Sequence record: MW460245.1
DNA length: 64,000 bases
Direction: 5' to 3' (one strand)
Part shown: piece by piece, positions 1-64,000 of the stretch
Numbering within the stretch: position 1 is the first letter of the stretch
Layout: the number at the start of each line of letters is the position of its first letter
Program-made: the position numbers and the translations under genes
The notes under the pieces: model-generated
Databases searched by the model: none
What the model was told of the DNA's origin: nothing
The model's input: only the letters and a program-made list of their open reading frames with translations

Positions 1-1
1 C

Positions 2-70
2 ATGGATAACATGCAAGCAGAGTACGAGAAGAAGGTAGCAGCGGCTGAGGCTGCGAAGGGGAAATATTGA
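2..70 (+). CDS. 3' end of an upstream hypothetical gene (partial)
   Basis: Open frame MDNMQAEYEKKVAAAEAAKGKY* whose TGA overlaps the next ATG. Confidence 0.55.
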   Translation: MDNMQAEYEKKVAAAEAAKGKY

Positions 71-294
71 TGACTGATAAATGGGCAGAGGCGCGCCGCA
101 ACGCCATCGAAAGCGCGAAACACGTAGCAGGTAAGACGGTAGTATCTGTAACGAACGACGAGCGTGAACTGACGCTCAAGTTTAGCGACGGTACGATCCT
201 CGAGATCGGCTGCGGCATGTATGCTAACCGCGACAACTGTGGTGACCATGCAGAGCTGGAATACGACCTGACGCTGCCGAAGGAGGGCGCATGA
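70..294 (+). CDS. hypothetical phage protein
   Basis: ORF coupled by TGATG overlap; stop overlaps next start (ATGA). Confidence 0.75.
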   Translation: MTDKWAEARRNAIESAKHVAGKTVVSVTNDERELTLKFSDGTILEIGCGMYANRDNCGDHAELEYDLTLPKEGA

Positions 295-689
295 GCACGT
301 CACGTATCTCGTTCATCAACAAAATGCTCATTAGCCTGTGCTCGCACCATCGTATTCAGGTTGTCCGGGCAACGAATCCAGAGCAGCACGCAACGGTGTT
401 TGATCTCAAGAGCAAAAGCATCACGCTCGGGTTTCAAGCTGATCCGCAGGTCGGCATCTTGCGATTCGCCTACATGGTCGGTCTGTTCGTCTTCGAAGAA
501 GATCACAGTACGCGCATCGAGCAGGAATGCTACGCGTGGGAATGGGCGATTGACTTCATCCGAACCTGCGATCCGAAATTGAAGTTCAGCAGGTTGAGCA
601 TTGCCTGGGCTGTTCGCCACCTGAAACAGTCGGCAGGTGAGCAGGTACCGCAGGAGTACATCGACTATTTTGACCTGCTGAGGGAATGA
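291..689 (+). CDS. hypothetical phage protein
   Basis: GGAGG RBS, ATGA overlaps at both ends. Confidence 0.75.
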   Translation: MSTSRISFINKMLISLCSHHRIQVVRATNPEQHATVFDLKSKSITLGFQADPQVGILRFAYMVGLFVFEEDHSTRIEQECYAWEWAIDFIRTCDPKLKFSRLSIAWAVRHLKQSAGEQVPQEYIDYFDLLRE

Positions 690-898
690 TGCTGATAGAG
701 ATGGGAGTGGTAATCACGCTCTGCATTTGGGCGTTCAGTGGAGTATGGTGGCCGTTCGCTGTCTTCATGGTCGGCCTTTTGATTAGCATCCTCTTCGAGG
801 TATACCTCGAAGAACGCAAAGGACTTCAATATGAAAACCTCAGAGCAGCCGCTGCCGCCAATCGTAATGAACGAGGAGATTCGCGAGATCGCGAATAG
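686..898 (+). CDS. small membrane protein
   Basis: Two hydrophobic stretches in the N-terminal half; coupled start. Confidence 0.65.
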   Translation: MMLIEMGVVITLCIWAFSGVWWPFAVFMVGLLISILFEVYLEERKGLQYENLRAAAAANRNERGDSRDRE

Positions 899-1493
899 GA
901 ACGGCTTCCTGCGAACGCACGCCTGCTGCCAAGGCGTGGACAACAAGTTCTGCCAAGGCGATCACTGGCAAGGCAACCTGCAGGGCGTAGTGCGCGGCAT
1001 CGAACGCAGCATCCTCAGTGCCATCGTCAAGACGCAAGCTGGTGCGCGTGCGCTGGCCATTGCTGTCATCATGCAACGCGAAGACATGGCGCAAGCTGAG
1101 TCGGAGCGCAAGATGAACACGCAGCGTCTCACTGGTACGCAGGTCCTTCGTGACCATGAGATCGCCCTGCTGGTGAACCAGATCAGGGACGAGGCAGTAA
1201 AGTACAAGGACACGCAGCAACTCCGCGCACGCATCGCGCACCTCGTTGTGCCTGCTGTCCGCCGCAATGACGTGTCGCATGACGACCAGAACCATATCAT
1301 GCTGGATGTCATTCGCGATATGCCTGATGCGATCCCGGAAGAATGGATCATGGAGGCTATGCGGCGTGTGTTGAAGCACAACACGAATCACGATCCTGCA
1401 ATTAAGGCAGCCCTAGCCGAGGCGAAGAAGGCTGACCCGAAGAAACCGCGCGGTGTTCATCACGGCGCTCGTACACCCAAGACCAAGGAATAA
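831..1493 (+). CDS. hypothetical phage protein
   Basis: AAGGA RBS; contains LRDHEIALLVNQIRD...TQQLRARIA segment of a type common in phage accessory proteins; start could be 867. Confidence 0.7.
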   Translation: MKTSEQPLPPIVMNEEIREIANRNGFLRTHACCQGVDNKFCQGDHWQGNLQGVVRGIERSILSAIVKTQAGARALAIAVIMQREDMAQAESERKMNTQRLTGTQVLRDHEIALLVNQIRDEAVKYKDTQQLRARIAHLVVPAVRRNDVSHDDQNHIMLDVIRDMPDAIPEEWIMEAMRRVLKHNTNHDPAIKAALAEAKKADPKKPRGVHHGARTPKTKE

Positions 1494-1495
1494 TC

Positions 1496-2206
1496 TTGAC
1501 CAAGATCGTTCAAGTCGAGAACCTCGACTTTCAAAACCTCCTCAACACCGAAGACCTGTACGAGGTGCTCGGCCTGACGAAGGACGCAACGGTGAAGCAA
1601 ATCAAGGCAGCGTACCGCAAGCTGTCTATGAAGTTTCACCCGGACCGCAACGGCAGCTCTGAGGAGTCCATCAAGGCGTTCCAGAAGATCCAGCATGCCT
1701 ACGCGATCCTGTCGAAGCGGGAGAAGCGTGACTTCTATGACCTCGTCGGTGGTGAGTATCCGACTGAGGATCAGCTCAAGCAGAAGGCGCAGTCGCTGTG
1801 GGCGAAGGTGCTGACCGAAGTTATGGATCAGGCGGCGCAGCGCGATCAACTGGTGATCGCCATGTACAATCCAGTCTCCGATGCGCGCGGTATGCTCCAG
1901 CAGAACAAGCGGCAGATGGAGAACCAGCGCAAGAAGATGGCGCACATGGTCGAACGCTATCAATCGATGATGAAGCGGATGAAGCACGCGAAGGGTGAGT
2001 TCAAGGACACCCTCAGCGGTCAGGTGATCCAAGAAACCATCGACGAGCACCGCAAGCGCTACCTGCTCCTCGGTCTGGACATCGAGCTGCATGAGCTGGC
2101 CGCGAAGCTGATTGACGACTACACCTGCGAAGTCGAGATGCCGAAGGACGTTGATGCAGCGTTCAACGTTGTCTTTGGCGGCGGCAACGGTTTCCGTTTC
2201 GGCTGA
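1496..2206 (+). CDS. J-domain (DnaJ class C) co-chaperone
   Basis: DLYEVLGL..A....IKAAYRKLSMKFHPDRN: canonical J-domain with HPD motif, then a coiled-coil region; no Zn finger; TTG start. Confidence 0.9.
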   Translation: MTKIVQVENLDFQNLLNTEDLYEVLGLTKDATVKQIKAAYRKLSMKFHPDRNGSSEESIKAFQKIQHAYAILSKREKRDFYDLVGGEYPTEDQLKQKAQSLWAKVLTEVMDQAAQRDQLVIAMYNPVSDARGMLQQNKRQMENQRKKMAHMVERYQSMMKRMKHAKGEFKDTLSGQVIQETIDEHRKRYLLLGLDIELHELAAKLIDDYTCEVEMPKDVDAAFNVVFGGGNGFRFG

Positions 2207-2207
2207 T

Positions 2208-2663
2208 ATGTACAACAGGCCGTTTGATCCGAAAAAGGTCAAGCACGGTATTCTCCGAGGTGAGGCGGAGGTGCTTGCTACCTTCATCTTCGATACCACG
2301 TGGCTTCGTCGCCGTGACCGACGCGGTTACAGGCCCTCTGAGATAGTCAGCATCGGTGGTCGCGCCCTCATGCGTGCTGCAGGTCACAACATGAACTACG
2401 GCATGGCCTCGTTGCGCATCGGCGGCATGTGCAGCCGTTTGGTACGGCATGGTTACATGGTAGTAGTGAAGCATCTCGACATCGACCATCCGAAACATGG
2501 TGCATACAAGTGTCCTGTGTACGCACCTACGGAGGCAGGCATCATGCTTGCGCTGTCCCAGTTCGATGTCACGGACTTGCCCGCACCCAAGCAGAACGGG
2601 AAGCGAACCGTGTTCCAATCGCACTTGTTCCGGCAGTACATCCTAGGCCCGGACGATGATTAA
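2208..2663 (+). CDS. putative winged helix-turn-helix DNA-binding protein
   Basis: Pattern RPSEI..helix..IGGMCSRLVRHGYM..wing..YAPTEAG resembles MarR/PadR-type wHTH; by eye only. Confidence 0.45.
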   Translation: MYNRPFDPKKVKHGILRGEAEVLATFIFDTTWLRRRDRRGYRPSEIVSIGGRALMRAAGHNMNYGMASLRIGGMCSRLVRHGYMVVVKHLDIDHPKHGAYKCPVYAPTEAGIMLALSQFDVTDLPAPKQNGKRTVFQSHLFRQYILGPDDD

Positions 2664-2676
2664 CTGAGCAGTACAC

Positions 2677-2708
2677 AAGGGCTGGCCGCTTTCGCAGGGT
2701 CAGCCCTT
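2677..2708 (+). terminator. hairpin, probable terminator
   Basis: AAGGGCTGGCC-loop-GGTCAGCCCTT right after a stop and before a promoter module. Confidence 0.6.
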
Positions 2709-2720
2709 CGTCGTTTTCGC

Positions 2721-2815
2721 GTGTTGCAGAAAAACAACACGTAGGCACAGGCGCGAAAATTCGTGCTATAATGACTGCAAGCGCAGCACTTCTTGGTGTT
2801 GCGTACATACAACAC
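2721..2815 (+). promoter_or_regulatory. early promoter module: extended -10 with two TGTTG-N8-CAACA palindromes
   Basis: GTGTTG-CAGAAAAA-CAACAC 2721-2740; TGCTATAAT (TATAAT 2767-2772); GTGTTG-CGTACATA-CAACAC 2796-2815. Confidence 0.8.
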
Positions 2816-2820
2816 ACGTT

Positions 2821-2848
2821 TTCACTGTCGAAGAAAGGACACATCATG
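2821..2848 (+). repeat. conserved leader/RBS repeat
   Basis: TTCACTGTCGAAGAAAGGACACATCATG; near-identical copies at 3126, 18515, 18949, 22210. Confidence 0.85.
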
Positions 2849-3121
2849 ACGAACGCACAAGCAAAGCAGCAGATCCTGAACAACTTCCGTTCGCGCTTCC
2901 CTGCACCTGACTGGCGTAACGCGCTGTACAACGATGACCAGTGGGGCATCGGCGAAGTCACGAAGCGTTTCGAGCTGCGTCATCAAGGCATCGTTCTCGA
3001 AGTCGGCGCGATTGTCTGCGTCCAACGTCGTGTCGATTCAGACAAGTTCGTGACGATTCTCCGTCAGGACTTCATGTGCAGCTCGTCGGTCGAAGTGAAG
3101 TTCCTCAAGCCGGTCGCTTAA
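2846..3121 (+). CDS. hypothetical early protein
   Basis: Starts at the ATG of the conserved leader downstream of the promoter. Confidence 0.8.
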   Translation: MTNAQAKQQILNNFRSRFPAPDWRNALYNDDQWGIGEVTKRFELRHQGIVLEVGAIVCVQRRVDSDKFVTILRQDFMCSSSVEVKFLKPVA

Positions 3122-3125
3122 CCCG

Positions 3126-3153
3126 TTCAACGTCGAAGAAAGGACACATCATG
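3126..3153 (+). repeat. conserved leader/RBS repeat
   Basis: TTCAACGTCGAAGAAAGGACACATCATG. Confidence 0.85.
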
Positions 3154-3477
3154 GCAAATCGCAAACTTTCCGCATACGAAATTCAGCTGGTCGAGAAGCA
3201 CGCAGCAGTCATCGGCGCACCGATGTATGGCCGTCGTGGTTCGCAGGTCTACACCGCAGCGCAAATCGATGCCGCGTTCAACGCTGAACGCGCCGAAGTG
3301 AAGCGCAAGCAACAGCAGGCGATGGCTGACGACAGCGCGTATTTCACCAGCGAAGAATTCCGCAACGAAGTCATCGAGGAGCTTATCGCGAAAGGGGCAA
3401 CATGCGAACAAGCAACGAACCGCACGCGCGATCAGGCACGTCTGTTCGCAGAAGCACGCACCCTCAACCTGATGTAA
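3151..3477 (+). CDS. hypothetical early protein
   Basis: Starts at the ATG of the conserved leader. Confidence 0.8.
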   Translation: MANRKLSAYEIQLVEKHAAVIGAPMYGRRGSQVYTAAQIDAAFNAERAEVKRKQQQAMADDSAYFTSEEFRNEVIEELIAKGATCEQATNRTRDQARLFAEARTLNLM

Positions 3478-3487
3478 GGAGAACACC

Positions 3488-3793
3488 ATGCAAACCTCTT
3501 TCGAAAAGGGTGTCGCCAAGAAGACGCGCGTTCTCGCACAATCGTTCATCAACAACCATCCAGAACTGACTTCGGTCGATGCTGAACTGGCATACTGCAA
3601 GGGCATCGATCACCTCACGCTGGTGCGCAAGGTCAAAGGTAAGCTGTACCGCGCAGGTATCAGCATCGACTACCTGACGAATTGCATTCGCATGACGGTG
3701 ATGAATCGGCACGGTAAGACCGTTCACCTCAGCATCCCGAACGGCACGTCGTTGGTCGCACACCTGAAGTTCTATAACGTTCTCGCTGCGTGA
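3488..3793 (+). CDS. hypothetical phage protein
   Basis: AAGGAG RBS; clean ORF. Confidence 0.8.
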   Translation: MQTSFEKGVAKKTRVLAQSFINNHPELTSVDAELAYCKGIDHLTLVRKVKGKLYRAGISIDYLTNCIRMTVMNRHGKTVHLSIPNGTSLVAHLKFYNVLAA

Positions 3794-3800
3794 GGCACGT

Positions 3801-3959
3801 ATGGAATACCTGAACCGAGTTTTCGAGATCGAGACGGTCGATGCGCTCGGTGGCTCCCATCTTCATGAATTGGTCGCGTGCTCTAAGGATGAAGTGCGCG
3901 AAGCCTGCAAGGACCTGGAAATCGTCGCGATCCGCGACATCACGAACACGCTTAACTGA
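3801..3959 (+). CDS. small hypothetical protein (52 aa, not in ORF track)
   Basis: GAGG RBS; MEYLNRVFEIETVDALGG...TNTLN* fills the gap exactly. Confidence 0.7.
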   Translation: MEYLNRVFEIETVDALGGSHLHELVACSKDEVREACKDLEIVAIRDITNTLN

Positions 3960-3968
3960 GGAGCAACC

Positions 3969-4337
3969 ATGAACAAGCAATTCAAGCAAGGCGACAACAT
4001 CGTCGAGAAGGACGCCCCGCATCGCAAGGGTTTCGTGATGGCAGATCAATCGATGCTCGCGAATGGCGCGGTGCGCGTCTGTTTCGAGGGCGATGAAGAG
4101 GCAACCGCGCTGTTTGCCTCCGCCATCAAATGGCGCTCGTGCTTCACCATCATTGGGTCGAAGACGAGCCCGCATGATGAAGACTACAGCCCAGCTGTGG
4201 TCGACAGCGCCGAAACCATCGAGGCGGCGATGGCGCTGTACAAGACGGTGATGGACTATCCGTTCTCCTGGATCGAATACCATGATGTCCATGGTGATAC
4301 GTGGGACTTCGATCCGCGCAAGGTCGAACGCAAGTAA
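3969..4337 (+). CDS. hypothetical protein, N-terminal SH3/KOW-like barrel possible
   Basis: GAGGAG RBS; FKQGDNIV...GFV...VRVCF pattern. Confidence 0.75.
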   Translation: MNKQFKQGDNIVEKDAPHRKGFVMADQSMLANGAVRVCFEGDEEATALFASAIKWRSCFTIIGSKTSPHDEDYSPAVVDSAETIEAAMALYKTVMDYPFSWIEYHDVHGDTWDFDPRKVERK

Positions 4338-4341
4338 CTGC

Positions 4342-4360
4342 GGGGGCTTCGGCCCCTTTC
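4342..4360 (+). terminator. rho-independent terminator
   Basis: GGGGC-TTCG-GCCCC-TTT; 20-bp GGGGCTTCGGCCCCTTTCAC identical at 40890-40909. Confidence 0.75.
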
Positions 4361-4387
4361 ACCGCATCGAAAACATCAGGAGCACCT

Positions 4388-4672
4388 ATGCATCCCCTCC
4401 ACAAGTGGAAGCTGGACAAGTACAAAGCGCAGTTCCCGGGTCTGAACAGCGAACAAGCCCTTCAGCTCGCAATCGAAGCCGAGCAGTTCAAGAATGACTG
4501 CGGTCCGATGGATCCTGCGTTCGAGTATTTTGCGAACCAACAACACGTCTTCACGCAGTATGCCGAACTCCTGGCGGAAGAGGAAGCAGAGGCGCAAAAG
4601 ATCGCGAAGGAAACGCCGACCGAATTCGCAGCCCGGCACTTGGCAGGCATGAACTGGGAAGAAAAGAAATGA
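4388..4672 (+). CDS. hypothetical phage protein
   Basis: AGGAG RBS before ATG 4388. Confidence 0.75.
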   Translation: MHPLHKWKLDKYKAQFPGLNSEQALQLAIEAEQFKNDCGPMDPAFEYFANQQHVFTQYAELLAEEEAEAQKIAKETPTEFAARHLAGMNWEEKK

Positions 4673-5037
4673 ACGTCAGCCTTCAAAACATCCTGAACGG
4701 CGTGCTGCACGCTGTTGCGTCATCGGTTGACTTCCTGCCTCACGAAGGCGAACCATCGGTCTGGGACACTGCGATCCCTTCCTTCAACATCGTCTCTTAT
4801 GAGGAACTGACGCGTGCAGCCAGTAACGACGGCGGCATGAGCGCAGACTTCCTCAAGATCACGCTTGAATGGAAGGCGACGCTCATGTATCCGGGCGATA
4901 CTTCGCGCATAGTGCGTGCGACGTACCTGTTCGAGGACGATCAATTCGAGGAGCGTTTCGGCGTTCACGGCCTCATCATGAATTTCCACGATCACGTCGT
5001 GCGCGAGCTGAACCTTTCCATCAAGCTGAAGGAGTAG
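4669..5037 (+). CDS. hypothetical phage protein
   Basis: ATGA-coupled ORF. Confidence 0.75.
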   Translation: MNVSLQNILNGVLHAVASSVDFLPHEGEPSVWDTAIPSFNIVSYEELTRAASNDGGMSADFLKITLEWKATLMYPGDTSRIVRATYLFEDDQFEERFGVHGLIMNFHDHVVRELNLSIKLKE

Positions 5038-5039
5038 CC

Positions 5040-5354
5040 ATGATCGTATGGGAGAATCAAAAGCCGCGCCCTGAAACGGCAACGTTAGCGCGGTTCTTCG
5101 AGGACGCACATCCTGAGATATCGGTGATCACCGTCGATCATTACTACAATGACCGGTGGTTCCGAGTACGCGACTGGGAGTGCATTCTCTTGAAGTCGAT
5201 CTCAAATCAAGTGACAGCGCGCATTCTTCTCGACTTCGAGAACGAGGAGGTCTTCGTGTCGTTCGTTGCTGCACATCCCGCAACGCGTAATACTCGTGTT
5301 GCCTGTATGGACGATTTGCTTTCGCACCTTCGGTGCGCACGGGTGATAGGATGA
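5040..5354 (+). CDS. hypothetical phage protein
   Basis: AAGGAG RBS before ATG 5040. Confidence 0.7.
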   Translation: MIVWENQKPRPETATLARFFEDAHPEISVITVDHYYNDRWFRVRDWECILLKSISNQVTARILLDFENEEVFVSFVAAHPATRNTRVACMDDLLSHLRCARVIG

Positions 5355-5548
5355 AAAAGTTTATTCTGTACTGGCTAGACGGCAAGCTGGAGCATATCGA
5401 AGGCAATACCATTGCCCAGGCTATGGGTGCAGCAGGCTACGGCGCAGGCGCTATCGCTGCGCTGGACTTCTACGATGAAAGCACTGAGGTCAAATGGCGC
5501 TGGAACGCAGAGCTGAAAACCTGGGTGAACATCAAGGAGTTTGTATGA
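5351..5548 (+). CDS. conserved-type small phage protein
   Basis: ATGA-coupled; GNTIAQAMGAAGYGAGAIAALDFY motif. Confidence 0.75.
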   Translation: MKKFILYWLDGKLEHIEGNTIAQAMGAAGYGAGAIAALDFYDESTEVKWRWNAELKTWVNIKEFV

Positions 5549-5718
5549 AGCGCGGCATCTATGCAGGCGTTGTCGTGGTAATCCTCATGCTCCTGTTCTC
5601 CTATCTTGCGATGGTAGTGAAACGTGAGCTGGGTGACAGCTACGAGCAACTGGTCCTGATTCTCGGTGCTATCATCGCGGCCGTTATTGGGATCGCCATC
5701 AATCAAGCGGGGAACTGA
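5545..5718 (+). CDS. small two-TM membrane protein
   Basis: GGAG RBS, two hydrophobic helices. Confidence 0.7.
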   Translation: MKRGIYAGVVVVILMLLFSYLAMVVKRELGDSYEQLVLILGAIIAAVIGIAINQAGN

Positions 5719-5719
5719 C

Positions 5720-6424
5720 ATGAAGTGGCTCACGAAGTGGTTGAAGTGGTTCGACAAGAACGCGTGGCTTGACGACGTAAACGAGGAGCTCAAAGCCAAG
5801 AACACGAAGAAGACCGAAGCACGGGACCTTCTCGAGGTAGCACTTGGTCTTGCCCACGAGATCACAAACCACGCCTGCAAGAATGAGATGCAGGCGGAAT
5901 GCGTCTACTACTGCTGGTTTGAGGAGAAGCATTGGCCTGCTGTCAACATGGCAGTCAACTTCCTCAAGGAGAACAAGTTCAAGCATACCCTCGAGGTGAC
6001 TTACGAGGAGAGGATGCAGGAACGATCAGAGCATATGATACCTCTGCCGGGTGACAAAGAAACGACGCGTGTTAAGGTGCGTCACTACACGATCACGATC
6101 CTCCGCAACGTCAAACCGATTCGCATCGAAGACGCGCAGCGGGAATCGGCCGCAGCACGCAGCACGATGGAACCTGTGTTGATCGAACGACAGCAAGCCG
6201 TTCTCGGTCGTGTGTTCAGCGCTATCTGGGACGCTGTGAATCTTGGCCACTACACGACGACACTCTCGCTTCCGCTGATCGCCGTTGATCGGAACGGCAA
6301 CAACATTCCGATTATTTTGGAAGGCGTCATCAACGAACTCAGCACTAAGCATGGTTTCGTTAATGCGATCGGCAAGGTCGAAGGCAACTACGTCATTTTC
6401 TACATCAACTGGGAACCGAAATGA
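5720..6424 (+). CDS. hypothetical protein; C-terminal domain paralogous to ORFs 8219, 41965, 42255
   Basis: Ends ...VINELSTKHGF...FYINWEPK, same pattern as the paralogs. Confidence 0.75.
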   Translation: MKWLTKWLKWFDKNAWLDDVNEELKAKNTKKTEARDLLEVALGLAHEITNHACKNEMQAECVYYCWFEEKHWPAVNMAVNFLKENKFKHTLEVTYEERMQERSEHMIPLPGDKETTRVKVRHYTITILRNVKPIRIEDAQRESAAARSTMEPVLIERQQAVLGRVFSAIWDAVNLGHYTTTLSLPLIAVDRNGNNIPIILEGVINELSTKHGFVNAIGKVEGNYVIFYINWEPK

Positions 6425-6786
6425 GATTGCAATATGTCCTCGTTCACACCATTGAGTTCCTGAAGAATGACTTCCAGACGATTGGTTACCAAAACCGTAT
6501 CGACAACTGGATGACTCAGTGGACTATTATCAACAACTTCCATCCGGTCGTCATCGACCGCGACACGCAGAAACTGGACGACATCCTCACGCGCTGGTGT
6601 GAGAAGCATATCAGCGTGGTGAAGCGTGAATTTCGAGATTCGATCCACGCCGCGTACCGAGACCATTACGACTTCGCGGCTGATTTCGAGATGACGTATT
6701 CAGTGCAAGACATCGTCCTCGGAACCGAGTTCTACGCTAAAGGTGGACTGATCGTCAACCGTATCAACATGGGGCAACAAGTATGA
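6421..6786 (+). CDS. hypothetical phage protein
   Basis: ATGA-coupled ORF. Confidence 0.7.
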   Translation: MRLQYVLVHTIEFLKNDFQTIGYQNRIDNWMTQWTIINNFHPVVIDRDTQKLDDILTRWCEKHISVVKREFRDSIHAAYRDHYDFAADFEMTYSVQDIVLGTEFYAKGGLIVNRINMGQQV

Positions 6787-7328
6787 AAGTCATCGCTAAA
6801 CGTCTGAACCTGCCTGGTCGTCAGTACGAGTACATGAGGATTGATAGCGGTTCCGGCTATCCGGAATGGACACCGCACCTCCAGACTGCTGCATTCTTCG
6901 TAACCGCACACGACGAGGATCACCTGACGCGTTGGATGAGCGACCTGCGGCGCGGTCGATTCAAGGACATGCTTCCCGGCATAGGTGAGGAGCTTACAGT
7001 GCTGTCCTACGGCATCGTTGACGAAGAGACGATCCCTGCTGCTGAACGCTTCGTCCGTAAACGGCATGACGCCCACAAGCGCTGGTGCGTCGAACTGCGA
7101 GGACTCACCGAACAGCAGCACCGCGTTGTTACGCAGGTCATGACGAACACCTACATGGCCTCTGAAGACTACATGCTGCGCGATGATGCAGGTGGCTTCC
7201 AGTTGGGCGGCACGCACTACCAACCTGACGGCTGGGTGCTGATCGAATTCTATTCCGACGATGATGTTCGGATCGATAACTTCGTCGTACATCTCAACAA
7301 CCGCGTGTTCAACGACAAATCGGCGTAG
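6783..7328 (+). CDS. hypothetical phage protein
   Basis: ATGA-coupled ORF ending before a promoter module. Confidence 0.75.
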   Translation: MKVIAKRLNLPGRQYEYMRIDSGSGYPEWTPHLQTAAFFVTAHDEDHLTRWMSDLRRGRFKDMLPGIGEELTVLSYGIVDEETIPAAERFVRKRHDAHKRWCVELRGLTEQQHRVVTQVMTNTYMASEDYMLRDDAGGFQLGGTHYQPDGWVLIEFYSDDDVRIDNFVVHLNNRVFNDKSA

Positions 7329-7354
7329 CCTAGCTGCCGGAGCGCTGTTTCAGA

Positions 7355-7420
7355 CTGTTGTTTTTCTGCAACAGCGTTCTCACAGACAGGTTGGCGCAGC
7401 GCGCAGTTTCGTGTTACAAT
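7355..7420 (+). promoter_or_regulatory. early promoter module with upstream palindrome
   Basis: CTGTTG-TTTTTCTG-CAACAG 7355-7374; TTGGCG 7391-7396, 18-bp spacer, TG-T-TACAAT 7415-7420; leader TCACGAAGAAAGGTGA 7459-7474 identical to 39831-39846. Confidence 0.8.
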
Positions 7421-7478
7421 AAGCTGTGGGCACAGGCCCGGTTATCTAAACAGTTCATTCACGAAGAAAGGTGATTCT

Positions 7479-7916
7479 ATGAAAGCAGCTAAAGGTTCGG
7501 TTCGCACTTCCGGTCTGTATTTCAACGGCGCGCTGAAGGAGGACGACAACGCCATCGCGTTCGAAGCGTTCCTCGATCCCCAACTGATTCTCCGCCACTT
7601 CAAGCTGAAAGCCGAAACGAAGTCGTTCGACCAGATGCTTGGCGACTACGGTTTCTGCAAGCTGTGGCTGACCAACGAGGGCTTTGTGCAGTTTCGCACG
7701 ACGCCTGCGAAGTTCAGCAAGACGGTCGACGCGCTGCGCCTGTACATGGAACGCGTCGCGACGGTGCGCAAGGCTCACGAAGCGCTGCCGGTTTTCAAGA
7801 CGAAGCTGCTCGGCGAATTGTCGGTCTCGCGTATGATCCAGCTGAACCGCGTAGCCGAAAAGGCAGAATGCAAGCAGGTGTCGCGCTCGACGTACGGCGC
7901 TGACTGGACGATCTAA
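7479..7916 (+). CDS. hypothetical early protein (monocistronic cassette)
   Basis: Own promoter, AAGAAAGGTG leader and terminator. Confidence 0.8.
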   Translation: MKAAKGSVRTSGLYFNGALKEDDNAIAFEAFLDPQLILRHFKLKAETKSFDQMLGDYGFCKLWLTNEGFVQFRTTPAKFSKTVDALRLYMERVATVRKAHEALPVFKTKLLGELSVSRMIQLNRVAEKAECKQVSRSTYGADWTI

Positions 7917-7930
7917 CTCCCTCACACATC

Positions 7931-7950
7931 GCGCCCCTCGTGGGCGCTTT
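7931..7950 (+). terminator. rho-independent terminator
   Basis: GCGCCC-CTCGT-GGGCGC-TTT. Confidence 0.65.
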
Positions 7951-7976
7951 CACCGTTTCACAATCTGGAGAGCCTC

Positions 7977-8219
7977 ATGTTGCTGTCGAACACTTTGATG
8001 GGCGCTGTACTTGTTGCGGTTGGTATGCGGATGATTGCCGAGGACGAAGACTTCGACAACGCCGTTCAAAACGCAAACGTAGCCGATGCGATGGCACTGG
8101 TGCCGAACGTTACGGAAGCTGAGGTCGAGCATGCCCTCAACTCCCTGGCTTACGCGACGGCTGACAATGATTTTGAACACCCGTGGCAGCACGCCGCACA
8201 ACTTCACTCGAAGGAGTAA
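7977..8219 (+). CDS. hypothetical phage protein
   Basis: GGAG RBS. Confidence 0.7.
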   Translation: MLLSNTLMGAVLVAVGMRMIAEDEDFDNAVQNANVADAMALVPNVTEAEVEHALNSLAYATADNDFEHPWQHAAQLHSKE

Positions 8220-8509
8220 TGATGGGATTCATCACTGCAAGCGAAGCGCGGGCTATGGCGCCGACGCAGGAGCAACTCAACGAGGCACTTGTCGAGAAAC
8301 TTCTCGCGAAGTTCGATGAAAAGGTTCGCGCTGCAATCAGCAAGCGGAAGACGGAGGTTCGGTTCGGAGCCGACGTAACGCTGGGTCAGCATGCCCTGTT
8401 GGAGGCGAAACTGAAGGCGGCCGAATACACCGTACGTGTGCGTTCGTGTGAGGACGATGACGACGAGGACAGCGACACTGAAAACCGTCTCTATATTGTG
8501 AGCTGGTAA
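8219..8509 (+). CDS. hypothetical protein, member of the W-terminated paralog family
   Basis: TAATG overlap; ITASEAR...KLKAAEYTV...LYIVSW. Confidence 0.75.
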   Translation: MMGFITASEARAMAPTQEQLNEALVEKLLAKFDEKVRAAISKRKTEVRFGADVTLGQHALLEAKLKAAEYTVRVRSCEDDDDEDSDTENRLYIVSW

Positions 8510-8691
8510 TGAAAGACTACATCTGGGAAGAGCTGCTCGCAGCGGGCGAGGTGCTGGTCTTCGGTGGCCTGAGTGTAGCCACACTTGCGCTGCTCATTAC
8601 CGACAAGCCTATGCATGCAGTTGCTACGGTTCTGGTGGGTGTGCTCTTGCAATTGTGCTGTATCGAGCGCGCTATCAAAAAGAAGGAATGA
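8509..8691 (+). CDS. small membrane protein
   Basis: TAATG overlap; two hydrophobic segments. Confidence 0.7.
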   Translation: MKDYIWEELLAAGEVLVFGGLSVATLALLITDKPMHAVATVLVGVLLQLCCIERAIKKKE

Positions 8692-8694
8692 GCA

Positions 8695-8799
8695 ATGAAC
8701 ACCGCCGTAAACATCGCAGGTTTCCTCGGTTGCTGGGTGCTGATAAGCATCGCCTCCGCAGCCGCTTTCTGTTACGTCATCAAGATCGGGCGCGAGTAA
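8695..8799 (+). CDS. 34-aa single-TM protein (not in ORF track)
   Basis: MNTAVNIAGFLGCWVLISIASAAAFCYVIKIGRE* fills the gap. Confidence 0.55.
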   Translation: MNTAVNIAGFLGCWVLISIASAAAFCYVIKIGRE

Positions 8800-8816
8800 G
8801 CCCAAAAGGAACAAAC

Positions 8817-9623
8817 ATGAATTGCTCATTCGAACCGATCAGCGATGTTGAGATCGCCTTGGTGTTGAAGGCTGCTGGCATCGCTATGTACAACGCCAAC
8901 GTAGGTCTTCCGGAATTGGAAGACGGCGAGGTGGATACCCAAATCATCGACCAGATGATGGCAGACGGCATGGTACCGTCGCCCGACTCGGCACGCATCA
9001 CCTGTATCCTTGAGGCGTTCAAGGGCGCAGTGCGAGACTTCACGATGAATGGCGTTATCGAACGCGGCTTCAACAAGGCCATGAACGCAATGCTGGACGA
9101 GGATGAAGACGATCCTGAGGACGACGAAGACGTCCGCGACGATTCGGAAGGGGACGAGGACGAAGTGGATTCGGAGCATGTGGCTCGTGGTCCGGCGCCG
9201 AAGAAAGGCAGGAAGTTCACCTTGGAACGGCGCATGTCGCCTCAGCAGCAGCGGTTCGACCTGTACAGTGACATCTGGTACGTTCTGCAGGAACGCCTCG
9301 ACCTGCCGTTCGAAAAGCTGGATCCGCAATCCACCTTTAAGGAGCTTGGATCTAAGCAAAGGAAGTCGGCAACATTGGATGATATCGCCAAGGATCTTAC
9401 CGTAGAATACGACTTCGTATTCTTCAACTTTGACCAGCTTCGACCGGCTTCGACGTTGGTCGATCTGGTGCTGCATGTCATCGATGACCTGGAACGAGAC
9501 AGCGTGGATCACGCGAACATCGCTTTTGGTATGCCGAGTGCCCTGCTGAGCCGTGCGGATGCATGCAGTGCAGAACTCCTCCAGTGGCACGGGGCCATCG
9601 TGGCCACTATCGAAAACGAATAA
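8817..9623 (+). CDS. hypothetical protein with acidic linker and a possible degenerate acyl-carrier-protein-like domain
   Basis: AAAGGA RBS; D/E-rich linker; LQERLDLPFEKLDPQSTFKELG...EYD...TLVDLVLHV aligns by eye with ACP. Confidence 0.7.
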   Translation: MNCSFEPISDVEIALVLKAAGIAMYNANVGLPELEDGEVDTQIIDQMMADGMVPSPDSARITCILEAFKGAVRDFTMNGVIERGFNKAMNAMLDEDEDDPEDDEDVRDDSEGDEDEVDSEHVARGPAPKKGRKFTLERRMSPQQQRFDLYSDIWYVLQERLDLPFEKLDPQSTFKELGSKQRKSATLDDIAKDLTVEYDFVFFNFDQLRPASTLVDLVLHVIDDLERDSVDHANIAFGMPSALLSRADACSAELLQWHGAIVATIENE

Positions 9624-9636
9624 CCAAGGAACATTC

Positions 9637-10437
9637 ATGTTGAACGACAAGCAACTCACGAATCTCGCCAAGGTCGAGGCCCTCACCTTCAAGCTGAAGG
9701 CAGCTCTGAAGACTGCACGGGAACATGCCGAAAAAGGCGTCGGTCTGACCGCACTCCTGACCGATGCGGAAGACGTGCCGGACGATATCCTAATCGCCGC
9801 AACGCAGACCATGCAATGCTTCCGCGCTGCGATGGTATGCATGTTCGGCCCGGACGATCCCTCCGAGCAGGAGGTGTGGCAGACGTGCATCGATTCGCTG
9901 CTGATCCTGGAGAAGCTGCTGCAAGCCGATCCTGCCAAGTACCACACGCAGCTTGAGAGCGTCAACGTCTACCTGATCGCAGCTCGCGCGACGATGGAAA
10001 TGTTCGCGCTGCGCGACGAGATCATGGCCCGTGACGATGACTTCCTGACGCCGCTCGGCAATCACATGCTGCACGTGACTCGCTTGATGGGTGAGCGGCG
10101 CGCGGTCCAGGACATAGCAATCGACCGTGACGTGCCTGCATCCCTCCGCCTGATCGGCGGCTTCATCCATGTCACGCTTCCGCTTCTGCTGGAGAAGCCG
10201 TCGTCGCCTCATGTCATCGAGGCGAACACGAAACGGGTCGAAGACCTGAACCAATTCAGCGCTTACGTGGACGAGGTCGCGTCTTACGTCGAGCGCGGTG
10301 GCGCGAAGCAGCAAGCATCTTACCGAAGCGCCGAGAAGTACCATGAAGTCCTGATTGCAGTTCGTGACATCACGCGCGAATTCGCAGCAGCCCTCCAAAC
10401 CAAGTTGGCCCTTGAACTTATGAAGGTGGCACGATGA
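9637..10437 (+). CDS. hypothetical all-helical protein
   Basis: AAGGA RBS; 266 aa. Confidence 0.75.
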   Translation: MLNDKQLTNLAKVEALTFKLKAALKTAREHAEKGVGLTALLTDAEDVPDDILIAATQTMQCFRAAMVCMFGPDDPSEQEVWQTCIDSLLILEKLLQADPAKYHTQLESVNVYLIAARATMEMFALRDEIMARDDDFLTPLGNHMLHVTRLMGERRAVQDIAIDRDVPASLRLIGGFIHVTLPLLLEKPSSPHVIEANTKRVEDLNQFSAYVDEVASYVERGGAKQQASYRSAEKYHEVLIAVRDITREFAAALQTKLALELMKVAR

Positions 10438-10784
10438 GCTTCTCCCAACCTACCTCCGAAGAGATTCGCGGCATCAAGGAAGTCCGCGCCGAGACCGGCC
10501 TCGGTCTGCGCGAGGCACGCGACCTCTTCTTTAAGCACAACGGCGACGTCAGCGGCGCCATCAAGTCGGTCAAGAGCAACTACCAGCCTGAGTACAAATC
10601 TGACCTGGTCATCCAGGGCTATTGGGTGCAAGGCTGCCACGTGCTCATGGCCTACGAAGGCTTCAACCTCGAACTGTCTCCCCGTGAGATTGTCGATATC
10701 AAGGCGGACGGGGGCGTGGTACGTGCCCTTGTGTACAAGGATGAGGCTGATCGCAAAATCGCCGATGTCATGAGGGCAGCATGA
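10434..10784 (+). CDS. protein with ribosomal protein L7/L12 C-terminal-like (or EF-Ts UBA-like) N-domain
   Basis: IKEVRAETGLGLREARDL matches the L7/L12 motif IKxVRxxTGLGLKEAKDL; NGDVSGAI resembles the EF-Ts N-domain. Confidence 0.65.
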   Translation: MSFSQPTSEEIRGIKEVRAETGLGLREARDLFFKHNGDVSGAIKSVKSNYQPEYKSDLVIQGYWVQGCHVLMAYEGFNLELSPREIVDIKADGGVVRALVYKDEADRKIADVMRAA

Positions 10785-11362
10785 GAACCATCAACCTGTT
10801 GCAAGCGCTGCGCGCGGTCCGGAAGGACAAGGATAACGAGGAGTACATGCTGGCCGAGGAGATTGGGCCACAGGTCAACATCAACGGCCTTTACGGGAAC
10901 TGGGAGATCGAAGGTTTCGATGAGCGCCTCAAAGGCTACTGGCTCATCAAGTGGCAGTGTACCGATACCTGGGTGGGTACATGCGCGATCTTTCTCGACA
11001 ATGAGTTGGTTGGCTACTTTTCGCAAGGTGCGCGTCGTTCTTCGAAGGAATGGGAATTCGTCAATCAGGAGGCAGTCGATAAGCTGCACGCCTTCCTGAA
11101 GCCGAAACCGAACAGCGAGAATATCGAGTTCATCGATCCTGACGAGGAGATTCCGACCTTCTTCTCGTATCCGTACGAAGGCGGTCAGCTCATTCGCGAA
11201 GGGCGGTACCAGAACCGGGAGTGTAAATACGTTGTGCCGCAGCCTGAACACATCCGCAAGAAGGCTGTTAGTACAGAAATCGAAGTCGAGTTTAGTGACA
11301 GCACTCGTGCGATCATTCCTGCCAAGGAATTCATGATGCCGATTCAACTGGAGGACATATGA
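10781..11362 (+). CDS. hypothetical phage protein
   Basis: ATGA-coupled; WQCTDTWVG motif. Confidence 0.75.
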   Translation: MRTINLLQALRAVRKDKDNEEYMLAEEIGPQVNINGLYGNWEIEGFDERLKGYWLIKWQCTDTWVGTCAIFLDNELVGYFSQGARRSSKEWEFVNQEAVDKLHAFLKPKPNSENIEFIDPDEEIPTFFSYPYEGGQLIREGRYQNRECKYVVPQPEHIRKKAVSTEIEVEFSDSTRAIIPAKEFMMPIQLEDI

Positions 11363-11619
11363 AGAGCTTACTTATCGCCACTGCTGCGTGCATCGTGCTG
11401 AGCGCTGCATTCCTCACCGGCTGCACTGACAGCAGCAAGGCGAAGCAGACGCTGGAAGCGGCAGGCTACACGGACATCCAGATCACCGGGTACGACGTGT
11501 TCGCCTGCAGCAAAGACGACACGTTCCACACTGGCTTCACTGCCCGCAATCCGCGTGGTCAGTTCGTGGAAGGTACGGTGTGCAGTGCTTGGTTCAAAGG
11601 CGCAACGATCCGTTTCTAA
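11359..11619 (+). CDS. phage lipoprotein
   Basis: Basic N-terminus, hydrophobic core, lipobox LTGC; GYTDIQITGY..FACSKDD.F.TGF.A...G.VC pattern. Confidence 0.8.
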   Translation: MKSLLIATAACIVLSAAFLTGCTDSSKAKQTLEAAGYTDIQITGYDVFACSKDDTFHTGFTARNPRGQFVEGTVCSAWFKGATIRF

Positions 11620-11629
11620 GGAGAAGACG

Positions 11630-11857
11630 ATGGGTCTGGTGAAGAAAATCACCCACAAGGAATACGCGGACTGGAAGGTCCGCTTCTACCAAAGCGGCGC
11701 CAACAAGGATCTCCGCCTTGGTCAGGCGTTCCTGAACAAGTTCTATCCGCACCTCGCCTGTCCTGAGCTGTTCTATGAAACAGACGCCGGCAAGGCGGAA
11801 CGTGCGATCTTCGAGCAGTACGTCACAGGTCCGGAGCCTGGTCCCGATGGCAACTGA
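11630..11857 (+). CDS. conserved-type small phage protein
   Basis: AAGGAG RBS; LRLGQAFLN...LFYE motif. Confidence 0.75.
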   Translation: MGLVKKITHKEYADWKVRFYQSGANKDLRLGQAFLNKFYPHLACPELFYETDAGKAERAIFEQYVTGPEPGPDGN

Positions 11858-12065
11858 CAAACTCCTCTCGGCATTGGCCGCCGCTTTCAACATCCGTAAC
11901 CCTGGTGCTGACAAGCGGAACTGGCCAGAAGACTTCCCGCACGACAATGGTTGCTACCAGAACTCGTGTATCACCTGCGGAGGGCTCTTCTTGGGCCATA
12001 AGCGCAGGCTGTTGTGCAAGCAGTGCGACGGTAACACCCCTCAAATCCAAACTGGAGAACTGTAA
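11847..12065 (+). CDS. small Zn-ribbon protein
   Basis: CITC...CKQC pairs. Confidence 0.7.
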   Translation: MATDKLLSALAAAFNIRNPGADKRNWPEDFPHDNGCYQNSCITCGGLFLGHKRRLLCKQCDGNTPQIQTGEL

Positions 12066-12574
12066 TGAGCGATACCCAAAATATCCTGAAGGTTGTGGAC
12101 GACCTCGTCCTGCAGAAGACGCTTACCGTCGAAGCTGCTGAAGGCTTGGTCAAGCTGCGTGAGCGTGTGAAGAGTCTCGAAGCAGCAAACGAAAGCCTGA
12201 AGGCGAGCCTGACCGAATCGCAGCGTGAGAACGCGGACTACAAGGGTCGCCTGGATCGCACCATCGCCGACCTGCGTGTTCTGCAGGAGAAGGAAAGCAG
12301 CGTGCGTGAGCGTGAGGCGAAGGTCACGGAACTGGAGCGCAAGGCCGCTGTCGCTCAAGCAGAGGCGAGCGCTTACCTGACTTCGATGAAGATCGTTTTC
12401 GCCCCGAACATCGTCCGCGAATCGGTGCAGAAGTGGGGTTCGGTGGCTGGTCCGAACGGCATGTCGATCCCCACCAGCGACGGTGGTACGGTGAATCGCG
12501 CTGAAGGCTACGAGCAACCCGGTAGCGCTGCAGGATCTAGCGGCCCGCACGGTGGTGTGGACACCAAGCTGTAA
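12065..12574 (+). CDS. coiled-coil protein
   Basis: GGAG RBS; long heptad region. Confidence 0.75.
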   Translation: MSDTQNILKVVDDLVLQKTLTVEAAEGLVKLRERVKSLEAANESLKASLTESQRENADYKGRLDRTIADLRVLQEKESSVREREAKVTELERKAAVAQAEASAYLTSMKIVFAPNIVRESVQKWGSVAGPNGMSIPTSDGGTVNRAEGYEQPGSAAGSSGPHGGVDTKL

Positions 12575-12592
12575 AACCTCAACGTAGAGGAC

Positions 12593-12612
12593 GGGAGCTT
12601 CGGCTCCCTTTT
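12593..12612 (+). terminator. rho-independent terminator
   Basis: GGGAGC-TTCG-GCTCCC-TTTT. Confidence 0.8.
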
Positions 12613-12653
12613 ACCATATGCTCAGCGCATTCAAATACCTGTGGAGAAAAACG

Positions 12654-12986
12654 ATGGCTACGGTCAACGTCAATGGCGTTACGATCTCAGGCGGTAACAT
12701 CTCGATCGTCAACGGCAAGGTCTACGTGGACGGCAATCTGGTGGAAACTGGCGAAGCAAAGACGATCAACATCAATGTGGAAGGCTCGGTCGAATCGATC
12801 AAGGCAGATGCCTGCTCCTACGTGAAGGTCTCGGGCGATGCAGGAACCGTATCGACCGTGTCTGGTGACGTCCAGTGCGGCAACGTCCTTCATGGTTCGG
12901 TCTCAACGGTGAACGGTGACGTGAAGTGCGGTAACGTCATGGGGAACGTATCGACCGTTTCGGGAGATATCAGCCGTGGCAAGTGA
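12654..12986 (+). CDS. beta-strand repeat (DUF4097-like beta-helix) protein
   Basis: GGAG RBS; repeated VSTVSGDV(Q/K)CGNV units. Confidence 0.7.
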   Translation: MATVNVNGVTISGGNISIVNGKVYVDGNLVETGEAKTININVEGSVESIKADACSYVKVSGDAGTVSTVSGDVQCGNVLHGSVSTVNGDVKCGNVMGNVSTVSGDISRGK

Positions 12987-13230
12987 CGAAGGCTTGGACT
13001 GGATTCTGACTCAAGACGAAGCGCGTTCAGTATCGAAAATGCTGGCGGCACGGGAAGAATTACCGCAAGGTAACGTAGTCGTGTCCTGGCGCCGCAACGT
13101 CGTTCATCAGGTTGAAGTTGAGAGCCACGGCAACTTCGTCTACATCAACCTCAAGGGCGGTGGTAAGGCTGAGGTCCACTCATCGCTGGAAGCGTTCTGT
13201 AAGGCATATCAGATTGAAATACCGCAGTAA
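12976..13230 (+). CDS. hypothetical phage protein
   Basis: Overlapping GTG start. Confidence 0.65.
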   Translation: MASDEGLDWILTQDEARSVSKMLAAREELPQGNVVVSWRRNVVHQVEVESHGNFVYINLKGGGKAEVHSSLEAFCKAYQIEIPQ

Positions 13231-13233
13231 ATA
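13227..13233 (+). promoter_or_regulatory. putative late promoter (TAAATA core)
   Basis: CAGTAAATAAG at a gene junction; motif recurs at 15027, 16528, 31234, 35107, 51512, 60560. Confidence 0.5.
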
Positions 13234-13332
13234 AGTAATAGAAACAGTTTCAGACCGCGCTTCAATTTGATGCGGATCGACTCCACGTGAGTTCGTTCTA
13301 CCATCGAAATCCTTTTGAAAAAGGAAGCGACA

Positions 13333-13565
13333 ATGAAACTGAGACACTTGAGGTCCTCCACCGCCGGCAAGATACCAGATATCACGGCGATGCCAGAGGG
13401 CCGCATTGCAATCAACACCACGGACGGGCGCCATCTACTCTACGGTAGATGGCGCCGTCGCCGCTTTGGCGGACTCTAACCTGGTCGAGCTCTACGACAG
13501 TGGTGGCTTGGTCCAGACAGTCAACACAAAAAACCCCACGCAAGGCAAAATCACGATCAACGTGA
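13333..13565 (+). pseudogene. frameshifted, truncated tail-fibre-like gene
   Basis: AAGGAAG RBS; MKLRHLRSSTAGKIPDITAMPEGRIAINTTDG, then a +1 G (GGG run near 13426) and AIYSTVDGAV...; matches the RS.T.GK.P...GE.AIN..DG.IY tail-fibre N-terminus. Confidence 0.6.
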
Positions 13566-13811
13566 TGGACGCCGTTCCTCGGCTTCACCGCAGCCACGTA
13601 TTACCTGAAGGACAACAACGTCAGCAGCAATCGCTCGCAGTCGTACATCCTGAACGCATCATACTCGCTGTCGAAGCGGACGCAGCTTTATGCTGACCTT
13701 GGCTATGTCAGCAACCGCGGCACGATGAACCAAGGCCTCGCCTACGGTCAACCGGTAGCAGCAGGTCGCTCGACGACGGCTGCTATGATGGGCATGCGTC
13801 ACACCTTCTAA
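13566..13811 (+). pseudogene. C-terminal fragment of a Gram-negative (Burkholderiales-type) porin (not in ORF track)
   Basis: WTPFLGFTAATYY...ASYSLSKRTQLYADLGYVSN...MMGMRHTF*; no start codon; YSLSKRTxxY and G.RH.F end are porin hallmarks. Confidence 0.8.
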
Positions 13812-13824
13812 CAAGGAGCAATCA

Positions 13825-15030
13825 ATGAAACGGATTTTCGGGCTCATAGCCCTTGTTCTCTCTGCTGGTCTCGCCAGCGCGCAGCAGCCGAAGCTGGAAG
13901 GCTTCGATTTGAAACAGGCATCGATCCCGCCGTTCGAGGTCCCTGCGTTCTACAACACGGTCCCCGTTGCAGGGATGACCGTCGGTACCCTTCTCGCGAA
14001 GGAAGAACTCAGCGTCCCGAACGCGAAGGCATGGCGCATCATGTACGTCTCGGAACGCAGCGATGGCACGCACGTTCCGGCATCCGGCATCGTGGTATCT
14101 CCGAAGGCTGCGTCGGTCGCCAGTCGTCCTGTTGTCGTATGGGCGCACGGTACGACCGGCACTGCGCGAGGGTGTGCACCGTCGCTGGCTCCGAATCCGG
14201 CACGTCAGCTGGTACAGCGCGGTTCAGAGGAGAACCTGCCCATCGATATCGGTATTCCGTTCCTGAACGATTGGATCGCGAATGGCTACACGGTGGTGGC
14301 TCCTGACTACGCTGGCCTGGGATCGAACGCTATGCATCATTACCTCCTCGGTGAGGATGCTGCGCGTGATATCCACAACATGGTGAGGGCTGCGCGTTCG
14401 TTGCATCAAGCGAACGCTGGCACAGACGTAGCGCTGTTCGGTTGGTCGCAAGGCGGACAAGCTGTTCTCTTTGCAGGTGAGAATGGCAAAGCCTACGCGC
14501 CTGACAACAAGATCAGGAGCATCGTTGCACTGGCACCTGCAGCTACCATCATGTCGCCGGCAATCAACGCGATCTTCAAGTCCAAGACACCATATGCTCT
14601 GATGCTGTCTGCCGGCTACATCGATGCCTACAAGGTCGACCGCGGTATCTTCACCGAAGACGGCCAGAAGCTGTTGGCTTCCACGCAGAAGAATTGCGTG
14701 GTATCGATGTTCGGTGACATCGCCAAGTCAGGCCCGGCTATCACGTCGAACGTATCGGACAATCCGGGTTGGGCTGCTGCGCTCGCTCTGAACAATGCAG
14801 GTTCGAAGGCATCGTCACCTGTTCTGGTGTACCAAGGGACCACCGACATGATCGTTCCGCCGGCGTCCACCAAGGCGTACACGCAACGCGCTACCGCAGC
14901 AGGAACGCAGGTGCAGGTCACCGTGACCTCTTCGTCAAGAAGGCTGAGATCATTGCTCGGATCAAGGCTGGCTTCTCCAACTGAGCAGTACGGCCCCGCA
15001 CTAATCCTGCGGGGTTTTTCACGGCTGTAA
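13825..15030 (+). CDS. secreted lipase/esterase (LIP family alpha/beta hydrolase), probably frameshifted near the C-terminus
   Basis: Signal peptide; AHGTTG, VVAPDYAGLG, GWSQG nucleophile, QGTTD acid residue; His-containing natural end GHRDLF...FSN* lies in another frame (14916-14984). Confidence 0.85.
   Translation: MKRIFGLIALVLSAGLASAQQPKLEGFDLKQASIPPFEVPAFYNTVPVAGMTVGTLLAKEELSVPNAKAWRIMYVSERSDGTHVPASGIVVSPKAASVASRPVVVWAHGTTGTARGCAPSLAPNPARQLVQRGSEENLPIDIGIPFLNDWIANGYTVVAPDYAGLGSNAMHHYLLGEDAARDIHNMVRAARSLHQANAGTDVALFGWSQGGQAVLFAGENGKAYAPDNKIRSIVALAPAATIMSPAINAIFKSKTPYALMLSAGYIDAYKVDRGIFTEDGQKLLASTQKNCVVSMFGDIAKSGPAITSNVSDNPGWAAALALNNAGSKASSPVLVYQGTTDMIVPPASTKAYTQRATAAGTQVQVTVTSSSRRLRSLLGSRLASPTEQYGPALILRGFSRL
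14994..15019 (+). terminator. rho-independent terminator
   Basis: CCCCGCA-CTAATCC-TGCGGGG-TTTTT, 10 bp after the alternative-frame stop at 14984. Confidence 0.8.
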
Positions 15031-15033
15031 ATA
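15027..15033 (+). promoter_or_regulatory. putative late promoter
   Basis: TGTAAATAC directly after a terminator and upstream of an AGGAG RBS. Confidence 0.45.
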
Positions 15034-15061
15034 CAACGTGACCATCTGATAGGAGCAACAA

Positions 15062-15469
15062 ATGAACTTTGCATCAACGCATGGCCTAGTGACCTGGATC
15101 GGGGTCGCGATCTGGGCTGCCTGCTTTTTCTATGTATCACGCAAGCTGTTCACTCAGCTGGAGCATATCGAGAAGGGTTCTATAGGGATACCGTGTTCCA
15201 TAGCGGCAGTCATGTTCCTTGTAGCCGGCGGAATTCTGACCATCTTCGATCTCATCATTCTGTGGAAGGCTGCAATGTGGCTCGTTAGCGGTGCGACAGG
15301 CGGCCAGCTCATTGCTTTCGTCTTTGCATCGGCGTTGTGGGGCGCATCGGCGATCTTTACCTACGAGGTCTACCGCACTGGCGCACCGCAATGCTGGTTG
15401 CTGTTCCTGCTGCTGACGGCTGTTAGTGTCGGCTCCTATTTCCTCCTCACCACCAAGGTATTCGCATGA
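15062..15469 (+). CDS. four-TM membrane protein
   Basis: AGGAG RBS; four hydrophobic helices. Confidence 0.8.
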   Translation: MNFASTHGLVTWIGVAIWAACFFYVSRKLFTQLEHIEKGSIGIPCSIAAVMFLVAGGILTIFDLIILWKAAMWLVSGATGGQLIAFVFASALWGASAIFTYEVYRTGAPQCWLLFLLLTAVSVGSYFLLTTKVFA

Positions 15470-16041
15470 GCAACTACAAACTGGATCCGCGTACCATCCC
15501 TTCCGCTGAGCAGATTCAAGCAGCAGCTGAGCACTACGGCGTCGAGCTCACGGATGTACCTAACTTCGAAGGTGGACCTACGCCGGAGTGCATCAAGCAT
15601 TTCGAGGAGTTCCAGAAATACATCCTGTCTGACGATGAGCTGAAGGCTGCGATGGGTTCGCAAGAAGGTGAACCGAAAGCGGCCTTCGTCATCGACTCTG
15701 TTCCTGCAGGTTTGGAGAACGTCCCGCTGACGCACGACGACATGCTGCGAATCTCTGGCGTGCGCCAGTACACCACGAACCCGATCAGCCGACGTGCTAA
15801 CGAAGGCTCGGAGAAAGGTTTCAAGAAGGGTGAACTGGTGTCGATCATCGGTGCACCTCGCGGTCACAAGATCATGACCGAAGGCTTCGGTGAAAAGATT
15901 CATGATGCCTTCTACGCTGACAGGCCGGCAGCACGCAAATGGGTTGACCGCACGAAAGAGGATGCGGAGAAGCTGGACAAGGCAAAGGCGAAGCGCGCAC
16001 GGAGGGCTGCGAAGCTGATGAAACAAGGAGGTCTGTCGTGA
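15466..16041 (+). CDS. hypothetical phage protein
   Basis: ATGA-coupled; basic C-terminus. Confidence 0.75.
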   Translation: MSNYKLDPRTIPSAEQIQAAAEHYGVELTDVPNFEGGPTPECIKHFEEFQKYILSDDELKAAMGSQEGEPKAAFVIDSVPAGLENVPLTHDDMLRISGVRQYTTNPISRRANEGSEKGFKKGELVSIIGAPRGHKIMTEGFGEKIHDAFYADRPAARKWVDRTKEDAEKLDKAKAKRARRAAKLMKQGGLS

Positions 16042-16160
16042 GCTGCATCGTTGCGTGCCTGATCTATTTCACAGGCGCTATCACTGCACCGCCAGTTGTG
16101 CAGACGTATTACCGACAGGTTACGGCAACGGACCTGCTCATCACGGAGGTCTACCGATGA
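16038..16160 (+). CDS. 40-aa hypothetical protein (not in ORF track)
   Basis: AAGGAGG RBS, GTG start; TGA overlaps next ATG. Confidence 0.55.
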   Translation: MSCIVACLIYFTGAITAPPVVQTYYRQVTATDLLITEVYR

Positions 16161-16522
16161 CCGTCATACATGCATCGGTGCTGGTCATGAGTCTTGTCTT
16201 CTGCGCAGCTGGTACGCATGCCTTGAAGACATATCCGAACAAACCGTATTTCTTCTGGCTGTGGGTCATCGGAGCCTTGTTGTTCCTCTGGCCGCTGGTT
16301 AACATCATCGATTGGGCGGTCATGACTGTCCACAATTGGTCTGACCATACCAAGGCTTCTGTAGCTTTGACGTTTGCTGTCGTTACGCTTGCCGTGTTCC
16401 TTGCTTGGAAGCGAGACTTCTACAAGCACGAGACACGCGCAGTCGCTCTATTCTTTGTCGTAGGTTGGTTCGTGGTGTGGGTGATCCTGCTGACTGTCCT
16501 GACCAACCTCGGCTTCATCTGA
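16157..16522 (+). CDS. four-TM membrane protein
   Basis: GGAGG RBS; hydrophobic helices. Confidence 0.8.
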   Translation: MTVIHASVLVMSLVFCAAGTHALKTYPNKPYFFWLWVIGALLFLWPLVNIIDWAVMTVHNWSDHTKASVALTFAVVTLAVFLAWKRDFYKHETRAVALFFVVGWFVVWVILLTVLTNLGFI

Positions 16523-16527
16523 AGGAA

Positions 16528-16534
16528 GTAAATA
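16528..16534 (+). promoter_or_regulatory. putative late promoter
   Basis: AAGTAAATAG at a gene junction (only 2 bp before the next ATG, so may be coincidental). Confidence 0.3.
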
Positions 16535-16536
16535 GC

Positions 16537-16866
16537 ATGGCAACCGCACGCCGGGTGTCGCGTATGCACGCCGCACTCCAACAACTCTGGGACAAGGGAT
16601 ACAAGGTTCCCATCGGTGACCTACCTGAAGGTAGTCTAGCCTTGTACAGTTGGGATGACAGCACTGATACCGAAGGTGCAAAATTCGCGATGATGTTCAT
16701 CACTCGTAAGACCCTGAACCTTGTATACGGTGGTTGGATCGACAGTACCGGCGAACCGGAGGACGGTCCAGAGCTTTCCGTGTCCAAGAATCGCTACGCT
16801 GTTCGGATGTTCCCGGCGTACACGCCCCAAGAATTCAACGTCTCGGTTTTCGAACCTGAGGCTTAA
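16537..16866 (+). CDS. hypothetical phage protein
   Basis: ORF following an AAGGAAG RBS. Confidence 0.7.
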   Translation: MATARRVSRMHAALQQLWDKGYKVPIGDLPEGSLALYSWDDSTDTEGAKFAMMFITRKTLNLVYGGWIDSTGEPEDGPELSVSKNRYAVRMFPAYTPQEFNVSVFEPEA

Positions 16867-16896
16867 CCGCCCGGAAGGGCTACACTGGAGAGTTAC

Positions 16897-17262
16897 ATGA
16901 GCAATATCGAAATGAAGGTCGAACTGGCAGAAGTCTCGCAGAAGGAGGAAGCACCGGAGGTCAATCGCGGTCGCGAACGCCGTTCGTTCACAGCAACGCC
17001 GCCGACGGCAGCAGAATTGGATGCAGGCGTGGTCGACTTCTCGGAAGCGCTCACGGAGATCAACTTCGCGCAGCGTGAGCTGACCGAGGCTATCTCGGCT
17101 GGGCAGAAGGAACGCACGCTTGCTGCCTACGCCAAGCTTCGGAAGTATACCGATGCCCTCGGTCAGTACATCACGCGTACCCTCGAAGACGCGCACTGGC
17201 TGGAACTCGCGCAGCAGGCACGCGCTGGTGGTTTCGTAGGCGACAAGACGGAGGCAGAATGA
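16897..17262 (+). CDS. hypothetical helical protein
   Basis: GGAG RBS. Confidence 0.75.
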   Translation: MSNIEMKVELAEVSQKEEAPEVNRGRERRSFTATPPTAAELDAGVVDFSEALTEINFAQRELTEAISAGQKERTLAAYAKLRKYTDALGQYITRTLEDAHWLELAQQARAGGFVGDKTEAE

Positions 17263-17909
17263 GCGATATGAAAACTGTTGGTGCAGCCGCTCATCGTGAG
17301 CACCTCGTCAACGTTTTGCGTAGTGCGTCTTTGCTTGGTGCAGCCTTCACGCGAACATCTGCCAAACGGTCCCTTGATGCTGTTCTCAAGGAATTGCCGT
17401 TGTCGCTCCTGCTGTCGCCTGAGGAAGCCGACACGCTTGAAAACTTCGTGACTCATTACACTGCGTTCGCCTCTGCGCTTGAGGCACAGCGCACTGCGGA
17501 AAATGCAGACTACATCGAGCACGAACTGCGGACGCTTCGCAAGCTGCGCTCGCTCGCCGGCGATATCCTCGATCTCGACTTGGACGATGAAGTCGAGAAG
17601 GACGAGTGCAAGCCGGAGGGACTGGAGGAGCTCGCCAAAGGTTGGCCGTTCGAGGACAAATCCGCAGGTGACCCCATCGCGGCAGCCTTCGTAGCTGTTC
17701 GTTCCAACATTCCTGAATGGGACGTGACGGAGGAAGAGGCATCTATGTTCTACGACCGTGCCAAGAACGCAAGCATCCAGAACGAAGGCGGTGACGAGCA
17801 CGTGTACTTCGAACGTCGCCCTCTGAACGGTGTTCGCCGCTACCCGGTACGTGGTGAACGCACGAACGGCACGTGGTACTTCGAAGCCGTGCCCTACGCA
17901 GGCTTCTGA
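17259..17909 (+). CDS. hypothetical protein; C-terminal domain paralogous to ORF 19406
   Basis: VYFERRPLNGVRRYPVRGERTNGTWYFEAVPYAGF versus VYFQRPRQYPVRVEKCNGVWYAEVVAWVGL. Confidence 0.75.
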   Translation: MSDMKTVGAAAHREHLVNVLRSASLLGAAFTRTSAKRSLDAVLKELPLSLLLSPEEADTLENFVTHYTAFASALEAQRTAENADYIEHELRTLRKLRSLAGDILDLDLDDEVEKDECKPEGLEELAKGWPFEDKSAGDPIAAAFVAVRSNIPEWDVTEEEASMFYDRAKNASIQNEGGDEHVYFERRPLNGVRRYPVRGERTNGTWYFEAVPYAGF

Positions 17910-17919
17910 GGACTCCATC

Positions 17920-18150
17920 ATGCTGAATTGGTTGTGGGAGAAGATTCAGTGGCTGCTGATGCTGGCAGTCAGTGAAGGTGATCCTCAACCTACGGCCGAA
18001 CCTAAGAAGGTGCGTGTCGTCCAGCGCACCAGCTCAGCAAAGCCGATGGACGAGGATCAACGCCGCTTAACCGCGGCACAACAGAAGCGCGAGCGTAAAG
18101 CCGAGAAGCTTCGACAGCACGCCGCGCGAAACGGAATGACTGGAGGTTGA
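17920..18150 (+). CDS. hypothetical basic protein
   Basis: GAGGA RBS. Confidence 0.7.
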   Translation: MLNWLWEKIQWLLMLAVSEGDPQPTAEPKKVRVVQRTSSAKPMDEDQRRLTAAQQKRERKAEKLRQHAARNGMTGG

Positions 18151-18151
18151 T

Positions 18152-18295
18152 ATGAGGTTGAAGGCCTTAGGAGACGGGCAATCACCTAGCGCGGTCAACG
18201 CGTTCGGCCTTGTCCTGCTCTTCACACTTGCAGGGCTTGGTCTGTTCGCATCGTTGACCGCAGTCATCAAGATGCTGGCTAACCTGCTGTCTTAA
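18152..18295 (+). CDS. 47-aa single-TM protein (not in ORF track)
   Basis: GGAGG RBS; hydrophobic C-terminal half. Confidence 0.6.
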   Translation: MRLKALGDGQSPSAVNAFGLVLLFTLAGLGLFASLTAVIKMLANLLS

Positions 18296-18345
18296 CCGTT
18301 TCACCGCAGCACCGGGAAGGACGCCTACAGTTGGTGTCCTTCCCT

Positions 18346-18451
18346 CTGTTGCTTTTCTACAACACAGGTCTGACTGCATGGTTGCGACGTGCAGATTCGT
18401 GCTATAATTACTACAAGCACCAGACCCTCAGGTGTTGTAAAAGAGCAACGC
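18346..18451 (+). promoter_or_regulatory. early promoter module with two palindromes
   Basis: CTGTTG-CTTTTCTA-CAACAC 18346-18365; TGCTATAAT (18403-18408); GTGTTG-TAAAAGAG-CAACGC 18432-18451. Confidence 0.8.
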
Positions 18452-18514
18452 TTAGGATCACCCAGAATTCACGTCTAAGAAAGACGACACTTGCAGTAAC
18501 TATCCCGTACAAAG

Positions 18515-18543
18515 TCAACTTGTCGAAGAAAGGACAAATCATG
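18515..18543 (+). repeat. conserved leader/RBS repeat
   Basis: TCAACTTGTCGAAGAAAGGACAAATCATG. Confidence 0.8.
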
Positions 18544-18906
18544 GCACGCAATACGAAAGCAAAACGCGAACTTTTCGCAAAGCTGGACGCACAGGCAGAA
18601 GCACGCGACCGCAAGGTCAAGGCGAAGACCGTGAAGTTTGCGGCAGCGCTGGCGAAAGCCTACAAGCTTCGCGCTGAAACGTACACGATGCGGCTCGCGT
18701 ATATCGATTGCATCGTCTTGACCGGCGCGAAGCGTCAGATTCGCATCATGGTGAACTACCTCACGAAGCAAGTTACTGTCCGGCTGCCTGATTCGAAGCT
18801 GAACATCGTTGCCGATAACGCCGCACACCTGCAGCGCATCGTTAAAAACGTGCTGACGCCCGCAGCGAACGACAGCAACGCCGACGCCGAAGAAAAAGCA
18901 GCCTAA
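18541..18906 (+). CDS. hypothetical basic early protein
   Basis: Starts at leader ATG. Confidence 0.8.
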   Translation: MARNTKAKRELFAKLDAQAEARDRKVKAKTVKFAAALAKAYKLRAETYTMRLAYIDCIVLTGAKRQIRIMVNYLTKQVTVRLPDSKLNIVADNAAHLQRIVKNVLTPAANDSNADAEEKAA

Positions 18907-18925
18907 CGCGAAAACGTGCTATAAT
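18907..18925 (+). promoter_or_regulatory. early extended -10 promoter
   Basis: CGCGAAAACGTGCTATAAT, identical to 30377-30395. Confidence 0.75.
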
Positions 18926-18948
18926 GTTTCTACGTTGTAGCACTTCAG

Positions 18949-18979
18949 TTCACTTGTCAAAGAAAGGACAAACATCATG
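18949..18979 (+). repeat. conserved leader/RBS repeat
   Basis: TTCACTTGTCAAAGAAAGGACAAACATCATG. Confidence 0.8.
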
Positions 18980-19378
18980 GCAATCAAGACCCGCACGCGC
19001 AACCTCGTCAAGCACCTCGTCGCAAACTTCGCTGATCGTTACGAATTCTTCATCGAAAACGCGCAAGAAGGCGTCGATGTCATCCACGTCGGCCGTCGCA
19101 TCATCAAGTCGAAGCTCCAGTCCCTCAACTTCGAAATCACTGTCGATTACAACTGCAAGCAAGTGCGCGCGTTCGGTCAGGTCATCGCCGGTCTGGAGCA
19201 CCTCGAAAAGATGCTCGGCAAAATCACGCGCGTCACCGATCTGCCGAAGTGGGTCGCGAAGTTTGCACGCACGAACGTGAAGCTGTCCGCAACGATGCTC
19301 AAGCAGCTCGCGAAGAAAGCCAAAGCGCAACGCGTGCCGACGCTGGAAGAACTGCGCACGTTTGAATTCGCGCTGTAA
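18977..19378 (+). CDS. hypothetical basic early protein
   Basis: Starts at leader ATG. Confidence 0.8.
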   Translation: MAIKTRTRNLVKHLVANFADRYEFFIENAQEGVDVIHVGRRIIKSKLQSLNFEITVDYNCKQVRAFGQVIAGLEHLEKMLGKITRVTDLPKWVAKFARTNVKLSATMLKQLAKKAKAQRVPTLEELRTFEFAL

Positions 19379-19405
19379 CGAAAGACGCACGCAGCGGGAG
19401 GCTGC

Positions 19406-19603
19406 ATGTCATACGAACATATGTGGGCGCTGTCTGAGAAGGAACGCGCCCATTACATCGAGCGGGCTCAACGCGGTGAGGGTGAGCCCTTTTCTACGGC
19501 ATTCGATACGGTCTACTTCCAGCGGCCCCGGCAATATCCGGTTCGCGTCGAGAAATGCAACGGCGTTTGGTACGCCGAGGTCGTAGCCTGGGTAGGTCTC
19601 TGA
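19406..19603 (+). CDS. small protein paralogous to the C-terminus of ORF 17259
   Basis: GGGAGG RBS; shared YPVR.E..NG.WY.E motif. Confidence 0.75.
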   Translation: MSYEHMWALSEKERAHYIERAQRGEGEPFSTAFDTVYFQRPRQYPVRVEKCNGVWYAEVVAWVGL

Positions 19604-19612
19604 GGAACTGAA

Positions 19613-19996
19613 ATGAGCAAGATTCAAAAGATGGCAGTGCGGGAGATTCTCGCGTTCGGCAAGAACATGGCAGCTCTGCTGCCTGAAGACAAGCTTACGG
19701 TCACGCAGACCGAAACGCACGCGATGGTTCGGATGCGTGTGTCCGATCATCACGGTTACGACGTCGAGTTGTCCCTTTTCAACGAAGGGAATAACATCGC
19801 AACCGTTCTCAGTCTGTTCCGGCGCAAAGATGCAAAGCACAATCATCTGATAGATGATTGGTTCCACGATGCCAAGTCCTGCGTATCTGTTGAGGATGCT
19901 ATCAAGCAGGCGCAGGACCTGTGGAATGACTTCTGGAATGGTCCGGATCAATGGTTCAAGAACCGGCAGTATTGGCAATCTGAGTGGATGCACTGA
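19613..19996 (+). CDS. hypothetical phage protein
   Basis: GAGGA RBS. Confidence 0.75.
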   Translation: MSKIQKMAVREILAFGKNMAALLPEDKLTVTQTETHAMVRMRVSDHHGYDVELSLFNEGNNIATVLSLFRRKDAKHNHLIDDWFHDAKSCVSVEDAIKQAQDLWNDFWNGPDQWFKNRQYWQSEWMH

Positions 19997-20037
19997 GCGT
20001 CCCCTGAACATCTCACAACACTTCAACGGAGTTCATC

Positions 20038-20964
20038 ATGCCGCATTTCCACAATACCGCATCTGGCAAAATGGTCAACGCTCGCATCCACGAGAAGCAT
20101 TGGCGCAAGTTGCCGTTCCAGATTCAACCGGCACCGGAGCATTTCCCGGTCGGTACGCTGTTCACGGTCGACTGCCTGGACCGCGACAAGGGCAAGGTCT
20201 TCGAGGTTCGCAAGATCGTGCAGAACAGCTCGCGCGGTTATGTGCTCGAAACCACGACGCCTCAGGAAGGCGCAGGTTCGGGGCCGGATGCGATCTTCCC
20301 CGAGGGCATGATGGAATCGTTCCACATTTGCCACGTGAACAAGATTCTGGCACGAGGCAACGGTCCACTGGTCATCAAGTATCAGTACCATGTGCATCAC
20401 GACGCGAAGCACGCGGCGCAAACCGCAGAAGTGTTGGCGGTGATGAAGCACGAAGCCGAGCAAGGTGTGCCGCCGAAGTGGCGCAAGGGCGTATGGACGC
20501 CGGGTCATGGGCCGCGCAGCCTGAAGGGCTATCATGTCATTCAGTCTTACGACGTCCATGCGTTCGCCTATCTCGTGTTCCTGGCATCGGGCCGCGATTC
20601 GCTGCGCAACGTCGATTACAAGGAGATGATGGCGCATCTGGTCGAACGCCATCCGGAGCATGTGCGAGATCGCGGTGACTGGCTGGAAGCTTTCTGGTTT
20701 CCCAAGAAGTGGTTCAAGCGGTGGGTGCGGCAGAACGTGAACCGCTTCCTCTGCAATCTGCATGAGGAGCAAAAGCGCGAGGAAGAGGAATCGAACCGCA
20801 TGTGGGACGACGTGTCCGACACGATGGACGACACGCCTGAATGGCAGCCGTCGGAAGACGAACCGAAACAGCCCTTTCCTCTTACGCTCGCGGTCGAAGT
20901 ACCGGAGCAGCAGGAAGGTGACGATGACGAGGCGAATGACGATACGTTTGCCCTTCATCCGTAA
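20038..20964 (+). CDS. hypothetical protein with acidic C-terminus
   Basis: GGAG RBS; 308 aa. Confidence 0.8.
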   Translation: MPHFHNTASGKMVNARIHEKHWRKLPFQIQPAPEHFPVGTLFTVDCLDRDKGKVFEVRKIVQNSSRGYVLETTTPQEGAGSGPDAIFPEGMMESFHICHVNKILARGNGPLVIKYQYHVHHDAKHAAQTAEVLAVMKHEAEQGVPPKWRKGVWTPGHGPRSLKGYHVIQSYDVHAFAYLVFLASGRDSLRNVDYKEMMAHLVERHPEHVRDRGDWLEAFWFPKKWFKRWVRQNVNRFLCNLHEEQKREEEESNRMWDDVSDTMDDTPEWQPSEDEPKQPFPLTLAVEVPEQQEGDDDEANDDTFALHP

Positions 20965-21003
20965 CATCAACACACCTATCACACCAATCATAAGGAACGA
21001 ATC

Positions 21004-21573
21004 ATGAGCGCACCTGCATTCAAAGGTCTGAACCGCAAGCAACGTCGGGCCCTGCAGTTCGCCGGCCGCAGCGACACGTTTTACGAGCAACACAAAGCAG
21101 GGCTCGCACAAGTCGAGGCGAAACAGGCATTGGAGGAGGGCCTGCCTCCTGTTCAGACGGTCATCAAGGAGGTGGATGGCTGGATCGCCATCCCTGAGTT
21201 CGACGGCACCTTCATGCCGTATGTCATCAACTACATGATCCCGTACGCGGACCTGGACGACAAGTACAAGTCGGCTGCGTTCAACTACTCCGGTCAGTAC
21301 CGCGAGAAGTGCGAGGGCAACGTGCCGGCCGCATATCAGGCGCTGCTGTCGGAATGGTTCTACGGCGGCCTCCTGAAACTGGAGCTCACGTTCAAGCCGA
21401 ACGTGCGGTGCGCGAACGGTGATACGGCACACAACGCCATCATGAAACGCCTGCGCCTCTACTTGGGAGAAATCCTCGGCAGCTTCGAGCCGTCGCACGA
21501 GCACAAGTTCGCGTACCTCGTGTACGTGCTGGACATGGTGTGCACCAATGCACGCTGGACCCCTTGCAAGTAA
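21004..21573 (+). CDS. conserved-type phage protein
   Basis: AAGGA RBS; WFYGGL...ILGSFEPSHEHK motif. Confidence 0.8.
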   Translation: MSAPAFKGLNRKQRRALQFAGRSDTFYEQHKAGLAQVEAKQALEEGLPPVQTVIKEVDGWIAIPEFDGTFMPYVINYMIPYADLDDKYKSAAFNYSGQYREKCEGNVPAAYQALLSEWFYGGLLKLELTFKPNVRCANGDTAHNAIMKRLRLYLGEILGSFEPSHEHKFAYLVYVLDMVCTNARWTPCK

Positions 21574-21583
21574 AGGAGACATC

Positions 21584-22051
21584 ATGAGCACGAAAGCAGG
21601 CGTCTACAAGCTGGACGAGTTGAAGCAAGGTGTTTCGGTGTGGGTCGTTCACCTCATCCCGAATCTTCATACCGGGCTCTTCCAAGCTTCACTGAGCGAG
21701 CCTTACAAGTTGTGTCGCAAGCCAAGGGCGTGTTTCATCGGGTCTGACGACGACTTGACGTACCTGTCACACGACATGCCGTACGTGCAACCGTACAGGC
21801 ATCGTCTGATGCGAGATGGTCGCACGCACTACGAGTTCCATGATATGTGCGGGGACCGTGGCGTGTTCCCGCGTGGCGAGTTCAAGTACCTGAACCACAA
21901 CCGAGGCTTCAAGTCCCTGCGTAAGGCTCTGCGTTACATGCGCCTCTACGATGGCACCAACGTGCCGGCTGAAGAATTGCGCCGTCTGCGCCTCTGGAAG
22001 ACTGACGACGCGCTCGTTGACGAATTCGACTACAGCGACCTTGACGCGTAG
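21584..22051 (+). CDS. hypothetical phage protein
   Basis: AAGGAG RBS. Confidence 0.75.
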   Translation: MSTKAGVYKLDELKQGVSVWVVHLIPNLHTGLFQASLSEPYKLCRKPRACFIGSDDDLTYLSHDMPYVQPYRHRLMRDGRTHYEFHDMCGDRGVFPRGEFKYLNHNRGFKSLRKALRYMRLYDGTNVPAEELRRLRLWKTDDALVDEFDYSDLDA

Positions 22052-22135
22052 CCCAGCGTCTCGAAATGTTAAGAAAGGTGCAAACTTGACTTGACAGTTT
22101 TTGACATTTGGTACGGCACAGCAGTTTCAAGAAGG

Positions 22136-22206
22136 TTGGCGCAGGGACGAAAAGCGTGTTACAATGAAGTGCGCGCACTCCCTGCGCTGTTGCGAAAATA
22201 CAACAC
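22136..22206 (+). promoter_or_regulatory. early promoter module with downstream palindrome
   Basis: TTGGCG 22136-22141, 18 bp, TG-T-TACAAT 22160-22165; CTGTTG-CGAAAATA-CAACAC 22187-22206. Confidence 0.8.
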
Positions 22207-22209
22207 TAG

Positions 22210-22237
22210 TTCAACGTCGAAGAAAGGACACGTCATG
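22210..22237 (+). repeat. conserved leader/RBS repeat
   Basis: TTCAACGTCGAAGAAAGGACACGTCATG (one mismatch to the 3126 copy). Confidence 0.85.
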
Positions 22238-22567
22238 AAGAAAATTCTGGCAGTCATTTGCATGGCATTCGCGATCAACGCGCAAGCGGAACTGCAACGC
22301 GTTGCAACGTCACAATCGAACATGGCCTGGGCTAACATCAGGGCTACTCCGGAATGCATGGCTGGCATGACCGCGAAAGAAACGAAGGTCAACGGCGTGC
22401 GTACCATCGAGGCGGCTTTGCCGGGATGCAGTCGGTACTTTGTGTACGACACGGACGGCTACATGGTCATCACCATGAATCCGAACGAAGCAAAAGACCT
22501 GCGCGCTGAACTGAAGGCGTACCGCGCAGAAACGGCTGAACTGGTTCGTATGGCTCGGGGGTACTGA
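22235..22567 (+). CDS. secreted/periplasmic protein
   Basis: Sec signal MKKILAVICMAFAINAQA. Confidence 0.8.
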   Translation: MKKILAVICMAFAINAQAELQRVATSQSNMAWANIRATPECMAGMTAKETKVNGVRTIEAALPGCSRYFVYDTDGYMVITMNPNEAKDLRAELKAYRAETAELVRMARGY

Positions 22568-22568
22568 A

Positions 22569-22907
22569 ATGCAAATCAAGAATGATGCAATCGCGCAGCA
22601 CGCGAACACCCTCATCGCCTATGATGCAGGCAAGAAGAAGGTCAGCGTCGCGTACCTGACCTGGTTCCTCGGCGGCATTTTCGGCTTTCACCTGATCTAC
22701 ACCCGCAAGTGGTTCTACTTCATCATCCAGTGGGCCCTGCTGTACGGATTTGTCGTGGCTTCTGATCCGAAGAGCGAGTTGTTCGGTTCGCGCTGGGAGT
22801 TTCTGGCGACGTGGGCAGCCTTCATCGTCATCGACGGTCTCATCCTGTGGCATCACGTAAGCAGCCACAACAAACGGCTCGTTAAGAAGTTGTCGGGCGG
22901 CAAGTAA
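22569..22907 (+). CDS. TM2 (NINE) domain membrane protein
   Basis: KKKVSVAYLTWFLGGIFGFHLIY..KW is the TM2 signature. Confidence 0.8.
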   Translation: MQIKNDAIAQHANTLIAYDAGKKKVSVAYLTWFLGGIFGFHLIYTRKWFYFIIQWALLYGFVVASDPKSELFGSRWEFLATWAAFIVIDGLILWHHVSSHNKRLVKKLSGGK

Positions 22908-23012
22908 CGCATCACCGATCTTTAGGTTCACCGAATTCAAGAGTGCCAACGTAGTAAAGGTCTGTACCAACCGTAGTTCATAACTTCAATCCTTTCCAGG
23001 AACTTTTCATCA

Positions 23013-26000
23013 ATGCAAAAGACTCAAGTTTCCATCCTCGTCGCTTCCCTGTTCGCAGCAGCCGGTGTCAACGCAGCAGGTTCGCTCCAATTCGTGGATC
23101 GTGGCAATCCGAACCAGATCGCGAAGGACTGCATCGACGGCAAGTCGGGTAGCGGTTGCGTCGGTACGCGCAGCAGCGGTTACGTGGCAGTGTCGACCGC
23201 ATCCCCGATTCTGCAGGGCAATGGTGCAGTCGGCGGTACGGGTGGCATCGCGATCGGTGATCGTGCGAACGCGAACAAGGACAACAAGGGCACCGGCGAC
23301 AACAACGGCGGCGCAATGGCGATCGGCGTGGCAGCGCAAGCAATCAACAACAGCGCGATGGCGATCGGTACGGCAGCAGTCGCAACCGGCAACACGGCAA
23401 TCGCGATGGGTCGTCAGTCGGCAGCAACCGGCGAGTTCTCGATGGCGATGGGCAACGTCGCGAACGCAACGGGCGACCGCAGCGTGGCAATTGGTCACTC
23501 GGCGAACGCAGTCGGCGTGCAGTCGGTGGCGATCGGCAACTCGGCAGGTGGTGCCAATGACGGCGTGTCGCAAGGCGCGTCCTACGATGCAGCGACGCAG
23601 ACCCGTTCGGTCGGTGCGCGTAGCGTGGCAATCGGTGCGAATGCACAAACGACCGGCGATGACCAGATCGCGATCGGCAACGGCGCACGCGGCATGACCT
23701 CGGTGGCTGGCAAGGCAGCGTTCTCGAACGAAGCTGTGGCAGCAACTGGTGCGGTTTCGTTCGGCGATCCGAAGGGCACGGGTGTGCAGCGCCAGATCAA
23801 GGGCATCGCCGGTGCAACGGACGGCAACGACGCCGTGAACCTGAACCAGCTGACGGCCGTGAACAGCAGCCTGAGCACGTCGATCGGTGCAGTCGATCAA
23901 CGCGTTACGACGGTGGACAATCGCGTCACGACCGTTTCGAACTCGCTGTCCACGTCGATCAACACGACGAACCAGAACGTGACGAATCTGAGCACGTCGG
24001 TGGACAGCAGCGTGAAGTCGCTCAACACGTCGATCACCAACGTGGACAACCGCGTCACGAACATGGGCGCATCGCTGTCGACCTCGATCAGCAACATCGA
24101 TGGCCGTGTGACGGTGAACGAAGGCAACATCACGAATCTGCAGGCAGCGGACAAGCTGAACGTGAAGTACGATTCGCTGTCGAAGGACAAGGTCACGCTG
24201 GGCGGTGCGAACGGCACGGTGCTGTCGAACGTGAAGGCCGGCACGGCTGATACCGATGCTGTGAACGTCGGTCAACTGAACGGCAAGCTGGCGCCGATCA
24301 ACACGTCGATCACCAACATCAACACGTCGCTTTCGACGGCAACGTCCAACATCACCAACCTGCAAGGTGACGTGAAGAACCTCAGCACGACGGTCGGCGG
24401 TCACACCACGCAGATCAACAACCTGAGTACGTCGCTGAACACGACGAACCAGAACGTGTCGAACCTGACGAACGTGGTCAACGGTCATACGACCGACATC
24501 GGCGCGCTGCAAGAAGCCGACAAGCGCAACGTGAAGTACGATGGCGCCTCGGGCTTCGACAGCGTTACGCTGGCCGGCGGCAAGAACGGCACGAAGGTGA
24601 CCAACGTGGCAGACGGCGCGCTGACCGCAACGTCGAAGGACGCAGTGAACGGCTCGCAGCTCTACGCGACGAACCAGAACCTGACGAACCTCGGCGACAC
24701 GGTGAACCAGATCGATGGTCGCGTGACGAAGGTGGAAGGCAACATCACCAGCATCGGCGACAAGGTGACGAACATCGACAACTCGGTGAACGGCCTGAAG
24801 CAAGACGCCCTCCAGTGGAACAGCACGATGGGCGCCTATGATGCATCGCATGGTTCGGGTGAAGCGCAGAAGATCACGAACGTCGCCGACGGCAAGGTCG
24901 CAGCAGGCAGCAAGGACGCGATCAACGGCGGTCAGCTCTATGACGCGGTGAAGGACGGCGTGTCGAACGGCACGAAGAATGCGGTTCAGTACGACGGTGA
25001 CGACCACACGAAGGTCACGCTGGGCGGTGTCGGTGGTACGACCATCACCAACGTCAAGGCAGGTGAACTGTCGGCAACGTCGAAGGACGCAGTGAACGGC
25101 TCGCAGCTCTTCGAAACGAACACCAACGTTTTGAATCTGGATGGCCGTGTGACTAACATCGATGGCCGTGTCACGAACCTGGACGGCCGTGTGACGAAGG
25201 TCGAAGGTGACGTCACCAACGTCATCAACGGCGAAGTCGGTCTGGTGCAGCAGCATGGTGCTCGCAACCCGATCACGGTCGGCAAGGACACGCTCGGCGG
25301 CGTCGTGAAGTTCAACAATGCTGACGGCGAGACGCGCACGCTGGCAGGTGTGACGGCTGGTGTGGCTGACACGGACGCGGTGAACGTCAAGCAACTGACG
25401 ACAGCAACCGGCAACCTGCAGAACCAAATCAACGTGCAAGGCGACACTATCGTCAAGCATGGCGATACGCTGGTGCAGCAAGGCAACGCGATCACCAACC
25501 TGAACACGAGCGTTACGAACCTTGGTGACAAGGTCACGAACATCGATGGCCGTGTGACGACGAACACGACGAACATCCAGGCACTCCAGCAAGACGCTCT
25601 GCAGTTCAACAAGACCGTCGGGGCCTACGATGCGACGCGTGGCGGCAACGCAACGAAGATCACGGGCGTGGCAGCAGGTAACGTCAACGCAACCAGCACC
25701 GACGCGATCAACGGCTCGCAGCTCTACGCGACCGAGCAGAAGATCAAGGACGGCATCGCTGGTGACATGAAGAATGTGGTCAAGTACACGGACGACACGC
25801 ACGCTGGCATTGCGCTGGACGGCAAGGGCGGTACGAAGATCACCAACGTTCGCGCTGGTACGCTGTCGAACACCAGCACGGACGCGGTGAACGGCTCGCA
25901 ACTGTTCGCAACGAACAATGCAGTTACGAACCTCGATCAACGCGTGACCAAGAACGAGACGAGCATCACCAATCTCGACAACTCGGTCAATGGTCTGAAG

Positions 26001-26798
26001 CAGGATGCTTTGCTGTGGAACAAGGACCTCGGTGCATTCGATGCTTCGCACGGTGGTGTTGCTTCCAAGATCACCAACGTGGCTGACGGTGCGGTCAACG
26101 CTGACTCGAAGGACGCTGTCAACGGCAGCCAGCTGTACAAGTCGATCCAGAATGCTGGTAACCAGTTCGGTTACATCAAATACGACCAGCATGTCGACGG
26201 TTCGATCAACTACGGCAGCATCACGCTGGGTGGTGGTCAAGGTGGTCTGACGCAGATCCACAACGTCGCCGATGGTGTGGCTCCGACTGATGCTGTCAAC
26301 GTTCGTCAGATGGAACAGCATGTGAAGGTCGTCTCGCAAGAGACGGTCAAGAACTACTGGAACGACCACAAGGATGAGCTGAAGGGTGATAAGGGCGACA
26401 CCGGCGCAGCGGGTCCGCAAGGTCCGAAGGGCGACGATGGTGCAGCAGGCCCGGCAGGTCCGAACCAACCGGCACCTCTTCCGGAAGGTCTGGCAACGCA
26501 AGACGATCTGGGCAAGGTGCAGCGTGACCTGAACGGTCTGCGTGGCGATATGAGCGCGCTCAAGAAGGACATGAACGCAGGTATCGCATCGGCGATGGCT
26601 GTTGCATCGCTCCCGCAACCGAACCGTCCGGGCGAAAACATGGTCGCACTGGGCACGGCAACGTACCAGGGCGCACAAGGTTTCGCGATCGGCATCTCGC
26701 GTGTCACGTCGAACGATAAGTGGGTCATCAAGGGTGCAGTGACGACCAACACGCGTGGTGCGTTCGGTGCAGCACTTGGCGCTGGCTACAAGTTCTAA
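23013..26798 (+). CDS. YadA-family trimeric autotransporter adhesin
   Basis: Signal peptide; YadA head repeats (AMAIG/SVAIG..A.A); neck motifs DAVN..QL; stalk coiled coils; C-terminal anchor GIASAMAVASLPQ...GAGYKF. Confidence 0.95.
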   Translation: MQKTQVSILVASLFAAAGVNAAGSLQFVDRGNPNQIAKDCIDGKSGSGCVGTRSSGYVAVSTASPILQGNGAVGGTGGIAIGDRANANKDNKGTGDNNGGAMAIGVAAQAINNSAMAIGTAAVATGNTAIAMGRQSAATGEFSMAMGNVANATGDRSVAIGHSANAVGVQSVAIGNSAGGANDGVSQGASYDAATQTRSVGARSVAIGANAQTTGDDQIAIGNGARGMTSVAGKAAFSNEAVAATGAVSFGDPKGTGVQRQIKGIAGATDGNDAVNLNQLTAVNSSLSTSIGAVDQRVTTVDNRVTTVSNSLSTSINTTNQNVTNLSTSVDSSVKSLNTSITNVDNRVTNMGASLSTSISNIDGRVTVNEGNITNLQAADKLNVKYDSLSKDKVTLGGANGTVLSNVKAGTADTDAVNVGQLNGKLAPINTSITNINTSLSTATSNITNLQGDVKNLSTTVGGHTTQINNLSTSLNTTNQNVSNLTNVVNGHTTDIGALQEADKRNVKYDGASGFDSVTLAGGKNGTKVTNVADGALTATSKDAVNGSQLYATNQNLTNLGDTVNQIDGRVTKVEGNITSIGDKVTNIDNSVNGLKQDALQWNSTMGAYDASHGSGEAQKITNVADGKVAAGSKDAINGGQLYDAVKDGVSNGTKNAVQYDGDDHTKVTLGGVGGTTITNVKAGELSATSKDAVNGSQLFETNTNVLNLDGRVTNIDGRVTNLDGRVTKVEGDVTNVINGEVGLVQQHGARNPITVGKDTLGGVVKFNNADGETRTLAGVTAGVADTDAVNVKQLTTATGNLQNQINVQGDTIVKHGDTLVQQGNAITNLNTSVTNLGDKVTNIDGRVTTNTTNIQALQQDALQFNKTVGAYDATRGGNATKITGVAAGNVNATSTDAINGSQLYATEQKIKDGIAGDMKNVVKYTDDTHAGIALDGKGGTKITNVRAGTLSNTSTDAVNGSQLFATNNAVTNLDQRVTKNETSITNLDNSVNGLKQDALLWNKDLGAFDASHGGVASKITNVADGAVNADSKDAVNGSQLYKSIQNAGNQFGYIKYDQHVDGSINYGSITLGGGQGGLTQIHNVADGVAPTDAVNVRQMEQHVKVVSQETVKNYWNDHKDELKGDKGDTGAAGPQGPKGDDGAAGPAGPNQPAPLPEGLATQDDLGKVQRDLNGLRGDMSALKKDMNAGIASAMAVASLPQPNRPGENMVALGTATYQGAQGFAIGISRVTSNDKWVIKGAVTTNTRGAFGAALGAGYKF
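24627..25110 (+). repeat. intragenic 37-bp exact direct repeat in the autotransporter stalk
   Basis: GCAACGTCGAAGGACGCAGTGAACGGCTCGCAGCTCT at 24627-24663 and 25074-25110. Confidence 0.85.
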
Positions 26799-26822
26799 GG
26801 CAGTAAAGTAAGTGCAGCATTC

Positions 26823-26902
26823 GGGAGGGCTTCGGCCCTCTCCTTCGTCGCGTGACGAGCACACCCCAAAGGGCGGCCCGTCATCGTACAGGTCGCCCTT
26901 TT
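26823..26902 (+). terminator. two tandem hairpin terminators
   Basis: GGAGGGC-TTCG-GCCCTC.. at 26823-26843 and GGGCGGCC-loop-GGTCGCCC-TTTT at 26871-26902. Confidence 0.65.
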
Positions 26903-26914
26903 CTCGTTTCTACC

Positions 26915-27322
26915 ATGACTCAACCGACTGAATCCAAACCGATCAAGGTCCTGCGCCTTAGCGCCCACAACGTGCTGGCGCGTATGTTTCACTTGCACGG
27001 CAACACCTACCAGATCATTGTCACGCGTGGTGATGAGTTCGGGCCGGTGAGCCGTACCCAGAACATCACTGGCGAGTCTGTCCGCCACGCGAAGACTCGA
27101 TTCCAGGAGTGGACGGCAACGCACTACCCTGAAGTTCCGCATAACCCGCCGCCTGCCCCTCGAATTCCACCGCGTCCGGTAGCGCCTCCGATGCCAGTAC
27201 CTGTCAGACCGCCGCAGTTCTTTGATGTACCTATTGAAATGCCGGAACACAAGCGTGGCCGTGCGGAACGCCGCGATTCCCATCGCCGTGAACATTCGCG
27301 CAAAGAAGCGCGCTGGAACTAA
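26915..27322 (+). CDS. hypothetical protein with proline-rich region
   Basis: ORF after the terminators; PPPAPRIPPRPVAPPMPVPVRPP; weak RBS. Confidence 0.65.
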   Translation: MTQPTESKPIKVLRLSAHNVLARMFHLHGNTYQIIVTRGDEFGPVSRTQNITGESVRHAKTRFQEWTATHYPEVPHNPPPAPRIPPRPVAPPMPVPVRPPQFFDVPIEMPEHKRGRAERRDSHRREHSRKEARWN

Positions 27323-27332
27323 GGAGAAGGAA

Positions 27333-27752
27333 ATGATTGTCGAAGAGATCAAGAAGGTGGAGAAGCGCCTGGACGTCACCCGCGCGAATCTGGAACTGTG
27401 GCGTCGCGAGCATCATATCCACAACGACACATCCTCGCATCGTTGCTACAGCCGTGCGTTGCTGCAACACCTGACGGTACTGGATGTGTTCGTGACGACA
27501 CTTGGTATCTCACTCAACGAAAAGGAGTTGGAGGCTATTCGTGACGAGTGGGACAAGGTCGATCAGCCGCTGCCTGCAATGATCGACGGTCGCATTCGCC
27601 CGCGCACTGAGTGTCCGTACCGCGCTAAGTGCGAGATCGCGCAAGACGGTGCATGTCATCACCTCGGTGTGAAGCACCTGCAAGCTTTCTCGTGTGCAAC
27701 AGCACGTGGCTTTGCGCTGGTCGAACGCAACGAATCGGAGGAGAAGGCGTGA
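27333..27752 (+). CDS. hypothetical protein with Cys/His cluster
   Basis: AAGGAG RBS; CPYRAKC...CHHLG...FSCATARG. Confidence 0.75.
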   Translation: MIVEEIKKVEKRLDVTRANLELWRREHHIHNDTSSHRCYSRALLQHLTVLDVFVTTLGISLNEKELEAIRDEWDKVDQPLPAMIDGRIRPRTECPYRAKCEIAQDGACHHLGVKHLQAFSCATARGFALVERNESEEKA

Positions 27753-28234
27753 ACTCTCTCAACAGAACCCGCATCCGAGAGATGCCTGCAGGTAGTGACC
27801 TGTTCGAACAGGCACCTCACCTGAAGACCATCTGGTCGCCCGAGAAAACGGCGCTTGCCGCAGAGTACGCGAAGGCTGATGCAGGCACAGGCGAGGTGTT
27901 CGCTATCACCTACGACAAGGCAGTGGTTGGGACTACCGGCTTCTTCATCGAGCCCGGCGATCCGATCGACACTGTTCGCCTGCGCTGGACCGGTGTCATT
28001 GAGCAATACAGGCGCCGCGGTATCACGCGCGATGCTCTCACGCTGCTGGTGCCGAAGCTGCGTGCCAAGTATCCGCAGTGCATCAAGATTCTTGAAGCTG
28101 TACCGATCAACGACAACGGCAAGAACTTCATCATCCCTTTCTTCACGTCGATGGGCTTCGTACCGCAAGGTGAGCCGTACAAGGAAGACTGGGCCGACCA
28201 CATGTGGCAAGATTACGTTTGGAACAAGGAATGA
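27749..28234 (+). CDS. GNAT-family acetyltransferase
   Basis: GGAGG RBS; WTGVIEQYRRRGIT = acetyl-CoA motif A; FFTSMGF at the end. Confidence 0.75.
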   Translation: MNSLNRTRIREMPAGSDLFEQAPHLKTIWSPEKTALAAEYAKADAGTGEVFAITYDKAVVGTTGFFIEPGDPIDTVRLRWTGVIEQYRRRGITRDALTLLVPKLRAKYPQCIKILEAVPINDNGKNFIIPFFTSMGFVPQGEPYKEDWADHMWQDYVWNKE

Positions 28235-28776
28235 AAACTCTCACCGTCACCAAAGACACCACGGCCCAAGAGATTTTCGACTTCGTGGCGCATCACCTGC
28301 TGCTCCAGGCATGGCCTGCTATGTCGAAGGACGGGCAAAACTGCACCTTCCGAGGTCAAGGGCGAGCCTGTTCGGTCGGTTGCCTGATTCCGAATCCTAT
28401 GTACAGCAAGCTCATGGAAGGGCAGGCGAGCGACGACCTCATCCACGCAGCACGGAACTTTCTGGACGAGCATCCGGACCAGCGCAACGCAGCAGAAGAC
28501 AACTATGGAATCGGCGAGGCGCGTGCCCGTTATTTCGTCCTGCTCGAACCGCACCAGAGCCTCTTGTCTGCCCTGCTGGACGCACACGACTCGTACTACG
28601 AGGCATTCAAAAGCGAAGCAACCGGCTGGACTGCGCCTGACAGGGCAACTAAGGCAGGCAAGCGTACCGTGCGAGACTTCTGGCTTCGGCGACTGGCCTA
28701 TGTGGCTCAATCGTACAAGCTCCAGTACGACATGGCAAAGGTCGAGTATTACTTCAACAACGTACATCCCATCTGA
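28231..28776 (+). CDS. hypothetical phage protein
   Basis: ATGA-coupled; C.FRG..GRACSVGCLIP...Y motif. Confidence 0.75.
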   Translation: MKTLTVTKDTTAQEIFDFVAHHLLLQAWPAMSKDGQNCTFRGQGRACSVGCLIPNPMYSKLMEGQASDDLIHAARNFLDEHPDQRNAAEDNYGIGEARARYFVLLEPHQSLLSALLDAHDSYYEAFKSEATGWTAPDRATKAGKRTVRDFWLRRLAYVAQSYKLQYDMAKVEYYFNNVHPI

Positions 28777-28785
28777 GGAGCCATC

Positions 28786-28971
28786 ATGGCAACCGTTCTG
28801 CATCGCGGTGTTAAACCTTCCGAGAAGAAACACAAGGTCACCTGTGACTCGTGCAACTCCGTGATTGAGTATCAGCAGCATGAAGGCAAGGTCACCTACG
28901 ACCAGCGCGACGGCAACTTCATCACCTTCAAGTGTGAAGTGTGCGACTCTAACATCAACAAGGCCATCTGA
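28786..28971 (+). CDS. small Zn-ribbon protein
   Basis: GAGGAG RBS; CDSC...CEVC. Confidence 0.75.
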   Translation: MATVLHRGVKPSEKKHKVTCDSCNSVIEYQQHEGKVTYDQRDGNFITFKCEVCDSNINKAI

Positions 28972-28978
28972 GGTCTCT

Positions 28979-29506
28979 ATGCTCTGGGCACGTCTCAAAT
29001 CCATTCACCGGCTTCACAACTATCACGGCATCGGCGAAACGCCGTGGTGGCAAGGCAACATGTCGAATCCTCGTGACTTCATCCATATGATGACGGTCTA
29101 TCAGTCGTCATTGAAGAATTACTACGAGGCTTCGAATCGCGAGCAGTTCCGGGACGAACGCGATCCTGGTCACTTCTACCTCATCGAGATTTTCGATCGT
29201 ATCGAGGTGGGCTACAAGAAGTACGAGTACAAATCCAGAGGCTTCGTCGGCCTGTTCGATAAGCACGCACGCGAATGGCTGCAACCTCACGCGAAGGAAA
29301 ACGCGTGGTGCAAAACGCATTGGGAATATCCGGTGTTCGTGTTTTCTGACTGCTATCAGTACACGGAGACCGATGGATTCGGCCGCGTTGGTGTCCCAGG
29401 AGCCAGCAATGGCATGTACCATACGCTGGGGACCGAGGAGGCTCTGTTGAAACGGGCCCAGGAGTTCTGGAAGAAAAACAAGATGCGTGAAAAGGTGAGC
29501 GCATGA
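28979..29506 (+). CDS. hypothetical phage protein
   Basis: GAGG RBS. Confidence 0.75.
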   Translation: MLWARLKSIHRLHNYHGIGETPWWQGNMSNPRDFIHMMTVYQSSLKNYYEASNREQFRDERDPGHFYLIEIFDRIEVGYKKYEYKSRGFVGLFDKHAREWLQPHAKENAWCKTHWEYPVFVFSDCYQYTETDGFGRVGVPGASNGMYHTLGTEEALLKRAQEFWKKNKMREKVSA

Positions 29507-29934
29507 AAACGCGTATTCAGGATGTCTGCAAACTCATTTGGGACCTGCGCGACCATCGGCATGTTGTCATCTACGACACCCTGTCCACGCTGACTGAGTT
29601 CAGTGAGTGCCTTTCCGAGCACATAGGCTGTCTGAACTTCGACTCGCGAGTCCGCATTCTCGGTTCGCTTCGAAGCGATACAGCCATCCAGCATGACCTT
29701 CAGGCCTTCGACGAAGGGCATGTCGAGGTGTTGTGTATCTCGCGTAACAAGCTGGCTGGGTATCGCATCAACTGTCAGGGCTACCCTGTGACCGTGTCGG
29801 CTATCTGCGACATGCAGACCAACGAGGTGCTGCAGGCGATGGCACGTTTCGGCCTGTCGGTCGATCTTCGCAACAAACTTCCTGGAGTGTGGGATGGCGT
29901 TCAATCCGCAGCAAGAATTCAAGATGACCGCTGA
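29503..29934 (+). CDS. hypothetical protein resembling a stand-alone degenerate helicase C-terminal domain
   Basis: LQAFDEGHVEVLCISRNKLAGYRI and LQAMARFG resemble SF2 motifs V and VI. Confidence 0.55.
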   Translation: MKTRIQDVCKLIWDLRDHRHVVIYDTLSTLTEFSECLSEHIGCLNFDSRVRILGSLRSDTAIQHDLQAFDEGHVEVLCISRNKLAGYRINCQGYPVTVSAICDMQTNEVLQAMARFGLSVDLRNKLPGVWDGVQSAARIQDDR

Positions 29935-30364
29935 TGTCATCCCCTTCACGCCCTATGTGGCGCGTCGCATTGTGCAGCAGTTCATTGCTGACGTGGACGA
30001 CGACAAGCGCATCCGCCCTATGCTGTCTGTGTGGTACGAGGCGAACGGTGTGAAGGCATACCTGCGCCTTGGTCGCTACAACGATCCGGACGGCAATCCG
30101 CGTTACGCCATCGTTCTCGCCAACATCGGCGTCCCTGAAGTCATGCGACGCCAAGGCGTGTTCACCGACGTTGTGGAGTACATGGCCGAGTTCGCGGCGA
30201 TGCGCAAGTACGGCCTCATCATCGAGAACGCGCTGACGAAGCACGTGGCGAAGTTCGCCAAGAAGCGCAAGTACGTGCCTTCGATCAACTCGCCCGACAG
30301 CTTCTGGCATCCCGCGTTTCGCGATATTGGGCCATGCCCTTGGGTCAAAGCAGCAGGACGCTAG
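29894..30364 (+). CDS. GNAT-family acetyltransferase
   Basis: LANIGVPEVMRRQGVF = motif A; start may be 29924. Confidence 0.7.
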   Translation: MAFNPQQEFKMTADVIPFTPYVARRIVQQFIADVDDDKRIRPMLSVWYEANGVKAYLRLGRYNDPDGNPRYAIVLANIGVPEVMRRQGVFTDVVEYMAEFAAMRKYGLIIENALTKHVAKFAKKRKYVPSINSPDSFWHPAFRDIGPCPWVKAAGR

Positions 30365-30376
30365 ACTCACACACGT

Positions 30377-30438
30377 CGCGAAAACGTGCTATAATGTGCT
30401 TACGCGCACCACGGACAGGTGTTGCGTAGAAACAACAC
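30377..30438 (+). promoter_or_regulatory. early promoter module with downstream palindrome
   Basis: CGCGAAAACGTGCTATAAT 30377-30395; GTGTTG-CGTAGAAA-CAACAC 30419-30438. Confidence 0.8.
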
Positions 30439-30450
30439 TAGGAGGAACGC

Positions 30451-30798
30451 ATGGATGCTGCGATTGCATCAATGATCGGCGCCCCTATCGCGACGTGCAC
30501 CAGTACGTTGCTGCGGGGTTTTCAAAACAAGGCAGTAGCTGCTAATGACAAGCGGCAAGCGTTCGTCGTCGGTAGCATCATGAATGCAGCAGACGTTCTG
30601 GTCATCGCGTCTGTGGCAGCGCACGCATCGATTGCCGTCGTCTTGCTCGCTGCCTTAGGCGCAGGCATCGGGTGGGTGTCAGGTATGACGATCCATGATC
30701 GTCTGAATCGTAAGAAACGCGAGCAGCTCAAGATTGAGAAACGAGCGAAGGAAAAGCGAAGGATCATCAAGGTCGTTCGCGAACTGAACCAGAAGTAA
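30451..30798 (+). CDS. small membrane protein
   Basis: AGGAGG RBS; three hydrophobic segments, basic tail. Confidence 0.75.
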   Translation: MDAAIASMIGAPIATCTSTLLRGFQNKAVAANDKRQAFVVGSIMNAADVLVIASVAAHASIAVVLLAALGAGIGWVSGMTIHDRLNRKKREQLKIEKRAKEKRRIIKVVRELNQK

Positions 30799-30829
30799 TC
30801 ATCTACAACACCTATAAGGAACCTCTGAA

Positions 30830-31237
30830 ATGTCGAAAGTAATCCGTCGTGCATCGGGCGTCATCGCGTATCAATTCGCCGACGAAGGTCAGATCGAAGT
30901 CGTGCTGGTGAAGAAAACGAACGGTCGAGGCTGGACCTTCCCGAAGGGGGGCGTGGAGCTGTTCCAGTCGGATGCGACGAACGCCACGAAGGAAGCTTAT
31001 GAAGAGGCTGGCATCATCGGTGCTATCGAAAGCAAACTGGGCTTCTACCGCTACACGAAGGACGACGTGAAGCAACACGTGGTTCTGTTCCAGATGCGCA
31101 TTGCGATGCTGCTGGATGACTATCCGGAATCGGAGATCCGAAAGCGTCAGGTCTGTCTGTATGACGAAGCTGTGGAACTCCTCGACAAGGACAACCGCAA
31201 GCTGCTCGACGAATTGATCGAGAACCTGCAGCAGTAA
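30830..31237 (+). CDS. Nudix hydrolase (DIPP/Ap4A-hydrolase-like)
   Basis: WTFPKGG..Q.......KEAYEEAGI variant Nudix box. Confidence 0.85.
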   Translation: MSKVIRRASGVIAYQFADEGQIEVVLVKKTNGRGWTFPKGGVELFQSDATNATKEAYEEAGIIGAIESKLGFYRYTKDDVKQHVVLFQMRIAMLLDDYPESEIRKRQVCLYDEAVELLDKDNRKLLDELIENLQQ

Positions 31238-31270
31238 ATAGGCAGTGGGCACCCTAATGTGGTGCCCTCT
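31234..31270 (+). promoter_or_regulatory. putative late promoter followed by a hairpin
   Basis: CAGTAAATAG 31232-31241; GGGCACC-CTAATGT-GGTGCCC 31247-31267. Confidence 0.5.
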
Positions 31271-31300
31271 ATTCATTTCTGACGATAGGAACCACCGAAC

Positions 31301-33199
31301 ATGGCAACGAAGGCGTTTGATCTGGAACGAGCGAAGGCGCGATACCTCACCGCGAAGGAAGCGTACTACAACGACGATGAACCGGTGATGTCGGACAAGG
31401 CGTTCGACAAGTTGGAAGACCAGATTCGTGAGCACGATCCGAAGTGGAAAGAGCTGATGAAGACCGGCGCGCGTGTCGCGAACAAGAAAACGGAAGTGGC
31501 GCTGGAATGGCTCATGCCTTCCCTGGAGAAGAAGTACCCGGAGAAGGTAGACGCGTGGATCACGAAATACATGCGTTCAGCCTCCTCCATCGTGATGGCA
31601 AAGATGGACGGCACGTCGCTCGAACTGATCTATGATCGAGGGTTACCGAGTCGTCTCATCACGCGTGGTGACGGGGAGCGCGGTGGTGATGTATCGTTCC
31701 TGCTGCCCGCACTTGTGAAGGCTGGTTCGATCCCGAAGCGTATCTCGTTCAAGGAGCGGATCGGGCTGCGGTGTGAAGCCATCATGAAGGAGCTTACGTT
31801 CCAGCGTAAGTGGAGTGTGAAGGCGAAGGGTGAGAAGGCAGGCTTCAAGAATGGCCGCAACATGGTCAACGGGCTGTTCAACCGTCAGGACGCCCATCCC
31901 GCGCTGGCCGACGTTGACATCGTGGTGCTTGGTGTCTTCGACTGGGACCTCGACACTGGTCTCGCAGAGATGGCTGAGGCCGGCTTCACCGTAGTCGAGC
32001 ATAAGCGCGTGAGGCGTGGCGCACTCAATGGCGTGAAGCTGGCGGCCATGCTGGCTCGCTTCATGGAAGCATCGCCGTACCTGATGGACGGGCTTGTCGT
32101 AGCCAACTATGACTTCATCTACACCTACGAGACGGTTGATAAGCCGAAGGCGATCGCCGCGTTCAAGATGAATGACGACGAGAACGCGCCCCAGGTAACG
32201 GTAGGCAAGGTCGTGTGGCAGCGCACGCGCCTGAATCGTCACGCACCGAAGGTCATGTTCAAGGAACCGATCGAGATCGATGGCGTTATGGTCACCTACG
32301 CGACGTGTCATAACGCTAAGTGGATGATGGACCGAGGCATTGGTCCAGGCGCTGTCATCAAGGTACTGCGCAGCGGTGGCGTGATTCCGAAGATTGTCGG
32401 CGTTGTGAAGAAGGCAAAGACACTGCAATGGCCGGAAGGTGCCTATCGTTGGGACGGCGTTCACCTTGTAGGGGACGACGACAACGAAACGCGCTCGGAG
32501 CAGATCCTGTTTGGTCTCAAGACGCTGGGCGTCGAGCATATCGCCTCAGGCACCATCGTGAAGTTGCTTGACAGCTTCCCGCGCCTCACCGACTACATCG
32601 AGGCAGCTCAGTACGATCAGCCGGACAAGATCATGAAGCGTGTTCTTGGTTCGGAGAAGGTGACCGCAAAGATTCACGCAGAGCTAGTGAAGAACCTGCG
32701 CGTTATCGACGTGAAGAAGCTGATGGTGGCATCTGGATGCTTCGATGCCGGCGTTGGTCTGCGACGCCTGACGATGATTCAGGATAACGGTCTCAAGCTG
32801 CGTGAAGCACTGACGCTGAGTCCCACGCGTCTGCGCCAGACGCTGCTGGAGATGAAGGGGTTCCAGGAGAAGACCGCGAAGCTCATCATCGAGGGCTTCG
32901 AAGCCTTCGAGGTGTTCTATAAGGAAAGCCTGACCCGCAAGGTCAAGCTGGTCGAGAAGACCAAGCAGAAGGTTCAAGGCGGTGCATTGAATGGCCTGAC
33001 CGTCTCGTTCACTGGCTTCCGTAGCAAGGAAGCGGAAGCCCAGATCGAAGCAGCTGGTGGGGAGGTTATCTCATTCAGCGGTAAGACGAAGGTTCTGATT
33101 TATGCCGAGGACGGCAAACCGAGCAGTAAGGTAGCAAAGGCTGGGGACCGTGCCATGACCTGGCCTGCTTTTGTGAAGAAGTACCTGGCATCTAAGTGA
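31301..33199 (+). CDS. ligA: NAD-dependent DNA ligase
   Basis: Domain Ia YYN..EPVMSD..FD, KMDG adenylation motif, RGDG..G.DV, DGLVV, OB domain RSGGVIPKI, HhH, C-terminal BRCT. Confidence 0.95.
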   Translation: MATKAFDLERAKARYLTAKEAYYNDDEPVMSDKAFDKLEDQIREHDPKWKELMKTGARVANKKTEVALEWLMPSLEKKYPEKVDAWITKYMRSASSIVMAKMDGTSLELIYDRGLPSRLITRGDGERGGDVSFLLPALVKAGSIPKRISFKERIGLRCEAIMKELTFQRKWSVKAKGEKAGFKNGRNMVNGLFNRQDAHPALADVDIVVLGVFDWDLDTGLAEMAEAGFTVVEHKRVRRGALNGVKLAAMLARFMEASPYLMDGLVVANYDFIYTYETVDKPKAIAAFKMNDDENAPQVTVGKVVWQRTRLNRHAPKVMFKEPIEIDGVMVTYATCHNAKWMMDRGIGPGAVIKVLRSGGVIPKIVGVVKKAKTLQWPEGAYRWDGVHLVGDDDNETRSEQILFGLKTLGVEHIASGTIVKLLDSFPRLTDYIEAAQYDQPDKIMKRVLGSEKVTAKIHAELVKNLRVIDVKKLMVASGCFDAGVGLRRLTMIQDNGLKLREALTLSPTRLRQTLLEMKGFQEKTAKLIIEGFEAFEVFYKESLTRKVKLVEKTKQKVQGGALNGLTVSFTGFRSKEAEAQIEAAGGEVISFSGKTKVLIYAEDGKPSSKVAKAGDRAMTWPAFVKKYLASK

Positions 33200-33206
33200 G
33201 ATCATT

Positions 33207-33815
33207 ATGACCTACGAAGAGCGTCAACAACAAATTGAGGAAGCGTTTCGTCTCATTCGAAATAAGACTAGGTTCATCCCTATCGAAGCATTCGAGGAGG
33301 GCATGTGGTACTGGTTCCATACTTACGTGGAACGCAAAGGCAAGATTGAGCCGCGCCTGATGCCTGGGCAGGCTACGATGTTCAAGGGGCAACAATGCGT
33401 TCGTCATTCCTTCAAGCAAGATCCGACTCCCGTAGCCAAGCTACGCGTCGTCGGCGGCCGTAAGGTCGGCCTGTTCGGATCGCTCATCATGGAAGCTCGC
33501 ATGATGGAGCGGGACGGTGAACCGCAACGTGCTCTCGAGATTTGGGAGGAGGCCATGAAGACCATGTCTCCCGATGAAATCGCGGAGCGCGAGATTCATG
33601 CGCAACAGTACAGCCGCAAACCAGCATGGCGTCCGGCACTGGCACCTCCCGCCCCTGACTACTCAGCGCAGGCCAAGGCTCGCTGGGAAGCGAACCGTAA
33701 GCGTAGTGAGGAAGCACTGAAAGAGATATACGTGTCGCATGCTGACCGTAACCAAAGCATGCTGGACAGGCTTCTTGGTCTGTTTGGCCTTCAACGAATC
33801 GCAAAGGAGCAGTGA
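33207..33815 (+). CDS. hypothetical phage protein
   Basis: Clean ORF between coupled genes. Confidence 0.75.
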   Translation: MTYEERQQQIEEAFRLIRNKTRFIPIEAFEEGMWYWFHTYVERKGKIEPRLMPGQATMFKGQQCVRHSFKQDPTPVAKLRVVGGRKVGLFGSLIMEARMMERDGEPQRALEIWEEAMKTMSPDEIAEREIHAQQYSRKPAWRPALAPPAPDYSAQAKARWEANRKRSEEALKEIYVSHADRNQSMLDRLLGLFGLQRIAKEQ

Positions 33816-34135
33816 TGGACGAGCGTAACGTGTACACCAAGCGTTGGAATGGGAAGGGTTTCGCATTCATCCAGACGATGAATCTGGAGAACGATACTGC
33901 CTACTACCATTCGGCTGACGGAAAGCTGCTGATGGAGGTCGATAGCCACGGTAACTGCAAGGACGGTGAGGGTAATCCGTTCGGACGCTTCGTCTTAGAT
34001 TGGCGTGCCCAGCACTGGAATTATGAGGCTGTTGATGGCACCAAGATCGAAACACCGTTCACCAAACTGTTCGATCAAGCTGAACCGCATGTCGTTGCGA
34101 AGCTGTTTGCGTCGAAGGCAGCGGAGGCGTCATGA
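33812..34135 (+). CDS. hypothetical phage protein
   Basis: AAGGAG RBS; GTGA overlap. Confidence 0.75.
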   Translation: MMDERNVYTKRWNGKGFAFIQTMNLENDTAYYHSADGKLLMEVDSHGNCKDGEGNPFGRFVLDWRAQHWNYEAVDGTKIETPFTKLFDQAEPHVVAKLFASKAAEAS

Positions 34136-34611
34136 GCGAAGTCGAACGTAAGGTCGGCTACTGGGCTCCTACGTGGGAGCCTCGCTACGAATTCGAAAAG
34201 AAGATATATGCAGGTCTGTCCATGCCGGTACCTGCCGATGGCTATCTCGGTAGCGAAGAGCACCGTCGCTTCTGCAAGCTGTTGGGCATGATGGAGATGG
34301 AGGTCTACAAGTATGCCCTCGCGCATTTGGAGAACAGGAACTACCGACTCCAGCAGATGATGGAGCGACCGTCGCATGCGCAAATGGCGATCTCGGAGGA
34401 CACACCGAAGGCTGAGATTCACCAATACCGAGGTTCTTCTGATTGCCGGTGCTGCCGTCAACGCAACGGTTCACGAGAGTACGTCTTTCGTTTCGAAGGC
34501 ATCAAGTGGGTGTGGCCGGAAGGCTATCGGCACTACATCGAGGAGCACGGCGTGGAGCCTGATGCCAGTTTCCGCCTCATGATCTACGCGTACTTCGGAA
34601 TCACGCCATGA
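34132..34611 (+). CDS. conserved-type phage protein
   Basis: CRCC..RNGSREY...WVWPEGYRHYIEEHGV.P motif. Confidence 0.8.
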   Translation: MSEVERKVGYWAPTWEPRYEFEKKIYAGLSMPVPADGYLGSEEHRRFCKLLGMMEMEVYKYALAHLENRNYRLQQMMERPSHAQMAISEDTPKAEIHQYRGSSDCRCCRQRNGSREYVFRFEGIKWVWPEGYRHYIEEHGVEPDASFRLMIYAYFGITP

Positions 34612-34859
34612 CCAAGAAGGCAGAAACGATCCGTATTCCCTCAGCCCTGAAGTGCATCAACTGCCACAAGCCTGCAGGTGAGCACCAGTCCCAAACGCTA
34701 CATTGCCCTCAAGGGTTGAAAGGCCGAATAGGCTACACTCGGTTCTCAACAACGGTTCGCTTTGCTCCCGTCCTGCCTCACCTTCCAAAGTCTCTGAAGG
34801 AAGCCATCGACAAGGTACGGAGGGCTTCCGAGGCTTCGGTGCGGGCTGTCTACTGCTAG
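34608..34859 (+). CDS. small Cys/His protein; frame stays open after its TAG to 35033
   Basis: CINCHKPAGEH...C; in-frame continuation TDLQYERDLDTLAN...TTPTA*. Confidence 0.65.
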   Translation: MTKKAETIRIPSALKCINCHKPAGEHQSQTLHCPQGLKGRIGYTRFSTTVRFAPVLPHLPKSLKEAIDKVRRASEASVRAVYC

Positions 34860-34977
34860 ACGGACCTGCAATATGAGCGTGACCTCGACACGCTGGCCAA
34901 TATGGCAGTGTACGATCTGGCGCTGGAGGTGAAGAGGCTGAATGACGAGAACAAGAGGCTGAGAAAGGAGGCACGAA

Positions 34978-35322
34978 GTGAACGAGACAAATCCATCGAA
35001 GCCCTCATTCGAAAGACCACCCCGACCGCATAGGTCGATTTTCGATGGTGACGGCAGGCGCACAATCCGCCCGGTAAACGTGCCTGCCAATACCATTCCG
35101 ATTCCAGTAAATAGGTCTGTGGCCCGAGGCATCATCCGAAAGCTTCACACTTTGGATGGCGTCTCGTACCATGGGCGTAATGGCGCCACGGCTTGGGTCG
35201 TGGCGACCTATTGCAAGGAAGAGCAGTTGAACTGCTCGATCGAGTTTGGCGGCGCTATGTGCGTCATCAAGGTGGAGCTTAGGAGCAATGACAGCAGCAG
35301 AACTGACCGAGAACGAACGTGA
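34978..35322 (+). CDS. hypothetical phage protein
   Basis: AAGGAGG RBS before GTG; contains an internal CAGTAAATAG at 35105-35114. Confidence 0.55.
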   Translation: MNETNPSKPSFERPPRPHRSIFDGDGRRTIRPVNVPANTIPIPVNRSVARGIIRKLHTLDGVSYHGRNGATAWVVATYCKEEQLNCSIEFGGAMCVIKVELRSNDSSRTDRERT

Positions 35323-35443
35323 GGCTTGTGCCAAGTCTGACCTCATCGTTCTCGTGTCCTACATCTCGACGAAGTACGACATCCCTGTGGATCGTTCAAT
35401 CGCCCTCTTAGAGCAAGTCACTGACGCGCTCAAGGCCCGCTAA
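35288..35443 (+). CDS. small hypothetical protein
   Basis: AGGAG RBS. Confidence 0.65.
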   Translation: MTAAELTENEREACAKSDLIVLVSYISTKYDIPVDRSIALLEQVTDALKAR

Positions 35444-35469
35444 TCTAAAACCAACTATAAGGAACAAAG

Positions 35470-36903
35470 ATGGATGAGCTGATACCCAAGAGTAAGGTGG
35501 ACTTCTGGGTCAAACACTCGCAAAACGTGATGCTTATCGGTAAGCATGGTATCGGTAAGACGCACATCATCATGCAGGCTGCGAAGGACCATGGCCTGAA
35601 ACTCAAATACTTCTCGTGTGCAACCCTCGACCCCTGGGTTGACTTCATCGGCATTCCGAAGGAACGGACGATGAAGAAGGGAGACAAGAAGATTGCCTAC
35701 CTGGACCTGATCCGTCCGAAGGACTTTGCGCTGGATCGTGTGGAGTTCATCTTCCTGGACGAGTTGAACCGTGCTGATCCGAAGGTGCTGAACGCCGTTC
35801 TGGAGCTTGTGCAATTCCGCTCTATCAACGGTAAGAAGTTCAAGAACCTCAAGATGATCTGGGCTGCGATCAATCCTCCGGCATCGGAGACTGGTGGCAC
35901 GATCTACCAAGTGCAGGAGCTTGACCCTGCTCTCATGTCGCGGTTCCCGGTCAAGATGTATCTGCCGTTCGATATCTCGCGCTCGTACATGCGTGGTAAA
36001 TACGGCGCGCAGATTGCTAACGCAGTGTGTGGGTGGTGGAAGGGGTTGGCTGAACAGGTGAAGGATGACTTCCCGCCGCGTTCGGTCGACTACGCACTCG
36101 ACTACCTCAAGATGGGCGGAGATGTTGACGACTGCCTTCCCTCTTCGGTTTCGAAGTCCCAATTCCTTCAAGTCGTAGGTGGGACGTATGACGCTGAGGA
36201 AGAGGAAGACCTGGTCACTGCGGGGTTGGTTTCAAACAGCGGGGCGCAGGACGTCACTCGCAACGATCTGAATGAACTTTGCAGCACGGCATCGAAGCGG
36301 CGTGCAGGCCAGCTCATCATAGCAATACGAAGGCTGGCAGCGGACGATCTCATCTCGTTGTACCGCGCGTTGAGTGATCCGTATACAGCTTCGACAGCGA
36401 ATCCGATTCGCGCACTCTTGGCATCGCTGAATCCGGCGCAGATGAACATGATCACCACGAACGTGGCGAACGGTACTCTGAAGGCGCCGCTGCCCCAGTT
36501 GAAGACGCCTGCGAAGGCAGTGAGTCATTTCAGCAACATCTACCCGTCGACCATCATCGATGAGACGGCCGACGACATCATCCGCTCCTTCCGTAGTGGC
36601 AAGACGAAGAGCAGCAAGCGACTCCTTGATGACGAGGAAGACCTTGAAGATGAGGATGAAGGCGAAGAAGATCCTGATGTCGTGAAGGCTTCCAAGATTG
36701 TTAAGGGCATGAAGCTCAAGAACGGTAAGGTTATTGGTGCAAAGGTCAAAGCGTATAAGAAGGCTGTGAAGTCTGCGGCTGACCTGAAGCGCGAGATGGC
36801 TCTTGCCGATCAGGAGATCGATGAGAAGTTTGCGAAGGCTCGTAAGTCTAGCTTCAAGTCCAAAATGGAAGCAGCCGCTATTGACGGATGGTTTGACGAC
36901 TGA
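35470..36903 (+). CDS. MoxR/CobS-like AAA+ ATPase
   Basis: Walker A GKHGIGKT, Walker B FIFLDELNRA, AAINP, LDPALMSRF; extended acidic/basic C-terminus. Confidence 0.9.
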   Translation: MDELIPKSKVDFWVKHSQNVMLIGKHGIGKTHIIMQAAKDHGLKLKYFSCATLDPWVDFIGIPKERTMKKGDKKIAYLDLIRPKDFALDRVEFIFLDELNRADPKVLNAVLELVQFRSINGKKFKNLKMIWAAINPPASETGGTIYQVQELDPALMSRFPVKMYLPFDISRSYMRGKYGAQIANAVCGWWKGLAEQVKDDFPPRSVDYALDYLKMGGDVDDCLPSSVSKSQFLQVVGGTYDAEEEEDLVTAGLVSNSGAQDVTRNDLNELCSTASKRRAGQLIIAIRRLAADDLISLYRALSDPYTASTANPIRALLASLNPAQMNMITTNVANGTLKAPLPQLKTPAKAVSHFSNIYPSTIIDETADDIIRSFRSGKTKSSKRLLDDEEDLEDEDEGEEDPDVVKASKIVKGMKLKNGKVIGAKVKAYKKAVKSAADLKREMALADQEIDEKFAKARKSSFKSKMEAAAIDGWFDD

Positions 36904-36905
36904 CC

Positions 36906-38714
36906 ATGGCAAAAGATCCGAAGTCCAAACAAGACAAGCGGATGGAGAAGCGGCATAAGCAGTTCGCCGCTCTCAAAGATGAGATCCGCAAGCTGAGTAC
37001 GCAGTATTGGTCCGTGTTCGCGAACGCTACGATAGGTTTCAGTTCGAAGAAGTTTACGAGCAAGAGTGGACATAAAACGGAAGGATCGTATTTGACGGCG
37101 AAAAACCGTGCGTTCCACTTCGTGTTCGAGCCCTCGCTGTGGGACAAGCTGAATGCCCAGGAGCGCGTGTTCGAGATGCTGCACCTCGTCACGCACCAGC
37201 TCAACGGTCACTTCAAACGGTTCAAGAATCCGAGCGGTGAGCTTGAATCGAAGGCGATGGACTTGGCCACCAATCACCTCCTGATGTCGAAATTCAGCTT
37301 CGACCTGGAGAACATGCCTTACGTGAAGGAGAAAGAGCAGTTCGTCTGGAACGTTCAGCCTGAAGGTATGCAGCCGAACCTGAGCGCTGAGGAGTACATG
37401 TTCGCTTTGAAGGCGCACCAGCAGCAACAGGAGAAGCTGAAACAGGAGCAAGACGATGAGGATCAGGAAGATGACGAAGGCGAGAGCGGAGACTCTGACA
37501 ACTCCGAAGAAGGGGATGGCGATGAAGCTCCTCCCTCATCAGGAGGCGGTTCTCAAGAGTCTGAGGAAGATGAAGACGGTGACGATACCGACAGTTCCTC
37601 CGGATCGGATGAGTCGGATGAGTCCGATGGATCTGATGATTCAGAGGATAATGATCGAGGAGGATCTGGGTCTGACGCTGACGAAGCCGATGAGCCTGAA
37701 AATGGAGACGACGAAGATTCCTCCTCTGACGGAGAGTCAGATGAAGAGGAGGCCGAAGATGCTGACGGGGACTCCGACTCAACTGATGAATCATCCGATG
37801 GTTCCGAAGACGGGGAAGACGATCCTGACTCTGATGCAGATGGAGAGGACGAATCCGAATCAGACGGTGAGCCTGATGATGCCGAGTCAGACGACGGAGA
37901 AGAATCCGATGGAAGCGAAGGTGATCCTGACGACGATGACGAACCTGCCGAAGGCTACGACGACCACGACCGATCAGTAATCGATCCTGAGGATCTTCAG
38001 GAGATTCTGGACGATGCGAAGGAGATTCTTGCTGAGGAAGAGGACTTATCCGATGACGAAGCAGAAGACCAGCTGAAGGACGCAGCGACCAACGATCCTC
38101 CGAAGAGCAAAATGCATCAAGCAGGTCTTGGTGCTGACAGCGGCTTCTCGAAGGACGGTGGCAACCTGAAGTATAGGGACAGCGCATGGCGTTCGTTCAG
38201 TCTCAAGCTGCTGAAGGGCATTCTGGACGCACATGGCAAGACCTCATGGCTGCCGAACAAGCGATTCGCCTCGATCCAGAGGTCGTTCGGACCTAAGGTG
38301 TTCCTGCCATCCTCGCTTGCTCCTGCGAAGCGGAAGATCAAGGTCGTCGTGTTCCTCGACACGTCTGGTAGCTGCTGGATGTTGCGTCCATACTTCTTTG
38401 GTTTGTTGAAGGCGATTCCGACTGACCTGTTCGATATCAGCACCTACGTGTTCACTACGACGGTGAAGCCCTTCGATATCAACAATCCCATCTTCCCTGC
38501 CGGCGGTACGTCATACGTTGAGCTGGAGTCGTATTTCGAGAAGGAGAGGGAGGAGATCACCTACGCGTTCGTGTTCAGCGATGGGGACATCATCGGGAAG
38601 TTCCTGCCGAAGAATCCTCAGGCGTGGCATTTCTTCATGGACCCGAACAACATGGATACGAGCCACCTGCACCCTGCGATCAAGGTGCATTCGATCGAAC
38701 CGTTCATCAAGTAG
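36906..38714 (+). CDS. VWA (DUF2201/CobT-like) partner protein with long acidic linker
   Basis: N-terminal peptidase-like domain (FEMLH, N.A.D..IN-like region), about 200-aa D/E/S/G linker, MIDAS DTSGS, SDGD. Confidence 0.85.
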   Translation: MAKDPKSKQDKRMEKRHKQFAALKDEIRKLSTQYWSVFANATIGFSSKKFTSKSGHKTEGSYLTAKNRAFHFVFEPSLWDKLNAQERVFEMLHLVTHQLNGHFKRFKNPSGELESKAMDLATNHLLMSKFSFDLENMPYVKEKEQFVWNVQPEGMQPNLSAEEYMFALKAHQQQQEKLKQEQDDEDQEDDEGESGDSDNSEEGDGDEAPPSSGGGSQESEEDEDGDDTDSSSGSDESDESDGSDDSEDNDRGGSGSDADEADEPENGDDEDSSSDGESDEEEAEDADGDSDSTDESSDGSEDGEDDPDSDADGEDESESDGEPDDAESDDGEESDGSEGDPDDDDEPAEGYDDHDRSVIDPEDLQEILDDAKEILAEEEDLSDDEAEDQLKDAATNDPPKSKMHQAGLGADSGFSKDGGNLKYRDSAWRSFSLKLLKGILDAHGKTSWLPNKRFASIQRSFGPKVFLPSSLAPAKRKIKVVVFLDTSGSCWMLRPYFFGLLKAIPTDLFDISTYVFTTTVKPFDINNPIFPAGGTSYVELESYFEKEREEITYAFVFSDGDIIGKFLPKNPQAWHFFMDPNNMDTSHLHPAIKVHSIEPFIK

Positions 38715-38727
38715 ACGACGCTGAGGG

Positions 38728-38795
38728 CTGCTGTTGCGTAAAAACAACAGCAGTCCAACAACAGGTTGCGCTGCGCCCCAGATCGCGTTTAGACT
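38728..38795 (+). promoter_or_regulatory. early promoter module with upstream palindrome
   Basis: CTGCTGTTG-CGTAAAAA-CAACAGCAG 38728-38753; TTGCGC 38766-38771, 18 bp, TAGACT 38790-38795. Confidence 0.7.
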
Positions 38796-38854
38796 GAGCT
38801 TGTTGTCACGATGACAACGTGGCAGCACTGTTCTTTTACAACTGGAGAAGCAAC

Positions 38855-39142
38855 ATGGCAAAGCAAGACCTGCGCGTCAACGATCATGGTATCGACGTTC
38901 GCGACCTGAAGCCCGGCATGTGGATCACGGTGTGGTGGTACGGCAAAGGTGACGAGCGCATCTACGACCGTTGTCTGCTGCTCGAGGTTGAGGAGAAGCC
39001 GCACAACTTCAAGGGCGTGCGTGACATCACCGTGTTCGTTCGCGAGAAGAAGGGGCTGTGCATCAATCGATTCGCGCAGCACGATCAGGTGGTCGAGATT
39101 CACGGCATGCTGAGCACGGACAGCGTACCGCTGTCGCAGTAA
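38855..39142 (+). CDS. hypothetical protein, SH3/KOW-like
   Basis: GGAG RBS; VRDLKPGMWITV pattern. Confidence 0.75.
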   Translation: MAKQDLRVNDHGIDVRDLKPGMWITVWWYGKGDERIYDRCLLLEVEEKPHNFKGVRDITVFVREKKGLCINRFAQHDQVVEIHGMLSTDSVPLSQ

Positions 39143-39632
39143 CGAAGGGGTGCCCTATGGGGCACCTTCTTTCACATCATCGAGGATCGACCATGTGGTT
39201 TCATGTCACTGATAAAGACTACGGGCCGGCAGTGAAGTTCTCGCCGCGCGTGCCGACTGACAAGCTCCCGCCCTGGGAGGATAAGACTACACCTCGTATA
39301 TGCTTCTCGCCGTCTATCGAAAAAGCGTTGATGGGTTGCATGGGCGTCGGCTGCCCTATCGAAGGCGTTCATGACCTGTCCTACTACAGCAAGCGAGAAG
39401 GACATCGCAGGACGTCGCACCATCATCCGTATGTGTACGTGTACGCTATCTCAGACAGGCACGATGTAGTCACGCCTACCAAGGCGCAAGTGCGCGACGT
39501 GGAAACCAGCGGTGAGGTGTGGCGCGTTCGACCTACGACACTTCGCAAGTTCGGTCGTATTGACGTGATGCGGTCGCTGGCAGAAAAGGTCGTAGTCGTC
39601 GACTGACGAAGGGGTGCCCTACGGGGCACCTT
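39142..39632 (+). repeat. 27-bp direct repeats (terminator hairpins) flanking one gene
   Basis: ACGAAGGGGTGCCCTA(T/C)GGGGCACCTT at 39142-39168 and 39606-39632, one mismatch in the loop. Confidence 0.9.
39193..39606 (+). CDS. candidate ADP-ribosyltransferase-fold protein
   Basis: WFHVT (His), PRICFSPS (SxS), YVYVY strand and GEVW (Glu) spaced as in small ART domains. Confidence 0.5.
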   Translation: MWFHVTDKDYGPAVKFSPRVPTDKLPPWEDKTTPRICFSPSIEKALMGCMGVGCPIEGVHDLSYYSKREGHRRTSHHHPYVYVYAISDRHDVVTPTKAQVRDVETSGEVWRVRPTTLRKFGRIDVMRSLAEKVVVVD

Positions 39633-39681
39633 TTCCCATATCTGGGCCGCTTTGTACTGTCTAGTACACGGCTGAAATCGA

Positions 39682-39799
39682 CTGTTGTATTTTCGCAACA
39701 CTGCGGAACAGCGGTGACACAGCACGTTTTGACGTGTTGTTTTTCTGCAACACTGCTGCGAGACACAGGTTGGCGTGGGGTTAGGCTTCATGCTAAAAT
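39682..39799 (+). promoter_or_regulatory. early promoter module with two upstream palindromes
   Basis: CTGTTG-TATTTTCG-CAACAC 39682-39701; GTGTTG-TTTTTCTG-CAACAC 39734-39753; TTGGCG 39770-39775, 18 bp, TG-C-TAAAAT 39794-39799. Confidence 0.8.
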
Positions 39800-39851
39800 G
39801 ACAGTAAGGCGCAGCATTTCGGCGGCGCCATCACGAAGAAAGGTGAATGAC

Positions 39852-40355
39852 ATGGCATACGCAGACAAGGCAACGAAGGCATCGGTTCGCAAGTTCGTGG
39901 CAGCGCTGGGGCTGACGGCTCCGGAACGCAGCAACGCGAAGGGCGGCGTGAAGTCGGCAGAATGCTTCCTCGATGACAACGCGACGCAAGCGAAGCGCGC
40001 GCTGCTGGAAGCTGGTTTCAAGCGCGTCGGCGGCGCGTTCTACTGCGCGCAAGGCGTCGTGACCGTTGAAGAAGGCGAGTACGGCGGCGCGATCCTGAAT
40101 TTTGGCCACAACACTGAATACCGTGCGTCGTCGCGCAAGTCGGCACCGAAGCAGAAGGCAGCACGTAAGACTCGCGTGACGAAGCCGCGCGCCAAGAAGG
40201 TGAAGGTCGACACCTCGCTGAAGTCGAGCGCGACGCCGAAGCAAGCCGCACGCAACGTCGCCGTGAAAAAGGCTGTCGTGAAAGCGGCAGACGCCGGCAA
40301 CAAGTTCAAGGCGAAGCCGAGCAAGCAACACGACCTGTCGGCATTCGACTTCTAA
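39852..40355 (+). CDS. early protein with histone H1-like Lys/Ala-rich tail
   Basis: Globular N-half then KSAPKQKAARKTRVTKPRAKK...; ends QHDLSAFDF. Confidence 0.8.
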   Translation: MAYADKATKASVRKFVAALGLTAPERSNAKGGVKSAECFLDDNATQAKRALLEAGFKRVGGAFYCAQGVVTVEEGEYGGAILNFGHNTEYRASSRKSAPKQKAARKTRVTKPRAKKVKVDTSLKSSATPKQAARNVAVKKAVVKAADAGNKFKAKPSKQHDLSAFDF

Positions 40356-40411
40356 GCAACAGACAGCACAATCCTTCCCAAGTTTTCCATCATCAAAGAA
40401 AAGGTGACACC

Positions 40412-40714
40412 ATGACGAAGCTCCTCTCCCAAGTTCAAGCGCAACACATCGCATCGGCACTGACGACCCTCAACAACGTTGCGATCCCGTACTTCCGCAC
40501 GGCATTCACGAAGAAAGTCGGCAATGACGTGACGGTGATCGTGTTCGAATGGATCGAAGCCCGTGAAACGCAAGTCTCGATCTACGAATGCACGACCGAT
40601 CAGGCTTCGAACCTGCTGCTGGCGAAGCGCGGCTACAAGTTCAACGACTTGGACTGCGAGGCATACGAAGGGCACGCAGATCAGAACGCATTCCTCGAAG
40701 CGTACGGTGTCTAA
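40412..40714 (+). CDS. hypothetical early protein
   Basis: AAAGAAAAGGTGAC leader variant. Confidence 0.8.
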   Translation: MTKLLSQVQAQHIASALTTLNNVAIPYFRTAFTKKVGNDVTVIVFEWIEARETQVSIYECTTDQASNLLLAKRGYKFNDLDCEAYEGHADQNAFLEAYGV

Positions 40715-40756
40715 GCAGTCATCGGTCTCAACTTCTCAACGAACGGAACACTCATC

Positions 40757-40873
40757 ATGAAAACGATCACCTTCATCCAGAAAGTCCTCGACACGAAGAT
40801 CGGCGCAACGCTCGGTACGATGGCGTTCGGTGCAGCGCTGGCTTGGGGCTTTGTGTACGGCTGGGCAGCGTAA
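40757..40873 (+). CDS. 38-aa single-TM protein (not in ORF track)
   Basis: MKTITFIQKVLDTKIGATLGTMAFGAALAWGFVYGWAA*. Confidence 0.65.
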   Translation: MKTITFIQKVLDTKIGATLGTMAFGAALAWGFVYGWAA

Positions 40874-40889
40874 CGCGCGCAAGACTTCA

Positions 40890-40906
40890 GGGGCTTCGGC
40901 CCCTTT
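40890..40906 (+). terminator. rho-independent terminator
   Basis: GGGGC-TTCG-GCCCC-TTT. Confidence 0.75.
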
Positions 40907-40926
40907 CACAACTTCAGGAGATAGGC

Positions 40927-41217
40927 ATGCTTCAATCGAAACGACTTGGCAGCAAGGAGCGGTTCCAATTCATTCTGCAACGCGTCGAAGACATTCTGGC
41001 GCATCATGCGGCAGAGCCTGTCATTCGACTGGTCTTCAACCGCGAAGCTGACGACAACTGGATGGTATTCGATTACAACATGTTCAGGGGCGGTGATCAG
41101 GTCGTCATCTACACGACGCACGAACCTGGCAATCCGCACCTCACGAACAGCAGTCGGTCAGTGACATACGCAACGATCCACGACTTCACGCAAGCTGTCG
41201 ACCGGATGGTTGGCTAA
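40927..41217 (+). CDS. hypothetical phage protein
   Basis: AGGAG RBS. Confidence 0.75.
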   Translation: MLQSKRLGSKERFQFILQRVEDILAHHAAEPVIRLVFNREADDNWMVFDYNMFRGGDQVVIYTTHEPGNPHLTNSSRSVTYATIHDFTQAVDRMVG

Positions 41218-41255
41218 GTATCAGTTTCAACGTCATCAAAGAACAGGTGAACATC

Positions 41256-41510
41256 ATGGCAAAGAGCAAGTACACGACCATCGCAATCTCGATTCAGCAA
41301 GCAAAGTTGGTGTTGAAGGGCCTCACGCTGTCCGGTCTCGGTATCGATGAGCGTGTTCACGAGAAGGCGCAACTTCACGTGGCGTTGCGTGAGGCAGTGA
41401 ACGCGTTCAACCCGCTCAAGCATGGTGGCATCAACCTCAAGGTCACGGCGGCTCATCAAAAGCTGATGGCGCACGCCAACATTCTCGCGCAACGCGCAGA
41501 GGCGGCATGA
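41256..41510 (+). CDS. hypothetical phage protein
   Basis: Leader variant TTTCAACGTCATCAAAGAACAGGTGAACATCATG. Confidence 0.75.
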   Translation: MAKSKYTTIAISIQQAKLVLKGLTLSGLGIDERVHEKAQLHVALREAVNAFNPLKHGGINLKVTAAHQKLMAHANILAQRAEAA

Positions 41511-41965
41511 CGAAAACGGAACTGATGGCGTTGATTGCAGCGTCGAACGACGGCATGCACGAGTCGTTCGAGCATGAGACGTCAGGCATCTTCGATATTA
41601 CAGAGATGCGCGCGTGGGCCAAGACGAACTTGGAGCCTGTGGCTGTTGAGATAGCGCAGGTACTTCCTGCATTACTGGAGTGCAGGTACTACGACACGCA
41701 GCGCGTGCTGGAGCTTAGTGCCGACAGCTGGCAGAATGATCCGGGACTCGTCGTGCAGTATGACGACGGTTCGCATCTTGTCATCGACGGCATTCATCGC
41801 ACGATCCGCCGAGCTATGGCAGGCGAGACGTTGATGCCGATGTACTTAGTGCCGGAGGCGCACATCATTCGTCCCGATGACAGCGAATGGGGGCGTGGTG
41901 AAGAGATCGGCATTGCCTGGGGCGATCATCCTAGCCCTTTGACAACGAAAAACGGAGCAGCATAA
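41507..41965 (+). CDS. ParB N-terminal-like (ParB/Srx) domain protein
   Basis: P.LVVQY...HLVIDGIHR...AG motif. Confidence 0.7.
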   Translation: MTKTELMALIAASNDGMHESFEHETSGIFDITEMRAWAKTNLEPVAVEIAQVLPALLECRYYDTQRVLELSADSWQNDPGLVVQYDDGSHLVIDGIHRTIRRAMAGETLMPMYLVPEAHIIRPDDSEWGRGEEIGIAWGDHPSPLTTKNGAA

Positions 41966-42252
41966 TGGAACTTCATGAACTGGTAATGACGGCAGCGGAC
42001 GCACGCGCCAAACTCGACGCACCGTCGCTCTATACGACGGAGAACGTGGTCAACACACTGCGGCACGTCAACCTCGAGATCGAGGCTGCTGCAAAGACGA
42101 AACATTGGGTGCAGGTGTCGCTACAGGTTCTGACCGCTGTAAACCGCGGTACAGTACATGACGTGGTCAGCATTCTTCGGGCGCGTGGCTATTCGGTTGG
42201 TACGGTGAGCTGCGCGGAGACTTCCCTTCTTCTTGACATCCGCTGGGGTTAA
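41965..42252 (+). CDS. hypothetical protein, W-terminated paralog family
   Basis: MTAADAR...VVSILRARGYSV...LDIRWG. Confidence 0.75.
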   Translation: MELHELVMTAADARAKLDAPSLYTTENVVNTLRHVNLEIEAAAKTKHWVQVSLQVLTAVNRGTVHDVVSILRARGYSVGTVSCAETSLLLDIRWG

Positions 42253-42254
42253 AC

Positions 42255-42566
42255 ATGGCACTTCGTGACGATATCAGCCCGTTCGGCTTCAACATGCCGA
42301 CGGCAGAGGAACTGCGCAAAGTCTCGATCTCACAGACGGGACCGATGATGTGCGCGATGATGAAGGAAGTACGTGACGCGCTGCAGGCAGCGGCAGCGGC
42401 TGGTGAATACAGCACCATCGTCACCCTCAAAGGCACGCACGCAGCACTCGGCGATCAGGTCGAGGAGATTCGACGCATCCTGTGTTTCGATCCGTACCTG
42501 TACACGGCAGCGGTCGTCGGTCATGGTAACGACTTCGTTAACCTGTCTGTTTCGTGGAGCAAGTAA
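42255..42566 (+). CDS. hypothetical protein, W-terminated paralog family
   Basis: MPTAEELR...AAAAAGEYST...LSVSWSK. Confidence 0.7.
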   Translation: MALRDDISPFGFNMPTAEELRKVSISQTGPMMCAMMKEVRDALQAAAAAGEYSTIVTLKGTHAALGDQVEEIRRILCFDPYLYTAAVVGHGNDFVNLSVSWSK

Positions 42567-42567
42567 C

Positions 42568-42831
42568 ATGGCACTCGGATACGTTGACTCGGACATGCCG
42601 AACGTCATGCAGCACGAGCACATCCAGAACAGCATCGCGATTCAGCGCATGTCGCGGCTGGTGGAGAACGATAACGAAAGTGGGCTGTGCCAGCACGAGG
42701 ACTGCGGCCTCCCGATTCCGAAGGCACGTCTGCTGGCGATCCCCAATGCACGGTTCTGCGTGAACTGTCAGGCGAAGGCCGACAAGGTGAAGGTCGGCAT
42801 CAAGGCTCGTAACACGTATACCCACATCTAA
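42568..42831 (+). CDS. TraR/DksA family C4 zinc-finger protein
   Basis: C..EDCGLPIPKARLLAIPNARFCVNCQ signature. Confidence 0.9.
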   Translation: MALGYVDSDMPNVMQHEHIQNSIAIQRMSRLVENDNESGLCQHEDCGLPIPKARLLAIPNARFCVNCQAKADKVKVGIKARNTYTHI

Positions 42832-42841
42832 GGAGACACCT

Positions 42842-43297
42842 GTGTCGCCCCTCACTGTTGATAAGCGCGAGTTCGAATGCTCGCATCAGGGGCGCACGTT
42901 CGCGTGCGTCGCTACGCAAGATCCGTCGCAGGCTGGTATCTGTGACTTCATCGTGGAGGTCAAGGAGACGAATCGTCCGTCGCCGCTGGCAGACCTCTTC
43001 ATCTTCCGCGTCCGCTTCCGTATGACGAGCATCGGCCCGCGTCGCTACGACGTCGGCAATGTGACGATCATGAAGGAAGTGTTCACCGGGCCGGACGCTG
43101 GCCTCCAGCACTTCCGGAACGAATCGCACTTCCTGCCGACGAAGCAATTGGCGGAAAAGGCATTCGAGCACTTCATGACGTTCGTGACTGGCTGGCTGTT
43201 TCACTACGACAAGCAGGTCGAGCTTCAGAAGCAAATCGATTCCGAGAAGGAATGGGCGCAGGTACCGAAGGTGGCAACCAAGATTCGTGGAGCTTGA
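42842..43297 (+). CDS. hypothetical phage protein
   Basis: AAGGAG RBS, GTG start. Confidence 0.75.
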   Translation: MSPLTVDKREFECSHQGRTFACVATQDPSQAGICDFIVEVKETNRPSPLADLFIFRVRFRMTSIGPRRYDVGNVTIMKEVFTGPDAGLQHFRNESHFLPTKQLAEKAFEHFMTFVTGWLFHYDKQVELQKQIDSEKEWAQVPKVATKIRGA

Positions 43298-43300
43298 TGC

Positions 43301-43717
43301 ATGGATGATGTAGTGAAGGCGAACCTCGAGGTGATGGTCGATTCGGTGTTGTCCAACACCTCAGGTGACCTCAGAAAGCGCATGCTGTTGCTGGCTCAGT
43401 TGGCATATGAGGAAGGACGTAAAGAAGAGGTACGCCGCAGTTCGATGCCGCGCACTACTCGGGCAAAAATCGCGGAGGTCACTTCGAAGTCTTGGCAGGA
43501 TCCTGCTGTCAGCGCAGCGCGACGCGTGCGACATAACATCCACGTCGAGTACGACGGCATGAAGATGACCTTCAAGTCGGTGCGCGTGGCATTCGAGAAG
43601 CTTCACTTACCGGAGGTCAAGCATCAACGATTCCGCCTCGAATTGAAGCGGGACGGTAAGCGCAGCATTGATTGGAACGGCATCACCTACAACTTTACTC
43701 TTGGAGAACAACGATGA
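43301..43717 (+). CDS. hypothetical protein, probable DNA-binding C-domain
   Basis: GGAG RBS; [13 protein letters not shown]...HQRFRLELK motif. Confidence 0.7.
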
Positions 43718-44202
43718 GCGCAATTGGTGCAGAACTTCACGACTTCTTGGTGGCGGTTGAAGGTGTGCAGGAGAAGCATGACCTTTCGACCGAGGAGGTT
43801 ATCCAGCTTTGCTGTCAACATGCAGCAGCGTTGGCAGAGGGCATCGTGCAGCGGCGGAAGCAAGAACGTAAGAAGCCGGCCAAGGTGAAGGAAGAACCGA
43901 TGAAGGCGGAGCCAGCGTTCATTCACAGTATGAAGGTGGTTCCGGCAGATACGCCCTACATATCCGCACGCAATCAGGAGCGCGTCTTCCTTATTGTTAG
44001 CGAACAGCTTGGCATCGCGCGCGCTGAGCTGAAGGCCTCGCAAAGCCTTGTGAACGACCTCGGCGCGGACTCGCTCGATACAGTCGAGCTGGTGATGGCG
44101 ATGGAGGACGAGTTCCAGGTCGAGGTCCAGGACGAAGATGCAGAAGCCTGCATCACGATCCAGGATATCTTCAACCTCGTTGCTCGCAAGGTCAAGCAGT
44201 GA
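43714..44202 (+). CDS. acyl carrier protein fused to an N-terminal domain
   Basis: C-terminal about 75 aa [12 protein letters not shown]...[32 protein letters not shown] closely matches AcpP including the phosphopantetheine Ser (codon 44071). Confidence 0.9.
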
Positions 44203-44627
44203 GCCTGAAGTCAAAAGCGAAGGCAGCCAAGCAACGCGAGCGCAAGCAACAGGAAGCGGCTCGCGAAGCACAACGGCTGGCTGACAATGCGAACCGCCTG
44301 AAAACCATGTCAGGCGGTTTTTCACGTTCGCCTGTGAAACGCAGTACCGTGCAAGCATTCAAGGCGTCTAAGATGCCGCAGTACGTGAAACAACGCGAGG
44401 TGTCGCACGCTGACGGTGATCGATTCTTGCACATGAGTGCCAAGACGAAACCTGCTGTCGTCGGTGAACTTACGCCGGAAATGCAGGCACGCGAGGCGAT
44501 GGCGCAGTCGTATGCAAGGGAGTACAAGAACCGTGTGGCGCCAGCCTATAACAAAGGGCCTGACATGCTCATGAGCGACTCAGAGTATGCAGCCATGAAG
44601 CGCGGTGAACTTAGAAGGAGGTCGTGA
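44199..44627 (+). CDS. conserved-type basic phage protein
   Basis: VAPAYNKGP motif. Confidence 0.75.
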
Positions 44628-44830
44628 TGGGAATCTACGGATGGGTTGAACCGTTCGTGCTGCCGTATCCGGCAGGCATGAGCAAAGAAGAAAGGCAAGC
44701 AAACGCGTGGCGTAACTTCCGTAAATGCCCTGCATGCGGAGCGGAGAAAGGTGAGTGTTGCCGCACTCCTGCCTGCGCCCAACTCAAGTACGCGCCGCCT
44801 GAATTGCGCGACAAATTTCCGAAGGAATGA
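44624..44830 (+). CDS. small Cys-containing protein
   Basis: GGAGG RBS; CPACGAEKGECC..PAC. Confidence 0.7.
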   Translation: MMGIYGWVEPFVLPYPAGMSKEERQANAWRNFRKCPACGAEKGECCRTPACAQLKYAPPELRDKFPKE

Positions 44831-45015
44831 CAATGAGCGTTACCACTACTTACAGCGAGAAGCACGAGGAGATCATCGAGAACCTCGACCGCACTATTGA
44901 ACTCCTCACTCAGATCATCGGTGAGAAGCGTATGTGGGGCAGCGAAGGTGTTGACCGTAGTAAGCTCGCGAGGAACCTGACCACCCTGCTTGAAGTTCGT
45001 GGAGACCTGGAATGA
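44827..45015 (+). CDS. hypothetical phage protein
   Basis: ATGA-coupled. Confidence 0.7.
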   Translation: MTMSVTTTYSEKHEEIIENLDRTIELLTQIIGEKRMWGSEGVDRSKLARNLTTLLEVRGDLE

Positions 45016-45332
45016 ATCCCTATTCGCACATCCCGCTTTCCAACTCGCCGCATATCGAACCGCCGGACTGCCGTATCGGTGAGGTGAACGACAAGTACCT
45101 GTACCTCGAATGCCTGAACATCGGTACGCTCGGACGTCGCTGGCATTTCTTCGTGACGCTGCATGGCGAACTGTACGAGTTCGATTCGAATGTCGGCTAC
45201 AAGGACCAGCCCGAACTTCATGGCAAGGCACGCTACCGCAAGATTGCTCTTGCTGGTGAAGAATGGCCGGCGCAAGTCAATCACCCCTTCAATCTGGACG
45301 ATCATGCAACTCCTCAAGGGCTGGAAGCGTAA
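45012..45332 (+). CDS. hypothetical phage protein
   Basis: ATGA-coupled. Confidence 0.7.
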   Translation: MNPYSHIPLSNSPHIEPPDCRIGEVNDKYLYLECLNIGTLGRRWHFFVTLHGELYEFDSNVGYKDQPELHGKARYRKIALAGEEWPAQVNHPFNLDDHATPQGLEA

Positions 45333-45558
45333 ACGCCTCCAAGCGAAGTACGACGGGCTCCTCATTGAGCTCGCAGGCATCAAGGCAGAGGTAGTGGCGA
45401 TTGACCGTCAAATCAGGATGACGGAAACCATCAACGAACTCCAGAAACAGACACTGAACAAGAATGCGAAGCGTGGCGCAGAGATCGCGCAGCACCTTCG
45501 CGTCCTTGATCGTGCGCTGTGGGCGATAGCGCCTAAGACCAAGGCGGAGGTGCGATGA
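45304..45558 (+). CDS. coiled-coil protein
   Basis: Overlapping ORF with heptad pattern. Confidence 0.65.
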   Translation: MQLLKGWKRKRLQAKYDGLLIELAGIKAEVVAIDRQIRMTETINELQKQTLNKNAKRGAEIAQHLRVLDRALWAIAPKTKAEVR

Positions 45559-45713
45559 GTCCGTGGACTAAGTTCCTGCTTGGCGTGTTGGCTTTCAATG
45601 CCCTCGCCGCAGTGGCATACGGTATTCGTGTTGAATACAAGGCGCGTAAGCGAATGATCGAAGACATTCGCGCACGCAAGAAGGTCATAGAGATTTGGAG
45701 GGATCATGAGTGA
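45555..45713 (+). CDS. 52-aa single-TM protein (not in ORF track)
   Basis: GGAGG RBS; ATGA overlap. Confidence 0.65.
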   Translation: MSPWTKFLLGVLAFNALAAVAYGIRVEYKARKRMIEDIRARKKVIEIWRDHE

Positions 45714-46062
45714 AGGCATCCTGACCTTGCGTCAGCAGTTCGAGAACAAGCTTTGTAGGATGTATCCACACGATCCGGGCCGCCTGCATCGGTATCAGGA
45801 AGACGATCCTGACGGAATTCCTGTTCCCGAATGGGCTTCTGTAGGCGACTACAGCTTGGAAACTACGCAAGTCCTCTGGCTCGGCTACTGCATGCGCAAT
45901 GACGAGCTCCAGCCTCTTCTCAAGGACTCCCTAGAATTCGTAACTAGCTTCAACGACTATGGTACGCGGCAGTCTATGGGAAGCGCATGGTGCCTCACGA
46001 CCGATGTCCTCATTACGTCCTTGGAGGAACAAATTGAAGAAGGAACACCTGAAGCACGGTGA
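45706..46062 (+). CDS. hypothetical phage protein
   Basis: GGAGG RBS. Confidence 0.7.
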   Translation: MSEGILTLRQQFENKLCRMYPHDPGRLHRYQEDDPDGIPVPEWASVGDYSLETTQVLWLGYCMRNDELQPLLKDSLEFVTSFNDYGTRQSMGSAWCLTTDVLITSLEEQIEEGTPEAR

Positions 46063-46312
46063 CCTCGTCGCGGTGCGGGGTGAATCACGTAAATACGTGG
46101 CACTGGAAGTCTCCCATATGGAGTGGACGCGGCGAGGACTCAACGTATCCGGCCCCGGCCTACACCTCTTCGGTGGGTACTGGTATCCAGGCCACCCACT
46201 GACACCTGATCCCTATGGGAAGGTGCTGGATCTCAAATACCTCGATGACAGCGAGCTCCATGTCGTCGGCAAGGTGCGAACACACTACGCGGCAGAACGA
46301 CACTGCCGCTGA
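46034..46312 (+). CDS. hypothetical protein, SH3/KOW-like
   Basis: GGAGG RBS, TTG start; LKHGDLVAV. Confidence 0.65.
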   Translation: MKKEHLKHGDLVAVRGESRKYVALEVSHMEWTRRGLNVSGPGLHLFGGYWYPGHPLTPDPYGKVLDLKYLDDSELHVVGKVRTHYAAERHCR

Positions 46313-46321
46313 ACAGGAGGA

Positions 46322-46729
46322 ATGATGGAAGTGAACTGGCGAGGACGCAACGGGGTTAGTCTCGGTATCACCGGTGAGCTGACGATTCAGGAGGCAAAGC
46401 TGAAACAGTCTGAACACATGGTGAAGCCGACGTTGGTATGCGTTGACGAAGCAGGTGTTACGTGGGAAGTTGATCGCATTGCGATGAAGAACGAGCTCAA
46501 GCCCATTGCGTTGCCCTCGCCGTTCAAAGCCCGCTACCGACTTACAGAGTGGTATCACACATGGCGTCAGGCGTCGTATTACGCGGACGCAGAGTCGGTC
46601 GAAGATGCAAAGGACCAAGTCCTAAGGCACTTCGAGAATGTGCAGCGTGACAAACTGACATTCGAGTTGGAGGATTCCTACTCGGTGTCGAAGCCGACAG
46701 GCGAACCTATTGAAAGGAAAGCAACATGA
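46322..46729 (+). CDS. hypothetical phage protein
   Basis: AGGAGG RBS. Confidence 0.75.
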   Translation: MMEVNWRGRNGVSLGITGELTIQEAKLKQSEHMVKPTLVCVDEAGVTWEVDRIAMKNELKPIALPSPFKARYRLTEWYHTWRQASYYADAESVEDAKDQVLRHFENVQRDKLTFELEDSYSVSKPTGEPIERKAT

Positions 46730-47370
46730 CCAAGACCAGTATTCCTCTGAAGGAACCCTTTGGTCCTATCGAGATCCTTCGTATCAACGACGTGGTGCGC
46801 TATCGAATCCCACGGCAGCGTGACACGAATCCTCAGTCTGGTTGGGGTGTTGTCGTGCGCCTCCCCTCACACGACGAAGGTTTCATTAACCTGGCTAAGG
46901 CAGATGGCGTCACTTGCATCTTCCAGCAGGAAATCATGGAGATCGTCCCGACTAGCCAGCTGCGGTCGCGTGACCTCGTCAAGTTCATCAATGAGCGCGG
47001 TGTTACGATGACGCTGCCGTTCCGCGAGCTGAATAAAGAAACGCTGAGTGCTGTCATGCTTGGAGGTTCGACCTATCCCCTTTGGGACGTGCGTGGTATG
47101 CAGGAGCCTGATGCAGGCTATGATCGACGCGGCTGGGTGAACGGTACGCGCAAGATCAGCCTGAACGACCTGATGGCGAGGCTCGACAAGTACATCACGG
47201 CCGGCTGTGCGCACGAGCGTAGTATTGATAACTCAGGCTTCTCTGCGGATACGCGTGACTCCTTGGAGAAAGCGAGACTCTCGGCTAGTGAGAACTTCAA
47301 GCACGGCCTGCGCCTCATCCTGATGAATGGTCTGACTGAGGAAGACAAGGAGGTCATCAATGACGACTGA
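46726..47370 (+). CDS. hypothetical protein, SH3-like repeats possible
   Basis: ATGA-coupled; LRINDVVRY and LRSRDLVKF segments. Confidence 0.75.
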   Translation: MTKTSIPLKEPFGPIEILRINDVVRYRIPRQRDTNPQSGWGVVVRLPSHDEGFINLAKADGVTCIFQQEIMEIVPTSQLRSRDLVKFINERGVTMTLPFRELNKETLSAVMLGGSTYPLWDVRGMQEPDAGYDRRGWVNGTRKISLNDLMARLDKYITAGCAHERSIDNSGFSADTRDSLEKARLSASENFKHGLRLILMNGLTEEDKEVINDD

Positions 47371-47809
47371 CGTTCCGAAGTCTGGCACAGTGCAGCTTCG
47401 TGTGCCGTGTGCAGTGAGATTCCAAGAGCTTGCTGTCTACCAAGAGGGCGTGCTGATTCGTATCGACGGTGTGAGGGCTTACGTAAGAACAGAGCTGCCA
47501 CATCGACCGGCAGGTGATCTCCACGAGATTCATATCAACAACATTTTCGAGGCGAGGCTCTCTGACTACGAGGAGTGGCGCCCTGTAGGCCGGAGTACCG
47601 TAGACCAACGCACTGGTTTTCTGTATCGCTGGCGCTTGAGGAAGCTGCACAAACTCCAGCAGCAATACGCAGAGGAGTCTGTCGAAATCCGTCATATGCG
47701 GATGAACAGCAGCTATCACCCCAATGTAATCATGTCTAAGGACGCTCGTATTGCCGGTCTGGTCGAGCGCATCGATCAATTGAAGTACCTGCTCAAGATG
47801 GAGGCATGA
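47360..47809 (+). CDS. hypothetical phage protein
   Basis: AAGGAGG RBS. Confidence 0.75.
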   Translation: MTTDVPKSGTVQLRVPCAVRFQELAVYQEGVLIRIDGVRAYVRTELPHRPAGDLHEIHINNIFEARLSDYEEWRPVGRSTVDQRTGFLYRWRLRKLHKLQQQYAEESVEIRHMRMNSSYHPNVIMSKDARIAGLVERIDQLKYLLKMEA

Positions 47810-48288
47810 TGCCACTGGTTATCGGAAACAGGATCACATTTCAGGACGTCATTAGCGGTACGTCCGCATCTGGCAGGATCAGTGGTCTCTTCTTCATCCA
47901 GGACACTGACATCCTGGCGAAGTATGAGGTTAAGACGATGCGGTATGGTGTAGAATGCATCGAGCAGGTGATGCCTAACGAAGTAACCGGCGTCAACGAC
48001 ATGCCGTACAACGAGTATCGCCTACGTCTCATCGACAAGTGGCGACTGGCACGGCTCGAAAGCATCCGTGATGCTCTGGATCAAGCGCGTAAACAGTTCT
48101 ACTACCTGCTGGAGAACACGCACGGTGAGCAGCGGTTCCAGTCGCTGGGGAAGTTGGAGCGGCTGTCGATTCGCACCGACTGCCTTCAGAAGCGGTTCAA
48201 CAAGGTGAAGCTGAAGTTGCGCGAACGCTACCCGTACCAGTACCATGATCCTGAAATCGTCAACGCCGTGAAGTGGAAGGTGAAATGA
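47806..48288 (+). CDS. hypothetical phage protein
   Basis: GGAGG RBS, ATGA-coupled. Confidence 0.75.
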   Translation: MMPLVIGNRITFQDVISGTSASGRISGLFFIQDTDILAKYEVKTMRYGVECIEQVMPNEVTGVNDMPYNEYRLRLIDKWRLARLESIRDALDQARKQFYYLLENTHGEQRFQSLGKLERLSIRTDCLQKRFNKVKLKLRERYPYQYHDPEIVNAVKWKVK

Positions 48289-48641
48289 AATTCCCTGTCG
48301 GCATTTTCGATTCGATGACCAACTGCCTGACGAAGTATGCCACTGAGGGCACGATAAGCTGTATCGATACGCGCACGTATAAGCAGGTGAAGTATCAGGG
48401 TTTCTACAAAGGCGGTCCAGTCCTCCTCGACTTTGAGGATGAACAGGCTCACGTGCCGTCGATTGATCTTCTCGGCAGGATCGAGCCGTCGTTCGGCGGC
48501 TACAAGCGTACCGTAGAGCTGGAGGGCATCATCTTCTTTGGCCTGTGGCCTATGCAGCGGGTCAAGGCGAATGAATGGCTCTGTAGCTTCGACGTTGCAG
48601 TGCTCGCTGCGAACCAAATCAAAGAGGTGGGCAATGAATGA
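48285..48641 (+). CDS. hypothetical phage protein
   Basis: ATGA-coupled. Confidence 0.7.
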   Translation: MKFPVGIFDSMTNCLTKYATEGTISCIDTRTYKQVKYQGFYKGGPVLLDFEDEQAHVPSIDLLGRIEPSFGGYKRTVELEGIIFFGLWPMQRVKANEWLCSFDVAVLAANQIKEVGNE

Positions 48642-48831
48642 AGCGGTCGAGGTTAAACACGAGGTGAAGGTCTTCGAGGTCAATGCAGCATGCGGCTGCG
48701 GTGGTACGTTCATTGCCACTGGCCTTGTCATGACTGCCAGTCCTCCCATTTACGAGCACCGGTGCAGTAGCTGCGGTAAATACAACAACTTCCGGAAGCG
48801 CTATCCTGCAACTGAATTCAAGAGAGTCTGA
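48634..48831 (+). CDS. small Zn-ribbon protein
   Basis: GAGG RBS; CGCGG...HRCSSC. Confidence 0.75.
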   Translation: MNEAVEVKHEVKVFEVNAACGCGGTFIATGLVMTASPPIYEHRCSSCGKYNNFRKRYPATEFKRV

Positions 48832-48832
48832 T

Positions 48833-49918
48833 ATGAAACCCCAACGTCTGAATGAATTTCGCCGTGCCACCTACGACACGGTCCCGCCGGGTGCATCCCT
48901 GACCATCATCACCTTCGCGCCTTCGGTTTGGCGCAAGCTGTTGAAGGGCGAAGACAAAAAGCGCCACATCGAGTATGCAAGCCCGCAGAAGGTCTACCAC
49001 AGCCGCAACGGCTTCAAGATCGATGAAGGTCGTGCAGTCATCGTTGACCATATCGATGACCGTTATGGCAACATGATGCTTGAGGTCGATTGGTTCTATG
49101 AGAGCTATACGACCTACAAGTATGTATCCCTTCACATCCCGGGTTATGTCGATACGCTGCGCAAGGAATTCCTGAAGAGCATTCCGAAGGACAAGCAGGC
49201 ATTCGTCGTCACGGAAGGCTTCGACCATGGTGCACCGCGGGTGCTTCGCTGGTCCAAGGTCAAGTGGGAGGTCAACACACGACCTGCCAACAAGACGAAG
49301 TGCTGGACAGTCGATGAGGTGCTCAAGCGTGAAAGCGAGCCGGTGAAGTTTCTTGCCGGTACAGACCTCGTGATTTACGAGTACGATATCAATCGCCTCG
49401 AACGCGTGACCGTAAAGGACTCAGATCGTTTTCGTGACATGCTGAACTTCGTGGATGACGTGGCGGCTGTGCAGTTCCCGATCGTGTTGAAGTATACCGA
49501 TCGTGAGGTGGACGCTTCGCGCGAGCGTGCAGCGCACTTCGAGTCGGTGAACTACGATAAATTCAAACGGCTTGACTTCCAAGTGACCCGAGAACTTGTC
49601 GAGCAGGAGGTCAAAGCGAAGGCCAAGACTATTCCGGAAGACGAAGACCTGGATGGTTGTGAGGATTGCGCATCTGGCGACGACTGCGGTTGCGACATGG
49701 AAGTTCACCAAGCGCTCATGGCTCAGGTCCAGGCAATGGTCGCCAAGTTCAATGGCATGGTGATTCAACACGCTGCAGGCAGCAGGAAGTACGAGGGTGG
49801 TGCGTTTGCACTGGCTGGTCGAGAGCTCATCGATGCAATGGCGAAGGCTGGTCTCTGCAAAGACACGCTGGTCGACCAGCTGAATGCGCGTCTTGTCTTA
49901 GGAGACGTAAATGGCTAA
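48833..49918 (+). CDS. hypothetical protein (361 aa)
   Basis: Long clean ORF; C-terminal acidic Cys cluster CEDC...CGC. Confidence 0.8.
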   Translation: MKPQRLNEFRRATYDTVPPGASLTIITFAPSVWRKLLKGEDKKRHIEYASPQKVYHSRNGFKIDEGRAVIVDHIDDRYGNMMLEVDWFYESYTTYKYVSLHIPGYVDTLRKEFLKSIPKDKQAFVVTEGFDHGAPRVLRWSKVKWEVNTRPANKTKCWTVDEVLKRESEPVKFLAGTDLVIYEYDINRLERVTVKDSDRFRDMLNFVDDVAAVQFPIVLKYTDREVDASRERAAHFESVNYDKFKRLDFQVTRELVEQEVKAKAKTIPEDEDLDGCEDCASGDDCGCDMEVHQALMAQVQAMVAKFNGMVIQHAAGSRKYEGGAFALAGRELIDAMAKAGLCKDTLVDQLNARLVLGDVNG

Positions 49919-50162
49919 GGCGCAATACTACCGAGGTGGGCGGTTCGCGCCTAACACTCACCTCGCAGAGCTTCACACGGCCTGGGAGAAGACGCATCCT
50001 AGCGCGAAGGTTGAGATCGAGGTGCACGACCCGAAGACCAACAAAACAACGAAGGTCTTCGTGAACGCAAAGACACACGCCCGTGCCAAATTGGACGACC
50101 ACTTCGAGGCTCTGGAGGCGCAGTTCAAGCAGGACTATCCGACCTGGAAGGCATACCCATGA
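49911..50162 (+). CDS. hypothetical phage protein
   Basis: AGGAG RBS. Confidence 0.75.
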   Translation: MAKAQYYRGGRFAPNTHLAELHTAWEKTHPSAKVEIEVHDPKTNKTTKVFVNAKTHARAKLDDHFEALEAQFKQDYPTWKAYP

Positions 50163-50521
50163 TTACCGATTATCTGGTCATCGACTCCCAGGACAACCTT
50201 GCTGTCATACGAGTCGACTCATACAGCTTCACGAACCTGCAATTCGAGCACATGAAGTTCTGCCAGAAGGTGTGGGCAGTGGCGCTCGGCGATGAATGCC
50301 TCATAGTGCGGATGGAAGGTGGTGTTCTGAAGAACGAGCTGAAGTACGGTATCAACCTTGTGCCGCGCAAGCCGATCCCTATGGCGAAGCCGATCTATGG
50401 CAAGCTGAGGGCTTCAACGCTACCTCCTGAGAAGCGGATGTCATTCCGTCTCGGTTGGCAAGCGTCTAATGGCTTCGAGGTTCCGCGTAAAGAAGTGCTA
50501 CGACTCTATGAGGTTCAATGA
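50159..50521 (+). CDS. hypothetical phage protein
   Basis: ATGA-coupled. Confidence 0.7.
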   Translation: MITDYLVIDSQDNLAVIRVDSYSFTNLQFEHMKFCQKVWAVALGDECLIVRMEGGVLKNELKYGINLVPRKPIPMAKPIYGKLRASTLPPEKRMSFRLGWQASNGFEVPRKEVLRLYEVQ

Positions 50522-50757
50522 TGGCGCGTAAGACATTCGAGATTAGCGAGGGCACTGCGATTCAGGTGCAGGCCATCGAGTACAAGGGCAAGCAACGAAT
50601 CTCCATTCGCCAGATGTACAAAAAGAAAGGTGAGAAGAAGTGGAGCCCGGCAAAGCAAGGCATCACCCTTCCCAAGGAGAACGCGAAGGAGATTGCCAAG
50701 AGGATCCTGAAGTACGCGGATCTGGACGATGACGAATTCGAGAAGGTGGGAGAATGA
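50518..50757 (+). CDS. PC4/YdbC-like ssDNA-binding protein
   Basis: IEYKGKQRISIRQMY.....W.PAKQGITL matches the PC4 fold signature. Confidence 0.8.
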   Translation: MMARKTFEISEGTAIQVQAIEYKGKQRISIRQMYKKKGEKKWSPAKQGITLPKENAKEIAKRILKYADLDDDEFEKVGE

Positions 50758-51008
50758 AAGCAAACTTTAGCGTGTCGCAGTTCTTGCGGGACGGCGAAGA
50801 GAGCAAGCGGTACAAGGTGACGCCTATTGTACCTGGGTACGCGCAGATCGAAGACATCCGACAGAACCGTGTCGTTGTTCAATCGGTTGATATCGACCTC
50901 GCTCCCTCGCTGCTGCGCTTTCTCCACAACCGTAGCGTCCTGCAAGAGAACGGTTTCGTGGAAGGCCGCTTCCCTCGTGTCAAGAAAGAAGTAGGAAACC
51001 AGTCATGA
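50754..51008 (+). CDS. hypothetical phage protein
   Basis: ATGA-coupled. Confidence 0.7.
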   Translation: MKANFSVSQFLRDGEESKRYKVTPIVPGYAQIEDIRQNRVVVQSVDIDLAPSLLRFLHNRSVLQENGFVEGRFPRVKKEVGNQS

Positions 51009-51502
51009 GGCAATACTTCTACAAGCAGCACCAATGCACGGCGCACGACGCAGGCGATCCAGAGTGTATATGCTGGCATGACGAGGGTACTGGCCCGTTC
51101 CCTGACCGACGCGAAAGCGATACCAATAGATATAGCTGGCGGGACAAGCCGGTCCAGCAAACAACCGAGCGAACCATTCGGGAACGGATTTGCGAGATTC
51201 GGACGAGCCTTCTGGCAACTTCGCTGCCTTACGAGACTGCTCGACTTCTCCGTAAAGAGTTGAGTGAGCTCCAAGAGAAGCATTACGTGCCGCTGCATAC
51301 AGCAGCCCAGTATTTGGAGTTTCTCTCGACGCACGAGGTCACTACGAAACGGATCAATGTTCAGGATACTAACCGACCTTACGTCTGGTGTCTGTTCAAC
51401 ATCGCGTGCCAGCATGTGTACGGCGACACAGTGAAGGAGTGTCTCGACAAGGCGATGGCAATCGTATATCGCAAACCGAGGATCAGTCACGTCTTGCTGT
51501 AA
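51005..51502 (+). CDS. hypothetical phage protein
   Basis: ATGA-coupled; CICWHDEGTGP motif. Confidence 0.7.
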   Translation: MRQYFYKQHQCTAHDAGDPECICWHDEGTGPFPDRRESDTNRYSWRDKPVQQTTERTIRERICEIRTSLLATSLPYETARLLRKELSELQEKHYVPLHTAAQYLEFLSTHEVTTKRINVQDTNRPYVWCLFNIACQHVYGDTVKECLDKAMAIVYRKPRISHVLL

Positions 51503-51511
51503 TCCCACGTA

Positions 51512-51518
51512 GTAAATA
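51512..51518 (+). promoter_or_regulatory. putative late promoter
   Basis: TAGTAAATAG in the intergenic gap upstream of the MazG-like gene. Confidence 0.5.
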
Positions 51519-51560
51519 GCAGTCGTAGCACAACACCAACCCTTTCCTAAAGAGTACAAC

Positions 51561-52349
51561 ATGAGCAAGCAACTCCCGATGAACGCACCGATGAACATTT
51601 TCGACTTCAACCGCATCGCTGGTTCGAAGGCGCAGGCGTTCATCGAATCCGGCCTTGGGCTGGATGCGCTGTTCCCGTTCCTCATAAAAGAGATGAACGA
51701 GATGTACAGCCTGCCGATCAACCTCGATCCGACGATCGATTCGGAGGACATTGGTGAATACGCCAGCGTCCGCATTTCGAAGTTCCTCAAAACGCTCCAG
51801 AAGGAAATCGATGAGGGTGTAGAGATCCAAGCCCAGCTGGCATGGTTCGAGAGCTGCATCACGCCGGAAGAAGGCGACGAAGACGTCCCGCTGGCAGGTA
51901 TCCCCGCTGACCTCAAGCTGCTGGCAGCAGGCGAAACGGAGATCAGCTGGGAAGAAGCGCGCCGCCGTATCATCGTCAACGTCGCCGATTGGCTGGGCGA
52001 TATCATCGTCTACTGCCGTTCGGAGGCCCTGAAGTTCGGTCTGCCGCTGGAAGGTGTCCTCAACATCATCATGGGTTCGAACTTCACGAAGCTTGGTGAA
52101 GACGGTCAACCGATCAAGAACGCAGAAGGCAAGGTCGAGAAGGGTCCGAACTTCATCGCACCGGAGCGCGGCATCTACACGATGCTGTTCTCGGCAGATG
52201 AGCTCCTGGAAGAAGCGAATGAACTGGAAGAAGCTGCCAGCAGCCTGCGTGCTATCGCACTGCCGACGCTGACCCGCGAATCGTCGGAAGTCTTCATCGA
52301 CATGGACGAAGAGGACGAGGAAGATGACGACGATTCCTTCCAAGACTGA
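51561..52349 (+). CDS. MazG-like/PRA-PH-type nucleotide pyrophosphohydrolase
   Basis: KEIDEG, DWLGDIIVY, IMGSNFTKL..DG.PI....GKV.KGPNF..PE motifs; acidic tail. Confidence 0.85.
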   Translation: MSKQLPMNAPMNIFDFNRIAGSKAQAFIESGLGLDALFPFLIKEMNEMYSLPINLDPTIDSEDIGEYASVRISKFLKTLQKEIDEGVEIQAQLAWFESCITPEEGDEDVPLAGIPADLKLLAAGETEISWEEARRRIIVNVADWLGDIIVYCRSEALKFGLPLEGVLNIIMGSNFTKLGEDGQPIKNAEGKVEKGPNFIAPERGIYTMLFSADELLEEANELEEAASSLRAIALPTLTRESSEVFIDMDEEDEEDDDDSFQD

Positions 52350-52371
52350 AGGCTAGTTGTCTAGCTTATAA

Positions 52372-52402
52372 AAAAGGCCCGGTCATTGCGATCGGGCCTT
52401 TT
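52372..52402. terminator. bidirectional rho-independent terminator
   Basis: AAAAGGCCCG-loop-CGGGCCTTTT. Confidence 0.8.
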
Positions 52403-52470
52403 CCTTTTGCCTGACGGGATCGCGTGCTTTCGAATTTCAATACTAGAAGTTCGACCCTTTTGGAGTTCAT

Positions 52471-54204
52471 ATGCTCAGTCCTTTGATGGAAGAATTGGCG
52501 GTGCAGCAACCGCCTCAATCGGTGTTTGCTACAGCCGATGAAGCTGTAATGGTAACGGCGAGCCCCCTCGTTAGCCTCATCGAAGCGTGCTACCTGCTTG
52601 TCATCGACTACTTGGAGATGCCGAACAAGCCGGCATTGCCTGATACAGCAGCTGAGATCAAGAAGGTTCTTCCCAAAGCCGTGAAGGTATTCGGTAAGGA
52701 CACTCCTGCTCTGAAGGACAGCGCCGTTGCTGCTATCAGCGGTCGCAGCAAGGCAGAACAGCTTGCGCTCCTCGGTACCGAGATCAAGGATGCGCTGCCT
52801 GTCTACTCCCAGGAAAAGTTCGGCTTCTCGCACGAGGAACTGGAGGTGCTTAAGAGTCTTGCGCACTACCTGCGTACCGATTCGGAGGTAGCACTCAACA
52901 AAATCAAGAAGTATGCGGCAATCACGCGCAACACCTTCATCACGTCCAAGCTGACGCCGAAGGAAGGTTCGCAGAGCGGCGTGCGTTCCCAGCTGGAAGG
53001 TCTTGTGTCTCAGCTGGTTGGCCGCAAGGACGCAGCCCTGACGCCTGAGGAAAGCGCGGTCATCAAGGAGACGCATCCGGAGGCTCACAAGCAATACCTG
53101 GCCCTCCGTCGGAACTTCAACCAAGTCTGGAAGGACTTCGTTGTAGCGTACATCCGCAAGAGTGGTCGTCACCTGATAGGTTACGAGGAGCTCCTCGCCG
53201 CTATGGATCAGATGGGGCTGGATCACCTGCTGTCGAGGGGCTTCACTGGACAGATCGATGACCTGGGACGGCTCTATACGGTCAACGACGAGCTCATCGA
53301 CGGCGCACCGAACGCGGTTACGTTCCCCTCTGTCGTGATGAACAAGGCTTACGGCAAGCCGGGTGGTGGTGACTGGATCATGAAGGCTATTCGTGCAGAC
53401 GGCACGGACGGCCCCTATTACTACACCAGCACCTTCAAGAAAGGGCAGGCGAAGGCAAAGTTCGAACGTGTGGCCTTGTTCTCGAACAAGATCGATGGCA
53501 TGCGGAAGAAATGGTTCGCTGAGGTCAAGAAGTTCGATCCGGAGAACATCAAAAGCGTGTGTGCGGTGATCCTCGAGATCCTGTACACCTTCAGTGCTCG
53601 CGTAGGCTCAGCCAAGAACGCCACAGAAGGTTCGCCGACCTTCGGCATCTCGACGTTGCTGGTGAAGCACGTCAAGGTCGATCCGAACGGCAACTACCTG
53701 CTGACCTACAAAGGTAAGGGTGGCGTGGCAACGAAGCACCGCATCATGAAGACTGATCCAGAGCTCAAGTTCGTCGCGAAGGCCCTGGACTTCCTCATCG
53801 CAGACAAGGCTCCGAACGAGCCAGTGTTCACCATTCCGTCGAACCGCGGCTATTCGCTGGTAGGTGCGGCGAAGGTCAACGCGTACTTCAAGGCTCTAGG
53901 CGCTGGTGACGTTACGGTGCACAAGCTCAGAACGCTTCGTGGTACGCGCCTGTTCCAGGAACTGAGCCAGAAGTATCACGACACTGGCAAGCGTCCACGC
54001 AACGACAAGGAAGCACTGGCCATCCTCAACAAAATGGCTATGGAAGTCGGTAAGGCCTTGAACCACGTGCGAAACACCGCAGCTGGTACGAAGGTCACAG
54101 GGGCAACGGCTCTCGCCAACTATATCGACCCGACGTGCGTGGTTGAATTGTTCCGATCCTGGGATTTAAGGCCGCCAAAATTTCTTGCCCGTTTTGATGT
54201 GTGA
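52471..54204 (+). CDS. type IB DNA topoisomerase with long N-terminal extension
   Basis: Catalytic set ARVG (R), YKGK (K), HKLRT (R), LNH, ANYIDP (Y). Confidence 0.85.
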   Translation: MLSPLMEELAVQQPPQSVFATADEAVMVTASPLVSLIEACYLLVIDYLEMPNKPALPDTAAEIKKVLPKAVKVFGKDTPALKDSAVAAISGRSKAEQLALLGTEIKDALPVYSQEKFGFSHEELEVLKSLAHYLRTDSEVALNKIKKYAAITRNTFITSKLTPKEGSQSGVRSQLEGLVSQLVGRKDAALTPEESAVIKETHPEAHKQYLALRRNFNQVWKDFVVAYIRKSGRHLIGYEELLAAMDQMGLDHLLSRGFTGQIDDLGRLYTVNDELIDGAPNAVTFPSVVMNKAYGKPGGGDWIMKAIRADGTDGPYYYTSTFKKGQAKAKFERVALFSNKIDGMRKKWFAEVKKFDPENIKSVCAVILEILYTFSARVGSAKNATEGSPTFGISTLLVKHVKVDPNGNYLLTYKGKGGVATKHRIMKTDPELKFVAKALDFLIADKAPNEPVFTIPSNRGYSLVGAAKVNAYFKALGAGDVTVHKLRTLRGTRLFQELSQKYHDTGKRPRNDKEALAILNKMAMEVGKALNHVRNTAAGTKVTGATALANYIDPTCVVELFRSWDLRPPKFLARFDV

Positions 54205-55075
54205 CGATTACTACTGCTATGTCTTGCTAGACCCACGAAAACCAGGAAAGTTCAAGTACGGTTCCCTGGTGTTCAACCACGAACCTTTCTACGTGGGTAA
54301 AGGCAAACGGCGTCGGTGCACCTCCCATATCCGTTCTGCAAAGAAAGGTAAATGTTTGGACGGTAACCGACATAAATTCAACAAGATTCGAAGCATTCTT
54401 CGTGCGGGCTCGGAGGTAATAGTCCAGAAGTCGGCTAATACCTCAACCGAGGAACGTGCGCTGGCAGCAGAGCAGCGTATGATACGCGCTATTGGTCGTT
54501 CTGATCTTGGCGAAGGGCCGCTGACAAACCTTAGCGACGGTGGCGAGGATCAGGCTAACCTTAGCGAAAAGGTTCGGCGTAAGATTGCTCGCACCTCCAA
54601 AAGGAATTGGAATGCTTTAACAGACGAGGAGAAGGCACAGTTTTCTGCCAGTGTCGGTAAGGCTGCAAAAGCTGCGTGGGAAGCCTGCTCAGAAACAGAA
54701 AAGGCTAAACGCATTGCTAAGGCAAAGGCCGGTATTCACGCTATGTCACCCGAAGCAAAAGTGGCAGCAGGCAAACGTAAGAGCAAAGGGTTGAAACAGT
54801 ATTGGTCAGAGTTATCTGAAAGTGAGCGGTCTAAGGTTCTAGCTGCACGTCGGGCTGGAAAAACTGAAGAGTCACGTCGGCAGCAGTCAGAGCAACACAA
54901 AGGCTGGAATGCCCGACGCTCTCCAGAAGAACAAGCCCTCACCTCTAAAAGGATGACAAAAGCCTGGAAGAACCGTAAGCCTAAGACCTGCCCTCATTGC
55001 GATACCTCTAGTGTCAACTACGCCAATCTGACTCGCTGGCACTTCGACAACTGCAAGCATCGGAGAAAGAAATGA
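54197..55075 (+). mobile_element. free-standing GIY-YIG-family homing endonuclease
   Basis: YCYVLLDPR...PFYVGKG...R...H, E..A...EQ..I, LTNLSDGGE, basic helical repeats, C-terminal CPHC...RWHFDNCK; more AT-rich codons; overlaps the topoisomerase stop. Confidence 0.8.
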
Positions 55076-55203
55076 AAGTTCCGCGCCTCACAACTGCTGA
55101 GAAATGGTTCCTTGCTGTAGTCTTGGTCATGGCCACTACGTCAGCAGGCTCGAACAGCACCACGCCGCAGAAGGCACATCAACAGAGTGCTCAGACCAAA
55201 TGA
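55072..55203 (+). CDS. 43-aa ORF with signal-peptide-like N-terminus (not in ORF track)
   Basis: ATGA overlaps at both ends; MKVPRLTTAEKWFLAVVLVMA... Confidence 0.45.
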   Translation: MKVPRLTTAEKWFLAVVLVMATTSAGSNSTTPQKAHQQSAQTK

Positions 55204-56549
55204 CAGTTCTCCAAATGAAAATCCCATTCGACCTCAAGGCGTACTTGGTCGAGGCGGCACGGGCCGATGAGAAGCAAGCCTTCGAGTTCCTGAAGGCCAA
55301 TGGTTTCACCGGCCTTGTGCGCAAGAAGGACATCGAGAACCGAATGACGTTCGGTTACAAGGACTTCAACGCCCGACACCTGACGCAATACCTCGGTGCG
55401 CCAAAGGCTGGCGCCTCTGCCATTACCTGGAACGTAGGGAAGGCCGGCACGCTGACTGTCTTCCCGAAACGTAAGATCGTTGCCCTCATCAACAAGGGTG
55501 GTGCCGGCAGCCAAATGCCTGACATCAAGCCGATCGACACGCACGTTCCTGAAGAGCACGATGCTCCGGAAACACCGGCACCACGCACACCGAAGGCACC
55601 GAAAGTTCCGGTTAAGAAGCCTGCACCTCCCACGCCTCCGCAACAGCCTGAAAAGAAACTCCCGCCTGCGCTGGATCCGAATGTTCCGGGTGCGAAGGAT
55701 AACGACGATGCAGGTGTGCCGCATGTCGCCGTCCCTGCCAACCTCATCAAGCAATACGAGTGGGCACAGGACGATCCGCAGAATACGGCATTTCGCCTGA
55801 AGTTCATGAAGGCCCTGTGGCAGCACTTCAATGCGGCGAAATTCCATGGTGCTCTGCAGGAACCGCGATTCGGCCTGATGAAGAATATGGCAGCGCATAA
55901 GATGCGTGTTCGTGGTCGTTGGTGGCCTCTCTACCACAGGTTGGAAATGGCACCGCGTATCTTCAACGCCTCGCCAGCCTTCTTCTTCGAAATCTTCCTG
56001 CATGAAATGTGCCATCAGGCGGTCACGCAGGTCGATAAGATGGACAACGATCCGCATGAGCGTGCTAACAAGGGTCACGGCCGTTACTGGCAGGCGTGGA
56101 TGAAGAAGGTCGGCCTGAACCCCTCGCGGTTCGATCCGAACGACAACTCCACGTACCTGAACAAGGAAGAGCGGGAAGCGCACGACAAGAAGCTCCAGAA
56201 GCTGGAGCAGGACAAGGCAGCAGTGAAGCTGGAACCGATGCACGTCTCAACACGTAGCGCGGGTCAGGAAGTGACGGTTCAGTGGAACAACGAGCTACTG
56301 CACGGTCTGACTGCAGGTGAAGGCAAGAAAGGCGCGCTCGCATTCGTGGACTACAAGGAACCCTATGGTACAGGGTTCAAGCTGGTTAGACCTCAGAACA
56401 TATTCAAGTATGTTGGTCCCCAGCAACCTGAGAACGTGAAGCTTGCGGCTGAGGAGAAGGTCAAGAAGATCCTGGCCTACTACCAGCAGAAGAAAGAGAT
56501 GCGGCAGATCAATCGCCTGATTCGTCAGCGCGACCGCTATGGCTTCTAA
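55200..56549 (+). CDS. SprT-like zinc metalloprotease, multidomain
   Basis: F..FN...F...L..P, HEMCH (HExxH), GHGRYWQAWM..VG; Pro/Lys-rich linker. Confidence 0.85.
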   Translation: MTVLQMKIPFDLKAYLVEAARADEKQAFEFLKANGFTGLVRKKDIENRMTFGYKDFNARHLTQYLGAPKAGASAITWNVGKAGTLTVFPKRKIVALINKGGAGSQMPDIKPIDTHVPEEHDAPETPAPRTPKAPKVPVKKPAPPTPPQQPEKKLPPALDPNVPGAKDNDDAGVPHVAVPANLIKQYEWAQDDPQNTAFRLKFMKALWQHFNAAKFHGALQEPRFGLMKNMAAHKMRVRGRWWPLYHRLEMAPRIFNASPAFFFEIFLHEMCHQAVTQVDKMDNDPHERANKGHGRYWQAWMKKVGLNPSRFDPNDNSTYLNKEEREAHDKKLQKLEQDKAAVKLEPMHVSTRSAGQEVTVQWNNELLHGLTAGEGKKGALAFVDYKEPYGTGFKLVRPQNIFKYVGPQQPENVKLAAEEKVKKILAYYQQKKEMRQINRLIRQRDRYGF

Positions 56550-56558
56550 GGAGTGATA

Positions 56559-58103
56559 ATGAGAACAAAGGCCGGCAGCACTACGCAGCCGGTCCTTAAT
56601 CCAGCCGGCAAGGATCTGGATCTAAAGGACCTTGAGAAGGACTTCATGTGGGGCGTGCCTCAGAACACGCCCTCTTTCCACGCTGCAAAGCCTAACAACG
56701 TGACCAACAAGAGCGTGTTCATCATGCTCTACTGCACAGGGACAGGTCGCTATCTCTTCTGCCGTCGTTCGGAAGAAGTTGACGCCCCTCACACCTGGAG
56801 TTTCTTTGGTGGCGGCGTGGACGCAGGTGAGAACCTGAAGCAGGCAGCAGTGCGCGAGCTCTTAGAGGAGGGTCAGCTTTCCTTCAATCCGCACATGAGC
56901 GTCGACCTGTTCGCTCTGAAGAAGGATGGTCATACCTTCTACACCATCCTCGGCTTCGTACCGAATGAAGAGACTCCCGTCCTCAATTGGGAGAACGATG
57001 CCTTCAAATGGGTCAAGTACGGCCGGTGGCCTGCGCCTCTGCACCCTGGCGTTACGCGGATGTTCGCGAACCCGAAGGTGTTGCAGAAGATTCGCCAGTT
57101 CGCCAGCACGAATGTTGAGACGCGTGCAGCTATCACCGCAGCGCTAAAGGTGACCGCGAAGGAAGGTGAATGGTTCTACAGCATGCCTCCAGAGATGCAG
57201 AAGCAATACGTGGAAGAGCATCCGGATAGCAAATACGCCAAGGACTACAAGGCGAAGCAGGATCAGAAAAAGCTGCCTGCACCGAAGAAGGAGAAACCTG
57301 ACGCTGAGGACGTGAAGTTCAAGGAACGTCAGGAACCTCCTGGGCGTCCGAAGCCAAAGCAATCCATCGTGCAGAAGTCTTTGAAGTCCATCGCCAAGCT
57401 CCCCAAGCAACTCCAGCAATTCGTGAAGACCGGCGGTACTAAGGCTTCCAGCGCAGCACGGAAGGTTACTGGCAATGCTGTTGTGAAAGGTAGCGCTAAG
57501 GTAACCAAAGGTATGCTCAAGGATACTGCAGGCGTTCTGAAGGGTGCCAATAGCGTTGCGCATAGCCTCACAGGCGGCGGCACGCGTGATGACTGGAAAG
57601 CCGCTGCAAAGCTTGGCATGACCATCCTTGCTTCAGGTGCTCTGGCCTCTGCATTCGCAGCCTCAGGTCCTGCTGGCTTCATGGCTCTGATGGCTCTGAA
57701 ACACATCGGTGCACCTGCGATGGGCAACATCGTAAAGAGCGCCTGGAAGAGCATCACGGAGCCTTCCGATGAACCTGTGAAGTACGAAAGCAGCCCTGGA
57801 TGGCAGCAGGCGGGCCATGAGGGTGTCAGTCAGTACGGCTACTGGAAGGATCGCAACACCTGGGTCAACGAGACCAAGGAGGAGTGGGAAGCCGCCTACG
57901 AGGAGCGTGAGGAGTCTGCTGACGAATTCAAACCTGTAGGTGCAGCTACGGTAGCTGATGGTAAGGCTGTGTCACCTGAGCAATTCATCGAGGCAATCGT
58001 CAAACAACTCGGTGAAGTCGCTGCGAATGGTTACATCGATGACGAAACCTGGGCTAAGGCAATCGAACAGGCAGGTCAACAAGGCAACAAGGAGGCAGAA
58101 TGA
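56559..58103 (+). CDS. Nudix hydrolase domain fused to large extra domains (possible virion protein)
   Basis: GGGVDAGENLKQAAVRELLEEG perfect Nudix box; WEND.F.W...P.PLHPG; later Lys-rich and hydrophobic regions. Confidence 0.85.
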   Translation: MRTKAGSTTQPVLNPAGKDLDLKDLEKDFMWGVPQNTPSFHAAKPNNVTNKSVFIMLYCTGTGRYLFCRRSEEVDAPHTWSFFGGGVDAGENLKQAAVRELLEEGQLSFNPHMSVDLFALKKDGHTFYTILGFVPNEETPVLNWENDAFKWVKYGRWPAPLHPGVTRMFANPKVLQKIRQFASTNVETRAAITAALKVTAKEGEWFYSMPPEMQKQYVEEHPDSKYAKDYKAKQDQKKLPAPKKEKPDAEDVKFKERQEPPGRPKPKQSIVQKSLKSIAKLPKQLQQFVKTGGTKASSAARKVTGNAVVKGSAKVTKGMLKDTAGVLKGANSVAHSLTGGGTRDDWKAAAKLGMTILASGALASAFAASGPAGFMALMALKHIGAPAMGNIVKSAWKSITEPSDEPVKYESSPGWQQAGHEGVSQYGYWKDRNTWVNETKEEWEAAYEEREESADEFKPVGAATVADGKAVSPEQFIEAIVKQLGEVAANGYIDDETWAKAIEQAGQQGNKEAE

Positions 58104-58732
58104 GTTTCTTGCGATACTGGCGGTATCCGTTCTACGTGATGTTGGACCTGGTATTCCTGTTCCTCACGGTCGTAGTCTTCAACTGGTGGATCGTTTTCTT
58201 CACCGTGTCGGCTGACAACAACGAGTACCTGAAACGCAAGGGCTATCGTAATTGCGAGATGCTACCTTGGTGGCTCAAGTGGTTCGATACCTTTGACGCT
58301 TCGACCGACGAGTACTGGTACGGGAACTACTACAACGAGGACAAGTCAGTGCCTAACCCCTACGGTCCGGACAACCCTCCGCCGTTCTGGCTACGCAAGT
58401 GGTACCAGATCAAATGGCTGTACCGCAATCCGATGTACGGCTTCTCGTACTGGGTGACCGGCATCAAGTTCGACGCTTCACAATGGGACTACCTGTACGA
58501 TCCAGTGACCAAAGAATTTCATGCACATGACAGCAGTGGTCACTTCACGATCATGAAGGATGGACTCCTCACTCAGAAGCTAGGGTGGAAGACGTGGGGT
58601 TACTTCGATAACGCGAACCTGCAGTGGCGTGAAGGCTGGTCATGGGGTCCTGAAATGCGTGCGCCTCTCGGCTTTACACCGCTGATGGGTCGCAATCTGT
58701 CCAACATATGGAAGAAACTCTTCGGAGGCTGA
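58100..58732 (+). CDS. conserved-type phage membrane-associated protein
   Basis: N-terminal TM; LPWWLKWFDT.D...D, WLYRNPMYGF motif. Confidence 0.75.
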   Translation: MSFLRYWRYPFYVMLDLVFLFLTVVVFNWWIVFFTVSADNNEYLKRKGYRNCEMLPWWLKWFDTFDASTDEYWYGNYYNEDKSVPNPYGPDNPPPFWLRKWYQIKWLYRNPMYGFSYWVTGIKFDASQWDYLYDPVTKEFHAHDSSGHFTIMKDGLLTQKLGWKTWGYFDNANLQWREGWSWGPEMRAPLGFTPLMGRNLSNIWKKLFGG

Positions 58733-58733
58733 A

Positions 58734-59366
58734 ATGCCGAGTAACCAAATTAAGCACGACGTGAAGGAAGGAAAAGGGACTAAGAAGTCCTTGGAAAAGA
58801 AGTGGAACCGTGCCGAAAAGATCGGCAAGAAGGGTGCGAAGGACAAGAAGAATCCGTGGCCGCTGGTACAGCACATCTACCAGAACATGCGTGATTCGAA
58901 GAAGGCTAGTGTTCAGGCTGGCACTCGCCTTCAATTGAGTGCAGCTCTTGCCTGCGCAGGCTGCGGTCTGGTAGCTTGCGACTGCGATCCGAACTCGACG
59001 ATTCAGCCTACCAGCACGCCGAATGACCGTGAACCTGCTATCTTCGTTGGTGAGGCGGATGACATCGCAGCTCCCGGCTATCGTGGCTACAGTGGTGAAT
59101 CTGAGACAGACATCGGTGGTCCGAAAGAGTTGATGGCGGATACCTTCGAAGGCTTCATCAACAGCCTGCAGTTCGACTATGACCGCCCTGATGGCGCCAA
59201 CTTCGTCATCGTTGACGCGCCTGTATCGCAGGTTCACCAGAAGCTCATAGACTTCGGTTGGGGCATGGCGAAGCGTAACGACAAGCACATCATGGCGAAA
59301 GGTCAGCACTCTGTAGAGCTACAGAAGGCTGACGGTGGCCGCACCAAGATCATCGACGTTGCCTGA
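58734..59366 (+). CDS. hypothetical protein with Lys-rich N-domain
   Basis: Internal VQAGTRLQL (58911-58937), then CAGC...CDC. Confidence 0.75.
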   Translation: MPSNQIKHDVKEGKGTKKSLEKKWNRAEKIGKKGAKDKKNPWPLVQHIYQNMRDSKKASVQAGTRLQLSAALACAGCGLVACDCDPNSTIQPTSTPNDREPAIFVGEADDIAAPGYRGYSGESETDIGGPKELMADTFEGFINSLQFDYDRPDGANFVIVDAPVSQVHQKLIDFGWGMAKRNDKHIMAKGQHSVELQKADGGRTKIIDVA

Positions 59367-59373
59367 GGACATC

Positions 59374-59676
59374 ATGAGAATCGAAGCAGCAAAGCGCCTG
59401 AAGGCAGACACGAATCCGGACGAACTCATCGTAGGTGACGAGCGGATCGACAAGATCAAGGACGCTATGCACCTGATCGACCGCACTATGAAGGTGCCGA
59501 TGGAGGAACTGGATGGTGCGCACGTTCTGGTCGAATTTCAAGGTAAGGCAGAAGCAGACCTCGGGGCGGCAGACCTTCGCCGTCTCGAGACTGTTGTGTC
59601 CATGACGAAGGCTAGGTTCTCCATCCGTTGTGAGGGTGGGAAGCTGGTCTACACCTTCGAACTCGACCGACACTAA
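59374..59676 (+). CDS. hypothetical protein with MRIEAAKRLKA N-terminus
   Basis: GAGGA RBS. Confidence 0.8.
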   Translation: MRIEAAKRLKADTNPDELIVGDERIDKIKDAMHLIDRTMKVPMEELDGAHVLVEFQGKAEADLGAADLRRLETVVSMTKARFSIRCEGGKLVYTFELDRH

Positions 59677-59677
59677 G

Positions 59678-60046
59678 ATGAAGATTCAAGCAGCCACACG
59701 CCTCAAAGCCTACCAGCTCATCGCCAAAGAACAGGTTGAGAGCATCACTGTCGAAGGTCTTGCGACGTCCCTCCTGAAGAAGTTCGGTGGGGACCTGACG
59801 GAAAAGAAGCACAATGGCACTCAGTTGACCTATGGTATCGATATCCGAGGCGAGGACATGCGCCCGAAGATTGTCGAATTCCTGGATCGCCTGGGTCTGT
59901 CCCGCGTAGGTAAGATGAACGGTATCATCGATGTCTACCCTCGCCGTTACGTAAGCTCTCGAATCAAGATTGTACGCCTCACCTACGAAAGTGGTGACGT
60001 GTGCATCGAGATCCAAGGCACCCTCGACATGATCCAACAAGGTTAA
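59678..60046 (+). CDS. hypothetical protein with MKIQAATRLKA N-terminus
   Basis: Starts 1 bp after the upstream stop. Confidence 0.8.
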   Translation: MKIQAATRLKAYQLIAKEQVESITVEGLATSLLKKFGGDLTEKKHNGTQLTYGIDIRGEDMRPKIVEFLDRLGLSRVGKMNGIIDVYPRRYVSSRIKIVRLTYESGDVCIEIQGTLDMIQQG

Positions 60047-60057
60047 AGGAAACCTCA

Positions 60058-60549
60058 ATGAAGATCGAAGCAGCCGCACGCCTTCAGGCGTCTCATCTTC
60101 TGGAAGCTGACGCACACGATGAGCTGAGTGCCCTGTATGGCCTCTACCAGAACCGCATGAAGGGGAAAGGTAAGCCATCCAAGATGGGCCAGTGGCAAGA
60201 AGTTTCGTGGCACCTCGGTAACAACCGTGGTAAGTTCCTCGAGTTCGCTGTCACGTACAACACGAAGACCGGCGAGATCGCACTGGTCTACCACGGTCTT
60301 CTCGGTGACGTGAAGGCAAAGGGCACTGACGCTAAGAAGATCCAAAAGGACTTCGAACGTCAGGCGAACAAGTGGCTCAACAGCGGTGACGCCTCGACCG
60401 AGGATCGTGAGAACCTCGACAAGGTCCTTGGTAAGGCAGCCCACCACTACGATGAAGACGATGAGGACGAACTCGATCGTCGCGGTGGCGGTGGCCGTGC
60501 AGGTCCCGCATCGCGGCGCAAAGGTCTTGGCGGCCGTGGCCGCTGGTAA
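60058..60549 (+). CDS. hypothetical protein with MKIEAAARLQA N-terminus and acidic/RGG tail
   Basis: AAAGGA RBS; ends DEDDEDELDRRGGGGRAG...GGRGRW. Confidence 0.8.
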   Translation: MKIEAAARLQASHLLEADAHDELSALYGLYQNRMKGKGKPSKMGQWQEVSWHLGNNRGKFLEFAVTYNTKTGEIALVYHGLLGDVKAKGTDAKKIQKDFERQANKWLNSGDASTEDRENLDKVLGKAAHHYDEDDEDELDRRGGGGRAGPASRRKGLGGRGRW

Positions 60550-60559
60550 AGCTTAAGCA

Positions 60560-60566
60560 GTAAATA
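60560..60566 (+). promoter_or_regulatory. putative late promoter
   Basis: CAGTAAATAG intergenic. Confidence 0.5.
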
Positions 60567-60595
60567 GGGTGCATGATCCACTCGCCAATAGTGTC

Positions 60596-61105
60596 ATGCA
60601 CTCTATTCATCCATACCTCACTCCCGTAATCTCAGAAGCAAGCGAGAAGCAACGCCGGTACGATCAGCTCTACATGGACATCGCTCTCCGCTGCTCTGAC
60701 GAATCAGTAGACAAACGCCGCCGCGTCGGTGCAGTTGTTGTCAAAGACAATAGCATCGTGGCCTGGGGCTTCAACGGCACACCTGCCAACACACCCAATG
60801 AATGTGAACAGTACGCCCTTTCGCGCCTTAATCCTTGCAACCCTGATAGCACTCTGTGGTTCAAAGGTAATAGCAAGCCAACCGTGCTTCACGCAGAGAA
60901 GAACGCTCTGCTCAAGCTGGCCCGCTCATCTTATTCTGCTGTAGGCACGACGCTCTATTGTACCGACTGCTGCTGTCTTGCCTGCGCCCTAGATTGGGCA
61001 GCGGCAGGAGCCAAGGAGCTTGTGTACCAATACCCGTATCGCCTTGAGGACGGTCTCGACCATCTCCGACAGCAAGGCGTAACAGTTCGTTTCCTCGGAG
61101 GTTAA
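60596..61105 (+). CDS. dCMP/cytidine deaminase family protein
   Basis: VGAVVV, GFNGTP, HAEKNAL, LYCT..CC..C Zn ligands; start could be 60569. Confidence 0.9.
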   Translation: MHSIHPYLTPVISEASEKQRRYDQLYMDIALRCSDESVDKRRRVGAVVVKDNSIVAWGFNGTPANTPNECEQYALSRLNPCNPDSTLWFKGNSKPTVLHAEKNALLKLARSSYSAVGTTLYCTDCCCLACALDWAAAGAKELVYQYPYRLEDGLDHLRQQGVTVRFLGG

Positions 61106-61106
61106 C

Positions 61107-61700
61107 ATGGCTCATGAAGAAACTGCAACTCAGCTTATTCCAAAACTTGATGATACGCTCCACCAGTTTGTCATCAAGAAGCTGAAAGAGAAAATCAAGA
61201 AAGATCCGACACCATGGTCTACCTGGCGTAGCTCTCACATCTATTGGTTCGGTGATACCAGTACTGGCTATTACTGTCTCGAACATGAAGGTGACATCCT
61301 GTATTTCGTGCGGTACAAAGCCATTAAGGCAAATAAAATGCGCTTCGGTCGGCAGATTCTTGTGTGGCGGAACCGAACCTTAAAGGGTTCAGAAAGCGCA
61401 GGCTTTGCTAAGGAGATTTTCTTTAACGTGCTTCTGCCGAAGTTTAAGGCGCTCATTGCCGATCAGGAGCAAACACAGGATGGTATGGCATTCTGGCAGC
61501 ACGCCCTTTCTGAGGCCATTAACCAATCTTACCGATTCCATTCGTACTTCCTTGATCGTCGCGCTACTCCTAACGTACTGCACGAGATTCAGTCCTACGC
61601 GGACGTTTTGAAGTATGACAAGGAACTATGGGGTACCTCTGAGGGTCATCGTCGAACCTTCGCTGTTATCTCAACAGTGCCTTTGGAAATTAAGGCCTAA
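61107..61700 (+). CDS. hypothetical protein, possible GNAT-like fold
   Basis: GGAGG RBS; GFAKEIF...LIADQEQTQDG..FW pattern; more AT-rich codons. Confidence 0.7.
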   Translation: MAHEETATQLIPKLDDTLHQFVIKKLKEKIKKDPTPWSTWRSSHIYWFGDTSTGYYCLEHEGDILYFVRYKAIKANKMRFGRQILVWRNRTLKGSESAGFAKEIFFNVLLPKFKALIADQEQTQDGMAFWQHALSEAINQSYRFHSYFLDRRATPNVLHEIQSYADVLKYDKELWGTSEGHRRTFAVISTVPLEIKA

Positions 61701-61718
61701 CCTTAGGAGCACCCCCTC

Positions 61719-62003
61719 ATGTATCAGATTGACCCTCGACCGATGAAGCCGCACGATGTCGTCATTCAGCACGGCCTCCAACTTCTCTTGGAGCGGTTCG
61801 CCAAAATACCGGAAGGTATGTCGCGTGATGTCTACGGCAGTTCGGTGGTAGTCTATAACAAGAAGAGGACTATCAACGTCAAGGTGCAAGCCGATGGGCA
61901 CCTATTCGTGGATCGCAAGGTCAAAGGTCAATGGAAATCGCATAAAGAGAAGTGCGATTCGGTAGATGAGGCGTGTGACAAGGCATTCGAGTTCCTGAAT
62001 TGA
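61719..62003 (+). CDS. hypothetical phage protein
   Basis: AGGAG RBS. Confidence 0.75.
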   Translation: MYQIDPRPMKPHDVVIQHGLQLLLERFAKIPEGMSRDVYGSSVVVYNKKRTINVKVQADGHLFVDRKVKGQWKSHKEKCDSVDEACDKAFEFLN

Positions 62004-62009
62004 CTGACA

Positions 62010-62034
62010 GCCGCCTACGGGCGGTTTCTCCTTT
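62010..62034 (+). terminator. rho-independent terminator
   Basis: GCCGCC-TACG-GGCGGT-TTCTCCTTTT. Confidence 0.65.
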
Positions 62035-62098
62035 TGTGGTGATGCTTTGACTGACCGAAGTCGAATTTCACATTAAGAGATTATCACTGGAGCCTCTT

Positions 62099-63328
62099 AT
62101 GCCAGTACGTAACCGTAGTAACAACCGGCTCTTGCCTGCGAACGCCCGAGCGACGGATGTAGCAGAGCGTGCGATCCAAGAGATCCTGCCGGTCCAACAG
62201 ATGCGGTACCACAATGCATTCCGAGTGCAAGGCATCGAGTGCGTGATGTACAGTCGTATGCGGCAAGGACATCCCTGCTCGTGCCAATCGAGCGGTAAGC
62301 ATGTCAACGCACGCCTCAATAAAGAAGGGAAGGCTAGTCTAGGCACCATCAACGAGATGCTGACGGATTCCCTGGAATTCTCCATCACGAACTATGGTCA
62401 ATCAACCGAGCGACGGATGTTCGGTGTCGATACTGGTCAAACCTCCCCGTTCGCGCCTGTGAACAAAAACCAGGGCGTGTTCGATGTCATCGGTAACGAA
62501 GGTATGGCTCAGTCCAGGACTTCCGACGAGAAGGACTTTGCAGACAACGGCCCTTTCGATCCGACTACGCTAGATGATCTGGTAGGCGAGTTCGATTCCT
62601 TCCGTGCAGGCTTCGGCGATGCAAGCTGCCCGATATGCTTCGGGACCGGCTACATCGGCGGGTACCAAGTGTACCAAGGTCATCGCACTGTCTACGGTGT
62701 GGACGATGTCGTGCTGCCTGCAACGGCTTCCATCGACATGACGGCTCGGCCGTTTAAGGCGCTAACGTCAGGCTTCAAGGTTCGAACCGTGTTGCCTAGG
62801 GGCGCTCTCACCCTCGATGTATTCCGGGTCATGAACGGCAACAAGATCGTGCCGACGCGTTTCTCCATCGATGGTGTCATATTGAAAAACCCTCTGCAGG
62901 TGTTGAAGCTCTGCGATGGTCTACCGCACATCATCGAGGCCGTATTCGACGCAGAGTTCACACACTTCGAGTTCCAGGCAAACGTGTCGAAGGAGTCTAC
63001 CTACTTCGAATTCCCGCGCCTGAGCAGTTCATCGGATACCGCAGTGCTGGATCAGACGAACCCCTTCCAGATCATTATGAGTCCGCTGGTACCGTCAGTG
63101 CTGCCTCTCGACATCATCCAAGAATCGATGCGCGGTAAAATGCTCATCGTGATGAACGTCAACGACTGGAACACCAGAAGTCGTAACGTGCTTGGATGGG
63201 AATGTGAGGTGCGGGTACTCCAACCGATGGAACTCCAGCAACTCCTGCCTCGACGCAAACCTCAACTCTATACCAATCAAACCACGACGATGGTTCGTGA
63301 CAACGTTAGGGGCCCGCGCCGGGCTTAA
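62099..63328 (+). CDS. probable virion structural (head-completion/neck-type) protein
   Basis: GHPCSC and CPICFGTGYIGGY motifs of the kind seen in large-myovirus structural genes. Confidence 0.6.
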   Translation: MPVRNRSNNRLLPANARATDVAERAIQEILPVQQMRYHNAFRVQGIECVMYSRMRQGHPCSCQSSGKHVNARLNKEGKASLGTINEMLTDSLEFSITNYGQSTERRMFGVDTGQTSPFAPVNKNQGVFDVIGNEGMAQSRTSDEKDFADNGPFDPTTLDDLVGEFDSFRAGFGDASCPICFGTGYIGGYQVYQGHRTVYGVDDVVLPATASIDMTARPFKALTSGFKVRTVLPRGALTLDVFRVMNGNKIVPTRFSIDGVILKNPLQVLKLCDGLPHIIEAVFDAEFTHFEFQANVSKESTYFEFPRLSSSSDTAVLDQTNPFQIIMSPLVPSVLPLDIIQESMRGKMLIVMNVNDWNTRSRNVLGWECEVRVLQPMELQQLLPRRKPQLYTNQTTTMVRDNVRGPRRA

Positions 63329-63338
63329 AGGACAAGAC

Positions 63339-64000
63339 ATGAAAGCAGATAGCGCAGCACTTGAGCTTCCGAAGTTCCGTTACGTGGACGACGTGGCTCG
63401 ATTCGTGAACCGCATTCAGGCAGATACACGCGACCTCAGCCAGGTCGCAACGCTCCAGCAGAAGCAGCTGGCGAAGCTGAAAACTCCGAAGCAAGCCGCT
63501 CTAGCCTCGCTGGCGAAGGCATCGCTGGCTCTGAAAAAGAAAGCACCTCAGCCCAAGATCACTGCTGCCTCGCTGGCAAAGCTAGACAGTCAGTACAGCA
63601 TCTCTGAGGACCTGTACCGCAAGTACCGTGCTGTGGAGATGGCGGAGGCTCAGCTGGCCGCCCAGTTCCCTGATCGCGGCCGCTCCTATGCAGCAGTCAT
63701 GGGTTCGATCCACGCCCTGAAGACGGACGTCTCGACGCTCATGCGCCAGACCCTAGGCTTCCTGAATGAAGTGGCCGAGGCTCACGCCCCTGCTGACTTC
63801 CAGAAGTTCACGGCATCGGTGATGGACAACGTCGGCAAGCGCATGAAGTACGAAGGGGCCGATAACTTCCTGTATATCAGCGCCTCACCTGAAGGCGCAC
63901 CAGTGTTCACGGCATATCGCATGTTCGCGAATGCTTGCAACACGCAGGGCAATGCTGCACCACACCTCTATGTGAGCGCGCAGTGGACTGTTGGTGCTGC
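63339..64000 (+). CDS. hypothetical protein, runs off the window end (not in ORF track)
   Basis: AAAGGA RBS; frame open MKADSAALELPKFRY... to the last base. Confidence 0.75.
   Translation, partial: MKADSAALELPKFRYVDDVARFVNRIQADTRDLSQVATLQQKQLAKLKTPKQAALASLAKASLALKKKAPQPKITAASLAKLDSQYSISEDLYRKYRAVEMAEAQLAAQFPDRGRSYAAVMGSIHALKTDVSTLMRQTLGFLNEVAEAHAPADFQKFTASVMDNVGKRMKYEGADNFLYISASPEGAPVFTAYRMFANACNTQGNAAPHLYVSAQWTVGA

Follow-up and report, generated by a model that had tools for sequence, protein, structure and literature searches.

The window analysed in this work is the whole 64,000-nt stretch that corresponds to positions 62,001-126,000 of the Burkholderia jumbo phage BCSR5 record (MW460245.1). 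A cassette is repeated along this window in the order of terminator, palindromic site, host-type promoter, optional second site, and conserved ribosome-binding site (RBS). The features of the seven cassettes (P1-P7) are listed in Table 1. Nine exact copies of TGTTG-N8-CAACA are present in the window, compared to 0.12 expected from shuffles, and no shuffle reached nine. One further copy is a variant that ends with CAACG. All ten palindromes of a preliminary description of this DNA were thus recovered, where its coordinates are one base lower because a 20-bp unit was counted instead of the 18-bp site. The sequence at 2721-2740 is indeed the exact reverse complement of that at 39734-39753.

The refined consensus is TGTTGY-N6-RCAACA, an 18-bp near-palindrome. 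The N6 is A/T-rich, and the spacer is asymmetric and varies in sequence among the copies of one genome. At positions 6 and 13, 18 of the 21 sites of BCSR5 and Ralstonia phage RSL1 have C..A or T..G, and none has C..G. No match to Rfam families was found in the window.

The sites fall into two positional classes as had been proposed, one at about -60 upstream and the other at about +27 downstream of the host-type promoters. The upstream copies of P2, P3, and P6 and the proximal copy of P7 end 38-41 nt before the -10 hexamer, and the upstream copy of P1 ends 27 nt before it. The downstream copies of P1, P3, P4, and P5 begin 22-24 nt past the hexamer. These distances were measured from the 18-bp site and equal the figures obtained earlier with the 20-bp unit plus 1. 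The earlier pair spacings (75, 86, and 52 bp) are correct, and all spacings genome-wide (22, 52, 75, 86, 94, and 96 bp) are at most 0.19 turn off whole helical turns at 10.5 bp per turn. The sites had also been described as intergenic. This holds if two gene starts are corrected, since the deposited CDS starts at 2771 and 18334 overlap sites 2797, 18347, and 18433. The true starts were placed at 2846 and 18541 because the conserved GAAGAAAGG-N-ATG block is located there.

Table 1. Palindromic sites, promoters, and neighbouring elements in the BCSR5 window.
Feature	Position	Strand	Basis
Terminator-like G+C hairpin with T-rich tail, closes the upstream gene block before P1	2679..2706	+	read from sequence, no tool score
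Site TGTTGCAGAAAAACAACA, upstream of P1, centre ~-48.5	2722..2739	.	motif scan, distances
Promoter P1, extended -10 TGCTATAAT, no clear -35	2764..2772	+	sequence
Site downstream of P1, centre ~+27.5, 75 bp from 2722	2797..2814	.	motif scan, distances
Conserved RBS block GAAGAAAGG-N-ATG, likely true start 2846 (annotated 2771)	2830..2848	+	
Site upstream of P2, centre ~-62.5	7356..7373	.	
Promoter P2, GGTTGGCG, 18-nt spacer, TGTTACAAT	7389..7420	+	
Intrinsic-terminator-like hairpin directly before the P3 cassette	18314..18344	+	
Site upstream of P3, centre ~-59.5	18347..18364	.	
Promoter P3, GGTTGCG element and TGCTATAAT	18380..18408	+	
Variant site (CAACG end) downstream of P3, centre ~+27.5, 86 bp from 18347	18433..18450	.	
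Conserved RBS block, likely true start 18541 (annotated 18334)	18525..18543	+	
Sole extended -10 promoter of the class without a site, TGCTATAAT	18917..18925	+	
Promoter P4, GGTTGGCG, 18-nt spacer, TGTTACAAT	22134..22165	+	
Site downstream of P4, centre ~+25.5, no upstream partner	22188..22205	.	
Promoter P5, extended -10 TGCTATAAT	30387..30395	+	
Site downstream of P5, centre ~+27.5, no upstream partner	30420..30437	.	
Site upstream of P6, centre ~-61.5, flanks lengthen stem to 11 bp	38732..38749	.	
Promoter P6, GGTTGCGC, 18-nt spacer, TAGACT (weakest -10 of the set)	38764..38795	+	
Distal site upstream of P7, centre ~-114.5, 52 bp from 39735	39683..39700	.	
Proximal site upstream of P7, centre ~-62.5	39735..39752	.	
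Promoter P7, GGTTGGCG, 18-nt spacer, TGCTAAAAT	39768..39799	+	

The whole BCSR5 genome contains 14 exact sites and two variants with one mismatch that are located in intergenic gaps (record positions 52567 and 80433). All sites are confined to non-coding gaps within a single plus-strand block of 67 kb (record positions 35,157-101,752) that has few RSL1 homologues. The 14 exact sites fall in the non-ORF part that makes up only about 7% of the genome. TGTTG-N8 is also the commonest palindrome with 5-bp arms in this genome (14 copies compared to eight for the runner-up). The suspected link to extended -10 promoters is tight: TGNTANAAT occurs seven times on the plus strand of the genome, and only one of these occurrences lacks a site.

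The element is not restricted to this phage and also marks promoters elsewhere. RSL1, which relies on host RNA polymerase (PMC5468394), has seven sites that are each upstream of one of seven GCATAAT promoters, so that 7/8 GCATAAT occurrences in its genome have a site. The distance to the -35 is 14-16 nt for about five of these seven promoters (counted by eye). Other uncultured RSL1-like phages from metagenomes also carry the element. In 48 unrelated IMG/VR loci, from a sample seeded by one exact 18-mer of which about half of the matches were coding, TTGACN-N16-18-TANNNT is preceded by a site at no more than 60 nt in 73 cases, compared to 3.7 expected. Among the 131 perfect 5-N8-5 palindromes upstream of IMG/VR promoters, 73 have the TGTTG arm and the next arm has five. 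The arms are constant across phages of 29-60% G+C that have almost no proteins in common. The distance between site and -35 ranges from 1 to 41 nt in IMG/VR with preferred gaps of 6, 15-16, 28, and 40 nt, which give centres at -50.5, -60.5, -72.5, and -84.5 that are about one helical turn apart. The A/T-rich spacer is seen in both orientations relative to transcription (46 vs 25). No site was found in the 262,653 bp of BcepSauron, a relative that also infects Burkholderia, and its promoters have their own different palindrome that abuts the -35 in the same place. This pattern would fit lineage-specific pairs of factor and operator. Because promoters are also marked in RSL1 and dozens of uncultured phages, the element is, as judged from these sequences, a real regulatory element common to several phages. 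No published description of a TGTTGY-N6-RCAACA element was found.

We tentatively interpret the element as a putative double-stranded DNA operator for a sequence-specific protein that is probably phage-encoded and would probably bind as one dimer or as two, and we give this reading somewhat less than an even chance. The conservation of the arm sequence across lineages points to a sequence-specific factor, and the two spacer orientations are easier to explain for a DNA site than for one RNA hairpin whose loop is read. Host RNA polymerase would transcribe blocks of genes without assigned function from these cassettes, presumably early in infection. A protein bound at -60 can contact the alpha C-terminal domain of RNA polymerase and could aid recruitment. 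Where the promoter is strong, the protein could retain the polymerase or push alpha off the upstream DNA instead. The +27 site lies in the initially transcribed region where a bound protein may block elongation, and its pairing with an upstream copy on the same helix face could silence the promoter by looping it out. Most likely, the sites would let an early phage product shut early promoters off on schedule or tune their activity.

Several observations count against the operator reading. Many of the promoters match TTGACN-N16-18-TANNNT and should need no activator. The distances to the -35 are variable (1-41 nt), and the palindrome is imperfect at positions 6 and 13. A minority of sites lie within long G+C stems with U-tracts and are terminator-like. 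The fixed spacing inside one genome could also reflect copying of whole cassettes instead of selection.

The search for the binding factor covered several sets of proteins, and its negative outcome also counts against the operator reading. Helix-turn-helix, ribbon-helix-helix, and Ogr-type domains were absent from the site-adjacent genes and from the proteins that BCSR5 has in common with RSL1. When every ORF no longer than 160 aa in the two genomes was searched by pattern, no C4 zinc finger of the Ogr/Delta type was found; a TraR/DksA-like protein and a CX2C-X13-C-X8-C protein were the only by-products. The RSL1 ORF317 family was modelled as a candidate and gave a confident fold for residues 1-95 with no significant structural match. 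A single AAA+ protein, a MoxR-type ATPase paired with a VWA protein, is encoded near the sites and has no DNA-binding domain. The dimeric regulator that had been proposed to both activate and shut off these genes is thus conjectural, because this search found none. It is possible but rather doubtful that TGTTGY-N6-RCAACA is the operator of one unrecognised regulator, possibly in contact with RNA polymerase alpha, that acts on early host-polymerase promoters across RSL1-like jumbo phages and a large uncultured T4-like clade.

The element may instead be the stem-loop of a promoter-early stem-loop (PeSL) type cassette that acts as an RNA or single-stranded DNA hairpin (attenuator, terminator, insulator, or hairpin at mRNA ends between cassettes) and as a hot spot where ORFan cassettes are exchanged through homology, with no dedicated DNA-binding regulator. 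We consider this explanation fairly unlikely. The layout is that of published PeSLs, with stem-loop, A/T-rich tract, sigma70 promoter, Shine-Dalgarno sequence and start, and variable ORFan regions (PMC2839356; PMC4122927). Many sites start directly past the stop codon of the upstream gene, as read by eye from their contexts, and U-tracts follow some sites. The RNA hairpins predicted for the ten window sites range from -3.1 to -16.6 kcal/mol, where several are weak and 7/10 have z <= -2.3. The flanks lengthen the stem by at least 3 bp in 3/7 RSL1 and 9/83 IMG/VR sites (about one expected for IMG/VR), and the different palindrome of BcepSauron in the same place resembles T4-type lineages, which likewise vary in stem-loop sequence. 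However, a plain hairpin predicts varied and co-varying arms, whereas one arm sequence prevails across unrelated phages, and the 5-bp arms stand alone in 58/83 IMG/VR and 6/14 BCSR5 sites. A T-rich tail is present in 7/83 IMG/VR sites and in none of the 14 BCSR5 sites, and separate proper terminators are located directly upstream of two BCSR5 sites. Copies at +27 would also terminate their own transcript. The preliminary description had considered 5' RNA hairpins for the downstream copies; this leaves the upstream copies unexplained, but a hairpin role may remain. Two defined RNA elements did not fit the sites. An intrinsic terminator with G+C-rich stem and U-tract was found at 0/14 BCSR5 sites, with the terminators separate and upstream. 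A nut/boxB-type site was rejected on the position of most copies upstream of the promoter, the two spacer orientations, and the lack of an Rfam match.

The site might also be bound by a protein that the host already contains when infection begins, for example a global regulator or a nucleoid protein found in Burkholderiales and other hosts. Such a protein would boost the first promoters from the class I position, but we regard this as unlikely. An activator of the earliest promoters must exist before phage gene expression, and the centres at -60.5, -72.5, and -84.5 suit class I activation. The presence of the motif in phages with almost no common proteins and the empty search for a phage regulator also favour a host factor. 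However, BcepSauron infects the same host genus and has zero copies, and the TTGACN-N16-18-TANNNT promoters require no activator. When 185,579 genomes of bacteria and archaea were scanned for site pairs, only unrelated repeats (e.g., in Streptomyces and Sulfurovum) were among the matches listed, and these included no Burkholderia or Ralstonia record. This is a weak test as it covers pairs only. We know of no host operator of this sequence.

Core sites of a site-specific recombinase or homing-type enzyme, an alternative raised earlier, are very improbable: the short arms flank an asymmetric 8-bp spacer at cassette boundaries and GIY-YIG and HNH endonuclease genes are frequent in these phages, but the arms are just 5-6 bp compared to about 9-13 bp in a tyrosine-recombinase core, strand exchange would be blocked because the spacers differ among copies within one genome, the BCSR5 annotation lists neither an integrase nor a recombinase, and the strict tie to promoter position is unexpected for such sites.

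To our knowledge, early-gene timing is largely obscure in jumbo phages and in T4-like phages without MotA/AsiA. The short exact DNA element described here tags nearly all strong, presumably early, promoters in many uncultured phages and in no fewer than two cultured ones (BCSR5 and RSL1). If it is the operator of an unrecognised regulator, it would represent a widespread early-transcription switch with a role like that of T4 MotA/AsiA but unrelated to them. If the factor is a host protein, the element would expose a host regulator that is exploited by phages. The element provides a handle for pull-down of the factor, helps early-promoter annotation and correction of gene starts in such genomes, and permits testing of PeSL-type cassettes as regulatory switches besides recombination substrates. 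An in vitro phage-inhalation model used BCSR5 as one of eight aerosolised phages (PMC8573233), and knowledge of its early programme is therefore of practical value.

Four kinds of known systems were compared with the element. GalR binds the gal operators OE and OI, near -60 and within the transcribed region, and loops out the promoter. The p4 protein of phage phi29 is bound upstream of host-type promoters and serves as activator and repressor alike by way of the alpha C-terminal domain. Their A-tract-rich sites are alike, but neither sequence nor protein is related, and the analogy is one of mechanism only. The TyrR boxes of enterobacteria (TGTAAA-N6-TTTACA) activate via alpha when upstream and repress when over or downstream of the promoter, and paired boxes are cooperative. 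They share the 6-N6-6 geometry, the upstream and downstream placement, and the pairs, but their half-site sequence differs and TyrR is a host AAA+ protein with a helix-turn-helix.

Ogr sites are centred at about -55, and Ogr contacts the alpha subunit. The sites of the late-promoter activators P2 Ogr, P4 Delta, and 186 B follow TGT-N12-ACA (PMC3931495). TGTTG-N8-CAACA is a subset of this pattern, and both are 18-bp hyphenated dyads with TGT/ACA ends that are located upstream of the -35 of host RNA polymerase promoters (BCSR5 centres -48 to -63). However, half-site positions 4-6 are unspecified in the P2 consensus, and the Ogr-type promoters are late and activator-dependent with a poor -35, whereas those of BCSR5 and IMG/VR are of the extended -10 or TTGACN-N16-18-TANNNT type and site-bearing promoters precede ORFan and replication-side genes. 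The C4 zinc finger of these activators (CX2CX22CX4C) was not found in BCSR5 or RSL1.

The closest known concept is the PeSL cassette of T4-type phages, which was absent from the preliminary description. It is a repeated intergenic cassette of inverted repeat, A/T-rich tract, sigma70-type early promoter, and Shine-Dalgarno sequence with start, where the stems are G/C-rich, strong terminators, and lineage-specific in sequence (Arbiol 2010, PMC2839356; Comeau 2014, PMC4122927). The arms described here differ in being short, poor in G+C, and identical over very distant phages, with copies also at a fixed +27 downstream of the promoter and no U-tracts at the BCSR5 sites. The likeness lies in the strong sigma70-like promoter that adjoins the sites, the inverted repeat that is predicted to fold and varies by lineage as between BcepSauron and BCSR5, and the location of BCSR5 sites in a block poor in RSL1 homologues with GAAGAAAGG-N-ATG at the 3' end.

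The genome of Burkholderia jumbo phage BCSR5 (MW460245.1) is 227,351 bp long and is identical in sequence to the window at record 62,001-126,000. All window genes are on the plus strand and nearly all are annotated as hypothetical. BCSR5 is an unclassified jumbo myovirus, grouped in one genome-based family together with Sarumanvirus (PMC12388082). The closest relative at the DNA level is Ralstonia jumbo phage RSL1. The major head protein matches that of BCSR5 at 73% in BcepSauron/BcepSaruman, 67% in RSL1, and 60% in Achromobacter phage Motura.

The 18-bp near-palindrome TGTTG-N8-CAACA occurs nine times in exact form in the window where 0.12 occurrences are expected, and a variant ending in CAACG is located at 18433. 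The preliminary description had proposed that the sites are dispersed and intergenic. The scan of the whole genome agreed with this, as the intergenic gaps contain 14 exact sites and two with one mismatch; non-ORF sequence makes up about 7% of the genome. All of these sites are inside record 35,157-101,752, and the scan found none in the replication and structural regions. TGTTG-N8 is also the commonest palindrome with 5-bp arms across the genome. Two annotated CDSs (window 2771-3121 and 18334-18906) have starts that overlap sites and also run across promoters. A conserved GAAGAAAGG-N-ATG block suggests that their true starts are 2846 and 18541.

The plus strand of BCSR5 contains seven matches to the promoter pattern TGNTANAAT, all of them in intergenic gaps. 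The sites had been assigned to sigma70-like early promoters, and their association with promoters was upheld, with six of the seven TGNTANAAT promoters carrying a site. The positions of the window sites are shown in the table, where the transcription start was predicted as 7 nt past the -10 hexamer and the site centres were computed from that start. The distances from site to -10 hexamer and the pair spacings reported earlier were both correct when re-measured. The six pair spacings across the genome are 22, 52, 75, 86, 94, and 96 bp. With 10.5 bp per helical turn, none of the six deviates from a whole number of turns by more than 0.19 turn (post hoc probability about 0.003). The pairs are only partly independent, since each site in a pair has a fixed position relative to the promoter. 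Two cassettes are directly preceded by proper terminator hairpins.

Locations of sites and other features (window and record are BCSR5 coordinates; L-numbers are the sequence loci analysed; centres are relative to the predicted transcription start)
Feature	Location	Centre
Upstream site	window 7356	-62.5
Upstream site	window 18347	-59.5
Upstream site	window 38732	-61.5
Upstream site	window 39735	-62.5
Upstream site	window 2722	-48.5
Upstream site	window 39683	-114.5
Downstream site	window 2797	+27.5
Downstream site	window 18433	+27.5
Downstream site	window 22188	+25.5
Downstream site	window 30420	+27.5
Sole TGNTANAAT occurrence without site	window 18917-18925	
ORF317 family, RSL1	L255:4251-4682	
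ORF317 family, BCSR5	record 37159-37623	
ORF317 family, metagenomic phage	L271:10001-10447	
MoxR-type AAA+ ATPase, then 602-aa protein	window 35470-38714	
71-aa protein, BCSR5	record 197380-197595; L005:45380-45595	
CX2C-X13-C-X8-C protein, BCSR5	record 47804-48115 (L003)	
CX2C-X13-C-X8-C protein, L253	9998-10324	
H-NS C-terminal domain protein, BCSR5	record 42846-43184 (L003)	
Histone H1-like proteins, L253	7727-8512, 9150-9917	
Histone H1-like homologue, BCSR5	record 39199-40041	
7-deazaguanine genes, BCSR5	record 7.8-17.4 kb (L003)	
1261-aa ORF	window 23013-26798	
AATAACCC-N11-GGGTTATT copies, BcepSauron	NC_049851.1 4.5-25.4 kb (L266)	

Phages other than BCSR5 also carry the TGTTG-N8-CAACA element. 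Seven exact sites were found in RSL1. The 231 kb of this genome contain eight copies of GCATAAT, all on the plus strand, and a site is located just upstream of seven of them; about five of these sites are 14-16 nt from the -35 element, as counted by eye. The reported need of RSL1 transcription for host RNA polymerase (PMC5468394) fits promoters of the sigma70 type. Exact sites at promoters were also identified in an RSL1-like 215-kb IMG/VR contig (L253) and in a second RSL1-like metagenomic phage (L271/L272).

The scan of IMG/VR with a single exact 18-mer matched more than 120 contigs with G+C of 29-60%. About half of these matches are coding (V-A-E-K-Q-Q frame) and irrelevant, and only the intergenic matches were kept. 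The matched loci contain 82 additional sites where one or two are estimated by chance. The non-identical set of TTGACN-N16-18-TANNNT matches from the motif-bearing loci comprises 464 sequences, and the motif is at most 60 nt upstream in 73 of them, spread over 48 loci, compared with 3.7 expected. BCSR5 has almost no proteins in common with the unrelated motif-bearing contigs. Many of these contigs come from an uncultured T4-like clade, and the RNase H of this clade shares 44-47% identity with the enzymes of cyanophages, Melnitz, and phiM12. Methylophilales phage Melnitz is among the closest cultured relatives of this clade as judged by RNase H, and the motif is absent from the 41-kb stretch of Melnitz that was examined. 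In the BLAST search of the cassette against cultured phages, the site was matched in BCSR5 and RSL1 only, and the remaining matches fell within the promoter portion of the query. The scan of bacterial genomes, a weak test that covered paired sites only, gave unrelated repeats only among the matches listed. Unrelated dispersed repeats with the same arms are found in Streptomyces (TGTTG-TCCGCGGA-CAACA; L137, L165, L171, and L198) and at many loci in Sulfurovum (paired TGCCCTCA/TGAGGGCA spacers).

Each half-site reads TGTTGY, and the six bases between the half-sites are rich in A/T and frequently form an A-tract. Of the 21 BCSR5 and RSL1 sites, 18 have C..A or T..G at positions 6 and 13 and none has C..G; the site is therefore a pseudo-palindrome. 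Among 131 perfect 5-N8-5 palindromes upstream of promoters, 73 have the TGTTG arm and five have the runner-up arm. The conserved feature is thus the arm sequence, more than pairing alone. The gap to the -35 element peaks at 6, 15-16, 28, and 40 nt, which corresponds to centres at -50.5, -60.5, -72.5, and -84.5, with minor off-phase peaks at 3 and 9-10 nt. Both orientations of the spacer relative to transcription were found (46 versus 25).

A pure hairpin or terminator role is a live alternative. The ten window sites are predicted to form RNA hairpins of -3.1 to -16.6 kcal/mol. The flanks extend the stem by at least 3 bp in 1/14 BCSR5, 3/7 RSL1, and 9/83 IMG/VR sites, and a T-rich tail follows 0/14, 0/7, and 7/83 sites, respectively. 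Therefore, only a minority double as terminator-like stems and most do not. The Rfam search of the window returned no family matches. Recognition at the DNA level is favoured because the arm sequence is kept across unrelated phages, helical positions are preferred, and orientation is indifferent.

Binding of the site by a host factor is also a live alternative. A factor encoded by the phage is favoured because BcepSauron lacks the site and has a palindrome of its own. BcepSauron infects Burkholderia cenocepacia, its genome is syntenic with that of BCSR5, and its 262,653 bp contain no exact TGTTG-N8-CAACA. Its ORFan region repeats AATAACCC-N11-GGGTTATT, which directly abuts the promoter -35 TTGAC. 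The seven copies are at minus-strand promoters, in cassettes that are alike over about 100 bp.

No DNA-binding domain was identified with Pfam and PHROGs in the genes adjoining the sites, or in the small proteins that BCSR5 shares with RSL1, an ORF set that lacked the XRE HTH protein RSL1 ORF016. RSL1 ORF064, annotated as 'DNA binding protein', has no homologue in BCSR5, and the search for an Ogr-type zinc-finger pattern (Ogr is the activator of phage P2) gave no match. When the proteins of motif-bearing loci were clustered by co-occurrence, T4-type RNase H, DUF6433, SegE/GIY-YIG, ClpP, SWIM, and WYL_2 ranked at the top; none is plausible as an operator-binding protein and all were rejected. 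Two conserved small proteins served as probes. The first, a basic protein of 64 aa (A1), has relatives in motif-free loci. The second, a C4 zinc protein of the topoisomerase II operon (A2), was found in RSL1-like phages only.

Subtraction of motif-free BcepSauron from the proteins common to BCSR5 and RSL1 left 13 proteins, including the RSL1 ORF317 family and an AAA+ candidate of the MoxR type with a VWA partner. In BCSR5 this ATPase has 477 aa, and the 602-aa protein after it has metallopeptidase-like DUF2201_N and VWA domains; the pair is kept in RSL1 (ORF091/092) and has no BcepSauron homologue. The ORF317 family (about 150 aa) is found in RSL1-like phages only, and a site-bearing promoter is directly upstream of its gene in RSL1 and L271/L272. 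No exact site was found in the 15 kb examined of a related contig (L270). A by-eye impression of a ribbon-helix-helix fold was rejected, as AlphaFold gives beta-beta-alpha-beta3 and a long helix instead; the model, confident for residues 1-95, has no significant PDB match.

Other proteins were also observed. A 71-aa protein common to BCSR5 and RSL1 (ORF187, annotated 'DksA-like zinc-finger protein') looks like a TraR/DksA-type small zinc protein, possibly a binder of the RNA-polymerase secondary channel; the BCSR5 copy has a degenerate first CxxC. In BCSR5, RSL1, and L253, the gene for a highly conserved CX2C-X13-C-X8-C protein (103-108 aa; ORF330 in RSL1) is followed by those for a 268-312-aa protein and the topoisomerase II large subunit, and in BCSR5 and L253 a site-bearing promoter is upstream of the operon. 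The DNA-binding C-terminal domain of H-NS is present in a protein encoded by BCSR5. Next to a site in L253 are genes for histone H1-like proteins rich in lysine and alanine, one of which has a long poly-glutamate tail. BCSR5 also carries genes for GTP cyclohydrolase I, QueE, and QueD-like PTPS, which suggest modified DNA. The QueD homologue in IMG/VR locus L042 is 48% identical, and ORFs of motif-bearing L032 and L118 also match. The 1261-aa ORF is located in a region of unusually high AT skew (0.31 for 24001-26000).

The best-supported interpretation is that the site is a predicted protein operator within a putative early promoter cassette that resembles the promoter-early stem-loop (PeSL) cassettes of T4-type phages. 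A factor bound near -60 would contact alpha, and the +27 copy may block transcription or form a loop with the upstream copy. The models for this mechanism are class I activators, phi29 p4, and GalR. The motif is undescribed in the searchable literature, a search that the original RSL1 genome report (Yamada 2010) falls outside. The composite promoter/stem-loop cassette is an already known kind of element; the conserved operator-like palindrome, the fixed +27 copy, and the wide distribution are new. Since BcepSauron has its own palindrome at promoters, the layout of a palindrome with a putative early promoter is shared and the palindrome is lineage-specific, as was also reported for the PeSLs of T4-type phages (PMC4122927).

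Follow-up and report, generated by a model that had tools for sequence, protein, structure and literature searches.

Burkholderia phage BCSR5 (MW460245.1) is a 227-kb lytic jumbo myovirus with a circular assembly. The window analyzed here is a 64,000-nucleotide stretch of that record (positions 13200-15100 of the window are 75200-77100 of the record), and within it a 1.8-kb stretch carries, in a row, the start of a fibre-type gene, the 3' end of a porin gene and a broken bacterial secreted-lipase gene. This block, with all of the features described below on the + strand, is located in a long run of small orphan genes that is non-structural in character and has DNA-metabolism genes nearby.

Gene remnants and signals in the block

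The heptamer GTAAATA was read at both ends of the block, as an earlier note on this DNA had described. The first copy (13227-13233) forms the left edge and overlaps the stop codon of the preceding phage gene (12976-13230); the second (15027-15033) forms the right edge, 35 nt ahead of the next phage gene (15062). The window contains 11 copies of the heptamer versus 1.25 expected, all 11 on the + strand and mostly intergenic. GTAAATA is a real, strand-specific and enriched motif. The earlier note had called it a late-type promoter serving a phage late gene. Because copies elsewhere precede genes for a DNA ligase, an ATPase and an NTP pyrophosphohydrolase, the word "late" is unsupported for the motif; it was also dropped for the gene, which lies among small non-structural orphan genes. 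A consensus scan of positions 12900-15400 detected no sigma-70-like promoter, and a search of the leader and block returned no match to an Rfam family.

Next comes an untranslated leader (13234-13332), with an AGGAAG ribosome-binding site just 5' of an ATG at 13333, and then the remnant of a tail-fibre-type gene (13333-13565), which has an N-terminal fibre motif and no fibre body. Matches to the first 32 residues were obtained in 443 phage records, with 50-55% identity and E values as low as 1e-3; they lie at the N-termini of tail-fibre or tail proteins, nearly all of which are annotated as fibres. The match lay within 3-8 codons of the annotated protein starts, a position that was checked in three of these records. 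Fibres in IMG/VR showed 52-59% identity to the motif, a profile built from four fibre N-termini scored 44.6 bits on the BCSR5 fibre start, and the PHROG fibre families reached only E 0.02. The shaft and the receptor-binding part are missing, as about 77 codons are left before the porin junction and the comparators have 279 to more than 1000 residues. The remnant had been read as a tail-fibre-like N-terminus with a +1 frameshift. The N-terminal motif, with its ribosome-binding site at 13333, was recovered as such; one frameshift is probable by the continuity of the motif rather than by any statistical score, and the second piece of the remnant gave no significant match in tblastn, BLASTP, PHROG, Pfam or NCBIfam searches. 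A perfect hairpin with a 12-bp stem lies inside the remnant.

Homology to Burkholderiaceae-type general porins begins abruptly at 13566, with an in-frame stop immediately 5', and extends to 13811; 5' of 13566 no porin homology was found in any frame. The fragment consists of the last 81 codons and the stop codon, equivalent to residues 294-374 of 374 (porin relatives have 374-396 aa), or the last 22% of the gene. The start codon, the signal peptide and a full beta-barrel (~350-400 residues) are all missing. The Pfam Porin_4 profile (PF13609) scored 32.1 bits against a cut-off of 27, over profile positions 263-309 of 310, and together with the homology bounds it bore out the abrupt junction at about 13565 that the earlier note had placed before an unannotated, startless porin end. 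The fragment retains 26 of the 28 columns that are invariant in bacterial porins. Its last residue before the stop is Phe, the same as in all 10 aligned porins; the terminal Phe of Gram-negative porins belongs to the barrel-assembly signal. An in-frame fibre-porin fusion protein was considered and rejected, since the porin and fibre sequences are in different frames and the stop at the junction closes the porin frame. The porin fragment is absent from the GenBank annotation.

The porin stop is separated from the lipase ATG at 13825 by a spacer of 13 nt (13812-13824) that contains an AAGGAG ribosome-binding site, directly ahead of the ATG and as first noted. The gene that follows (13825-14984) encodes a secreted lipase/esterase of the LIP family (PF03583; 58.7 bits against a cut-off of 23, E 7.7e-16). 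Its bacterial homologues are 400-410 aa long and 57-64% identical, with full-length matches to E 1e-143. By eye, the N-terminus resembles a signal peptide: basic residues come first, then a hydrophobic core, and an Ala-X-Ala site is present. The gene is interrupted by one frame-shifting deletion: the homologues align in two frames, as two HSPs (E 1e-163 and 5e-7), with a net loss of ~22 nt that also takes out conserved residues. What had been taken as a whole signal-peptide lipase is a LIP gene with a signal-peptide-like start that is no longer intact. A net loss of this size is not typical of homopolymer sequencing error.

The nucleophile Ser lies in the sequence GWSQG (GxSxG), and both the Ser and the Asp columns are invariant in a 10-sequence alignment. 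The catalytic-His column is occupied in 9 of 9 bacterial homologues and is missing from the annotated phage ORF; the segment matching it is found in another frame than Ser and Asp. In total, 111 of 122 invariant columns are retained. In GenBank the feature here is 13825-15030, a hypothetical protein. At its 3' end this annotated ORF continues across the terminator as a nonsense tail, and structure prediction of it with a 10-row alignment gave a mean pLDDT of 51, too low for a fold search.

Just past the homology-supported lipase stop is an intrinsic-terminator-like hairpin (14992-15019) with a 9-bp G+C-rich stem and a T5 run (-16.7 kcal/mol, z -2.1), in agreement with the terminator reported there before. 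The consensus scan missed this hairpin.

Relatives, composition and the question of the donor

No sister phage was found, as megablast returned BCSR5 only. The proteins flanking the block had no relatives in IMG/VR, and in INPHARED their sole match was ORF281 of phiRSL1 (37% identity), in an uninformative region of small genes; for the block region itself, neither INPHARED nor IMG/VR contained a relative of BCSR5. The BCSR5 record has the fibre motif a single time, and it lacks a homologue of the Saruman gp273-type fibre proteins.

The porin fragment matches Burkholderiales porins only. When it was used as a tblastn query, 175 plasmid or chromid records were matched, and 175 of 175 were from Burkholderiales. 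Its best relative, 69-70% identical, is metagenomic and lies on a mid-GC contig; a comparison with 1.84 billion protein representatives gave a best value of 70%, and a word search around the C-terminus of the best metagenomic porin returned nothing closer. Among named groups, Paraburkholderia porins were 58-60% identical and Burkholderia porins 53-54%.

The best relative of the lipase (64% identity) is also on a mid-GC metagenomic contig. A genome scan with lipase peptides (one genome per species, 185,579 species) gave one distant hit only, at 28% identity, and a metagenome scan with the lipase alignment gave 17 loci at no more than 59% identity, without a porin. Burkholderia lipases were ~29% identical. 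Phage relatives did not exceed 30% identity (28-30% for the IMG/VR loci), and the PHROG match was phrog_28823 (E 3e-28). Contamination of the assembly by host DNA was rejected on these figures: the Burkholderia porins and lipases are too distant, and the genomes of 185,579 species hold no close lipase. The earlier note had regarded the insert as a clue to the host. The clue leads to Burkholderiaceae in general, which was already known, and not to the laboratory host, as Burkholderia porins share only 53-54% identity with the fragment.

A porin directly upstream of a lipase was sought in the five contigs with the closest lipases, 17 further metagenome loci, one genome locus and four porin loci, and was found in none. 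The closest lipases have as neighbours a divergent LysR gene, a SnoaL-like gene or others, and the named relatives of the LysR neighbour are mainly from Burkholderiales. The porin-lipase operon that the earlier note had postulated as a bacterial locus had no counterpart joining both genes among the loci examined, and such an operon is presumed rather than seen. In Caballeronia porin loci, the porin gene is followed by a spacer of ~20 nt with a GGAGCAA-type site and then by a co-oriented gene.

The block does not stand out as foreign by base composition. Its GC is 0.58-0.59 versus 0.555 for the phage, and its GC3 is 0.67-0.75 versus 0.68 ± 0.05 for 25 neighbouring phage genes (phage range 0.59-0.78). 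The captured genes, their closest bacterial relatives and BCSR5 itself all have mid-range G+C contents, well below those of the B. cepacia complex.

Origin of the block

The identity and bounds of the three pieces and the number of lesions in them were observed directly, and the searches found neither a close donor nor a related phage. An abrupt junction without homology, beside a truncated fibre-type start, is a signature of non-homologous recombination. The proposal that illegitimate recombination had inserted a bacterial piece into a phage late gene agrees with the bacterial-type genes, with this junction and with the truncated start; the late-gene part of it was not sustained. We think it fairly probable that the block (13234-15026) is non-functional passenger DNA, made up of three gene remnants that derive from one capture from a Burkholderiales bacterium followed by limited decay.

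Most likely, a single event of non-homologous (illegitimate) recombination would have placed a bacterial chromosome segment behind the first ~77 codons of a fibre-type phage gene, with the captured piece replacing the remainder of that gene. The piece would have comprised the last 81 porin codons, the short spacer, a gene for a secreted LIP-family lipase, then still complete, and the terminator behind it. Its donor would be a Burkholderiales bacterium of moderate G+C that lacks a sequenced genome, and would differ from the B. cepacia strain on which the phage was grown. Porin and lipase probably entered as one piece, which the 13-nt spacer with its ribosome-binding site (compare the ~20 nt in Caballeronia) and the terminator after the lipase would favour. 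The transfer presumably ran from bacterium to phage, and the fibre-type start would be the phage's own gene. Two lesions would have come later, a probable frameshift within the fibre remnant and a frame-shifting deletion parting the lipase His from Ser and Asp. The block is presumably not expressed into anything useful, and no working protein would be expected from it now. The numbers of invariant columns retained (26 of 28 in the porin, 111 of 122 in the lipase) and the single break in the lipase suggest that the decay has been recent and limited.

The fibre-type start may have been imported too, given the single copy of its motif, the lack of a Saruman-type homologue and the non-structural setting. 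There is a minor chance that the entire block was scrambled before it entered and arrived in a single piece along with its fibre-type start; most of the decay would then have taken place in the donor, and BCSR5 would never have had a fibre-type gene at this spot. The source would have been another phage, or else a bacterial chromosome on which a decayed prophage adjoined a porin remnant and a lipase gene. In addition to the single motif copy and the missing gp273-type homologue, this would suit the neighbours, which are small orphan and DNA-metabolism genes, and the neat bounding of the block by two copies of the phage's GTAAATA. Against it, such a donor arrangement was not found, composition separates no part of the block from the phage, and short similarities (repeats D4 and D8), which may be due to chance, link the leader and ribosome-binding site of the fibre start to those of phage genes nearby.

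It is improbable that the porin fragment and the lipase arrived by two separate recombination events, in which case their adjacency would have arisen in the phage and would not be a copy of an operon. The related-lipase loci examined (27 loci in all) had no porin upstream, none of the 4 related porin loci had a lipase downstream, and the divergent LysR or SnoaL-like genes stand beside the closest lipases instead. However, the two pieces, both of Burkholderiales type, would have had to land 13 nt apart and yield a tidy succession of stop, spacer, ribosome-binding site and start, which makes for a less parsimonious account. Tight operons headed by related porins do exist, and at 57-70% identity conservation of gene order is not expected anyway.

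It is very unlikely that the block, or a part of it, is still in use, for example with the lipase made as it is or by a ribosomal frame change and acting as an accessory secreted enzyme, the lesions being tolerated or regulatory. The lipase does retain its start, its ribosome-binding site, the signal-peptide-like N-terminus, GWSQG and most invariant columns, and LIP-family proteins of phages and prophages exist (the PHROG and IMG/VR matches above). Against use stand the nearly invariant His segment that is out of frame, the conserved residues removed with the ~22 nt, the nonsense tail of the annotated ORF across the terminator, the porin piece without a start codon, and the finding of no relative that conserves the arrangement. 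We give as little credence to the block having been kept because some part of it works, whether as a secreted LIP-family enzyme made by frame change, as a truncated lipid-binding protein, or as a short product with the porin's C-terminal assembly signal at its end that disturbs outer-membrane protein assembly or envelope-stress sensing in the host; the startless porin piece, the out-of-frame His and the lack of a conserving relative again speak against it.

As only one genome sequence has been deposited, the small lesions could in principle be sequence errors. That the junctions or small lesions were produced by chimeric assembly or sequencing errors is scarcely credible: a single deposited sequence with 594 nt unannotated in GenBank leaves room for it, but an internal chimera would need two false junctions in a circular assembly of 227 kb, the inserted genes are not close to those of any sequenced species and so are not laboratory-host contamination, and large truncations and a loss of ~22 nt are untypical of base-calling errors.

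Under the single-capture reading, BCSR5 would at some time have replicated in a Burkholderiales bacterium that is missing from current genome collections. In the standard model of phage mosaicism, non-homologous recombination occurs almost anywhere and selection clears the many useless products. To our knowledge, such useless products are rarely seen. The BCSR5 block would be one of them, with all of its seams still visible: the start of one gene, the end of a second and the whole of a third, of differing sources, together with early secondary lesions. The jumbo phage would tolerate ~1.8 kb of such dead DNA, which should be of little cost to a 227-kb genome.

Comparison with known systems

Capture of host-type DNA by non-homologous recombination is an already known kind of event, and the block would be an ordinary but unusually legible case of bacterial DNA that was taken up by a phage and then decayed. 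The type case of host DNA acquired by a phage through illegitimate recombination is mycobacteriophage Giles (Morris et al. 2008, J Bacteriol 190:2172, cited in PMC8136500). Like the capture in Giles, as that case is cited there, the BCSR5 block has a piece of a bacterial chromosome, abrupt homology-free junctions and gene parts that cannot function. Unlike the Giles case as cited, it has no known donor (best 64-70% protein identity), is found in a lytic jumbo phage without relatives, and abuts a truncated fibre-type gene.

Morons are said to have been described in 2000 by Juhala, Hendrix and colleagues, in lambdoid and other phages, as an extra gene with its own promoter and terminator between two phage genes. 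The block resembles them in that two co-oriented phage genes flank a non-phage gene that has a ribosome-binding site and a terminator of its own. It differs in that no promoter of its own was found by the consensus scan, its composition is not distinct, the gene is broken, and a fragment of the upstream neighbour is attached.

Lambdoid phages and prophages carry complete porin genes, for example lc of phage PA-2 and nmpC of DLP12. BCSR5 shares with these a general-porin gene of its host's type, but they are whole and expressed and BCSR5 has the last 22% only, without start or signal peptide. For the lipase, the solved relatives in the LIP family are Candida antarctica lipase A (2veo, 3guu) and the Xanthomonas esterase 3h2g, which are remote (E 1e-5 to 2e-4). 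The phage gene is like the family in its Pfam match well above the cut-off, the GxSxG motif of alpha/beta-hydrolases and the conserved Asp column; unlike in the solved relatives, the catalytic-His segment of the phage copy is out of frame.

Arbiol et al. in 2010 reportedly described promoter-stem-loop cassettes of T4-type phages, in which small genes are shuffled between repeated regulatory motifs. As in these plastic regions, the BCSR5 block has small orphan genes around it and a copy of a short, strand-specific motif at either edge; unlike in the T4-type cassettes, GTAAATA is only a candidate regulatory motif, and recombination between its copies would be hypothetical. The block does not change the accepted view of how any of these systems work.

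At this position the GenBank annotation of BCSR5 consists of a 594-nt unannotated gap followed by a "hypothetical protein" ORF that reads past the terminator, and it needs correction.

Gene content and annotation of the block

Megablast matched 12600-15500 of the window to Burkholderia phage BCSR5 (MW460245.1) at 100% identity. BCSR5 is a jumbo myovirus with a 227,351-bp circular map and a G+C content of 54.7%, isolated from sewage in Israel and grown on B. cepacia BCC378. It is alone in its genus, and the Sarumanvirus phages are relatives at the family level only. Window coordinates are obtained by subtracting 62000 from those of the record. The GenBank genes of the window are all on the + strand and nearly all annotated as hypothetical proteins. 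The block between two GTAAATA copies (13234-15026) contains a fibre-type remnant, a porin fragment, a lipase gene and a terminator. In GenBank, the corresponding region (13231-15030, record 75231-77030) consists of a 594-nt gap with no annotated gene (13231-13824) and a hypothetical protein (13825-15030, + strand), which is the lipase ORF with a misframed tail that reads through the terminator.

The earlier note had described the last codons of a porin, without a start codon and absent from the annotation, behind an abrupt junction, and these points were confirmed. From 13566, 81 residues matched the extreme end of the Pfam Porin_4 profile (32.1 bits, cut-off 27), in a frame with a stop codon directly before 13566 and a terminal stop at 13809-13811. 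Only the last 81 residues of full-length porins (374-403 residues) aligned to this fragment (13566-13811, + strand), and these porins, used as queries, found no porin homology upstream of 13566 in any frame. Of 28 alignment columns that do not vary among ten bacterial porins, the fragment retains 26, and it has thus diverged little from the functional gene it came from. All 175 plasmid and chromid records that matched it were from Burkholderiales, with identities of 59-60% in Caballeronia, 56% in Paraburkholderia and 53-54% in Burkholderia. The best match among 1.84 billion protein representatives was a 396-residue metagenomic porin (69-70%), whose nearest named relatives are Paraburkholderia porins.

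The lipase ORF (13825, + strand) starts 13 bases after the porin stop, with AAGGAG upstream and a signal-peptide-like N-terminus, and matched Pfam LIP at 58.7 bits (cut-off 23). Its homologues are bacterial proteins of 398-410 residues with 57-64% identity, all from metagenomic or unnamed assemblies; named relatives were found in Camelimonas (54%) and Brucella/Ochrobactrum (46-54%), and the remote solved relatives are Candida antarctica lipase A and a Xanthomonas esterase (E 1e-5 to 2e-4). In alignment with the bacterial homologues, the nucleophile motif and the acidic column were present in the annotated ORF, but the nearly invariant His column was absent and the last tenth of the ORF aligned with nothing. 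The conserved C-terminal segment was found in a different frame, ending at 14984, and the alignments of six of eight homologues were split into two HSPs in different frames (E 1e-163 and 5e-7 for the best pair). Summing the lengths between these HSPs gives a net loss of ~22 nt. Judging from these alignments, the gene is broken by one frame-shifting deletion. The secreted lipase and terminator of the earlier note were thus recovered, but as a broken gene with its His segment out of frame. Beyond the homology-supported stop lies a G+C-rich hairpin with a T run, and the annotated ORF runs straight through it. In the in-frame part of the lipase, 111 of the 122 columns that do not vary among nine homologues are retained; for a bacterial homologue of similar distance the count is 122 of 134.

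Contigs classed as viral in IMG/VR (L029-L042) also encode members of the LIP family with 28-30% identity to the phage lipase, which may be genuine phage genes or may belong to prophage flanks. The phage lipase also matched phrog_28823, a PHROG of unknown function, at E 3e-28.

Fibre-type start and GTAAATA motif

The fibre-type start (13333-13565, + strand) begins with an ATG at 13333 that has a ribosome-binding site just upstream. Its first 32 residues gave tblastn matches in 443 phage records, with identities of 50-55% and E values as low as 1e-3; almost all of the matched proteins are annotated as tail fibres, chiefly as T4-type long-fibre distal subunits. The matches begin 3-6 codons past the annotated start in BcepSaruman, Pseudomonas phage PspYZU05 and Ralstonia phage RsoM2USA, and fibre-like ORFs on IMG/VR contigs, with lengths from 279 to over 1000 residues, have N-termini 52-59% identical to it. 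A profile built from four fibre N-termini scored 44.6 bits on the fibre-type start, and the PHROG fibre families matched it weakly (E 0.02). Past this motif the starting frame leads into an arginine-rich tail and a stop, and a second frame could plausibly continue the family pattern. No significant match to this second piece was found by tblastn or BLASTP, or in PHROGs, Pfam, NCBIfam or the IMG/VR fibres. The N-terminal motif of the tail-fibre start proposed earlier was thus recovered, with one frameshift that is probable and not proven, and with the whole fibre body lost. The fibre motif occurs only once in BCSR5, which also lacks a homologue of the Saruman fibre-type protein.

The remnant at 13333-13565 also contains a perfect inverted repeat with a 12-bp stem and a 6-nt loop; DNA folding gave -18.4 kcal/mol (z -5.5), none of 200 shuffles folded as well, and no T run follows it. 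Around their ribosome-binding sites and start codons, the fibre-type start (13318-13342), the lipase (13810-13834) and the next phage gene (15051-15066) have similar sequences, sharing the pattern AGGAGCAA..AATGAA (72-88% over 16-25 nt). This likeness may reflect a common initiation context, or else chance.

The window contains 11 copies of GTAAATA (1.25 expected), on the + strand only, at 11223, 13227, 15027, 16528, 31234, 35107, 35996, 46089, 48776, 51512 and 60560. Eight of the 11 copies fall inside or border on stretches without annotation, which make up only ~8% of the first 49 kb. The motif is probably a phage regulatory signal. Because genes for DNA ligase, an ATPase and a nucleotide pyrophosphohydrolase lie downstream of other copies, and a stop codon supplies the TAA of two copies, the label of late-type promoter was unsupported.

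Origin of the block

In the best-supported account, bacterial DNA comprising the porin 3' end, the lipase and the terminator would have been joined non-homologously to a truncated fibre-type gene, with a few secondary lesions after the joining, and passenger DNA would be the outcome. General models of phage mosaicism presuppose such events. The same kind of event, non-homologous joining of bacterial to phage DNA, has reportedly been described for mycobacteriophage Giles. The earlier observations thus proved largely right, and the interpretation drawn from them, insertion of a piece of a porin-lipase operon into a phage late gene, was partly supported.

In two Caballeronia loci (3744-3790 in L009 and L010), the related porin, which is the Caballeronia porin most similar to the fragment, is followed after ~20 nt by a co-oriented gene, encoding a BON-domain protein in L010 and preceded by a GGAGCAA-type ribosome-binding site, much as in the phage spacer. 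Porins of this type thus often head a tight two-gene unit. As such an arrangement is normal for this porin type, capture of porin and lipase in one piece is the simplest reading.

The block is surrounded by a long run of small orphan genes, and the sole link between this neighbourhood and any other phage is the 169-residue product of 12065-12574 (37% identity to ORF281 of Ralstonia jumbo phage phiRSL1). A fibre-type gene is out of place at this location, and we therefore retain a rival reading in which the fibre start would have come in along with the other parts of the block. A donor operon carrying both genes was not borne out: no porin was found near the related lipase loci examined, and no lipase near the related porin loci examined.

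The 122-residue product of 12618-12986 has a repetitive Gly/Val/Asn-rich sequence, matched phrog_3163 (unknown function, E 1e-30) and gave a borderline Pfam match to a haem-binding Shr-like domain (22.1 bits, cut-off 22.3).

Donor lineage and composition

No close donor was found in the collections searched. The one-genome-per-species scan for the lipase gave only a match at 28% identity, the metagenome scan gave at most 59%, and LIP-family members on Burkholderia replicons in PLSDB were only ~29% identical. For the LysR gene beside the closest lipase, the named relatives were from Ideonella, Allopusillimonas, Diaphorobacter and Alcaligenaceae, with Pseudomonas ranking behind them, so the lipase lineage is probably Burkholderiales as well. 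As a clue to the host, the block points to Burkholderiales but to nothing more specific.

G+C content was 55-62% in the closest bacterial genes and their contigs (L004, L006, L046), 58-59% in the captured genes and 55.5% in the phage window; GC3 was higher in Caballeronia and Burkholderia porin genes. Given this similarity, composition gives no sign of foreign origin and no date for the block. The B. cepacia complex has a G+C content of ~67%. The phage, the captured genes and the relatives' contigs are all mid-G+C, far below that value, and composition argues against a donor from this complex. An unsampled mid-G+C bacterium of the Burkholderiales may be among the natural hosts of the phage.

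Follow-up and report, generated by a model that had tools for sequence, protein, structure and literature searches.

The Eib proteins (EibG among them) are immunoglobulin-binding trimeric autotransporter adhesins (TAAs) encoded on lambdoid prophages of E. coli, where they are thought to help the carrier bacterium colonise, and to our knowledge the well-known phage-borne TAAs occur only on temperate prophages. EibG is discussed in PMC13534694. The literature describes TAAs as exclusively bacterial surface proteins (PMC3417366). In the Burkholderia cepacia complex, chromosomal TAAs are deposited as 'YadA-like family protein' or 'hemagglutinin', and the studied member of this host family, BCAM0224 of B. 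cenocepacia J2315, is reported to be a collagen-binding adhesin with PF01391 collagen repeats (PMC3417366). Here we describe a canonical and, by sequence comparison, selectively maintained TAA in a cultured jumbo myovirus without recognisable lysogeny genes; the host attaches by adhesins of this type.

The window analysed, a stretch of 64,000 nucleotides, is part of the genome of Burkholderia phage BCSR5 (record MW460245, MW460245.1), a 227-kb jumbo myovirus from a therapeutic phage bank that has been tried for inhalation delivery (PMC8573233). The initial annotation had spoken of an apparently lytic jumbo phage; the jumbo size stands, but a strictly lytic lifestyle is not supported, as a review gives the lifestyle of BCSR5 as undetermined (PMC12388082). 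That no lysogeny gene lies in the window can be extended to the whole 227-kb record, in which no integrase, repressor or partition gene is annotated anywhere; because the annotation of the record is poor, lysogeny functions are possible and this is a weak negative. Positions 22136-26910 lie in the accessory-gene arm of BCSR5 and comprise a promoter, a palindrome, three genes and a double-hairpin terminator, and the features proposed earlier for this region were all found where they had been placed. The same arm also holds a secretory lipase with a signal peptide (13825-15030), an annotated periplasmic substrate-binding protein and a porin remnant, the last being decayed host-like material. The features of the unit are as follows:

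22136-22165, plus strand: sigma-70-like promoter with -35 TTGGCG, 18-nt spacer and extended -10, TGTTACAAT (consensus scan)
22188-22205, plus strand: 18-bp palindromic operator-like site, TGTTGC-N6-ACAACA (recurrence in the window)
22235-22567, plus strand: orphan secreted protein, 110 aa (translation; signal peptide at residues 1-18)
22569-22907, plus strand: TM2-like small membrane protein, 112 aa (PF05154, hydrophobic segment)
23013-26798, plus strand: TAA, 1261 aa, QRE00188.1, deposited as hypothetical protein (Pfam head, stalk and anchor)
23013-23075, plus strand: Sec signal peptide, residues 1-21 (aligns with those of chromosomal homologues)
23190-23870, plus strand: YadA-like head repeats and first neck, about residues 60-286 (PF05658 x3, YadA_head, E 2.5e-15)
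23883-26372, plus strand: coiled-coil stalk, about residues 291-1120 (PF05662 x10, YadA_stalk, E 9.8e-81)
26385-26465, plus strand: collagen-like run of nine G-X-Y triplets, residues 1125-1151 (regular expression; weak PF01391 match)
26613-26795, plus strand: YadA-type membrane anchor, residues 1201-1261 (PF03895, 59.7 bits, cut-off 22.7)
26823-26910, plus strand: terminator region of GC-rich hairpins (RNA fold; last hairpin at 26868-26901, then a U-run)

The largest product had been called an intact 1261-aa trimeric autotransporter, and this description holds: the frame is open over 3.8 kb and encodes a head, a stalk and a complete anchor with a final F. All features of the type Vc family that can be checked by sequence are present, namely a signal peptide, an anchor, a terminal aromatic residue and a modular passenger. 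The N-terminus has a basic start, a hydrophobic segment (residues 6-24) and a small-residue cleavage motif, followed by an FVDRGNP...C-x8-C motif that is common to the chromosomal homologues. The first neck-type motif lies at residues 273-280, and the stalk is interrupted by nine further neck-type connectors (ten in the whole protein) and three DALL-type motifs. The anchor aligns with the Hia translocator (2gr7) over 91 residues without gaps (E 7e-19), and the C-terminus, ...GYKF, places an aromatic F at the end as a beta-signal for BAM. Its coiled-coil and collagen-like segments would fit a trimeric assembly, and the protein may be displayed on the outer membrane as a homotrimer. PDB matches at E <= 1e-3 were fragments of Hia, SadA, AtaA, BpaA and BpaC; the likeness to Hia, YadA, SadA and AtaA concerns the anchor (gapless for Hia) and the stalk connectors (SadA and AtaA fragments), whereas the homology is at the level of single domains only and those proteins are encoded by bacterial chromosomal or plasmid genes.

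The bacterial homologues closest to the adhesin are TAAs of the Burkholderia cepacia complex (36-42% identity over 87-100% of the length), with 54-56% identity in the head and 54-59% in head and anchor together. These share its whole architecture, from signal peptide and FVDRGNP...C-x8-C motif through head, necks and DALL-type motifs to the anchor, but the BCSR5 adhesin differs in being phage-encoded under a phage promoter and operator, in having no two-component regulator or lipoprotein neighbours, and in its composition, with a GC3 of 0.765 compared to 0.83-0.90 in the bacterial homologues and 0.68 ± 0.055 in 66 phage genes, so that the gene is partly adapted to the phage. On this comparison the adhesin comes from the same ancestral stock as the chromosomal TAAs, and has resided in phage genomes long enough for divergence to ~40% identity and a shift in codon use. 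No near copy of the gene was found in 185,579 species genomes, and it is therefore not host contamination. Its closest relative is a 977-aa TAA (P0002) encoded at locus L004 on a contig of 3.5 kb from the assembly of run SRR32473250; the contig's GC content of 54.7% is phage-like rather than Burkholderia-like. The overall identity of the two proteins is 50%, rising to 59% across the head and to 73% across the C-terminal part, and in both genes the stop codon is followed by a hairpin; the G-X-Y run just ahead of the anchor, found in 2 of the 121 top homologues, is shared by the BCSR5 adhesin only with P0002. However, P0002 is shorter, part of the stalk being missing, and the flanks of L004 are not homologous to BCSR5. 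Comparing these two genes gives an overall dN/dS of 0.29, with 0.15 for the anchor region, which indicates that the adhesin, judged against its one closer relative, is under purifying selection. The Eib proteins are likewise TAAs carried as accessory genes in phage genomes, but their carriers are temperate prophages, and the proteins are far shorter and have immunoglobulin as their ligand. No Eib entry was found among the PDB matches at E <= 1e-3 or the top 120 homologues of the BCSR5 adhesin, and since no Eib structure is among the named PDB hits, no specific relationship to Eib is shown. An Eib-type prophage-borne TAA is weakly disfavoured, as no integrase or repressor is annotated (in a poorly annotated record) and no copy was found in the bacterial genomes searched.

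The promoter has the -10 hexamer TACAAT with a TG extension. The class of its 16-mer, GAAAACGTGCTATAAT, occurs three times against 0.08 expected, and TGnTAYAATG four times against 0.36 expected; promoters of this class are also present at 18910, 30380 and 2764 of the window, and the class is found only in the accessory arm of the BCSR5 genome. The phage-specific palindrome lies ~23 nt downstream of the -10 hexamer, with the same downstream geometry at the promoters at 30380 and 2764. With up to one mismatch, the motif occurs at 11 sites in the window (0.40 expected), and the 12 exact copies in the genome all fall within 35-102 kb of the record. Both elements of the operator-bearing early promoter of the initial annotation are thus present and of a type common to other units of the arm; the promoter can be regulated, because the operator-like site is present, and its 'early' timing is suggested by promoter resemblance. 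The absence of a terminator until two hairpins after the adhesin was also borne out: the 105-nt gap upstream of the adhesin gene contains no significant structure (z +0.66), and the 116 nt downstream fold into hairpins at -45.4 kcal/mol (z -3.34). No terminator was found between the unit and the genes before it, so transcription may also reach it from promoters further upstream.

In contrast, the proposal that the three genes form a functional module is not supported, as both small proteins are orphans that adjoin no other TAA, and the grouping is positional only. The 110-aa secreted protein, with cleavage predicted by eye after AQA, matched no Pfam, PHROG or NCBIfam family and no relative but itself among 1.84 billion representatives, and its AlphaFold2 model (pLDDT 63) had no PDB fold match. 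The 112-aa protein has a hydrophobic segment at residues 25-43 and a weak match to PF05154 (22.8 bits, below the cut-off of 27.9; E 1e-4; profile positions 2-44 of 51), and 0 homologues were found in 5.8 billion proteins or GenBank phages.

A second TAA lineage is fixed in another clade of jumbo phages. Phage FLC9, which belongs to a different family grouping from BCSR5 (PMC12388082) and was obtained as a lysing phage for biocontrol (PMC11530567), encodes a 721-aa TAA, gp240. The initial annotation had pointed to distribution among related phages as a check, and at least eight uncultured, FLC9-related contigs of jumbo size also carry a TAA: it occupies the same slot on four FLC9-syntenic contigs, even though the neighbouring proteins are only 43-83% identical, and is retained in four more distant FLC9 relatives. 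A distant BCSR5 relative (L011) carries its own TAA. Like the BCSR5 adhesin, gp240 and its relatives (L012-L022) are phage-encoded, sited among small accessory genes, and combine a signal peptide with a stalk that would suit a trimer and a YadA anchor whose last residue is F; the FLC9 gene is also followed by a comparable double hairpin. They differ in belonging to another TAA lineage (their anchors share only 33-42% identity with that of BCSR5), in their length of 499-775 aa, and in lacking a YadA head, the place of which is taken by a Cys-Gly-Asn loop at the N-terminus together with collagen runs and a coiled coil rich in Ala. The retention of TAAs in other, unrelated jumbo phages makes it more likely that they have a real function. 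One segment of the gp240 stalk shares 49-53% identity with proteins annotated as tail fibres in Vibrio phages and, together with the collagen-like runs, shows module exchange with virion fibres.

With moderate confidence, we read the BCSR5 locus as a transcription unit that resides in the phage and chiefly produces a functional adhesin, one that makes the infected cell adhesive. Export to the outer membrane of the infected cell is well supported by the sequence, and the phage probably makes the cells that it infects present sticky fibres encoded in its own genome. By the established type Vc pathway, Sec would export the adhesin during infection, the C-terminal anchors, of four strands each, would build a 12-stranded barrel aided by the host BAM machinery, and the passenger would fold outside into a trimeric fibre that, judging from YadA and BadA, would be roughly 100 nm long and bear the YadA-like head at its tip. 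With such a fibre the infected cell would stick to surfaces or to Burkholderia cells nearby, and lysis would then occur within a clump of susceptible hosts. The 54-56% identity of the head to TAA heads of the host genus, where BCAM0224 is reported as a collagen-binding member, argues for an adhesive role. More tentatively, as a possibility to which we give less than even weight, outer-membrane adhesins may be a selected and recurrent part of infection in several unrelated jumbo-phage lineages of Burkholderia-like hosts, including the BCSR5 lineage and the FLC9 clade with its syntenically fixed gene, among others; productively infecting phages would then build adhesive fibres on the doomed cell, gathering fresh hosts or fencing off competitors.

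A long surface fibre could equally serve as a shield instead of an adhesive. Like the T5 lipoprotein Llp, a dense layer of such fibres might keep other phages off their receptors or stop progeny from binding to what is left of the lysed host. Exclusion of superinfecting phages or masking of receptors in this way would draw on the same evidence for outer-membrane targeting, and on the conservation of TAAs across jumbo-phage lineages; the promoter and operator class is common to an arm of small accessory genes, the usual place of exclusion functions in large lytic phages. We nevertheless regard it as rather unlikely, as PADLOC gave no family matches beyond coiled-coil noise and the head is conserved with genuine adhesins. 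Somewhat less probable again is a gene that benefits the host while the phage persists for generations in some cells, in a carrier or pseudolysogenic state in which the adhesin would help the carrier bacterium colonise surfaces or hosts in the manner suggested for Eib. The other host-like exported proteins of the arm (lipase, periplasmic substrate-binding protein, porin remnant) and the operator in the promoter would fit such a role, but the BCSR5 record has no annotated integrase, partition or repressor gene, none of the bacterial assemblies searched (185,579 species genomes) holds a copy of the gene, and FLC9 is a lysing biocontrol isolate (PMC11530567).

The collagen-like runs, the resemblance of the gp240 stalk piece to Vibrio phage tail fibres and a match of the anchor to PHROG phrog_17426, labelled 'adhesin' in the tail category, would suit a fibre that is found on particles, for example via outer-membrane fragments, and acts in adsorption. 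This is very improbable, since a Sec signal peptide and a BAM-dependent barrel are unsuited to cytoplasmic assembly and the gene, at 85-89 kb of the record with its own promoter and terminator, is remote from the structural genes (114-151 kb and 165-226 kb; nearest block ~25 kb away); accessory-gene location, signal peptide and anchor agree with the earlier view of an outer-membrane-type protein rather than a virion-module gene. That captured or mis-assembled host DNA forms a neutral passenger or assembly artefact with no phage role is scarcely credible, for although the arm does hold decayed host-like material (the porin remnant), the adhesin frame is intact over 3.8 kb, its dN/dS is 0.29, no bacterial copy among those searched exceeds 42% identity, its composition is partly phage-adapted and the promoter upstream is phage-specific.

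Returning to the adhesive reading, what is new is that FLC9, at least eight FLC9-related contigs and a distant BCSR5 relative also keep a TAA. The BCSR5 adhesin was deposited as 'hypothetical' yet is homologous to host adhesins regarded as virulence factors, and because a phage from a therapeutic bank carries such a homologue, phage-safety screening should know of it. Overall, the recurrence of TAAs in jumbo phages points to a repeatable advantage of remodelling the infected-cell surface. If this is true, recurrent adhesins would constitute a phage 'extended phenotype' so far undescribed for virulent phages. The finding also turns the question of what roles the hundreds of accessory genes of jumbo phages play into one that observation can address.

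Positions 20000-30000 of the window were 100% identical to Burkholderia phage BCSR5 (MW460245.1), a myovirus with a genome of 227,351 bp that was recovered from sewage with B. cepacia BCC378 as the host (PMC8573233); window coordinates, used here unless the record is named, equal record coordinates minus 62000. Nearly all BCSR5 genes, including that of the adhesin (QRE00188.1), are deposited as 'hypothetical protein'. The initial annotation had proposed a cell-surface module at 22136-26902, and all of its features were found where it had placed them; of its interpretation, the intact phage-encoded trimeric autotransporter adhesin (TAA) stood and the functional module found no support. The features are as follows:

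22052-22234, intergenic gap of 183 nt upstream of the 110-aa gene, holding the promoter
22136-22165, sigma-70-like promoter, TTGGCG-18-TACAAT, with TG before the -10 hexamer
22188-22205, 18-bp palindrome TGTTGC-N6-ACAACA, about 23 nt 3' of the -10 hexamer
22235-22567, secreted protein of 110 aa with a signal peptide
22569-22907, TM2-like membrane protein of 112 aa (sub-threshold TM2 match)
23013-26798, adhesin of 1261 aa with Pfam YadA_head, YadA_stalk and YadA_anchor domains

Pfam detected three copies of YadA_head and ten of YadA_stalk (E 9.8e-81) in the adhesin, and its YadA_anchor match scored 59.7 bits, above the cut-off of 22.7. The protein ends in F, and its last 91 residues gave a gapless alignment with the Hia translocator (E 7e-19). 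Further PDB matches were to stalk and head fragments of SadA, AtaA, BpaA and BpaC, and motif mapping placed ten neck-type connectors, three DALL-type motifs and, immediately before the anchor, nine G-X-Y triplets (residues 1125-1151). The adhesin has every sequence determinant needed for Sec export and for assembly by the type Vc route, and these are conserved. Judged by its sequence, the 1261-aa product is thus a canonical, intact TAA with head, stalk and anchor, as had been claimed.

The best 120 homologues of the adhesin were nearly all TAAs of the Burkholderia cepacia complex, with 36-42% identity over 87-100% of the length, rising to 54-59% in the head and anchor, and an N-terminal FVDRGNP...C-x8-C motif is common to both. 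Because of these identities and the shared motif, the adhesin is of host-genus stock, but old. Its GC3 was 0.765, compared with 0.68 ± 0.055 for 66 other phage genes and 0.83-0.90 for the bacterial homologues. No closer bacterial copy was found among 185,579 species representative genomes, so that host contamination and a recent chimera are ruled out. Close relatives were likewise absent from IMG/VR and JGI metagenome contigs. The one closer relative, with 50% overall identity, was P0002, a 977-aa TAA on a 3.5-kb contig of 54.7% GC (L004, run SRR32473250); the collagen-like run is common to both proteins, whereas the flanks are unrelated and the 5' leaders of the two genes showed no conservation. 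In the comparison with P0002, overall dN/dS was 0.29 and fell to 0.15 for the C-terminal region; dS was near 1. These values indicate that purifying selection acts along the entire adhesin gene.

The adhesin gene (record 85-89 kb) lies within a long, plus-strand accessory arm of small genes that extends from record 31 to about 113 kb; of the structural genes, those for sheath and endolysin fall in one block (record 114-151 kb) and those for baseplate and tail fibres in another (record 165-226 kb). Small accessory genes adjoin the adhesin unit, namely Phage_g100, a GNAT acetyltransferase and a weak MerR-like protein. Consistent with the earlier statement that the window holds no lysogeny gene, the thin annotation of the whole BCSR5 record includes no integrase, repressor or partition gene; a review gives the lifestyle of the phage as undetermined (PMC12388082). 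Outside the window, GTP cyclohydrolase I and 7-carboxy-7-deazaguanine synthase are annotated at record 7.8-10.9 kb, which suggests a 7-deazaguanine DNA modification pathway.

The promoter upstream of the 110-aa gene belongs to a recurring class. Its long form, GAAAACGTGCTATAAT, was observed 3 times against 0.08 expected and TGnTAYAATG 4 times against 0.36, while genome-wide counts of the short TGnTAYAAT were not above chance by our own rough estimate of the expectation; the motif is significant only in its longer forms and in its pairing with the palindrome. With up to one mismatch the palindrome occurs 11 times in the window (2722-39752; 0.40 expected), and all 12 exact copies in the genome fall within record 35-102 kb, inside the accessory arm, where copies pair with promoters in either orientation. 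Some promoters carry two copies (for example 2722 and 2797, flanking a -10 at 2764, and 39683 and 39735). This recurrence and confinement show that the 'operator-bearing promoter' of the initial annotation is real and phage-specific, and the palindrome is probably the binding site of a phage regulator that controls the whole gene class. From the resemblance of the promoter to host-type promoters we infer its 'early' timing. An inverted repeat around the -10 hexamer (22139-22147 and 22179-22187), noticed by eye, did not recur and was dropped as a feature. A promoter/operator pair at 30380 and 30420 lies just 3' of a 156-aa ORF (29894-30364, +), which takes up most of 516 bp that carry no annotation in the deposited record.

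The 105-nt spacer 5' of the adhesin gene had no significant RNA structure (z +0.66), and the 116 nt 3' of the gene form strong hairpins (-45.4 kcal/mol, z -3.34) with a U-run after the last, in agreement with the claim that no obvious terminator precedes these hairpins. No terminator was found upstream of the promoter either, so read-through from upstream is also possible. An Rfam scan of 21.5-27.5 kb gave no match.

The two small proteins encoded between promoter and adhesin proved to be orphans. The secreted protein belongs to no family in Pfam, PHROGs or NCBIfam; its sole PADLOC matches, to PtuB, were weak (E 1e-4) and are regarded as spurious, and when 1.84 billion representatives were searched exhaustively with HMMER, the sole hits were the protein itself and three repetitive long proteins. 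AlphaFold2 without an alignment gave a low-confidence model (pLDDT 63), for which Foldseek found nothing in the PDB below E 0.19. The TM2-like protein had no homologue in 5.8 billion proteins or among GenBank phages. SadB and TpgA are helper proteins of TAAs; a similar role for the two small proteins found no support, as no homologue of either lay beside other TAAs (36 loci). The three genes are indeed adjacent, but the shared function ascribed to them is unsupported, and the 'module' is positional only. In phage FLC9, too, a gene for a tiny membrane protein precedes that of the adhesin (L002:3841-4029); its 62-aa product has one hydrophobic segment and no sequence relationship to the TM2-like protein.

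Among GenBank phages, a YadA anchor was detectable in just one other true phage, FLC9 (322 kb, Burkholderia glumae). There, gp240 (721 aa) combines a signal peptide and an N-terminal Cys-Gly-Asn loop with an Ala-rich coiled coil and the anchor, and hairpins follow the gene. An IMG/VR scan with an anchor alignment yielded 18 loci. Contigs of 159-524 kb carry 11 of these, a size distribution biased by search patterns built from BCSR5- and FLC9-type anchors. Each of the 18 products has a signal peptide and an anchor with F as its last residue, and collagen-like runs are present in many. On four contigs syntenic with FLC9 (L013, L018-L020) the TAA is retained in the same slot, with neighbouring proteins only 43-83% identical, and it is also retained in four relatives that are more distant (L016, L017, L021, L022); about 300 C-terminal residues are conserved in this family and the N-terminus is variable. 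A Cys-Gly-Asn-rich loop right after the signal peptide is common to FLC9-type TAAs (L002:4111-6276; L012-L022, about 8000-10360 each), often followed by long collagen-like G-X-Y runs. Contig L011 has four genes in common with BCSR5 (29-49% identity) and, at another position, a 349-aa collagen-type TAA of its own, and the L005-L010 group encodes a 437-aa TAA that on L009, the one contig examined, adjoins large terminase, methyltransferases and RtcB. TAAs thus recur among jumbo phages. FLC9 and BCSR5 belong to different genome-based families (PMC12388082), and their TAA acquisitions therefore appear independent. No paper that connects TAAs with jumbo or virulent phages came up in our literature searches. 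'Acinetobacter phage MD-2021a' and Salmonella records in the phage collection (CAKLQH020000029.1, CAKLQF020000030.1, AFYI01000003.1 and AGRM01000004.1) were discounted as bacterial contigs, with Ata beside an OmpA-like gene; their chromosomal TAAs can give false 'phage' matches.

BCSR5 also carries other host-like sequences for envelope or exported proteins. An unannotated 594-bp gap (13231-13824) holds a Gram-negative porin gene remnant, of which the C-terminal end alone survives, ending in F (Porin_4, 26.9 bits against a cut-off of 27); its one break is a 5' truncation without a start codon, and it is decayed host-like envelope DNA inside the phage. The adjoining gene (13825-15030, +) encodes a 401-aa protein that has a signal peptide, a GWSQGG nucleophile motif and a match to the secretory lipase family (PF03583, E 7.7e-16); it is a second predicted exported, host-like phage product. 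A periplasmic ABC substrate-binding protein is annotated at record 43.5 kb.

In the infected cell the adhesin would trimerise in the outer membrane, and the trimer would display a long surface fibre with a YadA-like head. The conservation of the head with host-genus adhesins leads us to favour adhesion or aggregation, which would hold the lysing cell among susceptible hosts, as the pay-off. Two other pay-offs are serious rivals, namely that the fibre shields the cell against superinfection and that the adhesin benefits a carrier state. Residues 468-541 of FLC9 gp240 share 49-53% identity with proteins annotated as tail fibres in Vibrio phages of about 191-196 kb. This suggests that virion fibres and membrane adhesins have exchanged modules in that family and lends something to a role in the virion, yet for the BCSR5 adhesin such a role is unlikely, given its export signals and a gene location outside the structural blocks. 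The adhesin belongs to a known family, in a setting that is unusual and apparently recurrent.
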